DNA of 64,000 nt from Iphione sp. A-MEVVRFRX5 (lineage: Eukaryota). The stretch lies in contig OZ320315.1 of assembly GCA_976226885.1 (NCBI GenBank), positions 96,968,001 to 97,032,000 on the forward strand, given 5' to 3'. The position numbers and the translations under genes were made by a program. Below the pieces are notes generated by a model. The model did not search any database. It was not told the DNA's origin and was given only the letters and a program-made list of their open reading frames with translations. Shown here one piece after another: positions 1-64,000 of the stretch. The first letter of the stretch is position 1. Every line of letters begins with the position of its first letter.

Positions 1-1404
1 CAAATGCATAAATTGTTCTAATACTGTGGTAATGGCATTTAGGAATATTTTGGAGGAGCAATAATGTAGACCGCTTGGCTTTGACTTCAGTAGCTTTAGC
101 ACATACTGTTCACTTACCCTCCTAAGGTGTAGTTCAGTTTTGGCTTGTTTGACTCCTATCGTGGTCAGGGGGTTGTTGATTTCAAATGTGGAATTGCCAA
201 TAGTAGCAAAATGTCCGTTCAGCTTTGCGACAACTTCATGAGCATCTAATTGTCTACCATTCTCTCTCATGATAACGATATTATTACTTTTATTTTTACC
301 TAATATTCCAGATAGTAGGCCCCAGTATTTTTTTGGGTTTTGCCTATGATGTAATAGTTGATTACGGTAGTATATCAATTTCTCATTATGTAGTTTAACC
401 GATATCTTAGATTTTAATGCTACTGCTCTGTCGTACATGCATTTATTTTTTAGTCTGATTCCAAGTTTGAAAAGTTGATTTTTTTCTGAAATTAATTTTC
501 TTGTTTCATCTGATAACCATGTATTGGTTCCTGTGAATGAGTTGGTATGTTTCATTGGTGAGATTTTGTTAATACAGCACTCTAATATGTTTGATAAGTA
601 GGTCCAGAGGTAGTCGGGGTCTCTTTCGGTGTAGTATCGAGACCAGTCAGACTGAATTAGCATGTCATGTAGCATGTTGTCATTAATATCTTTCCATGGA
701 CGGTATATATGGTAAGTAAATTCTGATTTCTTTTTTATTACTCTAGTGATAACTTTGATTCCGTGATGGTCACTCAAAAATGTTTTTAGGACTGAGGATG
801 ACGATTGTAGGGTTTTACTGATGAAGACTAGGTCTAGACAACTGCTGGTTGACATGCTGACTCGGGTGGGTTTTGTGATTACTTGAGTTAAGTTGTTGTT
901 GAGACCAATGTGCTTTAGCTCGTTATATATAGCATTATTTTTCTTAAGAGCATCAATGTTGAAGTCCCCCAGTAATAGTACGTTGCTGTGGGTGGTATTA
1001 TTAATTTTGGATAATTGCGAGTCTAGGATGTCAAGGAACTCTCTTACTGATCCTCTTGGCGGGCGATATAATACTCCTACTATGTACTCATGTTTTGTTT
1101 CAGTGGTGATTTTGATCCAGAATATTTCTATATTTCGATTGCTATTGACTAGTTCAGTTTGCATGTCTGCACCTATATTATTACGTAAGAACATAAGGAT
1201 ACCACCTCCAGCACTGTACGTCCTGTCTAGTCTCGTGATGTTGTAGCCGTTTATGCTATTTAGCCATGATTCACTGATGGCTATAACGTCTGGGGTATGC
1301 TTATTCACTAAGATCTCCAACTCTGGCATCTTATTTTTTATACTTCTCATATTGAAATAGAGAACCGTCAGGTGGTCATACTGTTCAATTTTGGCGTTAC
1401 TCAT
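1..1404 (-). CDS. LINE ORF2 N-terminal part: APE endonuclease plus linker; open to the window edge, so absent from the ORF track
   Basis: Manual translation from ATG at 1404: MSNAKIEQYDHLTVLYFNMRSIKNK...DVIAISESWLN...GGGILMF...GVLYRPP...LLLGDFNID...TKPTRVS...CLDLVF...LSDHHGI...KKYWGLL. No stop found down to base 1; probable frameshift in the last ~70 nt. Confidence 0.9.
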   Translation of the reverse strand, partial: MSNAKIEQYDHLTVLYFNMRSIKNKMPELEILVNKHTPDVIAISESWLNSINGYNITRLDRTYSAGGGILMFLRNNIGADMQTELVNSNRNIEIFWIKITTETKHEYIVGVLYRPPRGSVREFLDILDSQLSKINNTTHSNVLLLGDFNIDALKKNNAIYNELKHIGLNNNLTQVITKPTRVSMSTSSCLDLVFISKTLQSSSSVLKTFLSDHHGIKVITRVIKKKSEFTYHIYRPWKDINDNMLHDMLIQSDWSRYYTERDPDYLWTYLSNILECCINKISPMKHTNSFTGTNTWLSDETRKLISEKNQLFKLGIRLKNKCMYDRAVALKSKISVKLHNEKLIYYRNQLLHHRQNPKKYWGLLSGILGKNKSNNIVIMRENGRQLDAHEVVAKLNGHFATIGNSTFEINNPLTTIGVKQAKTELHLRRVSEQYVLKLLKSKPSGLHYCSSKIFLNAITTVLEQFMHL

Positions 1405-1811
1405 ATGTTAGAGATGAAAAGTAATATGAAATGTTGTTTTGATATATGGCTTATGGTCGATAGTATTTGACGTAGTATATTTATGTTGGGCCGGGGGAGT
1501 TGAAAGTCTTGAATAGTTGTCCAGGTCTCATCAACGAGGCCAGTGGATGCTAACATATATGATTTTATTGTTATTATTAACAAGCATATGCGGTAGGTTG
1601 ATACATGTCATGCCATAATAAAAAGACATGAAGTATTAGATAATACAGGGTGACATTCATAAGGCAATATACATTTGAAAGCAAGTAAATGAAGGGTTTA
1701 TACATGGCGAAAAAAGACAGTAATTGTAAAATGGACTGAATTCAAACACAGTGATACAAATGACACATATGAACACTCATGAGGCGAGGCCGTCGGTTAC
1801 AGTTCATGTAA

Positions 1812-2494
1812 TTATTCATGGAGTTTGTGCAGGAATTTTACCAGTTTGGTGACCATTTCTTGGCGTCCTTGATAATTCAGGTGACAGCCATCTTCAAGCA
1901 ACTGGTGTCGGTTGGTGTCCCGGCCATTAGATCGTCCGTGTATCACGCTACCGATATGTCGAGTTATCAGTCCGTGTGACCTGTTGAAGGCGCGGATACC
2001 ATTGTTGATCCCATGCATGGCGCCATTGAGAGCCCGCTGGACTGCATTGACCGATTTGCCTGCAAAGAATTCTCCGCGCAGGTGACTGTTTGTTGTATTT
2101 TTGTACATCAGGGCAAAAGAATTCAGAGATCACGACAAATGTATATGGCATACGTCTAGTTATTCTGTTGTAACATGTCTCAACTAGAAGTGATATTCTA
2201 AGTTGAATATTCGAAATGTCATCATCTGGAAGGTATATCTGTCTGCAGATCCTACCATCCCCTATGTCACAGTTCCTATTCATTGCGGTGATTTGTCCCT
2301 ACCAACAGAATGATATAAAGTGGGGTACATAGAAAATCATAATCGATTACCTTGCGCGTTATGCCCTCGAATCCAATGCCAGGATATGCCTCAACTGTTA
2401 CTGAGATCCCTCGATTGAGAAGATCCTGCTGGAGTGTCCTTCCATGCAAGTCAGTGAATAGAAACACTGACGGAGGGCACCCTCCTATGTTCAT
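1812..2494 (-). pseudogene. SGNH/GDSL esterase-like LINE ORF, frameshifted
   Basis: Three overlapping ORFs give block I FTDLHG (Ser replaced by Leu), block II YPGIG, block III LVGTNH and block V EDGCHL. Confidence 0.8.
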
Positions 2495-2739
2495 TGTGTC
2501 TTGTGTGACTGTGTAGTTGTATGACTAGTGGTCTCTGATTCGAGGCCAATCCTAGTTCATTGATTTGTGTGTGGTGTTGTGTGGTCAGGTAACGTTGTGT
2601 TTTCGGTGTTAGCAGTCTGTGAGTTCGGTTGTGTCTGCAGTGTCTGCTTCGGAATGTGTCTTCTAGGTTTGGGTGTTGGGCGCTGTTGTGTGGCAGTGTT
2701 CACTGGTTCCCTGCGTAGTTACGGTTACGGTTACGGTTT

Positions 2740-3560
2740 TGCGTACTAGGACGCAGGGGCTTCGCCTATTCAGCAGCCCAATAACGTGTGACAGCATGTG
2801 CAGTGTACCGAAGTGCACTTGCACTCACCCCCTCTCGCCAGGGTTACAGTGGGTTGGGATACCCACCGGTGTGCTGTACACCTTCTTCGCTGACCGAAGC
2901 CAGCACGGGACCGAAGTCCCAGGGTAGGTAGTACTCACTCAGTCAGGACGTTGACGGGAGTTCACAGGCGCGATCTAACTTTCCATGCCCACCACAAACG
3001 GGACATCCTCAGGGCCCCCCCGGAACTATGTTTTATGTCGGGCCGGGGGAAAACGACGGCGGGCCAACTCGGAAGTGGCTCAGGCATCCGTGACGATGAT
3101 TGGCAGGTGTCAGTGAGTATAGAGTGGGTGGGTGCTCAACCAAGCGTGAAGTGCCGTACATACACGGTATCCCAACAGGTCAAATCCGTGCACTAACGCC
3201 CCCACCGACAAGGTTACAGTGGCTCAGTGACCACCAGCGCACAAACACTTCACGGTGCAGCCAGGCGTGATGGGTCGTACTATGACTGCCACGTCACTCA
3301 CCCCCTTCCAACAGGGCAACAGTGGTTTGGTAAGCCCACCGGTGGTCTGGCTACACAGTGACAAACGTATGTGTTCTTCAGTAGTAAGGGATGTCCCATT
3401 CCACAAACACTGAGAACTAGCACCACAAAGGGTTACAGGCTGGTCAAAACCAACAGCCCTGCTTGTACGTGTCACACTATGGAAGAGTCCTGCCCACTCT
3501 CTCTGCTGAACACCTACCTCTCAAAGCACGTCCGCACAGCTCCACTCCCGAGAGGGTCCT
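2740..3560 (-). ncRNA. Candidate structured RNA element (copy A) between the ORF1 and SGNH ORFs
   Basis: Homologous to 24220-24990 (76/79 identical at 3272-3350 vs 24662-24740). Contains a CCCCCGG/CCGGGGG stem with GTCG/CGAC pseudoknot and three C(UUCG)G hairpins at 2802-2920. Function is inferred. Confidence 0.5.
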
Positions 3561-5145
3561 GGCCACGTAGTTCCGATCTAACTCTGACCAGGATGTCCCC
3601 TGTCCAATTCGAACCCGTGTATGTGTCTTGACCAATCAGGTCTGAGCGCAGACTTGCCGACGCACCCCATTCGCTATCCTGAGACGCTTCTACTAATTTA
3701 TATTCACCCGTTGCAAGGAGTTTGTTGCGAATTGTTTCATTCTGTTTGAATTTCGCTAATGTAACTTCATGCATGATTGTTTTTTGTCGCTCAGCAGATA
3801 GCGCCTCATTACTTGTTAGCGTCTTGGTCTTACGTGTGATTAGAATTTGGTCACTGATCCCCATTATGTCATTTTGAAGGGTAGTGTTTCCCATTTCTTC
3901 GGCTATGATCGCTTTGTATGCTTGTTCGGTGGAGTTGTAGGTATTGTTGTTGAGGGCGAAGTTAACATTTGAATGTGCTTGATAGGGGGTGGTTTTTACC
4001 AAAGAAGGCCCATGAGGTGTTTGTTGTGCGCTCTGAGGCCTTTTCTAGGCTTAGACCAGGTGGTAGTCGATGAAGCGTTTTTCCTGTGTATGCATTGCCA
4101 TTTATAATCACTTTGTTACCCTCCAACTTTGTTTCATACTGAAGGCTTTTTGCTAGGTGGTGAATACTCCGCAGCTTAGCCCTATTCATTTTTTCTGCGG
4201 GGGTTAGTTCATCGTTTACCCATATGTTGCGTAGGGTTTTCAAGTTACCCCTGCCTAGCAAAATTTGCCTGCGACTCTCGAGTTTAGTGAAGCATATCCT
4301 GACATCTCTGACCTTTTTCTCTGCTTTCTGACCTATCCGGTAACAGCTGTCGATGTCATTAGAGCTGAAACCTGGGTATGCTTTTTGAAAAATTTCAGTT
4401 AACCTTGCTCTTAACCGTTGATAGTTTTCACCCCCTTCTTCAGGTAGCCCTGCCACAATTAAATTGTTTGATCGAGTGTCACGCTTTAATGTTTCCATTG
4501 CTCATTTAAGTTTGCAATTTTGTTTAGAATGCTTTGGGGAATAGCTGCTTCTGATTTCGTGGATTTCTCAAGCAATTCTACCCTTGCCTTGAGTGCGGCA
4601 TTTTCTGATTCTAGGTTTACAATTCTCTCTTTTTGGTTGAGGAGACTGGTTGTTACTTCACTGATTCTGGCATTACTGTCCTGTATCCCCTTACTGAACG
4701 TGTCATGGAATTTTTTGGTTTCTGAGATATGTTCACTTAGAATACCACTGAACTGCTGAAACATGTCGTGCATGTCTTTCTTTATGTCATTAAACATACC
4801 TTGCGCCATGACGGGGTTTGTTGCTTCACTATTGTTGGACTGTGGACTGCTGACTTAACAACTTAAGCGATTTAAGTACATCATCTCTGTCCAGTGTTAA
4901 GCATAGTGATGATTCTGAGTACGATAGTCTTCTCTGTTTTTCTTTGGTTCTACATTAGAGTCAAGCGGGCTTACCTCTTTTCTTTTGACCCCGGTATCTT
5001 TTGTGTTGGGTATAGGTGTTTCTTCCTTTGGTCCGGTGTTCTCGGATAATTGTATCGGTGTTGATACGGTTGGTGAGGTTAGGACTGCGTCAACGTATGT
5101 TGCAGCCATGTCCAGTAGTATGTTGCTTGAGGTGGCGGCGTCCAT
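3514..5145 (-). pseudogene. LINE ORF1: disordered N-terminus, coiled coil, L1-type RRM/CTD, NADAR (YbiA-like) domain
   Basis: ORFs 4897-5145, 4486-4809, 3962-4498 and 3514-4002 join through small indels. RRM-like RSNNLIVAGL...IDSCYRIG...IWVNDELT. NADAR AFFGKNHPLS...NSTEQAY...LAKFKQN...KLLATGEYKLVEASQDSEWG...TGSNWTGDILVRVRSEL. Removing one base at ~3965 fuses the last two ORFs. Confidence 0.9.
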
Positions 5146-5314
5146 TGTCTCCTTGTGTCCGAGAAAAAATCCAAGTGCATCCTCCTCTAATTCACTGAAT
5201 ATTGGTTAATTCTTACTTAAATGTAATCACTGGTGTGTAATATGCACTGTTGGCATTATTTTGTCAATGGTTGGTCCAGTATGTCTTAAGATTTAAGGAA
5301 AAAGGTTGACGCTT

Positions 5315-5361
5315 TCTCCCCCGGCCGCGAAAACACGTCTGTTCACCTTCGCGCCATGTTT
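5315..5361 (-). promoter_or_regulatory. Putative LINE internal promoter motif (YY1-like AACATGGCG plus GGTGAACAGACGTG)
   Basis: Minus strand AAACATGGCGCGAAGGTGAACAGACGTGTTTTCG...GGGGGAGA. Similar motif at 32111-32125, 49135-49180 and 61151-61190. Confidence 0.55.
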
Positions 5362-6104
5362 GGAGTTAGTAATTTTAGTATTTCTGATACATTTGACTAC
5401 ACCATTATTACTGAATATTGTAGTTCGTTCTCGGATACACTCTGGTAGGAAATAATCTTTTGAAGTCTCCAAGATAAGTAAAATAAAATACTCCTATTTA
5501 TAGCAGGTCATCGTTCTTCACATATATCAACCAAAGTGATCACTACTCACATATGTCTAGTTTTCACTGGTAAACATGACACTTGACATCCTAGGTGTCT
5601 TCAGTAGTATAGTTGTCCCCACTCAGATTGGCTAGACAGGTAGTAAACCAATGGTCATCCTATTCACAATGAAATATTCTATATTGTTCATCAAAATCGC
5701 GGAATGATAGTTATAGTAAACAAACTCACATAATAACAACTGACAAAGACATTCAGTTTGTATTACATGGCTGCTGTAAATGGGATCTCTTCCCTCATGA
5801 TTGTCAATTACCACTAAACAAGTTGTACCAGACATATTTGTCAATCAGTTACTATTTAAGCACGGTTATTTGTCAATTAGCCTCATACACAAGCGTTTGT
5901 TACCAGTAGATCTGCTCACTTATAAATACGAGACACTTTCAGTCTGCATTCACCAGATGTTTGTGCCTATACTCACGGATGAACGCAGGAAGAAACTGCC
6001 TTAACAGATAGGACCAGTCACCAATGGTGCACTCTGTAGGTGTCACCCCATTCCTTCCAGCTGCCGTTTTGAGTTAACCTATTGTATAAGAGGCATTCCA
6101 CGTG

Positions 6105-6985
6105 CTATGAATGGCTTTGTTGGTCGTTACTTTCCCATGTCATTCTTTCATTGTGACACCAGGTTATGGTATATTTAAATGCCCTTGTGATGTTTTTGAG
6201 TTCCTGAATACTGTCCCTTGTCCCCTTACAATGAAAGTTATCTGTCATCTGCATAAAGCATGATATCCATGTTACTGGGTATATTTTCGGGGATTCCATT
6301 TATACACATAGCGAATCCTCAAGGCCCAAAAGTTCTTCTTTCACCCAGAACATCAAATGCCTTGGTTAGATCAAAGGCTACTACTGATACTAGATATGCT
6401 TCATTCAGTGCAATTCTTCAGTATTCTTCAGCCTGCTCCTCCTAGTTCTCTTTTTCCTTCTTGAAAAAAATGTCTTAAGCGAAGGCAACATTGACTCCCT
6501 TTTCCATTTAATTCGAATGTCATTGACGTGGCACCATTTGTTTAGTTTTGCTAGCTCTGTAATCAGGGTTCCATCAACGTCTGAAATACCGTTACTAGAG
6601 CATAAAATCACGTTATCTGCATACGGTATGCATCTACCTTTCCAGAAACATTAATGAATAAGGAGAAGAACATTGGTCCCAGGATACTCCCTTGTGGAAC
6701 ACCTATGTCTAGTGCCATGACTGAGCATTGGTCCCAGGACACTACCTTGTGGAACACCTAGGTCTAGTGCCATGACTGAGGAATGATTAATAAAATACGT
6801 GTTGAATGGCTGAATTTCATTTTTCCAATTTACGAAGCAGTACTGAGTGCTGAATTGAATCAAACGCTTTTTGAGAATCTACAAATATACCACCAGTCAC
6901 TATCAATAATGACATTATGCAGTGTGTGAGGTTTTACCTCATTTATTGCATGCATGGTCGACTAGCCTTTACGAAAGACAAACTG
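6105..6985 (-). pseudogene. LINE RT fragments (two YADD-region pieces) with a 55-bp tandem duplication at 6671-6780
   Basis: QFVFRKG*ST, GIFVDSQKAFDSIQH, GVPQGSVLGP, YADN; second piece DIMLYADD at ~6290. Confidence 0.8.
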
Positions 6986-6989
6986 GATG

Positions 6990-7930
6990 TAGGTGCTCAA
7001 CTTATTGATGCCTATGTTTTGACAAGAGAATGTGACTTGACCATTCAGATTGGGAAGTGGTCACTTGTAAAAACGACCATTGCTGGGAATACACTTGAGG
7101 TAATTCTGAAATAGTTTCACCAAACATCTTGGATTTGTGGTCTGACTGTAATGCCTAACAACACTATGGGTAGCGTTAGAGCTCACGTGACCAGTAACTG
7201 TTTTGGCAAGCCTCCCATTGTACTCGTGGTATGTTCGACCATCTCTCTTGACCCACACTATACTGCTCTGCCATAAAGTTGGAGTGTTCATCTTTGGCTC
7301 TAAAGCCGACGATTTTGCAGTTATAATAATATACAGCATATGACGTAAGCTTGTGCTGTATGATCCCCAATAACATTGCTTCCATAATGTCTGTTCATCT
7401 TCCACGATGATGTCCCTATGCCCTTCGCCAATAACACTTTTCTGCGTGCTTTAAGAGCATCACGAAAAATTTTGAAATGGGGAGTGTCTTTCTTTAGAAG
7501 CCAGACATGGGATCTTTTGAGGTTGTCCTGCATGTCCCTCTGTATTCCTGCTGCCATGTTCATCAGAGTGCCTGAAAAGCAAAATATGCATTTTGAGAAT
7601 TATGACAATGAGGCAACCTTAAGAGACTAAAGTTTGTTTGAAATGCCACTTACCCGGGGGGATAATCAGAGTTGTCTTTCTTTCGGATCTCTGTAATAAA
7701 TCTTGCGAGCCAATAGTCCATCTTGGGAAGATTCTGTGTGGTCAGATCAGGAATTGGCCATTGTGGGTCCTGCTTGGACTGTGGTTTCCAGCTTCTCCAG
7801 GTATGCCATTCTTTGAACAGAGCGATTGTCCATTGTGAGGCAAACTGTGTGTTTCAAGGAATTCTCTGGTTAAATTGAGTCTGGAATGGATCAATATAAA
7901 ATTTTCGTCCATTCTGGTGGTTGGCATCCA
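6990..7930 (-). mobile_element. Crypton-type tyrosine recombinase (DUF3504-like) fragment with a spliceosomal intron
   Basis: Exon ...QWTIALFKEW...MDYWLARFITEIRKKDNSDYPPG|gtaagt (~7652); acceptor ttttcag|G-TLMNMAAGIQR...FRDALKARRKVLLAKGIG...YYYNCKIVGFRAKDEH...YNGRLAKT...NPRCLVKLF. Confidence 0.8.
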
Positions 7931-8449
7931 CCTGACTTGAAGGGTGGGTTTCTAAAATTGAAATTGCAATTAAGATTCAAATGTAAGGTATAATGCAGTA
8001 CAATATCACCGATTGTAGTACAATGCGGAATAATGGATGTAACGAATTCTCAAGTGAGCATATTCAATGTTGTGCATGTAAGTAAACAATACAGTGCCAG
8101 GTAAATCAACATGGATCATACAATGCAAAGAAAGTTAAGTTAGATATATATTGCTTCATACAGGAGACCCTATAGTACCAATGTTCGCTCCATTGAGGCG
8201 ACCTCTCTCTGTTGTGTCCACTAATGTGCATACAGTCACAATAATCCTGCCTATATGTCGTCCCTTGTCAAATAATGCCATCTTTTTAATTATCCACCAC
8301 TTGGTTATGAAACCTGCATCAAAGTAGGTGAGTTATTGTTTACATGAACATATTACAGTTTCAATGACAATAATTAGGGACGGGTGCATGTTAAATGGTA
8401 AGAATTGTTAGCTACCGGACAACCTACATTGAGAGTCACACTTTACCGA

Positions 8450-10540
8450 AGCCCTCGTCACAGTCACAGGCACAGCACACAATAACCGCTCACGTCATTT
8501 CTAGTCCACCCTAATGTACCAAGTACACCATCCAATCATTCCATATATCTCTGTAGGATGATTCATCTTCCCCTTTCATACAAAACAAGTACGCTCACAT
8601 ATCATTCAAGCCTGTCCTTACATTGTATTTATCACACATGCCAAGCAGCATCATGTAGGGTTCCCTACCCTTCATGACGCTGCTATGCCCGATGAGGCTC
8701 ACCCCACAATACCCCAAGAACCCTAGACAAGCTCCAAACAGTTTAGCAGAGAGGACCCCATGATCCTGTCCATGCTCAGCATATGCTGATCCTTAGCTTC
8801 ACAAGGTAGCGTTCCCCACTGTAGGATTCCTCTGTAATGCAGTGACCTGGTGAACTTCGACGATTTTGGTCAGGCTACTCTCCCACTACGCCTCCCCCAC
8901 AGCCCTGGTGACAGATTTTATCCTCTGGCAGTAGACCCAGATGCATCAGGCGATGTACTACTGCAATTACTCTCACTTCTGTTGGTTCTGGAACCCTTAA
9001 ACTCCCACGTTCCTTAGAAAATGTAGAAAATGTGTTGGGACTCTGCCTGCGGTTGGCCTTCACTGCTAGTCTTGCACAGCGGTTCAATCTGGAGCCTTAC
9101 ATCATCTGATGCACACGCCCTATATAGGGTAAAGACTTGAGTACATTAAGTGTGTCAGCACCAGACTGCAGCGGGAGCATGAACTAACTTCCGAGCTTTA
9201 GTGCTGCATTATCATGGAGACGTACAAGCCTTCATTTAGGAACTCCCAGCTGTTGCACAAAAGTTTTCCCACCGCTGTGTCTGTCCCGTGGCCTTTTCGA
9301 AACCCATGTTGACACTCAACTTCTTCCTGGTCTCTAGCTTGCTGGCTAGTCTCTGACAGAACCATGTCTCGCATAGCTTCCCTGGCAGGGGAAGTATGCT
9401 GACTGGCCTATAATTGGTGAGTTGTTCTTGTCACCCTTCTTGTGCACAGGGCACACCCTGGCCACTTTCTACTTCCTCGGATATCTGCCCATACCCAGAC
9501 ACTGTCCAACGATCCATGTTAGGAAAGCAGGATGATGCATCAAAACTGGTTTTAGTATCCTTCTTCTCAGCATACCATCCAACTCTGACGACTTAGTTGC
9601 CTCACCTCCTCCACACTTCGAACGCAGTTCAAATTTGTCAATTGCCCCCCCCCCAGCTCACCGCCTTGTCTAGTGAGTCTGTCATTGTATACCTCGCTCA
9701 AATGCACAAGATCATATAGACCACAATCTATTATTAGCAGACATCCATCTTTGTCAACCTTGCAATGGATAAAATACTCCGTTATGTCACTAATCTTTCC
9801 ATTATGGATTATATGAGTCTGCAAAGTGTAACAATTGTGAGTCAATTCAAAGTTTATATTAAGCCCTCGGCCATCTGCAAAAAACAATATCGTATTATTC
9901 AGGTACTGTATTTCCAGTCATAGCATTAATAGCAAAATTGATGTGATCCCGTTGGTATACCTCAACAAGCTACCCGCTCGATGCGCACACGTGGCAGATT
10001 CACTGTTCCTATGTCAGAGCCCTGAGGATGCTCAGCAATGTGTATCTCTCACAGATTAGAGGGTCACAACTGACAAATAGCCCTATACTTTGGTCATTGT
10101 GGGGAGTTCCGTTTTTCTTTTCCTCTTCCCTCATGAGGATAGTTCGAAGCAATATCAACATACGTCCAAGCATGTTCCTTCCGGGATAGTCTCCTTTGCT
10201 CAGAGTGTCCACTTTGTAATTCATCCCTGAGCCCCAGAACGTATCCCCAGTCACTGTCTTTTTCCTTTTTAGTGGAGTTGTATGTTTGGGATTTATGGGC
10301 CTGTTGGTGATGGTCGTGTCATCCACAACAAAGAGGAAGTTCTCCAGAGTATTGTCTGAGAGTGTATTGTCTATATCGGTGTTTTTATGCGTGCCTCTAA
10401 TCCCTCAAATACTAGGGATATTAGGTTGGATTTCCTGCGTATATCGAGTGATACCTCGTATTTGCACTAGCTGCAATGAAACAATTGTGAGACTGATCTA
10501 AACCTGTGGTCGAGATATTCCTTCTTTGTTGGTTCGTCGC
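8450..10540 (-). mobile_element. Highly degenerate LINE: ORF1 remnant with NADAR C-terminus (10130-10260) and RT
   Basis: EVSLDIRRKSNL (RRM start); TGDTFWGSGMNY...KGDYPGRNMLGRMLILLRTIL (NADAR C-terminus); RT KVARVCPVHKKGDK...NYRPVSILPLPGKL...HGFRKGHGTDTA at 9280-9480. Confidence 0.75.
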
Positions 10541-10733
10541 TCATTCTTACTGTTTCGGGCTTTTATGTTTATATATATCATATTTTTATATGTTTATATG
10601 TATATCATGTTTATATGTCATAGAATACTGGAAAGGTTCTCACCGCGGGGGGGGTGTTTAGTTTGGTTTTCAGCATTATCGGAGTCAATCTAAGTTATCA
10701 CCTGAGTAATAACACTCCCTGTACACTATGCCT

Positions 10734-11030
10734 TTACTTTGGTTCAACAAAACTGCACATTGTGTTACACTGGAGAAATCCTCTAGCACATTCATCTTGA
10801 ACTGAGACTAACATACTTACTGGAATGGTGTGCTGTAATATGGAAAATTCTTTGAGAAGGCCAATGACTCTCTCAACATGTATATGTATAGAGGATATCT
10901 TTCTAGATAATTCCACTTCCTTTGCTGAAAACCCTTTCCTGTTCTTACAATAAATCAGCTAAAATTTGGTCACCATCGGAACACACTGTGCCGGTGGTAT
11001 TGCCATGGCTTTGTCTCCGTTTTATATGGA
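10734..11030 (-). pseudogene. ISL2EU/Harbinger-like DDE_Tnp_4 transposase C-terminal fragment
   Basis: FSAKEVELSRKISSIHIHVERVIGLLKEFSILQHTIP resembles the DDE_Tnp_4 C-terminal motif (S..EV..TR.IA..RIHVER.IG.LK.F.IL). Confidence 0.75.
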
Positions 11031-14000
11031 TCAATTCCAAGGGGAATCGTCAGACACTGCCTCAAAAAGGAAGGTAAATAAGTTCCACATGCTGCAAGGT
11101 TGGATCAGGTGGTGAGGGTGATGAAGCTCTTTGGCCTGTTTGTGAGGGTTCCACATACAAGGGTGGACATGGGGAGGGGGCTGAAGTACTATGGCCTTTT
11201 TGTGAGGGTGGTGGGGAGTGTTCCACGTGTGAGGCTGCAGAATGTGGCAAGAGTGGACATGGGTAGGGTGCTGAAGCTCTCCAGACAGCTCGCAACTTGC
11301 ACTTTCCCTCCCTGTATGTTGCATCAGGTCCTGTTGGAGCATTCTTCTTTTTGGCAGCAGCTCGCGACCTGCGCTGTGCCTCCCTGTTGAGGGCTTTATT
11401 TCTCTCTGCAGCCTCAGTTCCTGGTACAGGGGGCCTCTTTCTGGTGGCGGCACTGTTTGCTTTGAGGAAGTCAGGGCCATTGTGATTCTTGGCCCACCTC
11501 TTCCGGGCATTTAAGGCTCTACACACCCTCTGGTAGACCAGTCTATCCTCCTTGTTAGGCACAAGAAGTTTTGTGCCTATCACACCACTGCTGCCTTAGT
11601 GCCCTCCTCTGTGGTGGGGAATTTCGGCCTCACTAAGGGGCTCATACTCAGTGATGTGTGCTCTAGAGGGCTTATAGAGAATTAAAATTGATAGGGAATT
11701 CAAACTTAAGTGGGAATTCAAACTTAAGTGCAGAATGACCATCTTTTTGGCAGCAGCTAGCAACCTGTTCTGTGCCTCCCTGTTGAGGGCTTTATTTCCT
11801 GGTGCAGGCCACCTCTTTTTGGTGGCAGCACTGTTTGCTTTGAGGAAGTTGGGGTCATTGTGATCCCTGGCCCACCTCTTATGGGCATTTAAGGCTCTAC
11901 ACACCCTCTGGAAGACCAGTCTATCCTCCTTGTTAGGCACAAGAAGTCACACCACTGCTGCATCTCCTTAGTGCCTTCCTCTGTGGTGGGGAATTTGGGC
12001 CTCACCAAGGGGATCATATCCAGTGATATGCCATCTAGAGGGCTTATAGAGAATTAAAATGATAGGGAATTCAAACTGCCCTTAGATTGCTGTCACTGCC
12101 CCCCCCCCTTGGTCAGCCTAACTGCCAGAGTGTCACTCATCATTCCCAACCTTTGGACAAGAGTATAATAGAATCCAATGGATTACACCCAATGAAATAT
12201 TTCAGTTGTATGATTCTTGGATGTAAAAAATACCTTCACATGATATTGGAAACTATTTGGTATTTCAAGAAAAATTTCAAAATGACCCATAAAAACATGC
12301 TTCACCTTGATGTTTTTGCACTAGTTACCAGCATGATCAGCCTAATTTTTCAAAGCTGTCATTATGCCTGAGGTGAACAAGTGTGTAGAGGAACTGATCT
12401 TTTGCATAGACTCTGCAAGAAGCAGCAACTATTACAAACTGGGACAGAAAAGTGAAGAAAGTTAGAATGTACTGGGACAGAAAAGTGAAGAGGGTTAGAA
12501 ATACACAATGCTCATGGATGATGGCAGCAGAAAATCTTGTACTGTTGAGTTTGGCCTCAAGATAGGATGTCTGTCTTGACGCACTCCTGCTCCTTCTCTA
12601 ACCTCTTGCAACTTTGTTTTCAGGCCTGATTGATGTCTGTAGAGAAAATGATGGGAAACAGCAATTAAAATTATCATCAATTTGAACACATTTGATACAT
12701 GTACTTGTGAAATATGTATATATGACTAAGGATACAATGTAGTTAATCTTTACCACAAGATACAATACATTGTTCTTCAATGATTCCCAAGAGAGGGTCA
12801 ACTGTCTGATCTGTTTGGCTGCAAGGGTAGAGCGTGTGGACATGGGGAGGGAGCTGAAGGTCTTGGACCTGTTTGTGAGGGTGGCATTGAGGCTTGGAAA
12901 TGGGAAGGGTGTTGAAGCTCTCCAGGCTTTTTGTGAGGGTGGCAGTGATTGTTTCACATGTGGTGAGGCTGCAGAAGGTGGCGAGGGTGGACATGGGGAG
13001 GGTACTGAAGCTCTATGGGCAGCTCTTGACTCGCTCTTTTCCTCGCTTTTCCTCCCTGTCTGTGGCGCCAGGTCCTATGGGAGCATTCCTCTTTTTGGCA
13101 GCAGCTCGTGACCTCTGCTGCACCTCCCTGTTGAGGGCTTTATTTCTCTCTGCAGCCTCAGTTCCTGGTGCAGGGCACCCCTTTTTGGTGGCAGCACTGT
13201 TTGCTTTGAGGAAGTCGGGGTCATTGCGATCTCTGGCCCACCTCTTCCGGGCATTTAAGGCTCTACACACCCTGTGGAAGACCAGTGTATCCTCCTTGTT
13301 AGGCACAACTTCTTGTGCCTATCACACCACTGCTGCATCTCCTTAGTGCCTTCCTCTGTGGTGGGGAATTTGGGCCTCACCAAGGGGATCATATCCAGTG
13401 ATATGTCATCTAGAGGGCTTATAGAGAATTAAAATAATAGGGAATTCAAACTGCCCTTAGATTGTTGTCACTGCCCCCCCTTGGTCAGCCTAACTGCTAG
13501 AGTGTCACTCATCATTCCCAACCTTTGGACAAGAATATAATAGAATCCAATGGATTACACCCAATGAAATATTTCAGTTGTATGATTCTTGGATGAAAAA
13601 AATACCTTTACATGATATTGGAAACTATTTGGTATTTCGAGAAAAATTCTAAAATGACCTATAAAAACATGCTTCACTTTGATGTTTTTGCACTAGTTAC
13701 CAGCATGATCAGCCTAACTGTTCAAAGCTGTCATTATGCCTGAGGTGAACAAGTGTATAGAGGAACTGATCTTTTGCATAGACTCTGCAAGAAGCAGCAA
13801 CTACTACAAACTGGGACAGAAAAGTGAAGAAAGTTAGAATGTACTGGGACAGAAATGTGAAGAGGGTTAGAAAAAATCCCATCTGAGGAGAGTGTACACA
13901 ATGCTCATGGATGATGGCAGCAGAAAATCTTGTACTGTTGAGTTTGGCTCAAGATAGGATGTCTGTCTTGATGCACTCCTGCTCCTCCTCTAACCTCTTG

Positions 14001-17000
14001 CAACTTTGTTTCAGGCCTGATTGATGTGTCTGTAGAGAAAATGATGGGAAGCAGCAATTAAAATTATCATCAATTTGAACACTTTTGATACATGTACTTG
14101 TGAACTATGTATATATGACTAAGGATACAATGTAGTTAGTCTTTACCACAAGATACAATGCATTGTTCTTCAATGATTCCCAAGAGAGGGTCAACTGTCT
14201 GATCTGTTTGGCTGCAAGGGTAGAGCGGGTGGACATGGGGAGGGAGCTGAAGGTCTTGGGCCTGTTTGTGAAGGTGGCATTGAGGCTTGGAAATGGGAAG
14301 GATGTTGAAGTTCTCCAGGCTTTTTGTGAGGGTGGCAGTGATTGTTTCACATGTGGTGAGGCTGCAGAAGGTGGCGAGTGTGGACATGGGGAGGGTGCTG
14401 AAGCTCTATGGGCAGCTGGTGACTTGCTCTTTTCCTCGCTTTTCCTCCCTGTCTGTGGCGCCAGGTCCTGTGGGAGCATTCCTCTTTTTGGTAGCAGCTC
14501 GTGACCTCTGCTGCACCTCCCTGTTGAGGGCTTTATTTCTCTCTGCAGCCTCATGTCCTGGTGCAGGGCACCTCTTTTTGGTGGCAGCACTGTTTGCTTT
14601 GAGGAAGTTGGGGTCATTGCGATCCCTGGCCCACCTCTTCCGGGCATTTAAGGCTCTACACACCCTGTGGAAGACCAGTCTATCCTCCTTGTTAGGCACA
14701 ACTTCTTGTGCCCATCACACCTCTGCTGCATCTCCTTAGTGCCCTCCTCTGTGGTGGGGAATGTGGGCCTCACCAAGGGGATCATATCCAGTGATATGCC
14801 ATCTAGAGGGCTTATAGAGAATTAAAATGATAGGGAATTCAAACTGCCCTTAGATTGCTGTCACTGCCCCCCCTTGGTCAGCCTAACTGCCGGAGTGTCA
14901 CTCATCATTCCCAACCTTTGGACAAGAGTATAATAGAATCCAATGGATTACACCCAATGAAATATTTCAGTTGTATGATTCTTGGATGTAAAAAATACCT
15001 TCACATGATATTGGAAACTATTTGGTATTTCAAGAAAAATTTCAAAATGACCCATAAAAACATGCTTCTCATTGATGTTTTTGCACTAGTGACCAGCATG
15101 ATCAGCCTAACTTTTCAAAGCTGTCATTGTGCCTGAGGTAAACAAGTGTGTAGAGGAACTGATCTTTTGCATAGACTCTGCAAGAAGCAGCAACTATTAC
15201 AAACTGGGACAGAAAAGTGAAGAAAGTTAGAATGTACTGGGACAGAAAAGTGAAGAGGGTTAGAAATACACAATGCTCATGGATGATGGCAGCAGAAAAT
15301 CTTGTACTGTTGAGTTTGGCCTCAAGATAGGATGTCTGTCTTGACACACTCCTGCTCCTCCTCTAGCCTCTTGCAACTTTGTTTTCAGGCCTGATTGATG
15401 TGTCTGTAGAGAAAATGATGGGAAACAGCAATTAAAATTATCATCAATTTGAACACATTTGATACATGTACTTGTGAAATATGTATATATGACTAAGGAT
15501 ACAATGTAGTTAGTCTTTACCACAATATACAATACATTGTCCTTCAATGATTCCCAAGAGAGGGTCAACTGTCTGATCTGTTTGGCTGCAAGGGTAGAGC
15601 GGGTGGACATGGGGAGGGAGCTGAAGGTCTTGGGCCTGTTTGTGAGGGTGGCATTGAGGCTTGGAAATGGGAAGGGTGTTGAAGCTCTCCAGGCTTTTTG
15701 TGAGGGTGGCAGTGATTGTTTCACATGTGGTGAGGCTGCAGAAGGTGGCGAGGGTGGACATGGGGAGGGTGCTGAAGCTCTATTGGCATCTCCCAACTTG
15801 TTTTTTTTCCTCGCTTTTCCTCCCTGTCTGTGGCGCCAGGTCCTGTGGAAGCATTCCTCTTTTTGGCAGCAGCTCGTGACCTCTGCTGCACCTCCCTGTT
15901 GAGGGCTTTATTTCTCTCTGCAGCCTCAGTTCCTGGTGCAGGGCACCTTTTTGGTGGCAGCACTGTTTCCTTTGAGGAAGTTGGGGTCATTGTGATCCCT
16001 GGCCCACCTCTTCCGGGCATTTAAGGCTCTACACACCTTCTGGAAGACCAGTCTATCCTCCTTGAGTTGTGCCTATCACACCACTGCTGCATCTCCTTAG
16101 TGCCTTCCTCTGTGGTGGGGAATTTGGGCCTCACCAAGGGGATCATATCCAGTGATATGCCATCTAGAGGGCTTATAGAGAATTAAAATGATAGGGAATT
16201 CAAACTGCCCTTAGATTGCTGTCACTGCCCCCCCTCCCTTGGTCAGCCTAACTGCCGGAGTGTCACTCATCATTCCCAACCTTTGGACAAGAATATAATC
16301 GAATCCAATGGATTACACCCAATGAAATATTTCAGTTGTATGATTCTTGGATGTAAAAAATACCTTCACATGATATTGGAAACTATTTGGTATTTCAAGA
16401 AAAATTTCAAAATGATCCATAAAAACATGCTTCACCTTGATGTTTTTGCACTAGTTACCAGCATGATCAGCCTAACTTTTCAAAGCTGTCATTATGCCTG
16501 AGATGAACAAGTGTGTAGAGGAACTGACCTTTTGCATAGACTCTGCAAGAAGCAGCAAGTATTACAAACTGGGACAGAAAAGTGAAGAAAGTTAGAATGT
16601 ACTGGGACAGAAAAGTGAAGAGGGTTAGAAAAACATCCCATCTGAGGCCAGTGTACACAATGCTCATGGATGATGGCAGCAGAAAATCTTGTACTGTTGA
16701 GTTTGGCCTCAAGATAGGATGTCTGTCTTGACGCACTCCTGCTCCTCCTCTAACCTCTTGCAACTTTGTTTTCAGGCCTGATTGATGTGTCTGTAGAGAA
16801 ATCATCAATTTGAACACTTTTTATACATGTACTTGTGAAATATGTATATATGACTGAGGATACAATGTAGTTAGTCTTTACCACAAGATACAATACATTG
16901 TTCTTCAATGATTCCCAAGAGAGGGTCCACTGTCTGATCTGTTTGGCTGCAAGGGTAGAGCGGGTGGACATGGGGAGGGAGCTGAAGGTCTTGGGCCTGT

Positions 17001-19440
17001 TTGTGAGGGTGGCATTGAGGCTTGGAAATGGGAAGGGTGTTGAAGCTCTCCAGGCTTTTTGTGAGGGTGGCAGTGATTGTTTCACATGTGCTGCAGAAGG
17101 TGGCGAGGGTGGACATTGGGAGGGTGCTGAAGCTCTATGGGCAGCTCGCGACTTGCTCTTTTCCTCGCTTTTCCTTCCTGTCTGTGGTGCCAGGTCCTGT
17201 GGGAGCATTCCTCTTTTTGGCAGCAGCTCGTGACCTCTGCTGCACCTCCCTGTTGAGGGCTTTATTTCTCTCTGCAGCCTCAGTTCCTGGTGCAGGGTAG
17301 CTCTTGCTTTGAGGAAGTTGGGGTCATTGCGATCCCTGGCCCACCTCTTCCGGGCATTTAAGGCTCTACACACCCTGTGGAAGACCAGTCTATCCTCCTT
17401 GTTAGGCACAACTTCTTGTCCCTATCACACCACTGCTGCATCTCCTTAGTGCCCTCCTCTGTGGTGGGGAATTTGGGCCTCACCAAGGGGATCATATCCA
17501 GTGATATGCCATCTAGAGGGCTTATAGAGAAATAAAATAATAGGGAATTCAAACTGCCCTTAGATTGCTGTCACTGCCCCCCCCTTGGTCAGCCTAACTG
17601 CTGGAGTGTCACTCATCATTCCTAACCTTTGGACAAGAATATAATAGAATCCAATCGATTACACCCAATGAAATAGTTCAGTTGTATGATTCTTGGATGT
17701 AAAAAATACCTTCACATGATATTGGAAACTGGTATTTCAAGAAAAATTCTAAAATGACCTAAAAAAACATGCTGCACCTTGATGTTTTTGCACTAGTTAC
17801 CAGCATGATCAGCCTAAATTTTCAAAGCTGTCATTATGCCTGAGGTGAACAAGTGTGTAGAGGAACTGATCTTTTGCATAGACTCTGCAAGAAGCAGCAA
17901 CTATTACAAACTGGGACAGAAAAGTGAAGAAAGTTAGAATGTACTGGGACAGAAAAGTGAAGAGGGTTAGAAAAACATCCCATCTGAGGCCAGTGTACAC
18001 AATGCTCATGGATGATGGCAGCAGAAAATCTTGTACTGTTGAGTTTGGCCTCAAGATAGGATGTCTGTCTTGAGGCACTCCTGCTCCTCCTCTAACCTCT
18101 TGCAACTTTGTTTTCAGGCCTGATTGATGTGTCTGTAGAGAAAATGATGGGAAGCAGCAATTAAAATTATCATCAATTTGAACACTTTTGATACATGTAC
18201 TTGTGAACTATGTATATATGACTAAGGATAGAATGTAGTTAGTTTTTACCACAAGATAGAATACATTGTTCTTCAATGATTCCCAAGAGAGGGTCCACTG
18301 TCTGATCTGTTTGGCTGCAAGGGTAGAGCGGATGGACATGGGGAGGGAGCTGAAGGTCTTGGGCCTGTTTGTGAGGGTGGCATTGAGGCTTGGAAATGGG
18401 AAGGGTGTTGAAGCTCTCCAGGCTTTTTGTGAGAGTGGCAGTGATTGTTTCACATGTGGTGAGGCTGCAGAAGGTGGCGAGGGTGGACATGGAGAGGGTG
18501 CTGAAGCTCTATGGGCAGTTCGCGACTTGCTCTTTTCCTCGCTTTTCCTCCCTGTCTGTGGTGCCAGGTCCTGTGGGAGCATTCCTCTTTTTGGCAGCAG
18601 CTCGTGACCTCTGCTGCACCTCCCTGTTGAGGGCTTTCTCTCTGCAGCCTCCGTTCCTGGTGCAGGGTAGCTCTTGCTTTGAGGAAGTTGGGGTCATTGC
18701 GATCCCTGGCCCACCTCTTCCGGGCATTTAAGGCTCTACACACCCTGTGGAAGACCAGTCTATCCTCCTTGTTAGGCACAACTTCTTGTGCCCATCACAC
18801 CTCTGCTGCATCTCCTTAGTGCCCTCCTCTGTGGTGGGGAATGTGGGCCTCACCAAGGGGATCATATCCAGTGATATGCCATCTAGAGGGCTTATAGAGA
18901 ATTAAAATGATAGGGAATTCAAACTGCCCTTAGATTGCTGTCACTGCCCCCCCTTGGTCAGCCTAACTGCCGGAGTGTCACTCATCATTCCCAACCTTTG
19001 GACAAGAGTATAATAGAATCCAATGGATTACACCTGAGGTGAACAAGTGTGTAGAGGAACTGATCTTTTGCATAGACTCTGCAAGAAGCAGCAACTATTA
19101 AAAACTGGGACAGAAACGTGAAGAAAGAATGTACTGGGACAGAAAAGTGAAGAGGTTTAGAAAAACATCCCATCTGAGGCCAGTATGCACTTCGGACTTT
19201 TCATAATGCTCATGGATAATGGCAGCAGAAAATCTTGTACTGTTGAGTTTGGACTCAAGATAGGATGTCTGTCTTGACACACTCCTGCTCCTCCTCTAAC
19301 CTCTTGCAACTTTCTTTTCAGGCCTGATTGATGTCTGTAGAGAAAATGATGGGAAGCAGCAATTAAAATTATCATCAATTTGAACACTTTTGATACATAA
19401 TCCATAAGCTTATTCACTTTATAGTGTACCATATCTTTTA
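11030..19440 (-). repeat. Tandem array of ~6 units of ~1.37 kb, derived from an internal segment of an ISL2EU-like transposase gene
   Basis: Marker GGATCATATC at 12011, 13386, 14779, 16140, 17489, 18859 (periods 1375, 1393, 1361, 1349, 1370). Each unit encodes degenerate YTGL..DVF..LF.FL, DQFLYTLVHLRHN and KNHT..KYFIGCNPLDSIIFLSKGW motifs, a Pro/Ser-rich exon and splice sites. Confidence 0.9.
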
Positions 19441-19499
19441 AGAGAAAATTCTCATCAAAATCAATCCCTAGAAATTAAACATTCTTTACTTGATCCAAT

Positions 19500-21250
19500 A
19501 CAACGTCCCCTAATTTAACATCTAACATATATCCTCGTGCCTTACCAAACATCATTACTTTTATTTTTTTTTCTGATGCCTTCATTTCTGCTTCCGAGTA
19601 GTCTGTCTCCTCTGGACTTAACTGAGACCAGATTATTTGAAAGCAGTAACGTGGGGATATTTGAAAGCAGTAACGTGGGAATATTTGAAAGCAGTAACGT
19701 GGGGATCTCCTGTATATCTCCTTTGGCCAAACTGTTTCCTAGTCTGTAGCCTCGTTAAGGGCAACGTCTGATTAGACGTCCAGTAGTGCGCATGATACCC
19801 TAGTCTCAGTAGTTTTGACTCAATGTTACCTCTTAATTCGTCATATATTTCTCCCCTACTAGGTAAGGCACTCTAACCTAGTGCACATCTATATAGTCTC
19901 CGTCGTAAGGTAATCAGCTTATCTAAATGGCATACCGGAGTGTGCCCTAGTACAAAATTGCCATACTCAGGGAGCAGCATTGTACGCAGTATTTTCATAG
20001 CATAATTAACATCTAAATATTTTCTAATATACTTAAAATGCTTTGACTTCGGGTATCCCTTACTTAATAGATCTTGTAAATATGGTTTCCAACTTAAGTT
20101 GGTATCAAGTAATACTCCAAGATACTTGAAAGTGTCAACCACAGAGTTTCCCATTCCTCATTCTTCATCTTAGAGCCTCGACCAAAATACATTACTTTCG
20201 TTTTGTGATATTTATGTCAATTTTGTTAATAATCGACCATTTCTCTAGGTTATTCAAATCATTTTGTAGTTGTTTGCAGTCAACATGTCTCTGCGGTACT
20301 AATAACTACCACATCATCCGCATAATTATATTATGCATTGTGATTTCTTAAGTGATAACGGTAAATCATTGATAAACAATAAAAACAAGAGTGGACCCAT
20401 AATTGATCCTTGTGGCACTCCGCAGGTGCCGCAGGTTATTGGTAGCCTATCTGATTCTATTCCATTCATTACTGTTGTCTGGTATCTGTCAGTCAGGTAA
20501 CAGGTTATCCAAGGCACTATTTCATGCAACCCCAGTTTATATAGTTTGTCCAGGATAAAAGTCGAAAGCTTTGGAAAAATCGATAAAGCTAGCCATGACT
20601 TTCATATTTCTATTAATACCATCATAAATTGTGTTTAATAATGTAAATATAGCTACCGACAGACACAGAAAAATTTCTTTGCAAATAATATTAGGGAGAC
20701 CTAACATCATGCTAGCCTTTTTATTTGGCAGTGTATATATGTTTTCAATAATTTCAAGCAAAGTGATGGGGGTTAATTGAAACCGATGGGGTGAAGTCAT
20801 TCCCTGATATTCGTATTCTACGTCAGCTAGACGATCTGATATTTTACTCCCTACCGTAACAAAATGTTTATTTGGTATAGTTGCCTTTTCAAAGTCAGTG
20901 CCCTCGATGTTAAGGAGGATCCCTTCCCTTTTCTTATCAAATCCTGGTTTCTCCTTTAAATATCTCCAAAAACCATATGGGTCATCAAAGAAGCTCTCTA
21001 CGATAGTTTGTTTACATGGTTGATTCCCCATCTTATGAACCCTATATTGCAGTGTTCATGCCAACAGTTTATCTTCAACATCCCCACTCATTGTATCTTT
21101 TGAATGCATTGTGATCTAAGAAGTCCCCAGTTACCAAATGCGGAATATCCTCACGTATATTACATGTTTTCTCAGGACAAAGCTCAAAGATATTCTTAAT
21201 TCTCCTTATTAGTATTTCCCATTGTGTTCAAACTGACCGTTCATCATATA
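19500..21250 (-). mobile_element. LINE ORF2 remnant (linker, RT, C-terminus) with a 24-bp x3 repeat at 19635-19706
   Basis: FWRYLK, FIDFSKAFD, GVPQGSIMGPLLFLLFINDL, YADD, TFKYLGVLLD; repeat (ATTTGAAAGCAGTAACGTGGGRAT)3. Confidence 0.85.
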
Positions 21251-21252
21251 AG

Positions 21253-22230
21253 TCAGCCCACAGCAGGTGTCACTCTACGCCTCAGTTCGATATAGTCTAT
21301 ATCAGCGTAATTTCTGTATGTTATTTGCTTCCTACGTCGATGTATACTCAACCGTGTCAGGATTGTTATTTCTAACAACATCTTGCCATTCACCCTTACA
21401 CATTGTGTCCTATTTTCCAAGTAAGCCCTAAACCACCTCATTACCCCATCACCCCATTCCGAAAACTGTATGAAAACATTTTTTGAAGTAGTAATTTGTG
21501 GTTCACCAGGTCGAATGCCTTGGACATGTCCAGCAAGCATACAGCCACATACCTCCTGTAAAGGAACAACCGTTGCACTCTTCCATTCACCCGGTAGCAC
21601 ACCATACCTGAGTGATACATTAACGATATGTGTAAAGTAATACAGAGTTCCCTTTAAACAATCCTCGAGACTCCAGATGGTCTTGACAACTTGACAACAC
21701 CACAACAATCCATCCGTACTGGACGAACTACCGTCCCAGGTAATTAATTGATGGAATTTACAGTTCCACACAGTACCGGTATGTTCACCCAACGTGATGC
21801 ATAACACCTGCAACAGAGACCAAACAAATCAGTTAGTAATGCCGCTTCTTTATCTCTTCGAGAGCAATTCCACACACATTCAGCCCCCCAAAAATCATCC
21901 TTCTCCAAATCCATGTCACGAAAAGTGCACCCAGTTCCAATCTCAGCACCCTTGGACACCAATAAGTTGTTAGCTATGGCTTTCAAAACCGCACGTGCAC
22001 ATCCTTTCTGGGCAAATTTCGCTTTCAGAACACTCTTCATAATTCCTGACATGAATTGTCTAGGTACTTCACCTAGACATGTTGTCTTCCAATAAGATAC
22101 GATGATGGAGTGACTTTTCCCCAGCCATCCTTCCCTTCTCCGCATCATAACATCGTCGGCACCAAAGCTTGACTCTGAGGCTGTTGTTCTGCTGTTGAAT
22201 AGGTGTCTTGGTACCTAGGGCACTGAGAAT
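21253..22230 (-). mobile_element. Degenerate LINE: NADAR remnant (21833-22200) followed by RT pieces
   Basis: GIMKSVLKAKFAQ...NLLVSKGAEIGTG...LEKDDFWG, then frameshift to GLNVCGIALEEIKKRHY*; downstream RT FTHIVNVSLRYGVLPGEWKSATVVPL. Confidence 0.7.
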
Positions 22231-22299
22231 AAGACTGGAACCTCCGCTGTTGAACTGGCTCCTACTTCAATAATGCCTTTACATAAAAAACTATTGTAT

Positions 22300-23720
22300 A
22301 GAATATTTAATTTTGTTTTCACATGGTGTAAACTTGTTCCTTCTCCTCTTCTAGTGCATGTCCTTGTCTTCACCTCACAAAAAGAAAGTATAAATCAGTA
22401 ATTAACAGAGAGTAAAGTAGCTGATTCTGTCGACCACATCTCTAATACCCATTTCCATCAGCCAGTTCTGTATAAATCTTTTACTAACAACCATCGATAG
22501 ACATATCCGGTGAATCAATTTGTACCAGGCCATCTGTAGCTGACACAAATCTTTCTGACGCGCACCAACAATAAATGGTTATTCCGTAATCTATATGAGG
22601 AGTGATGGTGACAAAAAGACTCTTCAGCATAACACAATCCAATAATATTCTTGTCTTTGACATACTATACAATTTTTGCTTTAATCATAGGTTCAAAGCT
22701 CAGTTTATCATCCAGTATAAACCCAAGAAATTTAAATGTATTAACTTCGCCTAACATCACTCCTCCCAGGTCAATGTCTAATACAAATTCTCTGGCCTTA
22801 CCAAAAGTCATACACTTTGATTGTTCTTTGTTAATGATGAAACCATTCTTCTGACACCAACTACCCACTTGTTTTATGCATTTTCATTCTTAGTCTCAAG
22901 GCGTTTGAGCCCCAAGCCAATATTGTGATGTCATCAGCATAACCTATTATTTTAGATGGAATTACTAATTTAAAAATGTCATTTATCTGAACATTAAATA
23001 ACCAGGGGCCCAGGGGAACCCCTGTTTCAACTGGCATTAAAGTTGAAAAACTACCATTACATCGTACACATTGTTGATGTGGAGAAAGATAATTTTGAAA
23101 CCATTTAATAATCTCATCCCCAAACCCATAATTCCTTAATTTGCATAGCAATAGATTATGGTCAATGAGGTCAAATTCCTTGGACATATCAAGGTAGCAG
23201 GTTGATACATATTTTCCCATATTCACTTGATTCAGAATATCACTCAAAAGTACGCCACATGCAATAGTCATCCCCCTGCCAGCCCTAAATCCAAATTGGT
23301 GACTATGAAAAAGACTATTACCTTCCATATAATCATTCACTTGTTTTATTATGATTTTTTCTAATATCTTACTAGGGGCTGGCAGTAGGGACACTGGTCT
23401 GTAATTTGAAGCATTAAACCTACTACCCTTCTTATGTAGTGGAACCACGATTGCATTTTTCCACTCAACTGGGACTACCGCATCCTTCAGTGAGTGATTA
23501 AGTAATGAAGTGAAAAAATATAGAGTAGATTTAGGGCATCTATGACATATTTCATTGAGATGTCATGTAAACCTGCTGGTTTATTTATTTTCAAGGAATT
23601 TACCAACTTTGCTACTTCTCCAAAGCCAACATCCGTAAAACAATCAAACCGTACATCACTCAATAAACTTTCATCCAATTCAAGAGATGTTTCTGATCTC
23701 AAGCTAGAAGGCAGAACTGT
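22300..23720 (-). pseudogene. LINE reverse transcriptase, fragmented
   Basis: PLHKKG...NYRPVSLLP, QFGFRAG, YLDMSKEFD, GVP, YADD, FKFLGFILDDKLSF. Confidence 0.9.
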
Positions 23721-24219
23721 TTAAAGGTAAAGCTTTTTGAGGTTTGAAAACATCTCAAAAGAAATAGGAGAACCTAAACACTGATCCACCAAGCCAATCA
23801 CCGTTTCCGACCCAGGAGGACCAGGAGCCTGTTTCTCAGCTTTAGTAATGTTCTTTTTCCTGGGGTCTGAGGGTGTTATTATGGTGTGGATTTCAAAATC
23901 GTTTACGTTAATCATGGTTTCCAGTAGGGGTGGGCCCTGAGGGCCTCGTTTCACTGTTTTGGGTTTGTCCATTATGGCTTCCAGTAGGGGTGGGCCTGAG
24001 GGCCTCGTTTCATTGTTTTGGGTTTGTCCATTTTCTTCAGGGCATAACTGATTTGTTTAACATGTTCTTGTTTGACTTGAAAAAATTCCTCAACTGAGCT
24101 TATTGTGGAAATTGTCTAGGGCAAGTTTCTTGTCTCCGAGGTTGATTTTCGCCTAGGGTTGGGCAAAAGCTTAGTCCCCTTTCCTCTTTGGTTAAAATAT
24201 GAGATGATAAATGGATGGA

Positions 24220-24990
24220 TGACGATTAGGGGTGCCGCAGGCGGCCCCAGGCGCTTCGCAAACTAGGCAGCACAATGACTCTTGTAGCGGGTTCTCCTGT
24301 GTACGATGTAATCCTTAGGGGGGGGGGTGGCAGGTGGAAAGCAGGTGTGTGAGTGATCCTACTTATGGAGGTAAGGGTGGTATCTACACAAACGGACTGT
24401 CTTCAGGGCCTCCCCCGGAACTGTTTTACGTCGGGCCGGGGGGAAACGACGGCGAACAAACTCCGATGTGGGCCCAGAGGTGGAGGAATGAGTGGCAGGC
24501 ACTGGTGAGTATAGAGTGAGTGGGTGCACAACCAAGCGTGAAGTCAGAACAGAGCTCGAGTCCCGGGGGAACACTGTCTCCTATCACCCCTGACTGACCA
24601 GGCTACAGCGGCTCAGTGACTGCTGGTGCTACTATAACTTCACGATGCAACCAGGCGTAACGGGTCGTACTATGACTGCCACGTCACTCACCCCCTTCCA
24701 ACAGGGTTACAGTGATTTGGTAAGCCCACCGGTGGTCTGGTTACACAGTGACAATATACGTGCTCTTCAGTAACTATAATAGTAGTATCTGAAGTGACAA
24801 TATACGTGCTCTTCAGTAACTATAATAGTAGTATCTGAAAGCTGGCACCACAAAGGGTTACAGGCTGGTCAAACCAACGGCCCTGCCATGTATATGTCAC
24901 ACTGTGGTAGTGCCCCCCTCTCACCTTCTCTGCCAGTACCTACCTCTCAGAATACACCCTCTCAGGCCGACGTCGGTGAAGGTCCTGAGA
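24220..24990 (-). ncRNA. Candidate structured RNA element (copy B), with a 46-bp tandem duplication at 24748-24839
   Basis: Homologous to ~2960-3560; same pseudoknot at 24412-24451 and same central block at 24662-24740. Confidence 0.5.
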
Positions 24991-25273
24991 TGATAAATTA
25001 AATATTCTGTCTTTTTCGGTGGGTTCTTGTTTGTTTATAAGCTTGATTATCAATTCTATACACTTTGTTGTTACAGTTCATTGATTTTGTATATTTAGAA
25101 TTACTATATTGGGTATATAGTTTCTTGTGGCAGACTAACACAAATAGGTCTTTGAGATGCTTTGTCTTTATTCAGAACAGGGGTACCAGTATGTCCAGTG
25201 TCAGGTTTGTCATGAGTAGACGCGTGTGTCCCGTTCTACCTTCTCAGTACAGGCTGCGACATGGGCCCTGCTT

Positions 25274-26142
25274 TCAGTGAACTGAATTGCATTGAGTTTG
25301 GACTCTACTTTGGCTTACTAGGTCACTGACTCCCTCTTCCCGAATTTTTGAGGTGGTCTCCCTCAGTGAGTCCTTCAGTCGGGTCATTTCAAGTCTTGCA
25401 TGTCGTTGTCTGTACTCACTAATGCCAGCCCTAAGGGATTCGTCTCCCCTGTAAAAACTGGCTAGGGGGGCAGTCGGGGTGCTGTTCCTCAGGAGGAGAC
25501 CCATCTCTAGGGCTTCCTCCAAGAATTCTGCTCTAGTGTCTGCCTTAGTCTGAATAGCCAGTTTGCACATGCCTGCGTTCCAGCTTTCTATGAAGTTGGA
25601 GGAGAGATTCCGCAGCCAGGGTTGAGTCTGTGGAAGAGAGTGGTAAACTATATCGTTACTGGTTTGGTCGTTGGGGGACATTTGTTTTAGTCGTTTAAAT
25701 TGAATCTGTTTATTTTCTATTGGTCTTTTCCTTTTTTGATATGGTTCTCTGGCTCCCTTTGGGACAAATAGAGACATTCCATTGTCTGCATATACCTTAT
25801 GGTGCTCTTCAGTTATGTTTAGCTTGACCGTTGTGGGCTAACAATTTCATATATGATTGCATGTAATTCATTGCTCAGTTTTACAATTCGTTTCATCTTG
25901 TCCAATTCAGATAATATATCAGTGTTCCTTACCTCATAGTTGACTGGTCTTTTGGGGGCACGGTGCCTTTCGTCCGTTGGTGTGCAAGAGTTCAGGTCAT
26001 GTAGGTTGAATTTCCCCTTCTTTGGCTCAGGTGCAAGGTCCATATCGTCTGAATCTTCTTTCTCGTCTTCGAGGGACAGGTTCTGTAAACCACCTTCGTA
26101 CCCAGTGACTTCTTCTGTCGGATTGCAGAGCTGGGTCAACAT
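25274..26142 (-). pseudogene. Uncharacterised LINE-associated ORF (ORF-X), copy 1
   Basis: MLTQLC...YEGGLQNLSL...LPQTQPWLRNL...SWNAGMCKLAIQTKADT.AEFLEE; clear homolog at 37130-37761. Confidence 0.7.
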
Positions 26143-26299
26143 GTCTATTTTCCTTGAGTCGATTCATTCTCGTCGGCTGAAAAAATTGAATAGAACAGTG
26201 CTTTGATAAGTCACTGTGAGGAAACACCGGAGGCGGTTGTCTACCGAGTGTTAGCCTTGTGTCGGTGGGTCCTGGTCATGTTCCTTATAGAGAACACCT

Positions 26300-26960
26300 G
26301 AAAAAGGTGTCTAAGGTGTTGTTCGCTGCGTTGTTTGTCATGTGTGATCTATTTTTAGTACACATGGACTGGTTTTTATTCTTGTTCGGGTCACTTCTCT
26401 CCTACCTGTGGGGTTCATCGGATCCGTCATGGCTGTTCTTCCTTATTTTCTTTAGGTAAGTGCTGTTATTTATTGCATTCGATTTTTCTTATGTTTTATT
26501 ACTGTGGATATTGTTATGTTCCTCTGTTGTATTTTGATTTTCTAGACTTCTGTATATATATAACTTTTTCTTTCATGTGTTCGCGGTGCCAGGTGTAAAT
26601 GGTCAAAAAGTAGTGTGGTATGTGCCACAGTTTTAGTTGGGAGTCTGAAGTTACATTTGTCCAGTATATTGATTGTCCTCTCCTTCCCTACATGTGCATA
26701 GAAGTCCCCATCTTTGCATACAACCTCTTTCTTTGTCAGGTTACAAATACCCCCCATAATTATGACCCCTTCCACCTGATCTGCAATTGCACTATGTTCA
26801 GTTGTGCTCCCAAGCCTTTGTAGGTCATACCCAGGGAATTCATTTAGATATGTGAACTCCCTCTTGTTGCAACCGTTGTTCCAACCCCCTAGGACAAACT
26901 GGACCTGAAATTTTCATTTCTGTCTTGAATTATGGATAAATATTTGATAGTCTTACTTTC
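26300..26960 (-). pseudogene. SGNH esterase-like ORF remnant upstream of ORF-X
   Basis: PRGLEQRL (block I region), FPGYDLQRL (block II), VIIMGGICNLT (block III), KPVH motif. Confidence 0.6.
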
Positions 26961-28115
26961 TGTCCCTTTTTAATTTCTGACTACCTCACACTGTATCAAA
27001 ATAATAGGTGCTATCTCAAGTAGCATTGGGCTACTCACCCATCGTTCCACATACTGGTCAATCGGAATTCATCTTTTTGGACTGACTGCCTGCCAGGTCT
27101 CCTTCATGGTGTATCCACAGTTGGGGCAGCGTCGCACCATCACTAGATAAAATGAAGCAGTTGTTTATGATGACCTGGAATGCAGTCCCAGTCCAATTGC
27201 GCTGCACTGTGCCATTTGGGTTTCACTTGAATCCGCCTGTTTCATCTGTTAAGTCATCTGTGGGGTGAAGGCGTCTGGTGCCTGACTATGGTCCATGAAG
27301 ACCAGATCATCAATAGACTCACTCTTCGTTACCTGTTAAACGACCAACTATTAACACAAGCGAATTAAAAAAACTAGTATGGGTTTGAAAGTGGGACAAT
27401 ATACCCACTACAATAGATTTTCCGATTAAAGCATACCAATTCCAAGCGCACCCGACCCCTTCCCTCACCCATTAAAAATGTAAGATTTAAACAACATTAA
27501 AGTAAAGGTTGCTTTATAGTTACAGCTTCATATTAAAACCACAAGAAATACTACCTTGAACCACAAAATCGAACTCACTGGACAGGGGACTTTAACGTGG
27601 TAAAGCATAGAGCGAGATGCAAGGCTGAAAACGAAATGTTAGGAACATACCACCCTATCTAGACAGATAACAGCCAGATCTGTAGAGCTTGTTACATTAC
27701 TCAGTATTACTCAGTATCCTAGCGTGGACTGTATCGCACCACGTCTCATGTAAGGCACATGCGTAATCCCGCCGACAATTATACTATCCTATATGGCAAA
27801 TACAAATTTTCTGGTAATGTTTTCTGAGAAAAGACTATAGCAGCGCATTTAAATACTAAATACGTCTTATACCATTACCAATGTCTATACACTCCTATGA
27901 GTGAGTTGTACGGTGTTAGCCTGTCTCATTCTTTCAGATGAGTGAACACATTTGATGATTCAGTGCACATTTGAATGAATGAATGAATGAAGCTTTATTC
28001 ATGTCTCATGTTATACAACAGAGGTCTTCCGGGGAAGGTGAACATAGCAACCAATTATATACAAGAAAATACAATAACCGAGAAGACTAAATCAGTTTTG
28101 CTCATCCCTAGCTTA

Positions 28116-29612
28116 CTACAGGCATATCATTGACAGTGACTTTCTGAACTTGCTGAAGCAAGCCTTTGCTCTCAAATTATGTGGAAGGCTTTTCCAAGTT
28201 GTCACACTTTTGTACCAGAAACACTTCTTAGCACCACTTGATCTCGGCTTGTAGATAGTAAGTATTGGTCCTTGACTTATTCTGGTTCTTTTTCTTAGTC
28301 TTTTGGGGCTACATAAACCTAATGACACAAGTCTATGGACCAGCATAACTCCTTGCCTAATGCCTCTTTCTTCAAGAGATTGGATGCCTAGGCGTTGTCT
28401 CAAATTCTTGGCCGACATCTGTTTTTTTCTGCTACAAAACACCACTCTTTTGAGTAGGCTGTTGTACTCAGCCTGCATTACTGACTTAATTTTTTGACTT
28501 TTGTTCATCAAGTGACACAGACAATAGTCGAAAATGGGATCAACAAATGCTCTGAAGATCCTAGCTCGATCCCTGAAGCATAACAGATCGCTCACTTTGG
28601 CTAGACTATAACTTCTCTGCCTGGCTACCTTTCTTACTTCTCTCAATTGAGCCTTCCAGTCCAGCTTCACGTCTAGCTTGAAGCCCAGAAATTTAACCTC
28701 TTGTTTCATATCCAGTGACTCACCATTCAGACACAAGTGTAGATCCAGTAAGGGTCCATTTCCAAACACCATGTAGTGGCTTTTGCTTGGATTCAATACT
28801 AAGCCGTTTTCAGCACACCAATTGGCTACATCTCTTAGACAACGTAATTTTAACCTTAAGGCCATCAAATTTGGTGACTGACAATAAATCGTTATATCGT
28901 CTGCATACATAAGAACATTACCAATTACAAGAAATTTTGGTAGGGAATTCATGATGATGCTGAACAACAGTGGGCCAAGATGGCTCCCCTGGGGGACCCC
29001 CTGCCTTACTGAACAAATACCTGAGTCAATATTGTTACAGCTCACGTACTGTTTGCGGTCAATTAGGTACGATACTACCCAGCTTAGTGTTTTTTGGGCA
29101 ACACCTGCATTTCTTAAACTGTTCACAATGCATTTTAGGTTAACAACATCAAATGCAGCCGTTAGATCAAGAAAAATACAACCCAAGTGATTATTTATGT
29201 TCATGGCATTAGCAGCTTCTTTCATTAACAGACCCATCGCAGTAGCTGTACCCCGCCCCTTTCGAAAGCCGTGCTGCTCCTTTGCCATTTGTCCTGTATT
29301 TTCTAGATAATCCGATAATTTCGATTGTACATGACCCTCAATTATTTTTCCCATGATACTTGTAATGGAAACAGGTCTGTAATTTTCTTTTACATCAACA
29401 GGCTTTTTCTTGAGTAATGGGGTAACTCTTGCTATTTTCCATGCTGATAAGAAGTGACTGCTGGATAGACTCATGTTGACCATGGCAAGTATGATACCTA
29501 TGATACATATGATTGTATCCTTCAACACAACCATTGGGACACCAGTAATACCACTCGATTTCCTCTCGTCCAGCGCAATAGCTCCTCCTCTGTCATCAAT
29601 GGAACATCCCAA
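28116..29612 (-). CDS. LINE reverse transcriptase plus C-terminal domain (longest intact RT frame; start region frameshifted)
   Basis: WKIARVTPLLKK, NYRPVSI, QHGFRKG, FLDLTAAFD, GVPQGSHLGPLLF, YADD, VKFLGFKLD. Confidence 0.93.
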   Translation of the reverse strand: MGCSIDDRGGAIALDERKSSGITGVPMVVLKDTIICIIGIILAMVNMSLSSSHFLSAWKIARVTPLLKKKPVDVKENYRPVSITSIMGKIIEGHVQSKLSDYLENTGQMAKEQHGFRKGRGTATAMGLLMKEAANAMNINNHLGCIFLDLTAAFDVVNLKCIVNSLRNAGVAQKTLSWVVSYLIDRKQYVSCNNIDSGICSVRQGVPQGSHLGPLLFSIIMNSLPKFLVIGNVLMYADDITIYCQSPNLMALRLKLRCLRDVANWCAENGLVLNPSKSHYMVFGNGPLLDLHLCLNGESLDMKQEVKFLGFKLDVKLDWKAQLREVRKVARQRSYSLAKVSDLLCFRDRARIFRAFVDPIFDYCLCHLMNKSQKIKSVMQAEYNSLLKRVVFCSRKKQMSAKNLRQRLGIQSLEERGIRQGVMLVHRLVSLGLCSPKRLRKRTRISQGPILTIYKPRSSGAKKCFWYKSVTTWKSLPHNLRAKACFSKFRKSLSMICL

Positions 29613-30166
29613 GCTGGCTTTACATTCTGACTCCGTTGTAATGTAATGTTTCCTTCCACTTTACACAACAATAATTCAGCTTTTTGGACAAAGAAGACAT
29701 TAAAAATGTTAGCACTCATTTCTGGCTTACAGATATCACCATTTTCTACCAGTTGTATCACTGGTTTTGTGTAAGTCTTACCCAGTACTGCGCTGATTAT
29801 TGTACGTCAGTAGTCCTTTGCAGTTTGACATCGATCAAGCTTATCTTTTACAAAGTTCCTCTTAGCTTTTTTCACAAGTACCATTACAAGTTGCCTGTAA
29901 AACTTACCGATGAGATAAGAATCAATTCTACCAGTGTTCCTGAAATAGTCTCGATTTCGTATGGCATCATCAATTTCAAAATTATACCACGGATGTTGTT
30001 TTCTGACCATTCGTGTTTTCATAGGACACAACTCGGTTACACACTGTTGCATAGCTTCCACTGTCTTATCCCATACTTCGTCCATATTGTCCATATTTAC
30101 TAAAGGGAAATCACTAGTAATTGGTAACATGTCCCGAAGAGCGGTTCTGCTGTATGTTGAGTACGT

Positions 30167-30868
30167 TCATGTTTCATATGTTGTGATGGTGCTACGCTCC
30201 CTAGGTTTTTTATTTACAACAAATACTGGACTGTGGTCGCTTGCACTGATGTCCAGAGTACCACTACCAGTCAAGTATTTCATGTTGCTGAACATTAAAT
30301 CCAAGCAAGACACTGCTGTTTTGTGAATCAGGGTCTGCCCTTCAATCCTCTGCGAAAGGCCTGACTCCATCAGTGTTTGCAATGTATGTTTATTCGATGA
30401 GTCCTGCAACCAATTGACATTGAAGTCTCCGCATATCATAACGTCCACCCTTTGCGGGATTTCTTTGCAAAGTGACATAAAACGATCACAGACAAGACCA
30501 ATACGTGTCGGCGGTGGACAAAAACACACACATAGAAATAGGCTTTTTCTGTATTTACAATCGATTTTTAACCACATCGCTTCCATTCCATCTTCCATTC
30601 TATTGAAATTAATTAGCTCACTCACAACACTCTCACTACTGACATACGCACATAGGCCACCTCCCTTGCTCTTGCTATCTACCGATCTGTCCTGTCTGAA
30701 AAGCATGTAGTCAGGAATCATTAGTTGACAGTCACTCACACTTGCAGACAGCCACGTTTCAACAATACCCATAAATAAAGGTTTTTCCCTAACTATACAT
30801 GATTTCACCTCATTTATCTTTGGCAGCACACTCCTGGCATTCCACAGTATCATTTCACGACCCTTCAT
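30167..30868 (-). CDS. LINE APE endonuclease
   Basis: ILWNARSV, IVETWL, GGGLCAYV, GDFNVNW, CLDLMF, SDHSPV. Confidence 0.93.
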   Translation of the reverse strand: MKGREMILWNARSVLPKINEVKSCIVREKPLFMGIVETWLSASVSDCQLMIPDYMLFRQDRSVDSKSKGGGLCAYVSSESVVSELINFNRMEDGMEAMWLKIDCKYRKSLFLCVCFCPPPTRIGLVCDRFMSLCKEIPQRVDVMICGDFNVNWLQDSSNKHTLQTLMESGLSQRIEGQTLIHKTAVSCLDLMFSNMKYLTGSGTLDISASDHSPVFVVNKKPRERSTITTYET

Positions 30869-30972
30869 TGTGGTATATTATACACCAACAAATCAATATA
30901 TACCTTTAAAGATCCTTTTATTCACGCGATATAGCTGTGTAATAACGCATTAAGATCACTTATTTCATTTAA

Positions 30973-31524
30973 TTAAGCAACCGGTGGCAAATGGGATACG
31001 TAATCCCCTACATTCATTGCCCAGTTGTTGCATATGTAGCTGGGCACTTGCATGTCAGCATCCAGTTCCTCCGGTCTGAAGATTACCTGTGATCCAATAT
31101 AATCGTGGACCGGCCATGCAGTCTCCGGTGTATTCAGTCCATTTAACAGGTTTACCTCCTTCACTGCTAAGTTGAATAGGCTAACCTGCGCGTTCGCCAT
31201 GTTCTGCTCTTCATTGTCAGCCCTACTTAGTTTGGCACCATGTTTTGGCAGGAATAGCACACGGTGGCCTAAGTTGTTATTGAAGAATATTGAGATAGCT
31301 AACAAGGCTGGTTGCACCAAGTTCTCGATACCGTTCCATACCACATCCATAGGGTAAATGTCTCCATTATCATGTTTGAACAAAGTATTATAGCCAAGAT
31401 GAATGACTGTCAGACTAAATGGAGTATTTACTAGGATTGGCACCTGCGTCATGAAATCCTCGAGAGTTCCATAATTCTCAGATTGAGTCACCCAAATCAG
31501 CTTGTCATGGTAAATATGCGTCAT
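30973..31524 (-). CDS. Divergent SGNH-like protein; catalytic His motif not evident
   Basis: VIHLGYN (block III-like); FNLAVKEVNLLNGLNTPETAWPVH parallels INNLIVKKN...TPWLEAPVH of 59991-60632. Confidence 0.6.
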   Translation of the reverse strand: MTHIYHDKLIWVTQSENYGTLEDFMTQVPILVNTPFSLTVIHLGYNTLFKHDNGDIYPMDVVWNGIENLVQPALLAISIFFNNNLGHRVLFLPKHGAKLSRADNEEQNMANAQVSLFNLAVKEVNLLNGLNTPETAWPVHDYIGSQVIFRPEELDADMQVPSYICNNWAMNVGDYVSHLPPVA

Positions 31525-32959
31525 GGCTCGACCTAATGCGACCCCCGTCTGATCGCAGATGTACCTTCTTCCTCCAGGACCTTGTTCTGTGAATTAGGAT
31601 GGATTGTAGGTTGTACTCTGATTTTTTCCTCCAGTGCACTTATCCGACTCAATGCCAAATTCAGCGTCTCCCTTAGAGCAGTGATGTCGTCCAAGAGTTT
31701 CCCAATTAGGCTCTCATGAACTTGCCTGTCGTTGTTGGATTCATGCCGAATACACTGCAGTTCCTGAAGCACCTGCTTCTCTGTCTCCAATATCTGGTAT
31801 AAGGCCTTCGTTACTAGAGACCCTTGGTTTAGGCTCCTATAGTCATCCGTGCGCTCCCCCTCACTTTCTCCGCGGGAGACACCGCCAGCGTCTCCCGGCA
31901 ATGTGGGCGATGCCCGTCATTGTTTGAATGTCCAGTTTGGTAACCATCATCAGTATTTACTCCTATTGTAACCAGCTGCGGCTTGTTCTTATCTTTCTCT
32001 ACTGGCTTGACCACTTTAGACCGTGTCATCCTCAGTAGTAGATATCGATTTGACGGTTATGTTACCTTTAGATGCACTTTTAAATTACTTTGGTGGAGAG
32101 CACTCTCGAGACACGTCTGTCCTCCTCAGATGATGTATCTATTTCACAAAAAAATCTGACAACCTGACAGCAATGCTGTCCAGCAGCCGCATTGAAATGA
32201 CAACTGTCAATAAGCTTTGAAGTATTTTATGATTGGTTACACTTATGGTTCCGCGAGTGGATGACCGTACCAACCCATGGTGTCAGCATGACTGTGCGGC
32301 GGTGGCTGCTGTGATCTAGTTATCTTGAAAACTGCTACACTGATAACTGATAACAAAAGGGTTGATCAGATACTTAATGTTGAAGGTGGAAATCTTAGGT
32401 CCGGTGATTGTAGAAAAGGTGAATTGACATGAAGAGAAATAACGCAGGAGGAAAATAACGCAGTATAAGCTCTTTCGCATCCTGCAACTCGCATTGGAAT
32501 TGGGCTAGCATGTCGCACGATGAGTTGGTACCTGTGAATATTCGTCTAACAATGATTGAACCACGGTGACCATCAGCCTATATGGCAAAGTGTGGAAATA
32601 TATCACATAGTCACTGTTTGGATTAGCGTTGGAAGGTGTGAGAGTAGATGACAGAGCGAGATGACCAGGCGACCTGCGACAATAAAGCTGTGAAAACATT
32701 ACGTACGAATGATTAAACATAGGGACGTCTAACAAAAACATTTGTTATTACGATTTGGACAAAGTATATACATTCTGAATACACTAGAAAATGGTAAGGC
32801 ATGACAATACAATTAAGAACAAAAAATCCGTGGGCAAATTTAATGATTTTTACAATTCAACCAATACCTTCTTCGCGTCTTGATTAACTGGGGGTTGAGG
32901 GTGTTCTTGTTGACAATGATCGGGGGTCACAGGTACAATACTAGTGTTAAACGATGTCA

Positions 32960-33640
32960 TAGTAGTAGACTGTTTAGGAGGAGGAGGTTGGAGAGAATCA
33001 CTTGTTGTAGGTCAATGGAAGGTCTCTTGTACACCTGCGTTGCTTTTCCACTATGGCCAGTGATATTTCTTTCTCTCTGGAAATGCTAGCCATCTGAAAC
33101 ATATCTTTCATATAGGAGCTCAATTTATTCACTCGACCATTTTTGACTACTGAACGTGAAGGGGTCCCTAATATAATCTGCCATTGCCTGGAATAGTATT
33201 GTGATATTTTCAAAATAGCTTCACAATACATCTTGGGTTTGTTGGTTGTGCATAGTACTTTACAATACAAGGTGCAGTCTTAAAATTTGTCTGTGACGGT
33301 TTTTGCTAATCTGCCATTGTATTGCACATAGGTCCTTCCGTCTTGTTCTCTGTCAAAAGAATACTGATCTGCGATAAGACCATTGTGCTCGTCCTTGGCT
33401 CTAAAACCAAATGCTTTACAGTTATAAGAATACACTCCAAATGATAGAGGCTGTGCATTCTGATCCCCAATAGTCCAAGATTCCCACAATGTAGCTTCAT
33501 CATTGACGGTCACTGGGTCAGCATGCATCAGAGTCGTCCCAATGCCTTTGGCTATCAGGACCTTTCTACGGGCATCAAGTGCATCTCTAAATGTCTTGAA
33601 ATTGGGATCAGTCTTCGTGAGTAACCATATATCAGATCTG
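32960..33640 (-). mobile_element. Crypton-type tyrosine recombinase fragment, copy 2
   Basis: FRDALDARRKVLIAKGIG, DEATLW, YNCKAFGFRAKDEH, YNGRLAKT, NPRCIVKLF, ITGHSGKAT, VYKRPS; homologous to 6990-7570. Confidence 0.85.
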
Positions 33641-33889
33641 TGTCATTTTCACCGGTAAATATTCATACATACATGATATGTATTTGCAACCAGTATAAAC
33701 ATGTTTCACTTAATGTTTATGCGTGCATTGTCACAAGTTATATAATGATAGTACATACTATTGGGTTGTCGGAGAGTACATGGCATTAAATGACATATTT
33801 CAGTTACCCGAGAACAATTGTTGTTAACAAATTTGGGAGCACTTGCATACTCAACATATGCATACTCAACTTATAGTTTATAGTTGCCA

Positions 33890-34268
33890 GGATTACATCC
33901 AGCATCACATGTTAATGAATGTGTTACCATTTTGGTAGTTGCTCTGTCATATTGATTTTTATCTTTTGCCATTTATACATTTACACAGGTTTAATATGTA
34001 GATGCATGGATTATATCCAGCAATTGTTGATGCTTACAATATCATACTGTGTTAATAAAAGTAACTTGCAGCAGTAGAATTTATAGTAGTATTATATATG
34101 TTAATGTCATTTATGATAGGATCACATCCAGTATAATAAAGCGTTGTATATTACATGTTTACCTCTAATTTTGTGTATGTATGCTAGGATTACATCCAGC
34201 AGAGTTATTTTTACTTAATATAATAATTTTCAATATCTCCAAATTTTAGATGTATAGGATTACATCCA
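33890..34268. repeat. Five dispersed GGAT(T/C)A(C/T)ATCCA motifs in AT-rich sequence
   Basis: Starts at 33890, 34008, 34119, 34187 and 34257, with unrelated spacers. Confidence 0.7.
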
Positions 34269-34399
34269 TTTATACTATGAATATTGCGGATTAGGACTTT
34301 TGCATCAGGGTACTAGAAAGTTACACCGGATCTTACTGTTATACCTCATTCTTTTCCATAGTGATTTCATGGCTTTGCTATTGTAATTTGTTTCATCTG

Positions 34400-35800
34400 T
34401 AGTTAAACTCCCCCCCATAATATTGTCTTGAATTTATACTGTGGGGAATACCTGTAAAATTTCTTTCTTTGGCCATTGGATAGGTATCTGAGGTTTATCC
34501 TTACTCCTAGTAGCTTTAATTTTGTTTTGTAACAGTGTGTACCCAATTTGTAGAGTCACGGTTGCCAGACAACTCTTGGCCTCCTCATCTCATGCAGGTC
34601 CCATATTGGGGTATACAAATGCTACTTTATATATATTTCTTCTTAAAGTTATTAATTTACTTATATGATCACCAGACATTGTACAAATACTATACAGCCA
34701 TAATCTAGAATTGGCATAATCATAGTGTTCATTATCTTAACTGCCAGATCTTTCGACATATATTTTCTAATCAATCTAAAGTGTTTAAGTATCCTATAAC
34801 CTCTCTTTATTAGCTGTAATGCATAACTTTTCCAATTCAGATTTGAATCAACAGTTATACCTAGGTATTTAAAATATGATACTCCTTCAAGAGTATTGGA
34901 TCCCATTTTGATATTTAGCAGGTCATTTTTCTTTCTGCACTTAAATCTCTATCTTACTATCTTTATCAGTATTTTATTCAGATCTGCCCATTTCTGAATC
35001 TTATTCAAGTTGTGTTCCAAACATCTCTTACACTGGGCAATATCTACACCAGTACTTATTATGGCTATATCATCAGCATATACTATACTAGTACAAAAGT
35101 CTAGACATTGTGGAGTGTCATTTATAAATATTATAAACATCAGTGGCCCCATTATTGAGCCTTGTGGGACACCACAGTTAATTCCCTTTTTCTTTTGAGG
35201 TTTTATCTTGTATCTTTGTCATTTGTGTCCTATCAGTCAGGTATGATGCCAGCCATAGTAATATACTGTCAAATCCCAATTGCTGCATTTTATATAGTAA
35301 AATCTCATGAGACACTGAGTCAAATTCCTTAGAAAAGTCGATATATGCCACGGCGACTTTCTTATTATCATTAATACCTGAAGAAATTCGAAAGACGGAG
35401 TATATTGCAGTGTCGGTCCCATGGTGTTTCCTAAACCCATTCTGCTCTTTGGTGATCAAGTTGTCTTCTAGATATTTAATTATTCTATCTTGCATTACTC
35501 TTTCCATTATTTTGCTAATTATTGGCAATTGGCTAATTGGCTGATAGTTACAAGGAATTAATTTGTCACCGCCCTTGTAAATGACAGTTACTTGTGCCCT
35601 TTTCCAGAGTTGGGCACTTCACCGCTATGAAAAGAACAATCGATTATATCTCTTCAGATATCAGTATGGTAAATATATCTTTCCAAATATTTGTAGGGAT
35701 ATCATTCAGTTAACTAGCCTTGTTTTTTAACTAGCCTTGTTTGCTCATCATCTCTGCACATTCAGTCAATTTATTGAATCAGCTACATCGACCCTACTGA
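34400..35800 (-). pseudogene. LINE RT and C-terminus, fragmented
   Basis: QNGFRKHHGTDTA, YIDFSKEFD, GVPQGSIMGP, YADD, FKYLGITVD. Confidence 0.9.
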
Positions 35801-36032
35801 AACATTGAGAGAATCTCATTTATTGAGAGATTGTTCAAATTACAAGTTTTCCATAGAAGAAGCGTCTGAGGGTATCAATTACGTAGGTGGCAGCCATGTC
35901 TTAGACATCCAAGGGGTGGGGATAACATGGGCCCGATTCATCAACATGATTTGTTCGAAATGGAAAGGTGCCCTACGTGTGGTGTGCGTGCAAGTGATGG
36001 TGTTATGTAACACCATTATAAGCCCAAGTCAT

Positions 36033-36964
36033 TTAATGTTGTTCACATTCCTCTCTTATCCTGGTTCGAACCTTTACCAAGAAACGTCCAGTCCAGTTCT
36101 CTCCAGGGTAATTTCCTTTCTTTATCCTTTTCGAGTGTCTATATACACCAGAACATATGTCTGGTTCCCTCCACTAAGTGTGCATGTTCAGATGTAAGGA
36201 GCATCACCCTGGCATTGATATCCTGGGTAAATTTGCTCATCAAGATCTCCTCCATCATCTCAATTTTCTTTTTTTGCCATTGTGGAATCCTTGGGAGTGA
36301 TTGCCTCAGTCTCTTCCTTATAACTCCTAGTTCAAAGTGCGGTAGCTAATTTCGAATGCAAATCAGCAGCCTGGCATTTCCCATATGTATATGCCTGTTC
36401 TGCAGATTCATTTCCAATGGAATCGGATAGAACATTTGTCTGACCAGCAAAACATATGTTTTTTTCCAGTTCTCTGAAATAAAAACGAATGTCATTGGTT
36501 TTAAATCTGCTACCACTTTGTATTCTGCTCGTGTTGAAGTTATTGGTATTGGTTTTTACTGTTATTTCTCTATGTCTTTCAGTCCTCATAGATTTGCCAG
36601 ATTCATTTGAATCTGTTGTTAAGGTACCTGTTGTATCATTTTTTATGCAGTCTGCCTCATCGGTCAGCTGTGCAAATCTATTCGTTACCTCTAGGCTTGA
36701 AGTACTTACTAGGAACGCCATAGAGCTTGCAGTACTTGAATCTCGTGGTCGTTCAGGTCCATTCTGGTGGTTTTTGTTGCGTTCTCTGGGGCTGGGTCTG
36801 GGGGTGGCCTTTTTCGGCCTCCCGAACTTGATCCACCTTTCGTCTGTGGGGGTCCCCGCAGACCCAGCTGTTGAAAAGGGCGTTGTCCCCTGGTTGGAGC
36901 TTGGTGGATGGGCACCAGTACTTGCATCGTGAGATTCATCATTAATAGGCTTTCTTGACGGCAT
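36033..36964 (-). pseudogene. LINE ORF1 with internal deletion and NADAR remnant (36033-36480)
   Basis: Disordered N-terminus with NRFAQL; ICFAGQTNVLS..SAEQAYTYGK; LMSKFTQD...LLTSEHAHLVEGTRHMFW; GENWTGRFLVKVRTRIREEC. Confidence 0.75.
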
Positions 36965-37129
36965 TCAATATCCTCTCTGGTCTCTCTCTCTACCCTCTCG
37001 TTGCATGCATTTATGTATGCTCTACAGTCTGTTATTTGACTGACTGTCAGTCGGGATTCGACTTTTGCAATGTCAGCTGCGGCCTATATGCTCTACAGTC
37101 TGTTATTTGACTGGCTGTCAGTCAGGATT

Positions 37130-37761
37130 CGACTTTCGCAATGTCAGCTCCTCGAGGAAGTTGGCCCATGTGTCTGCTTTGGTCTGTACTGCCATCTTTC
37201 TCATTCCCTCATTCCAACTATCGACGTATCCTTGGCCTAGGTTTTTCAGCCATGGTTAAGTCTGTGGGAGAACAATTTTTTGGGGTCAGGTGTGCTGTAT
37301 GCCGTCGCTTTTTTACGTTTACCATACAGATGTCTTATTTTTATCGGTACGAACTTGGACATAGGTTTGTTTAGGGCTAGCTTTATTGTTGGTGCTTCTT
37401 TATGGCAGAACTTCTGTTCTATATTTTGTGAGCTTTGTATTAATGCTAGGATTTCTGTTATTGAGTTGGTCATTTTGCCTTTAACTTCGTCTATCAGTGA
37501 TGATAGTTCTGTTGAGCTTACCTCTAGGTTCACTGGGCATCTTTGTGTTCTTGGGCGATCGTTGTCTTGTGTTTGGTCGGTTGGTCCCTTTAGTTTGAAT
37601 TTCTTCGGTTTAGGTTCATTTCGTGCCTCCATCTCATCTGAATCGTTTTGGTCCTCATCTAGGGATAGATTCTGCAGTCCTCCATCGTAGTCAGGATTTT
37701 CTTCGTTAGCCAGGGTGCATAGCTGAGTGAGCATTTCCGAGGTTCTTCTCCTGGTGGCCAT
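37130..37761 (-). pseudogene. Uncharacterised LINE-associated ORF-X, copy 2 (3'-truncated)
   Basis: MATRRRTSEMLTQLC...YDGGLQNLSL; in a shifted frame LPQT*PWLKNL...SWNEGMRKMAVQTKADTWANFLEE. Confidence 0.7.
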
Positions 37762-38569
37762 GGTCTTTGTTCTGTGGAGAGAGATTTTTAGTACTGTGAT
37801 TAGTTACTAATTCGTTGAACTCTTGGTGACTGGTGTCTACGAAGCGTTGCCTGTGTTCTCTACATGCATGAGTGTTGGTCATTCTGCTGCGTACATGGAA
37901 AAGGTGTTTTGGCTATGGTCGTCATTGGTGTCGCTGGCTATTTATAGATTTTCTTGACCCAGTGTGCACATGTTTGTTATAAAGTTGTCGGTTGGATATA
38001 TCGGCGGAGGTGGTTCTCTGGGTGAGTAACCTGTTCTCGTATATTTTATCTTTTTACTGTAACGAACAATTTTCACATTTGCTGTCTTTTGTTTTTTTAA
38101 AGGGTGTTCCTTTTGGTTGGTTGGATATTATTCCTATGTTGTGTTGTAGACGGTCGTTTACGTATTTAAAATTCCGGTGTTCTTGCAGTTAATTGAATGT
38201 TGCGACAATGCCGCGTGGCTACTGTTGTTTACTGATTCGCAATAGACGGGTACGGTGACCGTGTTAGTTTTCGTGGGGGCTTTTTTTGTTTGGGTTGGCT
38301 GCGTACTCGGTTCGTGGGAGAGCGGAAGCGTTGGGGTATGTATAATCATTTGATGTGGTAAAGCTGCCTCTCTCTGTGGCTACCGAGTTGTCTGTATGCA
38401 GCCAGTGGTAGTGCCCCTTATGTGTTTGTTGTTGGTTGCCATGGGTCACCTTCCATAGGTCTCACTATACTGATTCGGGGTCCATGTTGGCATTTTTAGA
38501 TCACAGGTTCCTTCGGTTTCGACTATGTAGTCTCATCAGGCCATTTTTATTGGTAAATATATGTTTGTT

Positions 38570-41450
38570 TGTGTGCAATAAATCAGTGGTACCCTCCTAC
38601 TTTGAAGGGTGTCTGATTTTTTTTTTAAATGGGTCAACCTTATCAATTATATCACCATTGATTCGTAAATCTAAGTCAAAATCCCGCGCTTTTCCAAAAT
38701 TCATGTTCTTACACTTAGCTGTATTTAGGATTCGGCTGTTCATATTACACCAGGATTCTATATGCGAAAGTGAATACTGAGATTTCTTAGATGCAGCCCA
38801 GGCACTGGAGCCCCAGCTGCATATGGTAATATCGTCAGCATACATATAGATCGGACTCACTGAAGTAGCTGATGGTAGTTCATTAATTGCTAGTACAAAG
38901 AGCATTCATTGTTTGTATCGGGGATAGCACGTTATTAAATTTTACATGTTGCTTTCTTTTGTCAAGATAAGATTCCATCCACCTATGAATGGTGCCCTGG
39001 TAACCATAATTTTGCATCTTTCTCAACACAAGCTTATGATCGATCAAATCAAAAGCTTCACTCATGTCGAGAAAGCTGCACGTAACATACCTGCCTTGAT
39101 TGATCTCTGAATATATATCCTTCAGGAATACTGAACATGCTAACGCGGTACCTTTCCCTTCTACAAACCCATACTGCTCCTCTGAAATTATTCTTATTAT
39201 TTTCTTTAGCATATGCACACATTCGATCAACTACTATTTTTTCGATAATTTTCCCTGGTACAGGCAATATGCTGACGGGTCTATAATTATTCGGATCCAA
39301 TGAAGAACCCTTTTTAGGCAGGGGCGTCACTGTTGCCAGCTTCCCTCAGAGAATAGCATCCCTTAAGGATCTGTTAATTGAGTGAACCAAGGGAGTACAA
39401 TGGAGAGTGAATCTTTCAGAACTTTCATTGATATATGTTGCATACCGGTTGGTTTAGTTATTTTCTGCCGACGCACGAGCTTATGTACTTTTTTACATGA
39501 TACTACTTTGAACGGTTTCATTGCTTCATAATTAGCACCATCCACTAAGTCTGGGACAACCACATTTAATTTCGATGCTAATGTTTCCACTGTCTTAATA
39601 AAATTGCAATTAAGGACATCTGCAACATCACACTGATTTATATCAATCCCACTTACTTTGAGATCAATCTTTTCATTCCCCTTAGTTTTTCCCAGAATTA
39701 CAGAGTTCAATTGTCTCCAAAGCTTATTGGAATTGCCAATATTGTGCTCAATATTTCTCCTAACCAATGAACGCTTAATGCTTCTTACTTCTTTGTTTAA
39801 CAAATTGCGATAGAAATAATACATTCTCTTACAATCTGCTGACTTCGTATGATAGTACTTTCTCCTGTAATCATCTCTCTCCCTCTGTAATTCTATTGCC
39901 CGTGGACTCCCATTCATGTTTTGTTAATTTTTTCCGAAGAGTTAGTGGTGCAATTATAGCTACCGCTTGACCTAGCCTATCCTCAATCAATGTCCATTGT
40001 TCATCTACTGTTTTGTGTCCCAAGTCCCAGTTATATTTGTGTAATTCATCCTCCAGTGCTATGTAGGAGTAGTAACGGTAGGTTCTACCCCGTGACTGTG
40101 TCTGCGTCGGTTTTATCCTTGTGTTTAAAGTCAACCATTAGTGGGAGATGGTCACTGCCCCCATATTTTAGTACTATTTCCCTTTTGGCAGTTGGATCGT
40201 TAGTGAGGATATGATCAATACAGCCCATCTTATCATGTGTTGGCGTACTGATTAACTGTCTCAATCCCAGGCCATTGGCCATGACTTATACATCTGTAAG
40301 TCCCGAGATTTTTTAAGCCAATTCACGTTTATATCTCCCAATATGTTGATTGTGGGACTCCCTTGCTTCCTTAGTGATTCAATGGCTTCCTCTAACCTGT
40401 TTAATAGATGCTGTAGGCTCGTTGATGGTCTTCGATACACAATAAATGTATACCGTGGCCGTCGCATGCCCAGTTTAATACGACAGCAGATTACATCTGA
40501 AGTATTATCTGACCACGAGTAGTTTGGCAAAAAAGTCCAAAAGAGAATTATTACTTATATAAACTCCTACCCCTCCCCCAATTTTTTCGCCAGTCGCTAC
40601 TCTATCCATGTCAACTCTATGGAGTGAGTACCCTTCTATTGCCACTAGTCCAGTTGGTATGAACTTGCTTGGATGTTAGTAGTAGTCTCACCTGATCTAC
40701 CTTTCCTAGTAGACTCCGTACGTTCCAAACACCGAAACGTAGAATTGTCAAAGTTGTAATCGAACCAATTACGCTAGAGAGATCTTAAGGCATTACCTTA
40801 ACTAATACCTTGTCCTTCAATGTAGTAATGTTCCCTCAACATTACTGCTGCTGCTGTCTGGAAGCGTTGTCCCCAGATTGCATCAGTCTCTCCTGTAGGG
40901 TGACAGCCGTCCCTCAGAAGCGAGTACCTCAACTTCAACCTGGCATCTGATATTCTGTGAACAGGCCCATCAGTTCCTGGTGTGAAAACTGAATGTTTTT
41001 GATTAAAGTTTCTGTAAACCATGTTCATGTTATATACGCACCTGTTCACGTATCTCTGGAATAAATCTGTCCCTGTGGTGGGACTATATTCACTCACATT
41101 AATACCCGTGATCGGTGCAAACCCGATAAGTGTCTTTTCAAGAGTAGATATAAATCGATGTTCTAGCATTGACATAAATGCTTGTAGCCATAAGGTAAAA
41201 ACTACAGGATCATCATGATGAGGAAATATCTCCCCTGTCGATCGCAATCTAGTAGTTATATTTGTTATACCCACAAAAATATATAGACTAACGAAAACTT
41301 TGATATTGGCAGGTACCCAGGCATTTCCACCACATCTTCTAGCAATCTTCCAGGGTGAAAATCAATCTCCAAATGAAATACTTGCATGTTATACCAGTCG
41401 TAGTCACTTTGACCCATCAAATCTCTACCACGTGAGTCAGATATCACCAA
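38570..41450 (-). mobile_element. LINE: SGNH ORF (40798-41450), APE (40085-40530), linker, RT (38597-39330)
   Basis: VISDSRG...RDGCHP; YRRP, LGDINVNW, CIDHIL, SDH; NYRPVSILP, FLDMSEAFD, YADD. Confidence 0.9.
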
Positions 41451-41861
41451 GATCCATTTTTAAACTAGGATTAGTGAGACATTCTATTAATGTACGATTT
41501 AATATGCCGGTGATCTAATTGTTAATTAGTATAATGGTTTAGATTATATTTTGGGAAAAACTGTCCCAATGTCAATACCAAGATCTCGCGATAGTTCGTT
41601 ACTCACCACCTGACATTCTGAACGAAGGAAATGATAACAATCAAGTCAATTACAAAACTATTCATGCCCATGCCCAAACTGAACTAGGCCTTTCATTTCA
41701 AGATCTACAACTACATCAAATATGCAAGCAGAAATTTTTGCAAAGGAAATTTCATGGTGCCTACTGGGAATACATTAGGTGCTAAACTTGTATCACAACA
41801 TTTTACAACACAGCCAATCACTGAAAGTAATACTCACTCTTGAAGAGCACTTGTGTGGTCG

Positions 41862-42380
41862 CTAACAGGGAATGGTACACAGCAATGGAGTCCATTCCCT
41901 CGTTGTTTGCTGCACTCGCGGTTTGAGTATCGCTGTCCCCTCCTGCAGACTGGCCTCCATTGTTCCCCTTCCCTTCCCTTTGGCTGATGCGACAGTGGAC
42001 TGCAACGGTTGTTCAGAGGCCAGTGTCATTTGCAGCATGGATTTGGCTAACCTTTCTGCTGGATCCTGAGAGGAAATGGCACATGCTCTGTCAAACCTTT
42101 CTAGTAACATGTGGTCATCATTCTGGCAAGCACTTGTAACGCAGTGGATATCAGCACACTATCAAAGGATTACACGTTTGGAAAGTCATTCTTGCAAACA
42201 CCATATTACAGGTTGGTTACTTACCTGTCCACGGAAGGGAAGACATCTGATCAGAAGTGAAGATGGCATCAGCAGAGGCGGTAGCTGCACAGCCCAGTTG
42301 CTGGCATGTAAGATGTTGGTTGAAATACGTTTCTGGATCCAACTCTTTACCTGCTGGTTTTAACTGCTGGTTTGATTGAA
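41862..42380 (-). other. Two-exon fragment of an unidentified spliced gene
   Basis: Donor GGACAG|GTAAGT (~42225) and acceptor TTGCCAG|AAT (~42128) join in phase 0: ...LIRCLPFRGQ|NDDHMLLERFDRACAISSQDPAERLAKSMLQ. Family not recognised. Confidence 0.35.
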
Positions 42381-42389
42381 TAGTCTTAT

Positions 42390-44010
42390 GCAGGGGACTA
42401 TGACTGCATTTTTCCACTCCCTTTGCACGACCCTATCATTAAGGGAGCAGTTCAACATGTGGCTCCTGTGCCCAAGCAGGAGCAACAGCCTGAAAAAGCG
42501 TGGGGGGAGATAAAATAACGTGTACATGCCAATGTCTTGGTGGATGGAGGGGGATTGACTCCCGATAATGGAGGCTAAGATATAGGACTCCCTGTACTGG
42601 GGACAGAGCGATGCCCCAGTACAAGCGATGTCTCGGGGATGTGAAAGTCTAGGGAAGGTCTCTTGGGTCCTGTTCTATGAAGTGACATTAAGAATATAAT
42701 AATGGATCACTGATAACGTCCAGCCCGCACAGCCTTGCATTGAGCTTTAAATAGTAAACCCTCTCATGGTACATGGTTCACAGCCACGGTCTCATCGCAG
42801 TTATATTCAAATGTGATTCCTCAGTACTGAGCTGCCCTCTATTGGATAGATAAGAACACCAAAGGGATTATTTTCTTAGCAGCACCTATTGAGTATAACT
42901 TCCTCAATATTATGTCGTGGTTCACTGCGTCAAATGGTCTTCTCCAATTGGCTGAATTCTACTTCACCTGCTTAACCTTTCCGAGGAGGTCATCCCCGAA
43001 AAGGAAAGCCTGGTGTGCAGACCCAGCTGCACTAAGGCATCCACCAGAGCGTCCTGAGCGGTCCTGGCCAAAGTACAAGTAGAGAAAAAAATGAGAACAC
43101 ATTTTGTAGCAAATAATCCTTTACAGTATTCTTGAATTGCTCTTTACTGGCCAATACAAAGTCAAGCTTCATCTTATTCCATTGATTCAAGGCGAAATAC
43201 AAAGGTTCATAGTGGTATCCCGAGTAAGTAGGTCTAATAGTTTTGATACTCGGTCTTCTTAATGCACTCCTTTCTTTAACTCTCTGATATTGCAATTCAA
43301 TTATATCATAACGTATACATTTTGAAAAGTACCTGCCTCTTGATTCAATTTGCTGTTCCTTTAGGATTTTACTGATATTCCTTGTGTACCCCCATGTGAT
43401 CCTGACTGCTTTGGTCAATTGCCTTTTCAGTTTTTGAAATAAAGGGTCTAAATAGCAATGAATCAACCCTATTCCAGTGTGTAGATTCGGAATATGAAAT
43501 GCTTTCAACACGTGTGCTGTAACTGCTGTATTACTTTGCTGCTTAATATTTCTGAGAAGATTCAGTAAGCTGTACGACTTTATAAAATTTCCTTGATAGT
43601 TCCAGCTTCATATTCAAGTGTTTATCCAATATGATGACTAGATATTTACAATAACTCTCCATCTACGGGAGGTGATGAGCACCCATGTCGATGTTGATGA
43701 CAGAGCTACTATATTTGCTGCGGTTTTTTGTAGGTAGCAGTAAGCTCTGTTTCGGCGTAGTTTACCTTGATACCGTTTGGACAGCTCCACGAATTAAGTA
43801 CGGCTAGTTCCGAATTTAATATATCAGCTATCTCTTCAGGACTTTTTCCTGTACATAAGATCACTGTCATCAGCATACATTATACATGTTGATTTTGTGA
43901 AACATTTTGTACTATCATTGATAAATAGTGTGAACAGGATCGGACCAAGGATACTTCCTTGTGGTACTCCCAGAGTGAAGGGCGTCGGTTCTGAGTAGTG
44001 ACCAGAGACC
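42390..44010 (-). pseudogene. LINE RT fragments (domain 1, domain 3, and domains 4-7 with C-terminus)
   Basis: LNCSLNDRVVQREWKNAVIVP; AFDAVNHDIILRKL; GVPQGSILGPILFTLFIND, YADD; C-terminal ORF 43032-43511. Confidence 0.8.
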
Positions 44011-44269
44011 TATCTTCTTATTGACCGGTTCAGTTCAAGTTATACATGTATTTAAATTAAATAGAACTGAAGTTTTTTTCAAGAATCTTCAGAGATACAG
44101 GGAATTTCAAGGATTCAAGGTTTTTTATTCAACTCTCTATAGTAGTAAGGCAGAGGAGAGAAAAAAAAGGAAAAAGCATTGTCATATTTGAAAGTATAAA
44201 CGCAAAATTGTAGAATAGAAAATCACTCAAAGTTAACATTCTATCACAGTCAAGGCAATCCATGGTGAT

Positions 44270-45700
44270 TGTAGCTGCTTCAGTTTGATTGGCCCACTGA
44301 ACGCAACAGTTGCGATGTTGTCTTGCTCCAAGTGGTGTACTCGTCCGACAAATCAAATATTTTTCCTTGAATCGCTCTCTACATTTTCCATGGATATCTT
44401 TTCAGCTTTCTCTCTGATACCAGGTGCATTTGTAGTGAGAGCAGTTTTGCTTCAACATGCAGAAGTTCAATAAGTGTATAAATATTGAGGTGGCCTGAAA
44501 AGAAATAGATAAAACGAAGCTTGGTTAAATTGAAATCAACCAAAATGTGAATGTTTTCAGCTGTACCGTTGGGATATCAGTGTATCAGTTATAGTCCTTA
44601 ATCTGAACAGCTTAAGCTTTACATCAAGGCAAAACTGTAGGCAGTTAACCATTGTCCATTATTAAAACAGATGTAAAAAAAAAATACATACCTCAGGAAT
44701 ATGGCCACTCTCTCTTTTGGACAGATGATTCAATTGTTTTGTGTCAGCCTCTGGAGAACAAGTTCGTGGAGCTGGGGAATGGTCAGATGAAAATTCCCTC
44801 TGAAGGCTCCATTTCTATGGAAAAAAATCCTGTATCAGTGTGTGGAATGCCCCTAAGATGTTCTGGTTCTTGATTATGGGGTCCTGCCAGAACTGATGCT
44901 CCCTTTGTTTCTGAGCACTTTCTTCCACGGCCTCCCTGACAGCAGGGCTGTAGAAATAATTGTATGCCTGCCCAAAAGCCTGGAAGATGACTGTTGTCAA
45001 AACCATCTCCTCGGGAGTAAACATCTCGGCAAATTGGTGTTTCGGATAATCGGATAATTGGACAAAAAAAATGTTGGAACTCAAACAAATTCTTCTGTGC
45101 AAGTGGTGGTTGGCTCTCAAAATTTGGGGGATGTGTAAACATCCGTTACTAGGGACTATGTCACTTCCCCCGGGCTTCCCTGAGTACGCATGCACATTGC
45201 TGCATGTATGGAACACCCCTGTGCGATGGTATGTGGTGGTGAGTGGAGGAAAAGGTGTGAAAATCAATTAACACCCTGACCATGCGTTTCCCGCACTGAA
45301 ACGCACACACATACCAATGCATACCACCACATGTATGGAAACTGGGCCTAATTGAGCCTTATGACCATTGTTAAGTATCAGTGATGTATGTTATTGGTTA
45401 TTGTACATACCATTGCCTGCCTCGCTGTTGACATGACGATGCCAACCCTCAACATCATTGTATGTCCAGATTGAGCACATATTGCTCCTGGAGCTTAGGG
45501 ACTAGGTGCTACTGGTGATCCAGGTCAGTTTTAGGTACTGCGCCAGTTGCTTTCTCTGCTAGCTTATTGAACATGGGTTCAATGTACTCATTAGCCGCTT
45601 TATGGATTTGTGGGGTTCTCTGCACCCCAGATAGGATGACTGAAACACAAGAAGGGATTATTTCAGGATTTTTAAACCTTTATATACAGATAATTTGGTT
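44270..45700 (-). mobile_element. MULE (Mutator-like) transposase 3' exons with intron
   Basis: Acceptor at 45640; exon 45639-45411 ...TWITSS...NDVEGWHRHVNSEAGNG|gt; acceptor at 44495; exon G-HLNIYTLIELLHVEAKLL...RAIQGKIFDL. Intron phases are compatible. Confidence 0.75.
44692..45350 (-). mobile_element. PIF/Harbinger transposon 5' fragment nested in the MULE intron
   Basis: Putative terminus TTA-GGGCCCAGTTTCCATACATG (~45330-45352); exon 45024-44692 ...FWQDPIIKNQNILGAFHTLIQDF...ICPKERVAIFLR|gtatg resembles the Harbinger transposase N-terminus. Confidence 0.65.
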
Positions 45701-46429
45701 AGATAAGTTATTGAGCTTATTCATAAGTCGGAGAGCTCCATTCATAAGTCGGAGAGCTCCAGCTTCACTCCAGCTGCCATGTCCAGAACAAACTGTTTCG
45801 CAGTCACCGATGTCCAGCATTCCGCTCTGGCCGCAACACCCCCGCCTTGAATGGGCCTGGATTTACCTGAAATGGAGGATCAGAGGGGGTCGGGGCAACA
45901 GCAACCGTAACGGCAGCAGTGGTAGTATCACCAACAGAGGAAGTGGGACTCACGTCTACTTTCGCTTGTGGTGGCTTTTCTTGTGGGGGGTTAGGCTCCT
46001 TGGCCTGCCAGCGCTGTCCGTTTTTTGACATCTGCCATGGTTCTTGTGGTAATGGTCGCTGCTGCTGTGACCCCCGCAGCTGTAGCTGCTGCTGTGGTTG
46101 CTATTGTGGCCATCCCCATGTCCACTGCTGTAACTGCATGAGTGGCCTGGATGGACTGGGGTCAAGTGCCTCTGTTATGTCGGTGCCGACCGGTGGGCCG
46201 GCTTCTTGGCAGTCAGGGCAACTTCCAGCTTGTGGGCTTCAGTGCACTCTTTCATGCGGTCTGGGATGTTCTCCCCCAGCAGCAGCTTATTCAGTAATAA
46301 CTTGTGGTTTACTAAATCGAAGGCCTTTGGCATATCTAAAAATGAACATTAACATATCTTACCATATAAATATGATCTAATATTTTCTTTAATAAAACAC
46401 CACTAGTGACCTGTGTACCCCTCTCCAAC

Positions 46430-49180
46430 TAAAAACCAAATTGGCGCTCATGTAAAAGTCCTACTTTCAACATAACTAATAAGATTTTTCTCTACAATTT
46501 TCCCCGGAACTAGCAACAGGGAGAGAGGCCTGTAATTCTTCTTATACAAACGACTCCCTTTCTTCAATAGCGGAATAATAGTGGCGTTCTTCCAGCCATC
46601 CGGAAAGACTCCTTCCCTCAATCACTGGTTGCACTAGATCTGTGAAGAAATGAACAGTGAGCATCAGAGCATCCTTTATTACCTTTCCACTAACATTTAG
46701 TACACCACTTGGCTTCGAGTCCTTTTGTTGTTTGATCAATCTCACAATTTCTTCCACCCCAACCTCATTAAACTCAAGATATTTCCTCATTTGTTTCAAT
46801 GCTACTCCTATCAAGCACTACTGTTGTTCCCATGCTAATCTCGGCCACACTACTCACAAACCATTTGTTCATCCGATCACACATCTTTTCCATCATAAAT
46901 GACATCATCCATTCTCAATCTTATCTCTTTCATTCCCAGAACTTATTAAACACCTGCCATACTCGCCTTTCATCTCCCAACGCCTTGTCTAACTGTGCCC
47001 GCAAGTAATTTTTCCTTTCCCTTATTACAGCCCTATTAAAGAGATTCCTATGATAAGCAGCTATCCTATGATAATCCACTATCTTTGTATGTTGCCATTC
47101 TTTTAGGGAATAATCCCTTTCACGTCTCAGATTTACCACATCCACTGACATATACAAAACACTTTCCATTCTCCTCTCTCGTTGTTATGGGGGCTACTAT
47201 AAAAAAGATCTCTTTAACCTGATTCAGCCAAAATTCCCATCTGTTAAATTCATCCGCATTTTCAGGGGTGGTCCAATCCCTCTTCCTTATCTCTTCGTCT
47301 AATTTGGCAAACGAATACCCTCTATAACTTCTCTTATTACCCTTCCTCTCTTAGCAACTTTTCCTTTCCTATATTCAACATATACTCACCAATGGTCACT
47401 ATTTCCTGTTACTATTACCCCACTACTCGAATAATAAGTCGATATATTAGGATATATCCAAACAGTGATACCTCCCCGCCAACAGTTGCAATGAGAGGCA
47501 TACCAAGCAGCGGCTGCAGCTGAATAGAGAAAAAGAAGTATTGCCAGCAAACTACTGCATTACTAATTCATTTTGAACAGCTTCCAGAACTTTTTCCGCT
47601 AGATTTAGCCCCAACCAACTACCTTGCTGTATCTTTTTGTCCAACAAGACACAGCCAGCTCCTTAGATATAGTCTTGACTCGCCTCAATCGGTTTAATTT
47701 TACCTGTACTAAGGAGTTTGCGATTAAAGTCAGCAATGGCATGTAATTCCGCTACAATTCCTTCCTGCATCGATTTCCAATCATATGATTTCCGTATTTG
47801 GTATGTCAACTTCACCTTTCTGCTCTCAGGTTAAAACTGAATTTTCTCGCGAATGTCAACCGATCTGCACATGTCCCCGCCCAGCGTGATCGCTACTGGA
47901 GCCTCATTGAATAAAATGCAGTGCGGACCACTAAAAGTTGCGTTTCTGACTTGTCTCCTCACTGTGTCACCAAGTGAGACCCCCGTAGGCAGGTTACTGA
48001 GGTCAGAACCATCGTACAAATAACCCTCAATGCGAATCGTTGTTCCCTTGCCACATGACGCCATGCCCTTACGCTTCGTGAGTTTGCTAATTGCTCGCAA
48101 TTCTTTGTTGACCACTGTGGCCTCTTCTGGTAAATCCTCACAGAAGAAAATCAAACTACCTCCGAATAACTACCTTTTTCACCCTGAAGTTCGTTGTTTT
48201 TTTCTCTCGAGTTTGTCTGGCATGTTCTTCATAGCTTTGATAATTTACAACAGTATCTTTTAACTCCGCATTTTCAATCTCAAGTGCTGCTATTCGCTCT
48301 GCTTGATTTTGGAGTGAGTTATATCCCTGATTTGTTTAGTATTTGTTTGAAGTTGGGAGTTAATTTTCTTAGTTCAAAGTGTCAGTTAAGCCTTTCAGTA
48401 CAAAATTATCTTCCGTCTTCAGTTCGAGAAACATACCATGAACTAACATGGACGAGCATTTAACCTCATTTAGGATTCTGATAACTTCTTTTCTAATAAT
48501 ATCACTGTTAGTATTCGCCATCCTGTAGGTGGACATTCTTTAGTCGTCTTGACCATCAATAATGGGACTAATGTCTTTCCTCTTTAGCGTCTGGACAGGG
48601 GGTGCAACAACTGGGGTTCCTAACGATTTTTTGCTATCTGCTATATTTTGCTTAGAGCCACTGTTCGAATTAAGATTTACCGCCTGAGTGCTAGAGACTA
48701 AGGTGAGATTTAGTGGTCTGTCTATATCAGCGAAGTCCTTGCTATGTTTTGTGTCATTTGTAATAGCGGTGGGGGCCAAATCTAGAGGCACTTCGTCTGC
48801 ATTAGTGTGTGCCGAGCTAACCGACACGACCTGGAATAAGGCAGGTCGGCATCAGTGTCAAAATTGTCCCAAATGGGAATGCCAATTGAAGACATAATGA
48901 AAAAGGGTATGTGGTCTCATGCTGATACCTTCAAGAGGTTTTACTTGAGAGAAGTTTCTTAGGTGAGTTTTTTGTGAACATATGTTTTGATCCTTCCTTT
49001 GAGACTTTTTAGCTTTGAAGTCTCATTGGAGCCCTCTAGTGTCACTCACAGTGTGTTGCTGTCTCTCAAATCAATGAAACAATGTACAATACCTTAGCAA
49101 TAGTGGTCATGGAGTACATAATCGGCCAAACATTCTCTCCCGAACGCCGAACGCGTCTTATCTCCGCGATGCCATACTTG
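46430..49180 (-). mobile_element. LINE, NADAR-ORF1 type, internally deleted; RT truncated at domain 2
   Basis: 5' motif 49135-49180; KRKDISP; coiled coil SLQNQAERIAALEIENAELK; IFFCEDL; NADAR at 47552-47945: TFSGPHCILFN...KLLSTGKIKPIEASQDYI*GAG...GSWLGLNLAEKVL; APE GNSDH; RT RPLSLL.VPGKIVEK. Confidence 0.85.
49135..49180 (-). promoter_or_regulatory. Putative LINE 5' internal promoter motif
   Basis: Minus strand CAAGTATGGCATCGCGGAGATAAGACGCGTTCGG...GGGAGAG. Confidence 0.5.
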
Positions 49181-49182
49181 CT

Positions 49183-49430
49183 GTGTTCATTATGCAAGAA
49201 TGGGAGAGCCATCAGCACCCTCATGAATTAGTGGGGTTCGTTGTGCTCCAGATAGGCTGACTGAAACACAGGAAGAGATTATTTCAGGATTAAACAAGTT
49301 AACAAGTGCTTAGATAAACACCATTGTAACTGTATGAAGATAACAGCTTTTATTTTGACTTTGAAAACGTTTATTGAGCACAATTTATCACATGCACTAT
49401 GTGAATTTTCAAAATAGCACTCAGCCCTAA
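49183..49430 (-). mobile_element. MULE fragment (intron plus exon SAYLEHNEPH*FMRVLMALPFL)
   Basis: Intron sequence shared with 63340-63420 and 45640-45670; acceptor TGTGTTTCAG at 49261; LMALPFL motif. Confidence 0.7.
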
Positions 49431-49573
49431 TCTTTTCTTGGCTGACTTTTTACAATACTAAGGCGGTATTCGGTTTTTGGACATCAGATGTAGGCACAAC
49501 GTATATACAATTGACATGTAATAACGGATACAGTATTAATGATACATGGACCTGCAATTGATAAGTGTACTAT

Positions 49574-50450
49574 CTATACAGCAAATTTTGACAGAGTTTT
49601 AGAGAGATCCGCTGAAACAATGCTCCTTAGGAATGGGTCCAATGAGTTCCAACTCTGTATACCATTATAGTGCACAGACTTTTTTACCAATTCTAGACGA
49701 GGTTTAGGTACATAGAGTAGGTCACCATCATGTTGTCTGGTGTTGCCTCTTTGTTGGTGAAGAGGAAGCAGTTTGTGTAGATACATATTATGAATGATGT
49801 TTACAGTGAACCATTTACATCTGTGGAATGTGTCTTTCAAGTCATATAATATATGGAGATCAGTACTTGATGGCACTTTCTGGTTACACTAATGCATGGT
49901 TCTGCAGTTTCTGCAGTTTATCTAGGTTAGACTTTTTGCAGCAGCCTAGCATTGCTGTTGAGTAAACTTGTGGCCTAATGAATGCTTTGTATAACTTTAA
50001 CATATCTTGTGAGCTGAGATAATTTCTTATTCTATACATCATTTTTGTTTTTTGAGTTACTGTTTTGGCTACCTTCTCAGCTTGCAGATCAAATTTCATA
50101 TTGTGCTCAAAGATCACTCCTAGGTATGTGTAATGATTGACATATTCAATTTTCTGATTTCCTATGTAAACATTGGCATCTGCCTGCTCTTGTTTAGGAC
50201 AGAAAGAGAGGATTGTTTTTTCGGTGTTCATAGTTAGCCTGTTAATGGTACACAATGCAACCATACTATCTAGTGCACTTTGAGTTTTTGAGAGTAACCC
50301 TTGACTATCCTCACTTTTGACCAGAATAAGAGTGTCATCTGCAAATAGAGTTACAGCATCGTCCAATGAATTTGGAAGGTTATTAATGTACAATGAAAAT
50401 AAGAGGACCTAGAGTTGATCCTTGAGGTACTCCTATGGAGACATGCCTTG
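49574..50450 (-). pseudogene. LINE RT 3' half and C-terminus
   Basis: GVPQGSTLG, LFADD, YTYLGVIF, YKAFIRP. Confidence 0.88.
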
Positions 50451-51217
50451 CATTGGATGTAGTGTTGACAATACAGAATTGTTTTATTATTATTATTATT
50501 AAGTCTTTATTTATCCTGGCAAATGTTCATACAATCATGTATTTGCTGCCAGCAAATAACCGAGTAATCATGCTTATTGACAAATATCAAAATAAAAGTG
50601 TTAGTAATGAGTGTTCATGATTCCTTAAATGGTGCTTTGTATAGGCTTTGACACAGTACCTTTGTCACAGTACCTTTATAAATAGACTTATAGTATTCGA
50701 GAGGAATCTTTAGCACTGCAACAGTAATGTCTTATAATGGTTGATACTTTTAACTCTAGCTACATTAAATTATGATCATTGTAGTTCTAGACATCATCCA
50801 TTCCATATTATTGGCTATTGAAGTAGGTATTATTATTACCATTATTTTTGTAAGGGCAACGCCCAGTTCCAACTTCTGTTATGTCTAAACAGCATCCATT
50901 TTGAGTTCAATTAGGACCAAGTCCAGCCATTACTCTACTTAACTCTGTATTATGTTAATATATCCTTTTTCACACAGTGACAACGTCCGTCTCAGCTAAA
51001 ACCCCCTTCAGTATTTCTAGTGACAATGTCCAACTCAGATATTACTTCCTCAAATAACATATAGATATTCTACACATTTTTGACTTGAGATCAATTATTA
51101 ATTATTTATTAATTATTAAATGGTTAGATGGTCACTAATACAAACACTGTGTAACTTATTGTTCTGGGCAATACCCCCTCAGTTCTGATGTTGCATTCTG
51201 AATTTTCGAGTGCCATT

Positions 51218-53927
51218 TTACGGGTCCATATAATACACAAGTTCGAGCTTATACGCATAGAAGTTTGAGCTTATACGTTTAGTTCTACGTTTTTTCTTCC
51301 AGAGACTCATCATTTGTCTTTCATTATAGAATGTTTCCTCCCTACTCAGACTGAGCCATATCTCTTGAAAATGGTATGAGGTCGATTTTTTGAAGGCCTC
51401 TTTGTTTGGCCTCAGCCAAACAATTGGTCTTTTCCTTTGAAATCGGGTATACATTGTTATTGGGGATAATTGCTCAGTGAGTTCACTTGGTAAATTTTGG
51501 TAGTAATACCCTAGCCGTAGTATGGTTGAGTCTCTAATTCCTATTATCTCAGAAGTGACTTCTAACCGTGTTGGTGGTTCATTAGGTAAATGGCAAATCT
51601 GGTACACCCTTCTTCTTAAGGTTACTAATCGCTGAAATTGTTTGCTTTTTTCATTTGTTAAAAAAAATGAACCAAAATCAATAATAGGCAATATCGTGGT
51701 TCCAACTATCACCAATGCCAGGTGGGGATTCACATTTTTTCTGATTAGTTTGTAATGGGAGAGTTTAGCGTATCCCTTTCTGATCAGCATATTCATATGT
51801 TCATCCCACTTTAAATTACTGCTCACCAGCACTCCTAAGTATTTAAATACTGACACATGTTCTAATTTTGCATTACCCATGAAAAGATTCAATTTATACT
51901 TTTTGATGCCATAAGCAAAATTCATAACCTTTGTTTTCTTAACATTTACTAAAATCCGGTTAGTAATAGACCATTCAGATATTCTGTTAACGTCGCTCTG
52001 CATTTTAAACCTAGCTTCCTTTATATCAGCACCATTCTATATGAGCACTACATCATCCACATATAAGAAACATTTTGTGTCCTCAAGATAGTCTGGGAGA
52101 TAATTTATGAAGATTAGAAACAATAAGGGTCCCAATATGGAACCTTGGGGGACTCCACATGTAATCTGCACTTCTGATGATAAACTATCATCTACCCTTG
52201 TACGTTGCCATCGATATTGTAAGTATGCTTTAATTAATGGGGCTATGCACTTCAAACCAATGGTGTATCATTTGGTGACTAATAGAGTCAAATGCCTTGG
52301 CAAAGTCGATAAAGCAGCCAATTACACTTTTCTTCTCATTGAGGTGGTGATGGATAGTATCCATTAGTACATATATCGCCGTATCAGTGCCTCTATTCTT
52401 TCTAAACCCATATTGACTGTATTTCATTAAACAGTTGTAAATGATTTGTTCAAGTACTTTTACTGGCAAAGTTGACTTATAGGGCGGTAGTTATTTACAT
52501 CCAAGTGACTCCCCCCTTTATATAGTGGGGTTACACATGCAGTGGTCCATTCTCTGGGAAACTGACAGTTTTCATTAATATTGTTTAGTATATCCATGAA
52601 TTCAACGCTTAATGTTTGGAGACAGTGTTTCAGAAGCCAAGATGGGATTCCATTCAAAAGACTTGCTTTGGTATCAGGAAATTTACGAATCGCAGCTGAC
52701 ACTTCAAATATAGTAAACGGTGTCCATTGCAGACCATCCAAAGGTACTGGTCTATTACCGGTGTCAGTCGTATCAGGAAGCACTTCCAGTATACGATTCC
52801 CAGGTTCTTTTGAGGATTCCCCAAAATTTAGAGGGATTGTGAATTTTTTCATAAATTTTCCGTTCAAAATATACTTGTATCAGACTGCTGGCCAGTTTAG
52901 TAACTCTATGCATTAGAACATGTTTATTCAATCTATCATCAGCACTACCACTCCTCCTGTATTTCTTAACTGCTGTATGCTTGTCTCTTATTAGGTCTAG
53001 TAGTGTACCATTAACCCAAGGCAGGGAATTGATACGCTGCCTTACCTTTTTGGTTCGCACCATACCATGTATGATATCACATAGATTTTTCTTAAAACAT
53101 AGCCAAATTGCTTCAATATTCGGAGTACTGTATAATGTAGACCAATCTGCGTCTTAGAGTGCATTGTCCAAATTTTGTAGACATATGTCCTGATAGTTTG
53201 TATGAATTGAGTTCTTTATATAGTTTGGTTTAATAATCTTCTTCATTATCACAATCTCGACGAGTTCATGATCACTTAAGTCGCAGTCTATTAGGTTCAG
53301 ATTGGTAAAACATAAATCTATTATAGTTCTCGAAGTGCTCGTAATTCGGGTAGGTCTAGTCACTATTTGTTGCAATGAGAATACATCTAGAGCAGTTGTT
53401 AATTTGGTCTTGTTCGATAAACTTTTGAGCCAGTCAACATTTATATCACCAATTATCAGTAACCTTGATTGGTCTTTAACAGGGATACTTTCTATTTTAT
53501 CACATATATTATTTATGAACCGGTCCAGATTTCCATTAGGTGGTCTAAAGGTACTCACCATTGAAATTTTTGTATTGTGAAGTATTGACAATTCTAACCA
53601 AAAAAACTCACCATCATCAACTGAGCTTAGCCAGTCGACTATATGGAACTGATGCACAAAAATCTCCTTTGTAAAAATTAGAATTCCTCCTCCCCTTCTA
53701 TGTACATGATCCTGTCTAGTGACCGTGTATCCCCTAAATTCAAGTAATGACATTGGGATATCATCATATAACCACGTCTCTGTCAACACTAAAATATCAG
53801 GGTCAGTTTTGTGAAGAAATATTTCAAATAAATCTAACTTACTAATTATACTTCGAATGTTAAGGTGGTATAGTACTAGTCCTCTCTTTACCTGTAGTTC
53901 AGTCATGGTCATAACCCAGCAGCGCAT
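51218..53927 (-). pseudogene. LINE ORF2 (APE plus RT), frameshifted
   Basis: HLNIRSI, LTETWL, GDINVDW, SDH; NYRPIS, QYGFRKNRGTDTA, FIDFAKAFD, GVPQGSILGP, YVDD, FKYLG. Confidence 0.92.
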
Positions 53928-54638
53928 AAATCACTCCATAACATCTAGGCTCAAATAAAATATGGTTAGTAAACATTGTACAAATGAACGTTACAAAAAA
54001 TTGTAAATACAATACAATACAATATTATAACAAAAATACAAAATAAGATCAAACTTATTCTAAACTAATCTAAAGTAAAGTATCGACGCACCGCTCCTAA
54101 CATTTGATGATAAATAATTGTTAAAGTTTAACTCTCACTTTAGCAGAACAATATCAATCTAATTTATTCAAGATAATACAGGGTCATGTGGGGCGTACCC
54201 CAAATGAATGTTCAACATACGATTAGTACATAACAAATAACACTTGTGATTCAATTCAGTATTGTAAGTAGTGGGCATATAATGTAAAGCATGCACGGTA
54301 GTACAACGTACATCACGGATCTCATACAATTATATGTAAATTATGCAACTTTAATAAATAGATGTTTGATTTCATGTGCAGTAATGCAACGTGTGATGTA
54401 TACCTAAACTTCATTAAAACACGTGCCTAATTAGTCGCATCATTATCAACCTATGTATGACATTGATAAGCAGTAAGCTATTCATAAATTGTGTACAGTC
54501 AATTGAGGTAAAACCTATCAATCACAACTATAGTTCATGTGTTTTGTATATATTCATTATGCTAAGACCAATAGTACAACGTACATCATAGTCCCAAGCT
54601 GTTTATATATTACCACCATGGTCCATTAAATAGATGAT

Positions 54639-55350
54639 TTAATGCAGAATTTTCCAAAAAGTAGTTAAATGACACCCATCCACATAGTGTTGCTGTCTGT
54701 GCCTCCAGTGCCCATGGCTCCTGGTATGCACGACTGAATGTGTCCAAGGAGTGGGGGTGCCTTGACTTTTGTTAAGTTTCGTTATTTCTTGATTTAGTTT
54801 CGTCACAGTAGCAAGCAACATAGCTTGTATCATACCAATACTTCCAGTATAGCCTGTATAGCCATTCAGAGTATAATTATAGCGTATGAAGTCGATACAA
54901 AACAATGTGCAGTACATGACTACTGTATACGGATAACGATATTGAATCGCAGCTCTGGCACTCCACAAACGATATATAACGTCATTTACTGCTTCGTCTG
55001 TATTGGAATACCTTGGAACTAAATATCAGATATTGTCCTCATTCTTCATCCTAATGATTTTTGTTAAATCATTCCCACCAGCGAGGATCACGATCGTACT
55101 TGGATAGGGATACCAATCACCTTGTAAGATTACATCAAGGATGTCCTGTATCTTTGCGCCTGGGTAGACATGCACCGTTACATTCCAGCCAAATCTATTG
55201 AAGATTGGCTGTAAGTCCCGACCATGACTGCTATAGAATGTGTACGTGCTTGCGCCTGGGTAGACATGCACCATTACATTCTAGCCAAATCTATTGAAGA
55301 TTGGCTGTAAGTCCCGACCATGACTGCTACAGAATGTGTACGTGCTGGTC
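54639..55350 (-). pseudogene. SGNH esterase-like ORF with an in-frame 96-bp tandem duplication (~55155-55346)
   Basis: FYSSHGRDL, VYPGAKI, LAGGNDL, YVDGCHL. Confidence 0.8.
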
Positions 55351-55443
55351 TTATGACATGCTGGCCTAGCAGTGTTTCTCAGTGAGCGCAGTACACCACA
55401 ATCTGTAAAATATCATAATGGATCAACAATCATACAGACACAT

Positions 55444-56979
55444 TTACTCAGCATCAATTTCCATTCTATCACGAATTCTCATTAAAACTTTTCCCATTTC
55501 GTTTTGCCCTGTGAAGGTACCATTCTTTAACGCTTGAGACCTCCGCGTGCCATTTGCTCCCCAGAATGGGTGTTTTGTGGCTTCAATTAATACTCTGTTA
55601 CCAGTACTCAGAAGTAATTCCTTAAATTCCTCATTGGAAACAAACTTTGAATAGACAAGTTCATCCATTATCTCTACTTTTAGTTCTTCCCAACCTTCAA
55701 TATTAGGGAGATCTTTTCTGATTGTTTTAAGTGACTGATAGCCTTATCCACAGGCTATCTTGGATTGAACGCACGCAGCTTTTCCTTTGCTGTACGTGTA
55801 AGCTTGCTCAATCCTTGCAAACTCTAATTTATCCCAGGAAACAGAACATGGGTACAAGTTGGACATAATAGAACCCTTGCCTGCAAAAACCAGCGCATCA
55901 TCTTTCTGATGTTGCTCTGTTTTCAGGCAGGACAAGTATTGGTCTGGTATTTTGTCCTGATTGAGTCATACCAGGTTTCACCCAAGAGTAGCCTGTCACC
56001 ACTAACTGCTACAGTGAATTGTGGGTATGAGGTCTGGACAAACCTCAAAATTTTCTTAAACTTGATCTGCGCATCACGTTGTAGATGCGTTAGATCATTA
56101 TTCAGCCAAATATTCTTTCCCTTTAATTTCTTTTTTTCTCTTAGAATCTGGTCTTTAATCGAGACTCTCAAAAATTTCACAAAAATTATAGGTATGCCTC
56201 GCTTGTTTGAACGACGTGTTTGAAACAGTTCATCAATGTCATCCTCGTTGACATTAGCATCTAGCGATTCAAACAGCCCCAATACCGCTAGTAGGAGGTT
56301 GTCTCCTTCATTAATGTTAAAACCGTCAATAAACATGTTATTCCTTCTACTTTTACGATCCAAATTTTCCAAAATGTCTATATTGGACTTTTTACTGTCC
56401 TGTAGTTGCTGTCTCAAGGCTGCGTTTTCCTTTTGTAATTCTGTTACTGACAATTCTAATACTTCTATTCGTTCTTTATGATCAGAGAGACTAGAAATAC
56501 AGGTGTCTACTTTACTACTGAGAGAGGCTACATTTTCATTTATTTTCTTAGTCTCTGTTAAAGTCAACTCTGTTTTTTAATATTTCATTCATTAGTGCAT
56601 TCATTTGACGTTGTAGGGAGCCTTTCTTAGCATCTACTGTTGCCTCTGAGTTTGGACTGTTCTCCTTTTTTTGCTTAGAACCACCCCTAATAGCTTCACT
56701 ACACACAGAATTTACAAAAAATGGTTTAATAGAAATTTGTTTACCTTTAGGAGTCGGTTCTGTGTGCTCAGTACCTGTTGTCCCGTCAGTCTTACCACTC
56801 GTGGTATTCACCTTTGTGCTCTGAATTACACTCTGACTTGAGTCAGCGTTCAGTACGGAATGGGTACCAGTGTTACCCTCGTTCAACATGTCTGCGTGCA
56901 GGCTTGACTGATTCCCCGCCTCCCCACCATCCATACATTCAGTGGTGGGGCATGATCTAGTGACATTATGGTCTGCCAT
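55444..56979 (-). pseudogene. LINE ORF1: coiled coil, L1-type RRM/CTD, NADAR
   Basis: RKSRRNNMFIDGF...IWLNNDLT; VFAGKGSIMSNLYPC...IEQAYTYSK; in frame across one stop: IMDELVYSKFVSN...LLLSTGNRVLIEATKHPFWG...FTGQNEMGKVLMRIRDRM. Confidence 0.9.
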
Positions 56980-58453
56980 TCTAAATAAAGATCAGTATCC
57001 GACCACATATAAAGTATACAATATTTCTGTTTTTAATCTAGATACACTATTATGAAGCAACCAGTTATACAAGTATCAAAGCGATGGCAGAGCAGGTCTT
57101 ACACACCCATCATCTAAACAGTTTTGCACGCAAATTCAATAAAATTAGTACCTTTACTTTACCGGTTCAGTCATGGTACATGTAGCGCACTTCAACATAC
57201 ACCCAATATCACTCACCACACTCGGAGAGAAATCAAAACCGCGTTTTAGTACCAATAATCAAGCTTAGTTCCACTTTTAATCAACACCCCCATAATCTTT
57301 GTTGTTCATACCGTCATAGTTTCAGTTACTGGGATAAACAACACTTCAATACATTATATACAACCACAAAACAATATGGAGCAGTACCTGTCTACCTCAT
57401 GCCGGCCATTTAATTTTTCTGTCGCTCAGATAACTATTAAACCATCTCAGAGCCATATCATCCATATCGTAGTTGCGTGACAGTTTGTCTAATAGAATTC
57501 CATGATTGACAGTATTGAAGGCTTTCCTGAGTTCAACAAATATGGCGTTTATGAACAGCTTGTCATTAATTCCTGCATAAATACTGTTAGCCACGCTGAA
57601 GATGGCATCCCTGGTGCCCCTAGATTTCCTGGAACCGAATTGTTCTCTAGCAAGTATATCATTATGTTCGAGGTGTACATATAACCTATTGAATATGATT
57701 TTTTCCAAAATTTTGGCAGGAGCAGGTAGTAGGGAAATAGGTGTAAAGGGATGACCTTAGCCAATTTCGTTTTATCGGGGAAAATACCAGTGGCTATTGA
57801 TAGATTCAAGACATGCGTTAGTTGGTCAATGCAGGATGCTATACAGTGCCAAAAAACATGTGTAGGAATACCCGTAATATTTGCATTTTTCTTTTTGTTA
57901 ATGTCATTGATTATGTTTAATACTTCAGACCTCGTTGATTTCATGAGTCTAAAGATTTAGGTTTGATTTGAAGTTTGGGAAAGCAATGCATCAGGACTGC
58001 CAGTGGAGTGATCCACTGGAGCAGATGGCAGTGACGATGCAATTGCTTCTGCGACATTGGTGAAGTACTGATTTAAGAGATTAGGTATGGCATTTGGCTC
58101 TACAATACTATTATCATGCCTGATTGATATTGGACGACATGATTTCTGCTGTAGTCCTGCTAATTCTTTCATGATAGACCAGTATTCTTGACCATTTTTT
58201 TGTGATTCGTAGAGCTTCCTCTTGTAGTAGAACATCTTGTGAGTGTATACGCTTCTCCTGATTTGGTTTTTTAGATGGTTGGCTATTCTGATTGAGTCAA
58301 TATCCTTTCTTTCCTTTGCTTTGCGACGATAGTAGTTTTTAAGTCTGATACTCCTGAGAAGTGCAGGAGTCATCCATGGCGTGTTGTTGTTGGTACGAAT
58401 CCTTTTTGTGGTTTCTGGAGCGATTCTGTCGGTTGATGATCTAATATTGGATT

Positions 58454-59341
58454 CTAGAATGGCCCAGGCAGTGTTAACATTGTCCGCATTGTATAGATTG
58501 TACCAGTTACATTCACCAAGAGATTTTCTTGTGAGGTGTTCCTGCAGTTGACTACTTTGTATATAGGCGAGTGGTGGTTGTGCCTGTTAATCTTTTTGAG
58601 AGCAAATGTCATGTTATGATCTGATAAAGCTAGATCTATTGTTCCTACATCAATAATATGCTGACTGTTGCTGGCTAGAATATCAATGCTGATGGAAGAT
58701 TTGCCACTAATACGAGTGTCAGTGTTGATGTGGTTATAGAGAGAGTAAAGGTTTAGTAGATAGGTAAGCTTTTTCCTATTAGGGCAGTTCGTGTTCATCA
58801 TGTTAATGTTGACATCCCCTAGCATGTAGATATCTCTACTCAGATTTAAATGGCTCAACAGGTTGTCAAGATGTGAGATAAATTGTGTAACTGAGTCTGA
58901 CGGTGGTCTGTAAACATTAATAAGGATTGATTTTTTCATTTTTCCTGGAGTGATTTCAACTACCTCCATTTCGATATGCTCATTCACTATGTTAAACCTA
59001 TTATCAAAATCATTAATATTGAAGTTCTCTTTAATGTATAAGGCTAGGCCTCCTCCACACCTGTTGGCTACAGAGTCAATAGTGCTATCACATCTGTCGA
59101 CATGCAGCATGACATAATTATCCAGTGTAAAGTAGTTATTTGCATGATTATTGTTGAGCCAGGTTTCTTGTAGGGCAATAATGTCAATATCGAGGTCCTT
59201 CATGTGTAATTCAAGTAGTGCATGTTTATTCACCAGACTGCAGACATTTTGCTGAGCAATGTATAATCCTTTCCTACTAAATCTTTTTTTGGTGACTATC
59301 ATTGGTCCCACAGAAGATGTACGTTCATACATATATTCCAT
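58454..59341 (-). CDS. LINE APE endonuclease
   Basis: QQNVCSL, LQETWL, GGGLALY, VYRPP, LGDVNI, SIDIL, SDHNM. Confidence 0.92.
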   Translation of the reverse strand: MEYMYERTSSVGPMIVTKKRFSRKGLYIAQQNVCSLVNKHALLELHMKDLDIDIIALQETWLNNNHANNYFTLDNYVMLHVDRCDSTIDSVANRCGGGLALYIKENFNINDFDNRFNIVNEHIEMEVVEITPGKMKKSILINVYRPPSDSVTQFISHLDNLLSHLNLSRDIYMLGDVNINMMNTNCPNRKKLTYLLNLYSLYNHINTDTRISGKSSISIDILASNSQHIIDVGTIDLALSDHNMTFALKKINRHNHHSPIYKVVNCRNTSQENLLVNVTGTIYTMRTMLTLPGPF

Positions 59342-59990
59342 TGGTCATACATAGAAGTTAGATGAGGAGCATATATAGGGCAGTAATTGATAATAATTGA
59401 GGGCACATAAAGAATGGTGAGTGAAAAAGAGATACGTACACAAAATAGATATGATATCAATTTCCTGACGTAAGTGAACATTCACTATCAGTAATAACAT
59501 CATGGTGACGATCAATGGTTAGAGCGCATACTTTGACAAATGTATGCATTGCATATAATTAAACGTGATGGAAGAAGTGGGTGGGGGAGAGAGGCAAGTC
59601 TTGAGAAAGAGGACAGATTGTCCGAATGTGTAATTTAGGGACATATGTATATACATAAAATGATACAGATTGCTTGATGTACAAATACTAATGAGCAGAG
59701 TTGCATAATTGCATAGCTATAAATTCATACATACATACATATACATATCATTGATTGATCAACTTGATAATGATTACAATAATACAAAAACAAATATAAG
59801 TGACAATACGTACTTATAGCATGAGTATGGTGCCTGAGGTCTACCACCAAAATATTGATGAACACAAGGGGCGCAGCCATAGATGTACAAACGACATGGT
59901 TACGAGGATCGGAGATAGGGACAGAGAAGAGGTAGGGTGTTGATTGATCAACTGTATCTCTTGTCATATCATTGCTAACATTGACTTAAG

Positions 59991-60632
59991 CTACAGATTG
60001 CGTTCAACAGACTTGATAATGGTGTTAGCCCAATGGTTGACTGTGTGGTTGTTTGGGTGGAGCCCGTTATATAATTTGGCAAAGAAACACTGATATTGCT
60101 TTTTCTGGTACTTGTGCACCGGAGCCTCAAGCCACGGTGTTGCATAATGATACATTTGATTTTTCTTAACAATCAGATTGTTAATTCGCCTAATTCCCTC
60201 ATTGAATTCTGACTGGATTTTGTAGCTGGTGTTTATGATTTTGGCTGGGTCATGAAGTTTAAACTGATTATATTCGTTAAAGTTCATGGAGCTCATCTGA
60301 CACCAGATAAATTTGGTTTGAGCTGGTAAAGAATCAATTTTCCAGACATGGCGGGACATCACAGAGGAAAAGTGGTTGAATAGCTCCGTGGCAGTAACAA
60401 ACAGGGGGAATGTTGGATCTGATGATGAGTCACGATAGATCAAGTCATTTATGCCTGCAAAGATTAGGACCAGGCTATATGAGGCCAGGGCATCATTCAT
60501 ATATACCATTTCCATGACTTGGTCCAGCTTTCCCCCAGGCTTGGAATAGACATCAATTCTAATGTGTGCAGGAGCAATGTTGCTGATCGCTTGTTGAAGT
60601 TTCAGCCCTCTGGAGTCCGACACCAACAGCAC
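59991..60632 (-). CDS. SGNH esterase-like domain of LINE ORF1
   Basis: LVSDSRG, SKPGG, FAGINDL, YNGLHP (Asp replaced by Asn in block V). Confidence 0.85.
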   Translation of the reverse strand: MLLVSDSRGLKLQQAISNIAPAHIRIDVYSKPGGKLDQVMEMVYMNDALASYSLVLIFAGINDLIYRDSSSDPTFPLFVTATELFNHFSSVMSRHVWKIDSLPAQTKFIWCQMSSMNFNEYNQFKLHDPAKIINTSYKIQSEFNEGIRRINNLIVKKNQMYHYATPWLEAPVHKYQKKQYQCFFAKLYNGLHPNNHTVNHWANTIIKSVERNL

Positions 60633-61150
60633 TTTAGTTCGGATCGATCTTTGTGTATTTCCTCTAATGCAGATTGTAAACTATCCACAGTTGATTGTAA
60701 AATGGTAAGCCATTCGGAGTGGAGTGCAGTAGCAGCAGTATTTGAAGGGGTTGTTGGATTTGTGCTGTTAGCGGTGGTGGTGTTAGTTGGTGTGACATTC
60801 GTGGATTGATTATCAGACAGTGGCTGAAAACTGTTATGAATAGGGGTACTAGGAACAGACTTATCGTGATAATTGTTGCTCCCATTCTTCCCGTGCGTCA
60901 GTCCACTTCTACGGCCGTGCGGCTTCGAGGGCGGCCCGTGGTTCTTTCTGTCACCCGCACGCGATGGGGTCCCAGGGGGGGTTGAATTCAAACGTCTAGA
61001 TGACCGTTGAGTTTGGGTCTCGACTGGGTTCGTGTTGGCTGCTTTCCTCCCCATCGTGGAAGTCCTTCTGAGTGAGCTGTTCAGTCTGTTATATGCTGCT
61101 AATGAATGATTATGTAGTGATTACTAGCATTAGTTCTGGTTAGAAGTGCC

Positions 61151-61190
61151 TCTCTCCCCGGAAGCACGTCTTCACCGTTTGGCCATCTTG
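61151..61190 (-). promoter_or_regulatory. Putative LINE 5' internal promoter with YY1 consensus CAAGATGGCC
   Basis: Minus strand CAAGATGGCCAAACGGTGAAGACGTGCTTCCGGGGAGAG, ~130 nt upstream of the ORF1 ATG. Confidence 0.6.
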
Positions 61191-61199
61191 TTAAAATTC

Positions 61200-63335
61200 A
61201 ATTCCAGTGGTGTTGTGCCTGGTAGACAAAACTGTTCCTGAATACGGATATCCCTTCCGATTGGCGTCTGAATGGATATTTGATTACCAACACCAAATCT
61301 TGTTATTGTTTGTCTCCTCCTTTCACAAAACCCCAGATGAAACATATCTGTAATGAGCAGTAAAGATAGATAGTAAGTGAAATTATCGAGCAGATTTATT
61401 ACCTTTAAAATTAACCATTTTTCAACCTCGTCAGTAGCCGATTTATTATGTAAAACACATCTTCTTATTGCCCTGTACCAATTCACCCGCTACCCTCCCA
61501 ACTCCCCTTTTCTACATGATAGCTGAAAACTAAAACCATAATCTAAATGAGGAAGCACAAAAGCAATAAGTAATTAAGTAATTTCTACAGCTGCCTAGCA
61601 AATAACTTGCTTTGTTTAACTCATGTATTTTGTCGTTAATAAAAGGAGCAAAGGAAAGTCTATCATCTAGAATATAGCCCAGGACGCTGAATTGTGTTAC
61701 TTTCCCAAGATAAATGCCATTTAATTTTAGTTCGAGCCCAAAATTTCGTGCCTTACCAAAACTCATCACTTTAGTTTTTTGCTCATTAATTTTTAGGCCA
61801 TTATCTCTACACCAAGTTTCAATATGTAATAGTGAGTATTGAAGTTTCTGATGTAACGCCCACAAGCTAGTCCCAGAACCCACTACAGTTACATCATCTG
61901 CATAAACTATTAAATTACAAGGTTTCCCTGCATCAAAAATATCCTTTACATGAACATTAGCGGCCCCAAGACAGAGCCTTGGGGTACCCCAAGGTTTATT
62001 TCAAGTGCCGAAGATATTGTCTGATTACATTTTACTCATTGAACTCATTGAGTCAAATATGAATGGAACCATTGGCATATTTTGTCTCCCATCCCATACC
62101 ATTTTAATTTATTTAAACGCAGTTTGTGGTTAATTAAATCAAATGCTTTAGACATATCTAGAAAAACTGTACCCATGTATTTCCCAGAATTAATCAGTTC
62201 ATAAATCCTTTTTAACAAAACCCCGCAAGCTATTGAAGTCCCTCTCCCCTGTCTAAAACCAAATTGATTTTGACAAAACAAATTATTTTTCTATATATAT
62301 GAATAAATTTGGTTAGATACGATATGTTCCAGAATTTTACTTGGTGCCTGCAATATAGAGATAGGTCTGTAATTTTCTGATTTAAAACAACTCGACTTTT
62401 TCTGGAGAGGAGTAATTGTTGCATGTTTCCATGACGCTGGGACAACACCGTCCTCTAGTGAACGATTGAGTTAAGTAAAGAAATATACAGTGCATTTTAG
62501 GCTGTCCTTCAGATATCTCATAGGTAAACCTTCTATTCCCGAAGGTTTACAATCCTTCAGTTTCAAGATAAGTTTGTATACTTGGCCAAAACTTTTCAAA
62601 TTCTATTAAATTTGGTCTGTCATTCTTTGAGTATGGTCCAATATTCAGTTTTAGTCCAAATTGCAGTTTCTCGGCTATTTCTTTAAATTTATGATTAAAT
62701 TCTTCAGACACTGCTGCCCCCTCTATAATTCTCTCACCATCCTTCAATTTGATATCAATCCCACCCTTACGTGATCGACCAAAAGCAACACTACTAATTA
62801 AATTCCACAGTCTCCTATCGTTCTCAGTTTCCAGGTAATTATTTTTAATTTCTCTGGCTAATTTGTTTACTAAATTACGAAAATAATTATACACCTGCTT
62901 GTAATCTATTATACTTGACTTTATCCATCTTCTCCTGTATTGTCCCGTTCTCTACGGAGATTCAATAATCGTTGGTCCAACCATCCTGGCGTTGTAAGTC
63001 TGTGATATCTTCATATGGACAAAGTTTATCTATTACACCCATAACATTATCCACCCAACGTTCCCAAATTGCATCTACACACATACCTGGGTCAATTTCC
63101 CAATTACAATCATCAAGCATCTCTTGTAGTATTTGAAAGGTATAGTGCTTATCCATTTCTTACAGACCGCATCACTTTCTGAGCTTTCTGTCTTGATTTT
63201 TTAAAATCGACATAAGTAATATAATGATCACTATAACCACTGATTAGAACACCACATTTTATATAGTCCAAAGTTGTGGTATAAATATGGTCAAGACATT
63301 CTAGCCATTTATGGGTCACTTCATTCACCAACTGT
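61200..63335 (-). mobile_element. LINE ORF2 remnant (APE end, linker, RT, C-terminus)
   Basis: CLDHIY, SDHY, QFGFRQG, FLDMSKAFD, GVP, YADD, LGYILDDRLSF. Confidence 0.88.
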
Positions 63336-63339
63336 TTTA

Positions 63340-63770
63340 CACAAGAAGAGATTATTTCAGGATTAACAAGTCAACAAGTGCTTAAACACCATTGTAACTG
63401 GATGAAGATAACAAGCTTGATAATAGTATGGTCTTCAGTATTAAATCTAATAGAGAAGAATAAATGGCATTTTGTGCTCCTAGTCTTACAAGGGATAACA
63501 ATTTACAATACATTCATGTGTAGACACTCTTTAGTTACATTCAGATTTAGTATAATCTTTTCAGCTCACCTGAAGACCCAATTCTTGAATCTTTCTCCAC
63601 ATGGCCTGAGTCCAATGAAATGTGCATCGCTGGATGTTTGCTCCAGGGAAGTTGGCTTTGATGCCTTTCCATATTGCCACCTCAAAATCGCTTACAAACT
63701 GTGCCAACACAGGCTGATTGGGTAGTGGTTTTCGGAGAGCTTTAAACAGCTGTTTGAACAACAATGTTTA
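63340..63770 (-). mobile_element. MULE transposase catalytic exon (63749-63570) plus following intron
   Basis: FVSDFEVAIWKGIKANFPGANIQRCTFHWTQAMWRKIQELGLQ|gtgag; 180-nt exon flanked by AG and GT. Confidence 0.88.
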
Positions 63771-64000
63771 AATATTACCAAAGTGAACCAATAGAACTCC
63801 TTAGGTAATGCATAGAACTACACAAAATAATAGCTTCAATCAGGATCAGTTAACAATATACATTTCAACTTGAAATATAGGCTGCAAAAGTCAGTAGTAA
63901 TGTATAGATTTGATAGGAAACCAAATACGACCCCTTTCATAAACAACATTTTTAAAAAGAATTTTACATTTTTGTAATCAGCTCTCTCCTCTGAATTTTT

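What the first reader, a model, noticed from the sequence alone, without database searches (positions are those of the whole stretch)
1..64000. All recognisable transposons lie on the minus strand: candidate uni-strand (flamenco-like) piRNA cluster
About 17 LINE segments and 7 DNA-transposon pieces (2 Crypton, 3 MULE, Harbinger, ISL2EU array) are all minus-oriented, and I found none on plus. If 24 insertions were independent and unbiased, the chance of one shared orientation is (1/2)^23, about 1e-7; they are not fully independent. DNA transposons have no intrinsic orientation bias. The fragments are diverse, mostly one or two per family, truncated and abutting, as expected under a trap model where a plus-strand precursor yields antisense piRNAs (established for Drosophila flamenco). 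An intron of a plus-strand gene is the main alternative.
Basis: inference. Interest (0 to 1): 0.8.

Follow-up and report, generated by a model that had tools for sequence, protein, structure and literature searches.

The report
One-strand transposon graveyard, candidate piRNA cluster
Every jumping-gene remnant in this 64-kb stretch whose direction can be read points the same way, as in a locus that makes silencing RNAs (a piRNA cluster), but no RNA data could be obtained to show it.

Summary
Four independent tests found transposon coding remnants only on the minus strand.
- Pfam on all stop-to-stop ORFs of 55 aa or more gave 36 transposon-domain hits among 212 minus ORFs and none among 188 plus ORFs.
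- tblastn of the window's own ORFs gave no cross-strand hit.
- tblastn of 120 external LINE proteins gave 2731 matches, all on minus.
- Reverse-transcriptase and endonuclease motifs occurred 26 times on minus and never on plus.

After joining two LINEs that are split by nested insertions, there are at least 13 independent LINE insertions. They come from different families (median 37% amino-acid identity). Four DNA-transposon remnants share the orientation: two Crypton-like pieces, one MULE, and one Harbinger-type element with a 6-unit tandem array. I found one MULE, not the three claimed. Duplication does not explain the bias, because the array is the only large internal repeat.

No RNA run was listed, so neither transcription nor small RNAs could be checked. 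I found no Gypsy or other LTR content, so the window is not flamenco-like in what it contains.

The scan found this before. Unchecked notes describe a similar one-strand bias in windows from 62 kb upstream to about 620 kb downstream, several naming the minus strand, and one follow-up reached the same reading.

My odds:
- uni-strand piRNA cluster: about 0.45
- long plus-strand transcription unit or intron without a dedicated piRNA role: about 0.25
- other: the rest

The parts
1..5205 (-). LINE A, 5' two-thirds. The RT lies beyond the window start. APE endonuclease 1-1407, esterase-like 1815-2298, NADAR 3517-4044, coiled-coil ORF1 3965-4854.
   Evidence: Pfam Exo_endo_phos_2 and NADAR; tblastn against the reference LINE; external LINE proteins.
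6468..7065 (-). LINE B, fragment spanning the end of the endonuclease and part of the RT.
   Evidence: RT motif B twice and one SDH motif; external LINE proteins.
7064..7951 (-). Crypton-like remnant 1, frameshifted.
   Evidence: Pfam QRICH1 domain at 7653-7853. ORFs 7064-7599 match the DUF3504 ORF at 33283-33642.
9147..10404 (-). LINE C: RT N-terminal fragment 9147-9642 plus a NADAR remnant 10012-10404.
10737..19400 (-). PIF/Harbinger-type (possibly ISL2EU-type) transposase remnant. The DDE_Tnp_4 piece is at 10737-10958. Upstream of it, the 5' region is amplified into about 6 tandem units of about 1370 bp (11091-19400), and most units carry an HTH_Tnp_4 match.
   Evidence: Pfam; self-blastn; unit alignment at 96-97% identity.
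19478..21055 (-). LINE D: RT through to the 3' end, with a 24-bp x3 tail repeat at 19634-19706.
21256..22214 (-). LINE E, RT fragment.
   Evidence: RT motif A at 21510; external proteins.
22405..26913 (-). LINE F: RT 22593-23615, a non-coding spacer 24387-24987 shared with LINE A, and ORF1-like ORFs 25277-26913.
   Evidence: RVT_1 at E 7.6e-24; direct 72% pair; ORF1-like similarity to 37249-37803.
28119..31916 (-). LINE G, near full length and the best preserved. RT ORF of 514 aa, endonuclease 30170-30877, esterase-like ORF 30976-31593, coiled-coil ORF 31536-31916.
   Evidence: RVT_1 at E 1.7e-37 and Exo_endo_phos_2; reading of the translation.
33001..33642 (-). Crypton-like remnant 2.
   Evidence: Pfam DUF3504 at E 2.5e-6.
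34317..37803 (-). LINE H: RT 34317-35687, a NADAR piece 36142-36345 and ORF1-like ORFs up to 37803. This may be two elements.
38600..41460 (-). LINE I: RT, endonuclease and esterase-like region.
42189..42674 (-). Small LINE RT-like fragment (tentative).
   Evidence: 22-aa match at 64% identity to the RT ORF at 22864-23562.
43035..48851 (-). LINE J/L, one element in two halves (43035-44093 and 46178-48851). It is interrupted by an unidentified 2.2-kb insertion at 44094-46303.
   Evidence: The two halves cover adjacent parts of the same external proteins, for example P0014 residues 420-527 and then 553-610. The insertion has no homologue.
49577..61120 (-). LINE M/O, one element in two halves (49577-50664 and 57352-61120). 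It is split by the co-oriented, near full-length LINE N (about 51100-57000: ORF1, NADAR, esterase, endonuclease, RT).
   Evidence: The halves cover P0014 residues 3-554 and then 569-760. Domains of LINE N are shown.
61463..63370 (-). LINE P: RT plus endonuclease.
63564..63767 (-). MULE transposase fragment.
   Evidence: Pfam MULE at E 1.6e-5.

Best explanation
The window lies inside a large transposon graveyard that is, or was until recently, transcribed as a long plus-strand RNA in the germline or gonad. Insertions land in either orientation. Those that are antisense to the transcript are kept, because they feed antisense piRNAs and carry no sense-strand termination or splicing signals. Sense insertions are lost. 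Over time this yields nested, truncated fragments of many families, all on the minus strand.

What is shown: the architecture and the exclusive orientation. What is inferred: the transcript, its direction and the piRNAs.
For: 1. Exclusive minus orientation by four methods.
2. The bias covers two transposon classes with unrelated integration mechanisms: LINEs, and Crypton, MULE and Harbinger-type DNA transposons.
3. The insertions are independent and diverse. There is no internal duplication apart from one array, and median amino-acid identity between LINE blocks is 37%.
4. Nesting occurs in the same orientation, with two LINEs split by later insertions.
5. All copies are dead. The longest ORF is 514 aa.
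6. CpG o/e is a uniform 0.47 with TpG and CpA at about 1.25. This shows long-term germline methylation. In animals with mosaic methylation that pattern usually marks transcribed units (my own knowledge). The genome baseline is not known here.
7. Precedent: strand-bias searches found flam-like clusters of 227-1085 kb, several of them supported there by small-RNA sequencing (PMC10643416).
8. Lead only, not checked: earlier notes report a similar one-strand bias, several naming the minus strand, from -62 kb to about +620 kb, and only in a minority of this genome's windows.
Against: There are no RNA data of any kind. No promoter or cluster boundary lies in the window. AATAAA and ATTAAA are not depleted on the plus strand relative to Markov expectation. 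The tandem array shows no strand asymmetry of substitutions, although with only about 93 changes the test is weak. No Gypsy or ERV content was found, unlike flamenco. Non-coding repeats could not be oriented. The genome-wide baselines for strand bias and for CpG o/e are unknown.
Confidence: 0.45

Rival explanations
1. The region belongs to a very long plus-strand Pol II transcription unit, either giant introns of a host gene or a long non-coding RNA. Sense-oriented transposons are purged because their polyadenylation and splice signals disrupt the transcript. piRNA production is absent or incidental.
For: This selection would give the same orientation pattern. CpG depletion fits gene-body-type methylation. 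No contradicting minus-strand host gene was found.
Against: No plus-strand exon-like domain was found in 188 plus ORFs of 55 aa or more, though short exons would be missed. In well-studied genomes the antisense bias inside introns is partial and weak for DNA transposons (my own knowledge). Here the bias is total and includes 4 DNA-transposon remnants. If the unchecked notes are right, the domain is about 700 kb, which is very long for introns of one gene.
Confidence: 0.25
2. The bias arises at integration and not from selection. LINEs might prefer to insert into or beside existing LINEs in register, or orientation might be set by the direction of the replication fork across a large, unidirectionally replicated domain.
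For: LINEs dominate the window. Two LINEs sit inside other LINEs in the same orientation. The AT skew is negative in all 32 two-kb bins.
Against: The LINE families differ, at a median of 37% identity, so homology-guided insertion is unlikely. Crypton, MULE and Harbinger-type remnants use other integration chemistries and share the orientation. Known replication-linked LINE biases are small (my own knowledge). The bias was noted in only a minority of this genome's windows (unchecked).
Confidence: 0.12
3. The locus is transcribed on the minus strand, either by read-through from LINE promoters or as a sense-strand small-RNA source, and co-orientation reflects that transcript.
For: Strand coherence alone does not give the direction of transcription.
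Against: No known selective reason favours sense-oriented accumulation. The LINE promoters and ORFs here are decayed.
Confidence: 0.08
4. The pattern is due to chance, or it is inherited from a co-oriented block that was multiplied by duplication of units larger than the window.
For: The neighbouring windows could not be read, so duplication with a unit above 64 kb is not excluded.
Against: Within the window there are at least 17 independent co-oriented insertions, with a chance of about 1.5e-5. Duplication would not create the bias inside the unit.
Confidence: 0.05

Closest known systems
Drosophila flamenco and the flam-like unistrand piRNA clusters (van Lopik et al. 2023, PMC10643416)
   Same: It is a large transposon-dense locus of nested, truncated fragments. 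Almost all fragments share one orientation. The size range is tens to hundreds of kb.
   Different: flam-like clusters are defined by Gypsy/ERV LTR elements, and there the strand bias is driven by Gypsy alone. This window has no detectable LTR element and is dominated by LINEs, with DNA transposons sharing the bias. Expression, promoter and piRNAs are unknown here. The host is an invertebrate of unknown identity.
Mosquito core piRNA clusters made by transcriptional read-through (bioRxiv 10.1101/2022.08.22.504762, abstract seen)
   Same: They are one-strand source loci with inserted elements in antisense orientation.
   Different: Those are enriched for endogenous viral elements and depend on read-through from upstream genes. 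Neither point could be examined here.
Antisense bias of LINEs and LTR elements in long introns of host genes (my own knowledge)
   Same: It works by selection against sense insertions inside a long transcript.
   Different: That bias is partial and class-dependent. Here it is total and spans classes, and no exons were seen.

Membership tests
Uni-strand (flamenco-type) piRNA cluster | Transposon-dense locus of nested, truncated fragments from many families | tested here: met
   15 LINE ORF2 blocks, 4 DNA-transposon remnants and two nested splits. Families are divergent.
Uni-strand (flamenco-type) piRNA cluster | Near-exclusive single orientation of transposons | tested here: met
   No plus-strand transposon remnant was found by Pfam, by tblastn with internal and external queries, or by motif search.
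Uni-strand (flamenco-type) piRNA cluster | Long single-stranded precursor transcribed antisense to the transposons from a discrete promoter | not testable with these tools
   No RNA run was listed, and no boundary or promoter lies in the window.
Uni-strand (flamenco-type) piRNA cluster | 24-32 nt, 1U-biased small RNAs mapping to one strand | not testable with these tools
   No small-RNA data were available.
Uni-strand (flamenco-type) piRNA cluster | Size of tens to hundreds of kb | tested here: met
   The bias fills all 64 kb. Extension to about 700 kb rests on unchecked notes.
flamenco proper (somatic, anti-ERV cluster) | Enrichment for Gypsy/ERV LTR elements in antisense | tested here: not met
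   No integrase, gag, protease or env domain and no LTR pair was found. Every RT block matches LINE ORF2.
Giant intron of a plus-strand host gene | Plus-strand exons in or around the region, spliced into one mRNA | tested here: inconclusive
   188 plus ORFs of 55 aa or more gave no domain. Short exons and the flanks could not be examined.
Head-to-tail LINE array produced by target-site preference | Copies of one family, or of families with the same 3' tail, joined tail to head. Other transposon classes are unbiased. | tested here: not met
   The families differ. DNA transposons share the orientation.

The most novel reading that the evidence does not exclude
This window is part of a LINE-dominated uni-strand piRNA master locus of about 0.7 Mb in a non-arthropod invertebrate. 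It traps LINEs and DNA transposons alike and carries gene-body-like germline CpG methylation along its whole length. That would make it a flamenco analogue built from different transposon classes, and it would link precursor transcription to DNA methylation.
Probability: 0.3. Interest if true: 0.65.

Novelty: new member of a known kind. Interest (0 to 1): 0.45.

Why it matters
Well-characterised uni-strand piRNA clusters come almost entirely from Drosophila, with some from mosquitoes. There they are tied to Gypsy-type retroviruses or to viral fragments.

A very large one-strand locus built from LINEs and DNA transposons in another invertebrate lineage would show two things. The trap architecture would be general across animals. 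Selection on orientation would also act on all transposon classes.

The locus would also give a ready, sequence-defined target for small-RNA and long-read RNA experiments in that species.

If it turns out to be a giant transcription unit instead, the total orientation bias would itself be an unusually clean case of selection against sense insertions.

Tried and rejected
- RNA evidence: the look-up of sequencing runs (kind rna, 40001-50000) listed no run. Read laying was therefore not possible.
- Species identification: the closest LINE relatives are only 26-36% identical. Two exact-protein look-ups found nothing. Species-specific literature could not be consulted.
- Polyadenylation signals: AATAAA has an observed/expected ratio of 1.01 on plus and 0.97 on minus. 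ATTAAA has 1.40 on plus and 1.08 on minus. There is no depletion on plus, so the test is uninformative.
- Transcription-coupled mutation asymmetry, using singleton changes in the six array units: there is no asymmetry, but only about 93 changes were available.
- Target-site duplication around nested LINE N: none was convincing.
- Unknown 2.2-kb insertion at 44094-46303: no homologue and no Pfam hit.
- Rfam and tRNA scans for SINE-like or RNA genes: none found.
- Simple regular expressions for MULE and DDE motifs missed the real hits. Those hits were then located by reading translations and confirmed with Pfam.
- Duplication as the cause of the bias: rejected.
- Telomeric retrotransposon array: considered, with no supporting note or repeat found.

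Full report
**Observation.** The window has no N and is about 41% G+C. T exceeds A on the plus strand in all 32 two-kb bins. Long ORFs are strongly skewed to the minus strand. Stop-to-stop ORFs of 150 aa or more number 4 on plus and 33 on minus. ORFs of 200 aa or more number 0 on plus and 14 on minus.

First, I scanned every stop-to-stop ORF of 80 aa or more with Pfam.
- The 59 plus ORFs gave no transposon domain.
- The 106 minus ORFs gave 13 RVT_1, 5 Exo_endo_phos_2, 4 HTH_Tnp_4, 3 NADAR and 1 DUF3504.

Second, I repeated the scan on ORFs of 55-79 aa.
- The 129 plus ORFs gave nothing transposon-like.
- The 106 minus ORFs added 4 RVT_1, 2 HTH_Tnp_4, and one each of DDE_Tnp_4, NADAR, MULE and QRICH1. 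The DDE_Tnp_4, NADAR, MULE and QRICH1 hits were located.

Three further tests agreed.
- tblastn of all the window's ORFs against the window gave 440 minus-to-minus hits, 137 plus-to-plus hits and no cross-strand hit.
- 120 external LINE ORF2 proteins gave 2731 HSPs in 15 blocks, all on minus.
- Conserved RT and endonuclease motifs occur 26 times on minus and never on plus.
- Self-blastn found no inverted repeat pair at all.

**Independence.** The only sizeable internal repeat is a tandem array at 11091-19400. It has about six units of about 1370 bp at 96-97% identity. There is also one 72% direct pair, at 2993-3561 and 24387-24987.

LINE blocks share at most 59% and a median of 37% amino-acid identity, so they belong to different families.

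Alignment to external full-length proteins shows that two pairs of blocks are halves of single elements.
- Blocks 57352-59272 and 49583-50664 cover P0014 residues 3-554 and then 569-760. They are split by the near full-length LINE at about 51100-57000.
- Blocks 46304-46778 and 43564-44093 cover residues 420-527 and then 553-610. They are split by an unidentified 2.2-kb insertion.

That leaves at least 13 independent LINE insertions. Four DNA-transposon remnants share the orientation:
- Crypton-like pieces at 7064-7951 (QRICH1 domain, plus similarity to the DUF3504 ORF) and at 33001-33642 (DUF3504);
- a MULE fragment at 63564-63767;
- a Harbinger-type DDE_Tnp_4 piece at 10737-10958, whose upstream HTH_Tnp_4 region forms the tandem array.

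Seventeen co-oriented independent events have a two-sided chance of about 1.5e-5. I could confirm one MULE, not three. Only protein-coding remnants can be oriented, so non-coding repeats remain untyped. Rfam and tRNA scans found nothing.

**What it is.** The window is a graveyard of dead transposons. The longest ORF is 514 aa. It is dominated by LINEs with ORF1, esterase-like, APE and RT regions, several of which also have a NADAR domain. Some are nested within each other in the same orientation.

CpG o/e is 0.47 almost uniformly and falls to 0.12-0.20 in the array. TpG and CpA are at about 1.25. This indicates long-standing germline methylation. In animals with mosaic methylation, such depletion usually marks germline-transcribed units (my own knowledge). 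Without this genome's baseline it is only a hint.

**Mechanism.** Total co-orientation of unrelated classes is best explained by selection relative to a long plus-strand transcript.

Against membership in flamenco proper: there the bias is carried by Gypsy elements. Here no LTR-type domain or LTR pair exists.

Integration-level explanations, such as LINE-into-LINE targeting or replication direction, fit poorly. The families differ, and Crypton, MULE and Harbinger-type elements share the orientation.

**What could not be done.** No RNA run was listed for the locus. The defining features remain untested: a plus-strand precursor and one-strand, 1U-biased small RNAs.

The genome is not in the protein collection. 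I could therefore read neither the flanks nor species-specific literature.

Two indirect sequence tests were uninformative. Polyadenylation hexamers are not depleted on plus. The array shows no substitution asymmetry among about 93 changes.

**Context from the scan (leads, not evidence).** Notes on neighbouring windows report a similar one-strand bias, several naming the minus strand, from 62 kb upstream to about 620 kb downstream. Similar loci were noted on other pieces, but only in a minority of this genome's 708 annotated windows. One follow-up, 494 kb downstream, reached the same reading, also without RNA data. If these notes are correct, the domain is about 0.7 Mb. That argues against a single intron and against a genome-wide property. 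I could not check it.

| Reading | Odds |
|---|---|
| Uni-strand piRNA cluster | about 0.45 |
| Long plus-strand transcription unit without a dedicated piRNA role | about 0.25 |
| Integration bias | about 0.12 |
| Minus-strand transcription | about 0.08 |
| Chance or large-unit duplication | about 0.05 |

If real, it is a new member of a known kind, distinguished by its LINE and DNA-transposon content.

Noticed in passing
window 3517-4044, 10012-10404, 36142-36345, 47564-47770, 55029-55743 (all minus): Several different LINE families carry a NADAR (YbiA-like) domain between ORF1 and an esterase-like region. The best Pfam E-value is 9.3e-21. The domain recurs in at least five diverged elements.
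   Followed up: partly
window 11091-19400: The 5' part of a Harbinger-type transposase gene (HTH_Tnp_4) is amplified into about six tandem units of about 1370 bp at 96-97% identity. CpG o/e there is only 0.12-0.20, much lower than in the rest of the window.
   Followed up: partly
window 2993-3561 and 24387-24987: A non-coding segment of about 600 bp is shared at 72% identity, in direct orientation, by two otherwise unrelated LINEs. It is the only inter-element nucleotide similarity in the window.
   Followed up: no
window 44094-46303: A 2.2-kb insertion splits a LINE RT. It has minus-strand ORFs of up to 150 aa with no Pfam hit and no homologue in the word-based protein search, so its nature and orientation are unknown.
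   Followed up: partly
window 55154-55346 and 6671-6780: Short internal tandem duplications (96 bp x2 and 55 bp x2) lie inside LINE coding regions. The second duplicates RT motif B.
   Followed up: no
window 1-64000: CpG o/e is a uniform 0.47 with TpG and CpA excess across a transposon-only region of an invertebrate. This implies germline methylation of the whole stretch.
   Followed up: partly

What the first reader, a model, noticed from the sequence alone, without database searches (positions are those of the whole stretch)
3514..5145. LINE ORF1p fused to a NADAR (YbiA-like) domain: a possible retrotransposon-encoded ADP-ribose eraser
Seen: ORF1 reads disordered region, coiled coil, L1-type RRM/CTD, then a complete NADAR-like domain (F.G...LS..F; S.EQ.Y; KF.QN; LL.TG...LVE...D..WG; G.N..G..L.RVR). 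One extra base at ~3965 separates the domains. Established: NADAR proteins include E. coli YbiA (an N-glycosidase) and NADAR antitoxins that remove ADP-ribose from guanine in DNA. The ORF1 modules I know from Jockey/CR1/L2 LINEs are RRM, CCHC, PHD, esterase and L1-like domains; I know no description of NADAR among them, but I cannot search. Inference: ORF1p coats the LINE RNP, so a fused NADAR could reverse host ADP-ribosylation or base damage on the RNA or on TPRT intermediates, analogous to viral macrodomains.
Basis: partly seen in the sequence, partly recalled or inferred. Interest (0 to 1): 0.92.

Follow-up and report, generated by a model that had tools for sequence, protein, structure and literature searches.

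The report
Decayed LINE whose ORF1 carries NADAR
This is a broken copy of a very abundant jumping gene (a three-gene LINE) whose RNA-packaging protein really does end in a NADAR enzyme domain. The fusion is old, widespread and kept by selection, but a 2025 paper already noted it in one sentence, its function is untested, and this copy's own lineage lacks a lysine needed for the known NADAR activity.

Summary
On the minus strand, 5145 to 3550, lies a frameshifted ORF1 reading disordered N-terminus, coiled coil, L1-type RRM+CTD, then a NADAR domain (Pfam PF08719, E=1.3e-20).

It belongs to a full-length but dead copy of about 7 kb. The layout is 5'UTR, ORF1, a separate SGNH esterase ORF, then APE-RT ORF2, which runs off the window start.

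Intact relatives in the same genome show that the fusion is genuine. At least 82 of the 150 scored NADAR matches sit in open frames of 540 aa or more. Two 6.14-kb copies are 98% identical and end in poly(A). dN/dS on the NADAR domain is about 0.1-0.2.

Public data hold hundreds of 50%-identity clusters with the same RRM-CTD-NADAR protein, including abalone and probably annelids. About two thirds keep the full NADAR catalytic set.

The window copy's own clade has replaced the phosphate-binding lysine (K50 of the Phytophthora enzyme) with Leu, Met or Ile. An ADP-ribose eraser role is therefore plausible for the family but doubtful for this lineage.

Novelty is limited. A 2025 Genome Biology paper notes NADAR domains in ORF1 of oyster LINEs, and this scan has already reported the same architecture many times elsewhere in this genome.

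The parts
5146..5348 (-). 5' UTR of the LINE copy. The 5' terminus is at about 5348 and begins ATGGCGCGAAGG...CGCGGCCGGGGGAG.
   Evidence: The same terminal motif starts the two 98%-identical full-length relatives, whose flanks diverge exactly there.
4810..5145 (-). ORF1 N-terminal low-complexity region (NILLD..YV..V, KRKEVSP.D motifs). It is broken by two frameshifts near 4925 and 4855.
   Evidence: Three-frame translation compared with the alignment of 19 intact ORF1s.
4499..4809 (-). ORF1 coiled-coil segment (…LESENAALKARVELLE…).
   Evidence: It aligns to residues 105-213 of intact ORF1. A three-copy model of an intact relative gives an in-register parallel coiled coil over residues 108-218 (score 0.70, best control 0.00). 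A frameshift near 4498 ends this segment.
4046..4498 (-). ORF1 RRM plus C-terminal domain of L1 ORF1p type (NNLIVAGLPEE…).
   Evidence: A profile of 18 intact relatives hits only human L1 ORF1p in the PDB (E=0.004). The AF2 model matches 2YKP_A with Z 11.7, rmsd 4.0 and 135 residues aligned, covering RRM+CTD, whereas generic RRMs score Z 8 or less. This piece is 77% identical to an intact copy.
3577..4045 (-). NADAR (YbiA-like) domain of ORF1, split by a frameshift near 3965. Key positions in this copy are E (STEQ), I at the K50-equivalent, E (LVEAS), D and W (DSEWG).
   Evidence: Pfam PF08719 E=1.3e-20. HMM hits at 3577-3996 and 3950-4036. Residue mapping comes from the HMMER alignment to 8BAU and the residue numbering in PMC11543638. 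The model of a relative matches 8BAU with Z 13.1 and YbiA with Z 11.5.
2711..3565 (.). Unrelated ~850-bp interspersed repeat inserted into the ORF1 tail.
   Evidence: Only this stretch of the element has dozens of 80-94% identical copies in the genome. It has no Rfam match and contains an internal 55-nt direct repeat.
2495..2710 (-). Remnant of the basic/Thr-rich ORF1 C-terminal tail (…QQRPTPKPRRHIPKQT…).
   Evidence: ORF at 2557-2703(-), compared with the RP.RKPRRRL tail of intact copies.
1815..2494 (-). Separate SGNH/GDSL esterase ORF, broken into three frames.
   Evidence: tblastn against the intact 227-aa ORF gives 70-76% identity. Pfam Lipase_GDSL_2 scores 7.8e-7 on an intact copy. The AF2 model matches GDSL lipases and PAF acetylhydrolase. 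The D-S-H-G, G-T-N-D and D-G-C-H blocks are conserved.
1..1404 (-). ORF2 (APE endonuclease plus the start of the reverse transcriptase). Residues 1-481 are in one frame and the ORF continues beyond the window start.
   Evidence: tblastn. The continuation runs to about 1400 bases before the window with further frameshifts, and 3'UTR homology extends to about 1650 bases before it. An intact relative scores RVT_1 3e-40 and Exo_endo_phos_2 4.8e-11.

Best explanation
What it is (shown):
- A dead, full-length copy of an abundant poly(A)-tailed LINE with three ORFs.
- ORF1p has a disordered N-terminus, a trimer-type coiled coil, an L1-like RRM+CTD, a NADAR domain and a basic/Thr-rich tail.
- A small separate ORF encodes an SGNH esterase, and ORF2 encodes APE-RT.

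How it works (inferred):
- ORF1p coats the element's RNA in cis and so tethers a NADAR N-glycohydrolase to the RNP.
- In lineages with the full catalytic set, the domain most likely removes ADP-ribose from guanine or cytosine bases, the only nucleic-acid activity known for NADARs. The substrate would be LINE RNA, first-strand cDNA or the target DNA.
- That would protect retrotransposition from a base-ADP-ribosylating activity of the host or its microbes.
- In the window copy's own clade the phosphate-binding lysine is lost while the domain stays under purifying selection. That clade probably has weakened or altered activity.

I rate the identity at about 0.97 and the mechanism at about 0.4. 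The stated confidence is a compromise between the two.
For: Domain identity:
- NADAR Pfam hit, E=1.3e-20.
- The model of the RRM-CTD-NADAR part of an intact relative (alignment of 18 copies) matches 8BAU with Z 13.1, L1 ORF1p with Z 11.7 and YbiA with Z 11.5.

The fusion is real in intact elements:
- Intact three-ORF relatives were read directly.
- 82 of the 150 scored NADAR matches, out of 3039 first-look candidates, lie in open frames of 540 aa or more.
- Two 6139-bp copies are 98.0% identical and carry AATAAA plus poly(A).

Selection:
- NADAR dN/dS is 0.101/0.805 for L014-L015 and 0.179/1.014 for L019-L021. The ORF1 tail gives about 0.4-0.5.

Breadth:
- The RRM-CTD-NADAR profile finds 349 cluster representatives (50% identity) at E<=1e-30. 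Nearly all of the top 150 are matched end to end in one stretch.
- ORF1-NADAR sits next to APE-RT on contigs from other assemblies.

Catalytic residues:
- Of the 165 NADAR domains in those top 150 proteins, 111 have E, K/R, E, D/N and W at the positions of Phytophthora E43, K50, E125, D130 and W133.

Known biochemistry:
- NADARs hydrolyse G- and C-linked ADP-ribose on DNA and RNA (PMC11543638; PMC12945103).
- Guanine-specific CARP-1 ARTs occur mainly in bivalves.

Trimer model (residues 105-365 of an intact relative's ORF1, three copies):
- Score 0.70 against a best control of 0.00.
- The mark was reached by 21 of 30 proteins solved as pairs of one chain and by 0 of 23 solved as single chains.
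- The runs agree in at least 92% of contacts and pLDDT is 83.
- The pass may reflect memory of the solved L1 ORF1p trimer, and the job used three copies, unlike the calibration.
Against: - No enzyme assay exists for any LINE NADAR.
- The window copy and all 30 surveyed own-genome copies scored 'hydrophobic/other' at this position lack Lys/Arg at the K50 equivalent. This includes the starred 16-row clade that holds the window copy. K95A abolishes efficient guanine de-ADP-ribosylation in E. coli C7 NADAR.
- Three intact copies also carry Val or Ile in place of the E43-equivalent Glu.
- No base-ADP-ribosylating writer was found in this genome. The two Pfam searches I tried were uninformative because the controls were silent.
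- No RNA or expression data could be obtained.
- The window copy itself is non-functional: four frameshifts in ORF1, an insertion, and broken esterase and ORF2 reading frames.
Confidence: 0.5

Rival explanations
1. The NADAR fold is kept as a non-catalytic module. It might bind nucleic acid or ADP-ribose, or serve as an assembly or chaperone surface of ORF1p. This would apply at least to the window copy's clade and possibly to the whole family.
For: The K50-equivalent is Leu, Met or Ile in the window's clade, yet the domain still shows dN well below dS. For example, L003 and L008, which also have Val at the E43 position, give dN 0.142 against a saturated dS. Members of this clade are young and intact (98% identical 6.1-kb pair). 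Pfam NADAR scores are lower in this clade (66-75 bits) than in public relatives (109-118 bits).
Against: The E125-equivalent Glu and the W133-equivalent Trp are invariant in the alignment of 18 intact copies of this clade, and the E43-equivalent Glu is kept in most copies. Two thirds of the wider family keep all five positions. Losing the phosphate-binding Lys would also weaken ADP-ribose binding, so a pure 'reader' role is not obviously favoured.
Confidence: 0.3
2. The domain is an active hydrolase with a different substrate from base-linked ADP-ribose. Candidates are NAD-derived RNA ends or caps, ADP-ribose-phosphate by-products of RNA repair or splicing, or a damaged-base or riboflavin-type N-glycoside as for E. 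coli YbiA.
For: YbiA-type NADARs act on riboflavin intermediates, and the superfamily was originally linked by genomic context to NAD and RNA-processing pathways. The only paper that mentions LINE NADARs suggests processing of the RNA intermediate. The LINE domains carry the YbiA-family Glu in the last strand.
Against: Every NADAR tested so far, including YbiA, phage and eukaryotic ones, removes guanine-linked ADP-ribose from DNA in vitro. A small-molecule salvage role gives no obvious benefit to a retrotransposon.
Confidence: 0.15
3. The apparent fusion is an accident of this locus: a host NADAR gene or exon lying next to a LINE fragment, or a passenger domain with no role.
For: The window copy is frameshifted exactly at the start of the NADAR domain, which could by itself suggest two separate genes.
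Against: Dozens of intact copies read through RRM-CTD into NADAR in one frame. The same single-stretch architecture appears in hundreds of public protein clusters. dN/dS is about 0.1-0.2. Six diverged remnants lie in this window alone.
Confidence: 0.02

Closest known systems
ORF1 proteins of Repbase 'Tx1' LINE families of Crassostrea gigas, noted to contain YbiA-family NADAR domains (PMC12477816, 2025)
   Same: A LINE ORF1 protein carrying a NADAR domain in a lophotrochozoan genome. Function is unknown; the paper suggests a role in processing the RNA intermediate.
   Different: I could not compare sequences because Repbase is not available here. The elements here have a separate esterase ORF, a YADD reverse transcriptase, no C-terminal CCHC motif and a WNxLP…FK…L tail. 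From my own knowledge these features point to the CR1/Jockey side of LINE diversity and away from L1/Tx1, so the clade label may differ or the Repbase label may be loose. The window's clade also lacks the K50-equivalent Lys.
Human LINE-1 ORF1p (PDB 2YKP/2YKO/2LDY)
   Same: Coiled coil followed by RRM and CTD. The fold match gives Z 11.7 over 135 residues, it is the only PDB family hit by the RRM-CTD profile, and the trimer model passes.
   Different: L1 ORF1p ends after the CTD and has no enzyme domain. Sequence identity is about 20%, and Pfam Transposase_22 is below threshold. ORF2 here is no closer to human L1 ORF2p (58 bits) than to R2 (65 bits).
Free-standing NADAR hydrolases: Phytophthora nicotianae NADAR (8BAU), E. 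coli YbiA (2B3W), DarT1-associated and phage NADARs
   Same: YbiA-like fold (Z 13.1 and 11.5). The YbiA-family Glu in the last strand and the D..W motif are conserved. The wider LINE family keeps E43, K50, E125, D130 and W133 in 111 of 165 domains.
   Different: Here the domain is the C-terminal module of an RNA-coating protein of a retrotransposon. In the window's clade K50 is Leu, Met or Ile. No activity has been measured.
Ectocarpus Gypsy LTR retrotransposons with NADAR at the N-terminus of Pol (PMC12477816)
   Same: A retrotransposon-encoded YbiA-family NADAR domain.
   Different: It is in an LTR element, fused to Pol and not to an RNA-binding ORF1p, and is apparently of bacterial origin. 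It is probably an independent capture.
Esterase-bearing ORF1 of CR1/L2-type LINEs (for example zebrafish ZfL2-1; from my own knowledge, not retrieved here)
   Same: An SGNH/PAF-acetylhydrolase-like esterase encoded upstream of APE-RT.
   Different: Here the esterase is a free-standing 227-aa ORF between an L1-type ORF1 and ORF2, which gives a three-ORF element. Some NADAR-ORF1 relatives lack it (L049).
Viral macrodomains and phage NADARs as counter-defence erasers
   Same: The proposed logic is the same: a mobile element carries its own ADP-ribose hydrolase. This is an analogy only.
   Different: The fold differs from macrodomains. No writer has been identified in this host and no assay has been done.

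Membership tests
NADAR superfamily (PF08719), YbiA family | Profile match above the curated threshold | tested here: met
   The window piece scores 74.8 bits against a 35.1 cut-off. Intact relatives score 66-69 bits and public relatives 109-118 bits.
NADAR superfamily (PF08719), YbiA family | YbiA-like fold | tested here: met
   The AF2 model of an intact relative matches 8BAU with Z 13.1, rmsd 2.6 and 156 residues aligned, and 2B3W with Z 11.5. The window copy itself was not folded because it is frameshifted.
NADAR superfamily (PF08719), YbiA family | Conserved Glu in the last strand (E125 of Phytophthora NADAR), the YbiA-family hallmark | tested here: met
   LVEAS is present in the window copy, invariant in 18 intact relatives and Glu in 149 of 165 public domains.
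NADAR superfamily (PF08719), YbiA family | Glu equivalent to E43 (E88 of E. coli C7 NADAR) | tested here: met
   STEQ is present in the window copy. Most own-genome copies have Glu here; a few have Val, Ile, Asp or Ala. It is Glu in 151 of 165 public domains.
NADAR superfamily (PF08719), YbiA family | Phosphate-binding Lys equivalent to K50/K95, essential for guanine de-ADP-ribosylation | tested here: not met
   The window copy has Ile (STEQAYKAIIA). Its starred clade of 12-16 rows has Leu, Met or Ile throughout. Public relatives have Lys in 108 and Arg in 35 of 165 domains.
NADAR superfamily (PF08719), YbiA family | N-glycohydrolase activity (ADP-ribose removal from guanine or cytosine) | not testable with these tools
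   Needs an enzyme assay.
L1-type (type II) ORF1p | RRM followed by the L1 ORF1p C-terminal domain | tested here: met
   Match to 2YKP_A with Z 11.7 over model residues 1-154, against Z 8 or less for generic RRMs. The profile hits only L1 ORF1p in the PDB, E=0.004.
L1-type (type II) ORF1p | N-terminal coiled coil that forms a trimer | tested here: inconclusive
   The three-copy model scores 0.70 against a best control of 0.00, with in-register heptad contacts over residues 108-218. It is a prediction that may lean on memory of the solved L1 trimer.
L1-type (type II) ORF1p | Pfam Transposase_22 match above threshold | tested here: not met
   13.8 bits against a 22.4 cut-off.
Autonomous LINE (non-LTR retrotransposon) | APE endonuclease plus reverse transcriptase ORF downstream of ORF1, many dispersed copies and a 3' poly(A) | tested here: met
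   ORF2 lies at window 1404-1 and continues beyond. An intact relative scores RVT_1 3e-40. A 98%-identical 6.14-kb pair ends in AATAAA plus A20.
Tx1/L1 clade of LINEs (the label used in PMC12477816 for the oyster families) | RT phylogeny with L1/Tx1, and a Cys-His motif after the RT (from my own knowledge) | tested here: inconclusive
   No reference RT set was available for a tree. ORF2 has YADD, no CCHC and a WNNLPE…FK…LK tail. It scores no better against human L1 ORF2p than against R2. These points argue against L1/Tx1 but do not amount to a phylogeny.

The most novel reading that the evidence does not exclude
NADAR-ORF1 LINEs of molluscs and annelids are one side of a writer/eraser arms race. 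Animal base-ADP-ribosyltransferases of the pierisin/CARP-1 type, which are concentrated in bivalves, or similar enzymes of their microbes, would mark LINE RNA or cDNA on guanine or cytosine. The ORF1p-tethered NADAR would strip the mark in cis. The stepwise Lys to Arg to hydrophobic change seen in this genome would then record a shift of substrate or a retreat to a non-catalytic role once the pressure changed.
Probability: 0.15. Interest if true: 0.85.

Novelty: new member of a known kind. Interest (0 to 1): 0.5.

Why it matters
If the LINE NADAR is active, it would be the first retrotransposon-encoded eraser of nucleic-acid ADP-ribosylation. It would also imply that base ADP-ribosylation acts on retroelements in animals. 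That would link the recently discovered NADAR/DarT/pierisin chemistry to genome defence in eukaryotes.

This genome offers a natural comparison set for testing that idea, because it holds intact lineages with Lys, Arg or a hydrophobic residue at the key position.

The window copy itself is an ordinary dead relic. The architecture has already been mentioned in print and flagged repeatedly by this scan.

Tried and rejected
- **Word-index protein searches.** The search with full ORF1 gave nothing, and the search with the NADAR profile gave one unnamed 158-aa protein. These blanks reflect the tool's word index and length window, not absence. The exhaustive HMMER search found thousands of matches.
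- **ORF2 names.** The ORF2 search returned only unnamed relatives, so it did not help assign a clade.
- **Exact look-ups.** Ten intact ORFs from this genome were looked up by exact sequence and none is in the collection. The host species stays unidentified.
- **Expression.** No sequencing run was listed for an intact copy, so expression could not be examined and read laying was not used.
- **Host writer.** Searches of the genome with PF01375 and PF03496 gave no match, but the control genomes were silent too, so this says nothing. No CARP-1 sequence was available to me.
- **Esterase.** The sequence search of the PDB gave only chance-level hits. The fold search settled the SGNH fold.
- **Inserted repeat.** Rfam had no match on the 850-bp repeat.
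- **Failed call.** One Pfam call failed because the reference contained a stop codon. I replaced it with an HMM scan of the six-frame translation.
- **Window copy's relatives.** A DNA search found no relative above about 73% identity, so the copy cannot be dated from close copies.
- **Rejected: L1/Tx1 placement.** I considered filing the element under L1/Tx1 because of its ORF1p type and poly(A). I did not, because of the ORF2 features.
- **Rejected: host gene next to a LINE.** This reading is refuted.
Full report
**1. The observation**

The minus strand from 5145 to about 3550 holds four open pieces: 4897-5145, 4486-4809, 3962-4498 and 3514-4002. The last piece scores Pfam NADAR (PF08719) at 74.8 bits, E=1.3e-20, against a curated cut-off of 35.1, and matches profile positions 29-163. 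The first part of the profile lies in the preceding frame at 3950-4036.

The three-frame translation places frameshifts near 4925, 4855, 4498 and 3965. The one near 3965 lies inside the NADAR domain, after ...GKNHPLSSTFKC, and not between the domains. Homology to intact ORF1 ends near 3565.

**2. The rest of the element**

- tblastn with the three proteins of an intact relative shows ORF1 at 5145-3550, an esterase ORF at 2494-1815 in three frames, and ORF2 residues 1-481 at 1404-1 in one frame.
- The stretch 2711-3565 is a different interspersed repeat with dozens of 80-94% identical copies elsewhere. It is inserted between the NADAR domain and the basic/Thr-rich ORF1 tail.
- Fetching the genome beyond the window start shows that ORF2 continues with further frameshifts. 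3'UTR homology ends about 1650 bases before the window.
- The 5' end is near 5348. The motif ATGGCGC...CGCGGCCGGGGGAG at that point also starts young relatives.
- The copy is therefore full length, about 7 kb with the insertion, and dead. No other place in the genome is more than about 73% identical to its ORF1 DNA.

**3. Intact relatives**

- A search of the 1.18-Gb genome with the NADAR piece gave 3039 first-look candidates. Of the 150 scored, I count 82 in open frames of 540 aa or more.
- Three 10-kb loci each show ORF1 (605-639 aa), a 227-230-aa ORF and a 943-944-aa ORF.
- Pfam gives NADAR in ORF1, weak GDSL hits in the small ORF, and Exo_endo_phos plus RVT_1 (3e-40) in ORF2.
- Two copies on different chromosomes are 98.0% identical over 6139 bp. 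Their flanks diverge sharply at both ends, and each ends in AATAAA followed by about 20 A. The lineage has therefore been active recently.

**4. Domain identities**

- A profile of the RRM-CTD region from 18 intact copies matches only human L1 ORF1p in the PDB (E=0.004).
- The NADAR profile matches Phytophthora NADAR 8BAU (6.7e-10) and E. coli YbiA (6.7e-6).
- An AlphaFold2 model of RRM-CTD-NADAR has mean pLDDT 69.9. It matches 8BAU with Z 13.1 (rmsd 2.6, 156 aligned), L1 ORF1p 2YKP_A with Z 11.7 (135 aligned, RRM plus CTD) and YbiA with Z 11.5. Generic RRMs score 8 or below.
- A three-copy model of residues 105-365 gives an in-register parallel coiled coil. The score is 0.70 against a best control of 0.00. 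The mark was reached by 21 of 30 proteins solved as pairs of one chain and by 0 of 23 solved as single chains. The runs agree in at least 92% of contacts, and pLDDT is 83. The caveats are three copies, a eukaryotic protein and possible memory of the solved L1 trimer.
- The small ORF models as an SGNH hydrolase close to GDSL lipases and PAF acetylhydrolase. Its D-S-H-G, G-T-N-D and D-G-C-H blocks are conserved.

**5. Selection**

Synonymous sites are mostly saturated between subfamilies. Where they are not, the NADAR domain gives dN/dS of 0.101/0.805 (L014-L015) and 0.179/1.014 (L019-L021). The ORF1 tail gives about 0.4-0.5. The domain has therefore been maintained while the subfamilies diverged.

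**6. Catalytic residues**

PMC11543638 gives the key residues of Phytophthora NADAR as E43, K50, E125, D130 and W133, with E88, K95 and D171 as the counterparts in E. coli C7 NADAR. K95 is essential, K95R retains in-vitro activity, and E88A has a minor effect. The HMMER alignment to 8BAU, whose chain index is offset by +2, maps these residues onto the LINE domain.

- **Public relatives.** In 165 NADAR domains of the 150 best fused proteins, the positions read E 151, K 108 plus R 35, E 149, D 116 plus N 33, and W 144. The complete set is present in 111.
- **This genome.** A survey of 51 copies finds lineages with Lys (13), Arg (8) and neither (30) at the K50 position.
- **Tree.** A maximum-likelihood tree clusters these states strongly: 4 changes against 18.8 for shuffled labels, and none of 200 shuffles as low. 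With midpoint rooting, used for drawing only, the Lys lineages lie on the deepest branches. The window copy sits in a starred clade (97/91) of 12 rows that all lack Lys/Arg.
- **The window copy** reads E, I, E, D, W.
- Three intact copies of its clade also carry Val or Ile at the E43 position.
- **Conclusion.** The family as a whole looks catalytically competent, but the window's clade has lost a residue that is essential in the one enzyme where it was tested.

**7. Distribution**

- The exhaustive profile search found 10873 proteins at E<=0.001 and 349 at E<=1e-30. Almost all of the best 150 are matched across profile positions ~5-304 in one stretch.
- The one named hit is a 4240-aa Haliotis rufescens gene model with seven matched stretches.
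- ESM Atlas neighbours are eukaryotic NADAR clusters whose few labelled members are annelids.
- On contigs from other assemblies, ORF1-NADAR is followed by APE-RT, with or without an intervening ORF.
- The window itself holds six NADAR remnants, including a second, 25-30% identical three-ORF element at about 51200-56980.

**8. Literature**

- Full-text searches for NADAR or DUF1768 together with transposon terms found one relevant paper.
- That paper is PMC12477816 (Genome Biology 2025). It describes NADAR domains in Ectocarpus Gypsy Pol and adds that ORF1 proteins of several Repbase Tx1 LINE families of Crassostrea gigas also appear to contain YbiA-family NADAR domains, with an unclear role.
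- The NADAR papers list molluscs among the animals with NADARs but do not mention transposons.
- PMC12945103 reports that NADARs also remove cytidine-linked ADP-ribose from DNA and RNA. It also reports that CARP-1-type guanine ARTs are mainly found in bivalves.

**9. LINE clade**

ORF2 scores no better against human L1 ORF2p (58 bits) than against R2 (65 bits). It has YADD, no Cys-His motif after the RT, and a WNNLPE...FK...LK C-terminus. From my own knowledge these are CR1/Jockey-group traits, as is an esterase, while the ORF1p type and poly(A) are L1-like. I leave the clade open because no reference tree could be built here.

**10. Earlier notes of this scan**

One search returned eight follow-up reports of the same architecture elsewhere in this genome, and one search returned a first-reader note on six remnants in this very window. 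I reached the domain calls, the three-ORF layout and the 2025 paper before looking them up. I also checked the six-remnant count and the catalytic-loss claims myself.

**11. Verdict**

- The eraser hypothesis is reasonable for the family, weaker for this clade, and untested.
- The architecture is already in print in one sentence.
- The window copy is a dead relic.

Noticed in passing
window 1-62600, minus strand: All 38 tblastn matches to LINE ORF1, esterase or ORF2 lie on the minus strand. They represent roughly a dozen separate LINE remnants of several families, and all six NADAR remnants are among them. Such one-sided orientation suggests a long intron of a plus-strand gene or a one-strand piRNA-cluster-like TE graveyard.
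   Followed up: no
window 51218-56979 (-): A second, very divergent three-ORF LINE (25-30% identity to the first). It has ORF1 with coiled coil, RRM and a NADAR domain containing stops (55471-55911), an esterase remnant (54660-55364) and APE-RT (51671-53864). Its NADAR keeps Lys at the K50 position and has His at the D130 position.
   Followed up: partly
window 10144-10254, 21882-22049, 36066-36315, 47576-47857 (-): Four further short NADAR-domain remnants. The one at 21882-22049 is weak (E=0.016).
   Followed up: partly
window 2711-3565: An ~850-bp interspersed repeat with dozens of 80-94% identical copies genome-wide, inserted into the ORF1 tail. It contains an internal 55-nt direct repeat, has no Rfam match and no terminal inverted repeats were found. 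Its class is unknown.
   Followed up: partly
window 6486-6900 (-): A reverse-transcriptase fragment of another LINE family lies about 1.1 kb upstream of the finding's element.
   Followed up: no
L046:6001-10800: In another public assembly, two identical-length (664-aa) NADAR-ORF1 genes sit in tandem ahead of one APE-RT ORF.
   Followed up: no
P0001 (Haliotis rufescens XP_048255699, 4240 aa): An annotated abalone 'uncharacterized protein' matches the ORF1 profile in seven stretches. It is probably a gene model stitched from several LINE ORF1 copies.
   Followed up: no
L003, L008, L009 (own genome): Three intact ORF1 copies have Val or Ile in place of the E43-equivalent Glu as well as lacking the Lys. 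Even so, the NADAR domain of L003 and L008 shows dN 0.14 against a saturated dS.
   Followed up: partly
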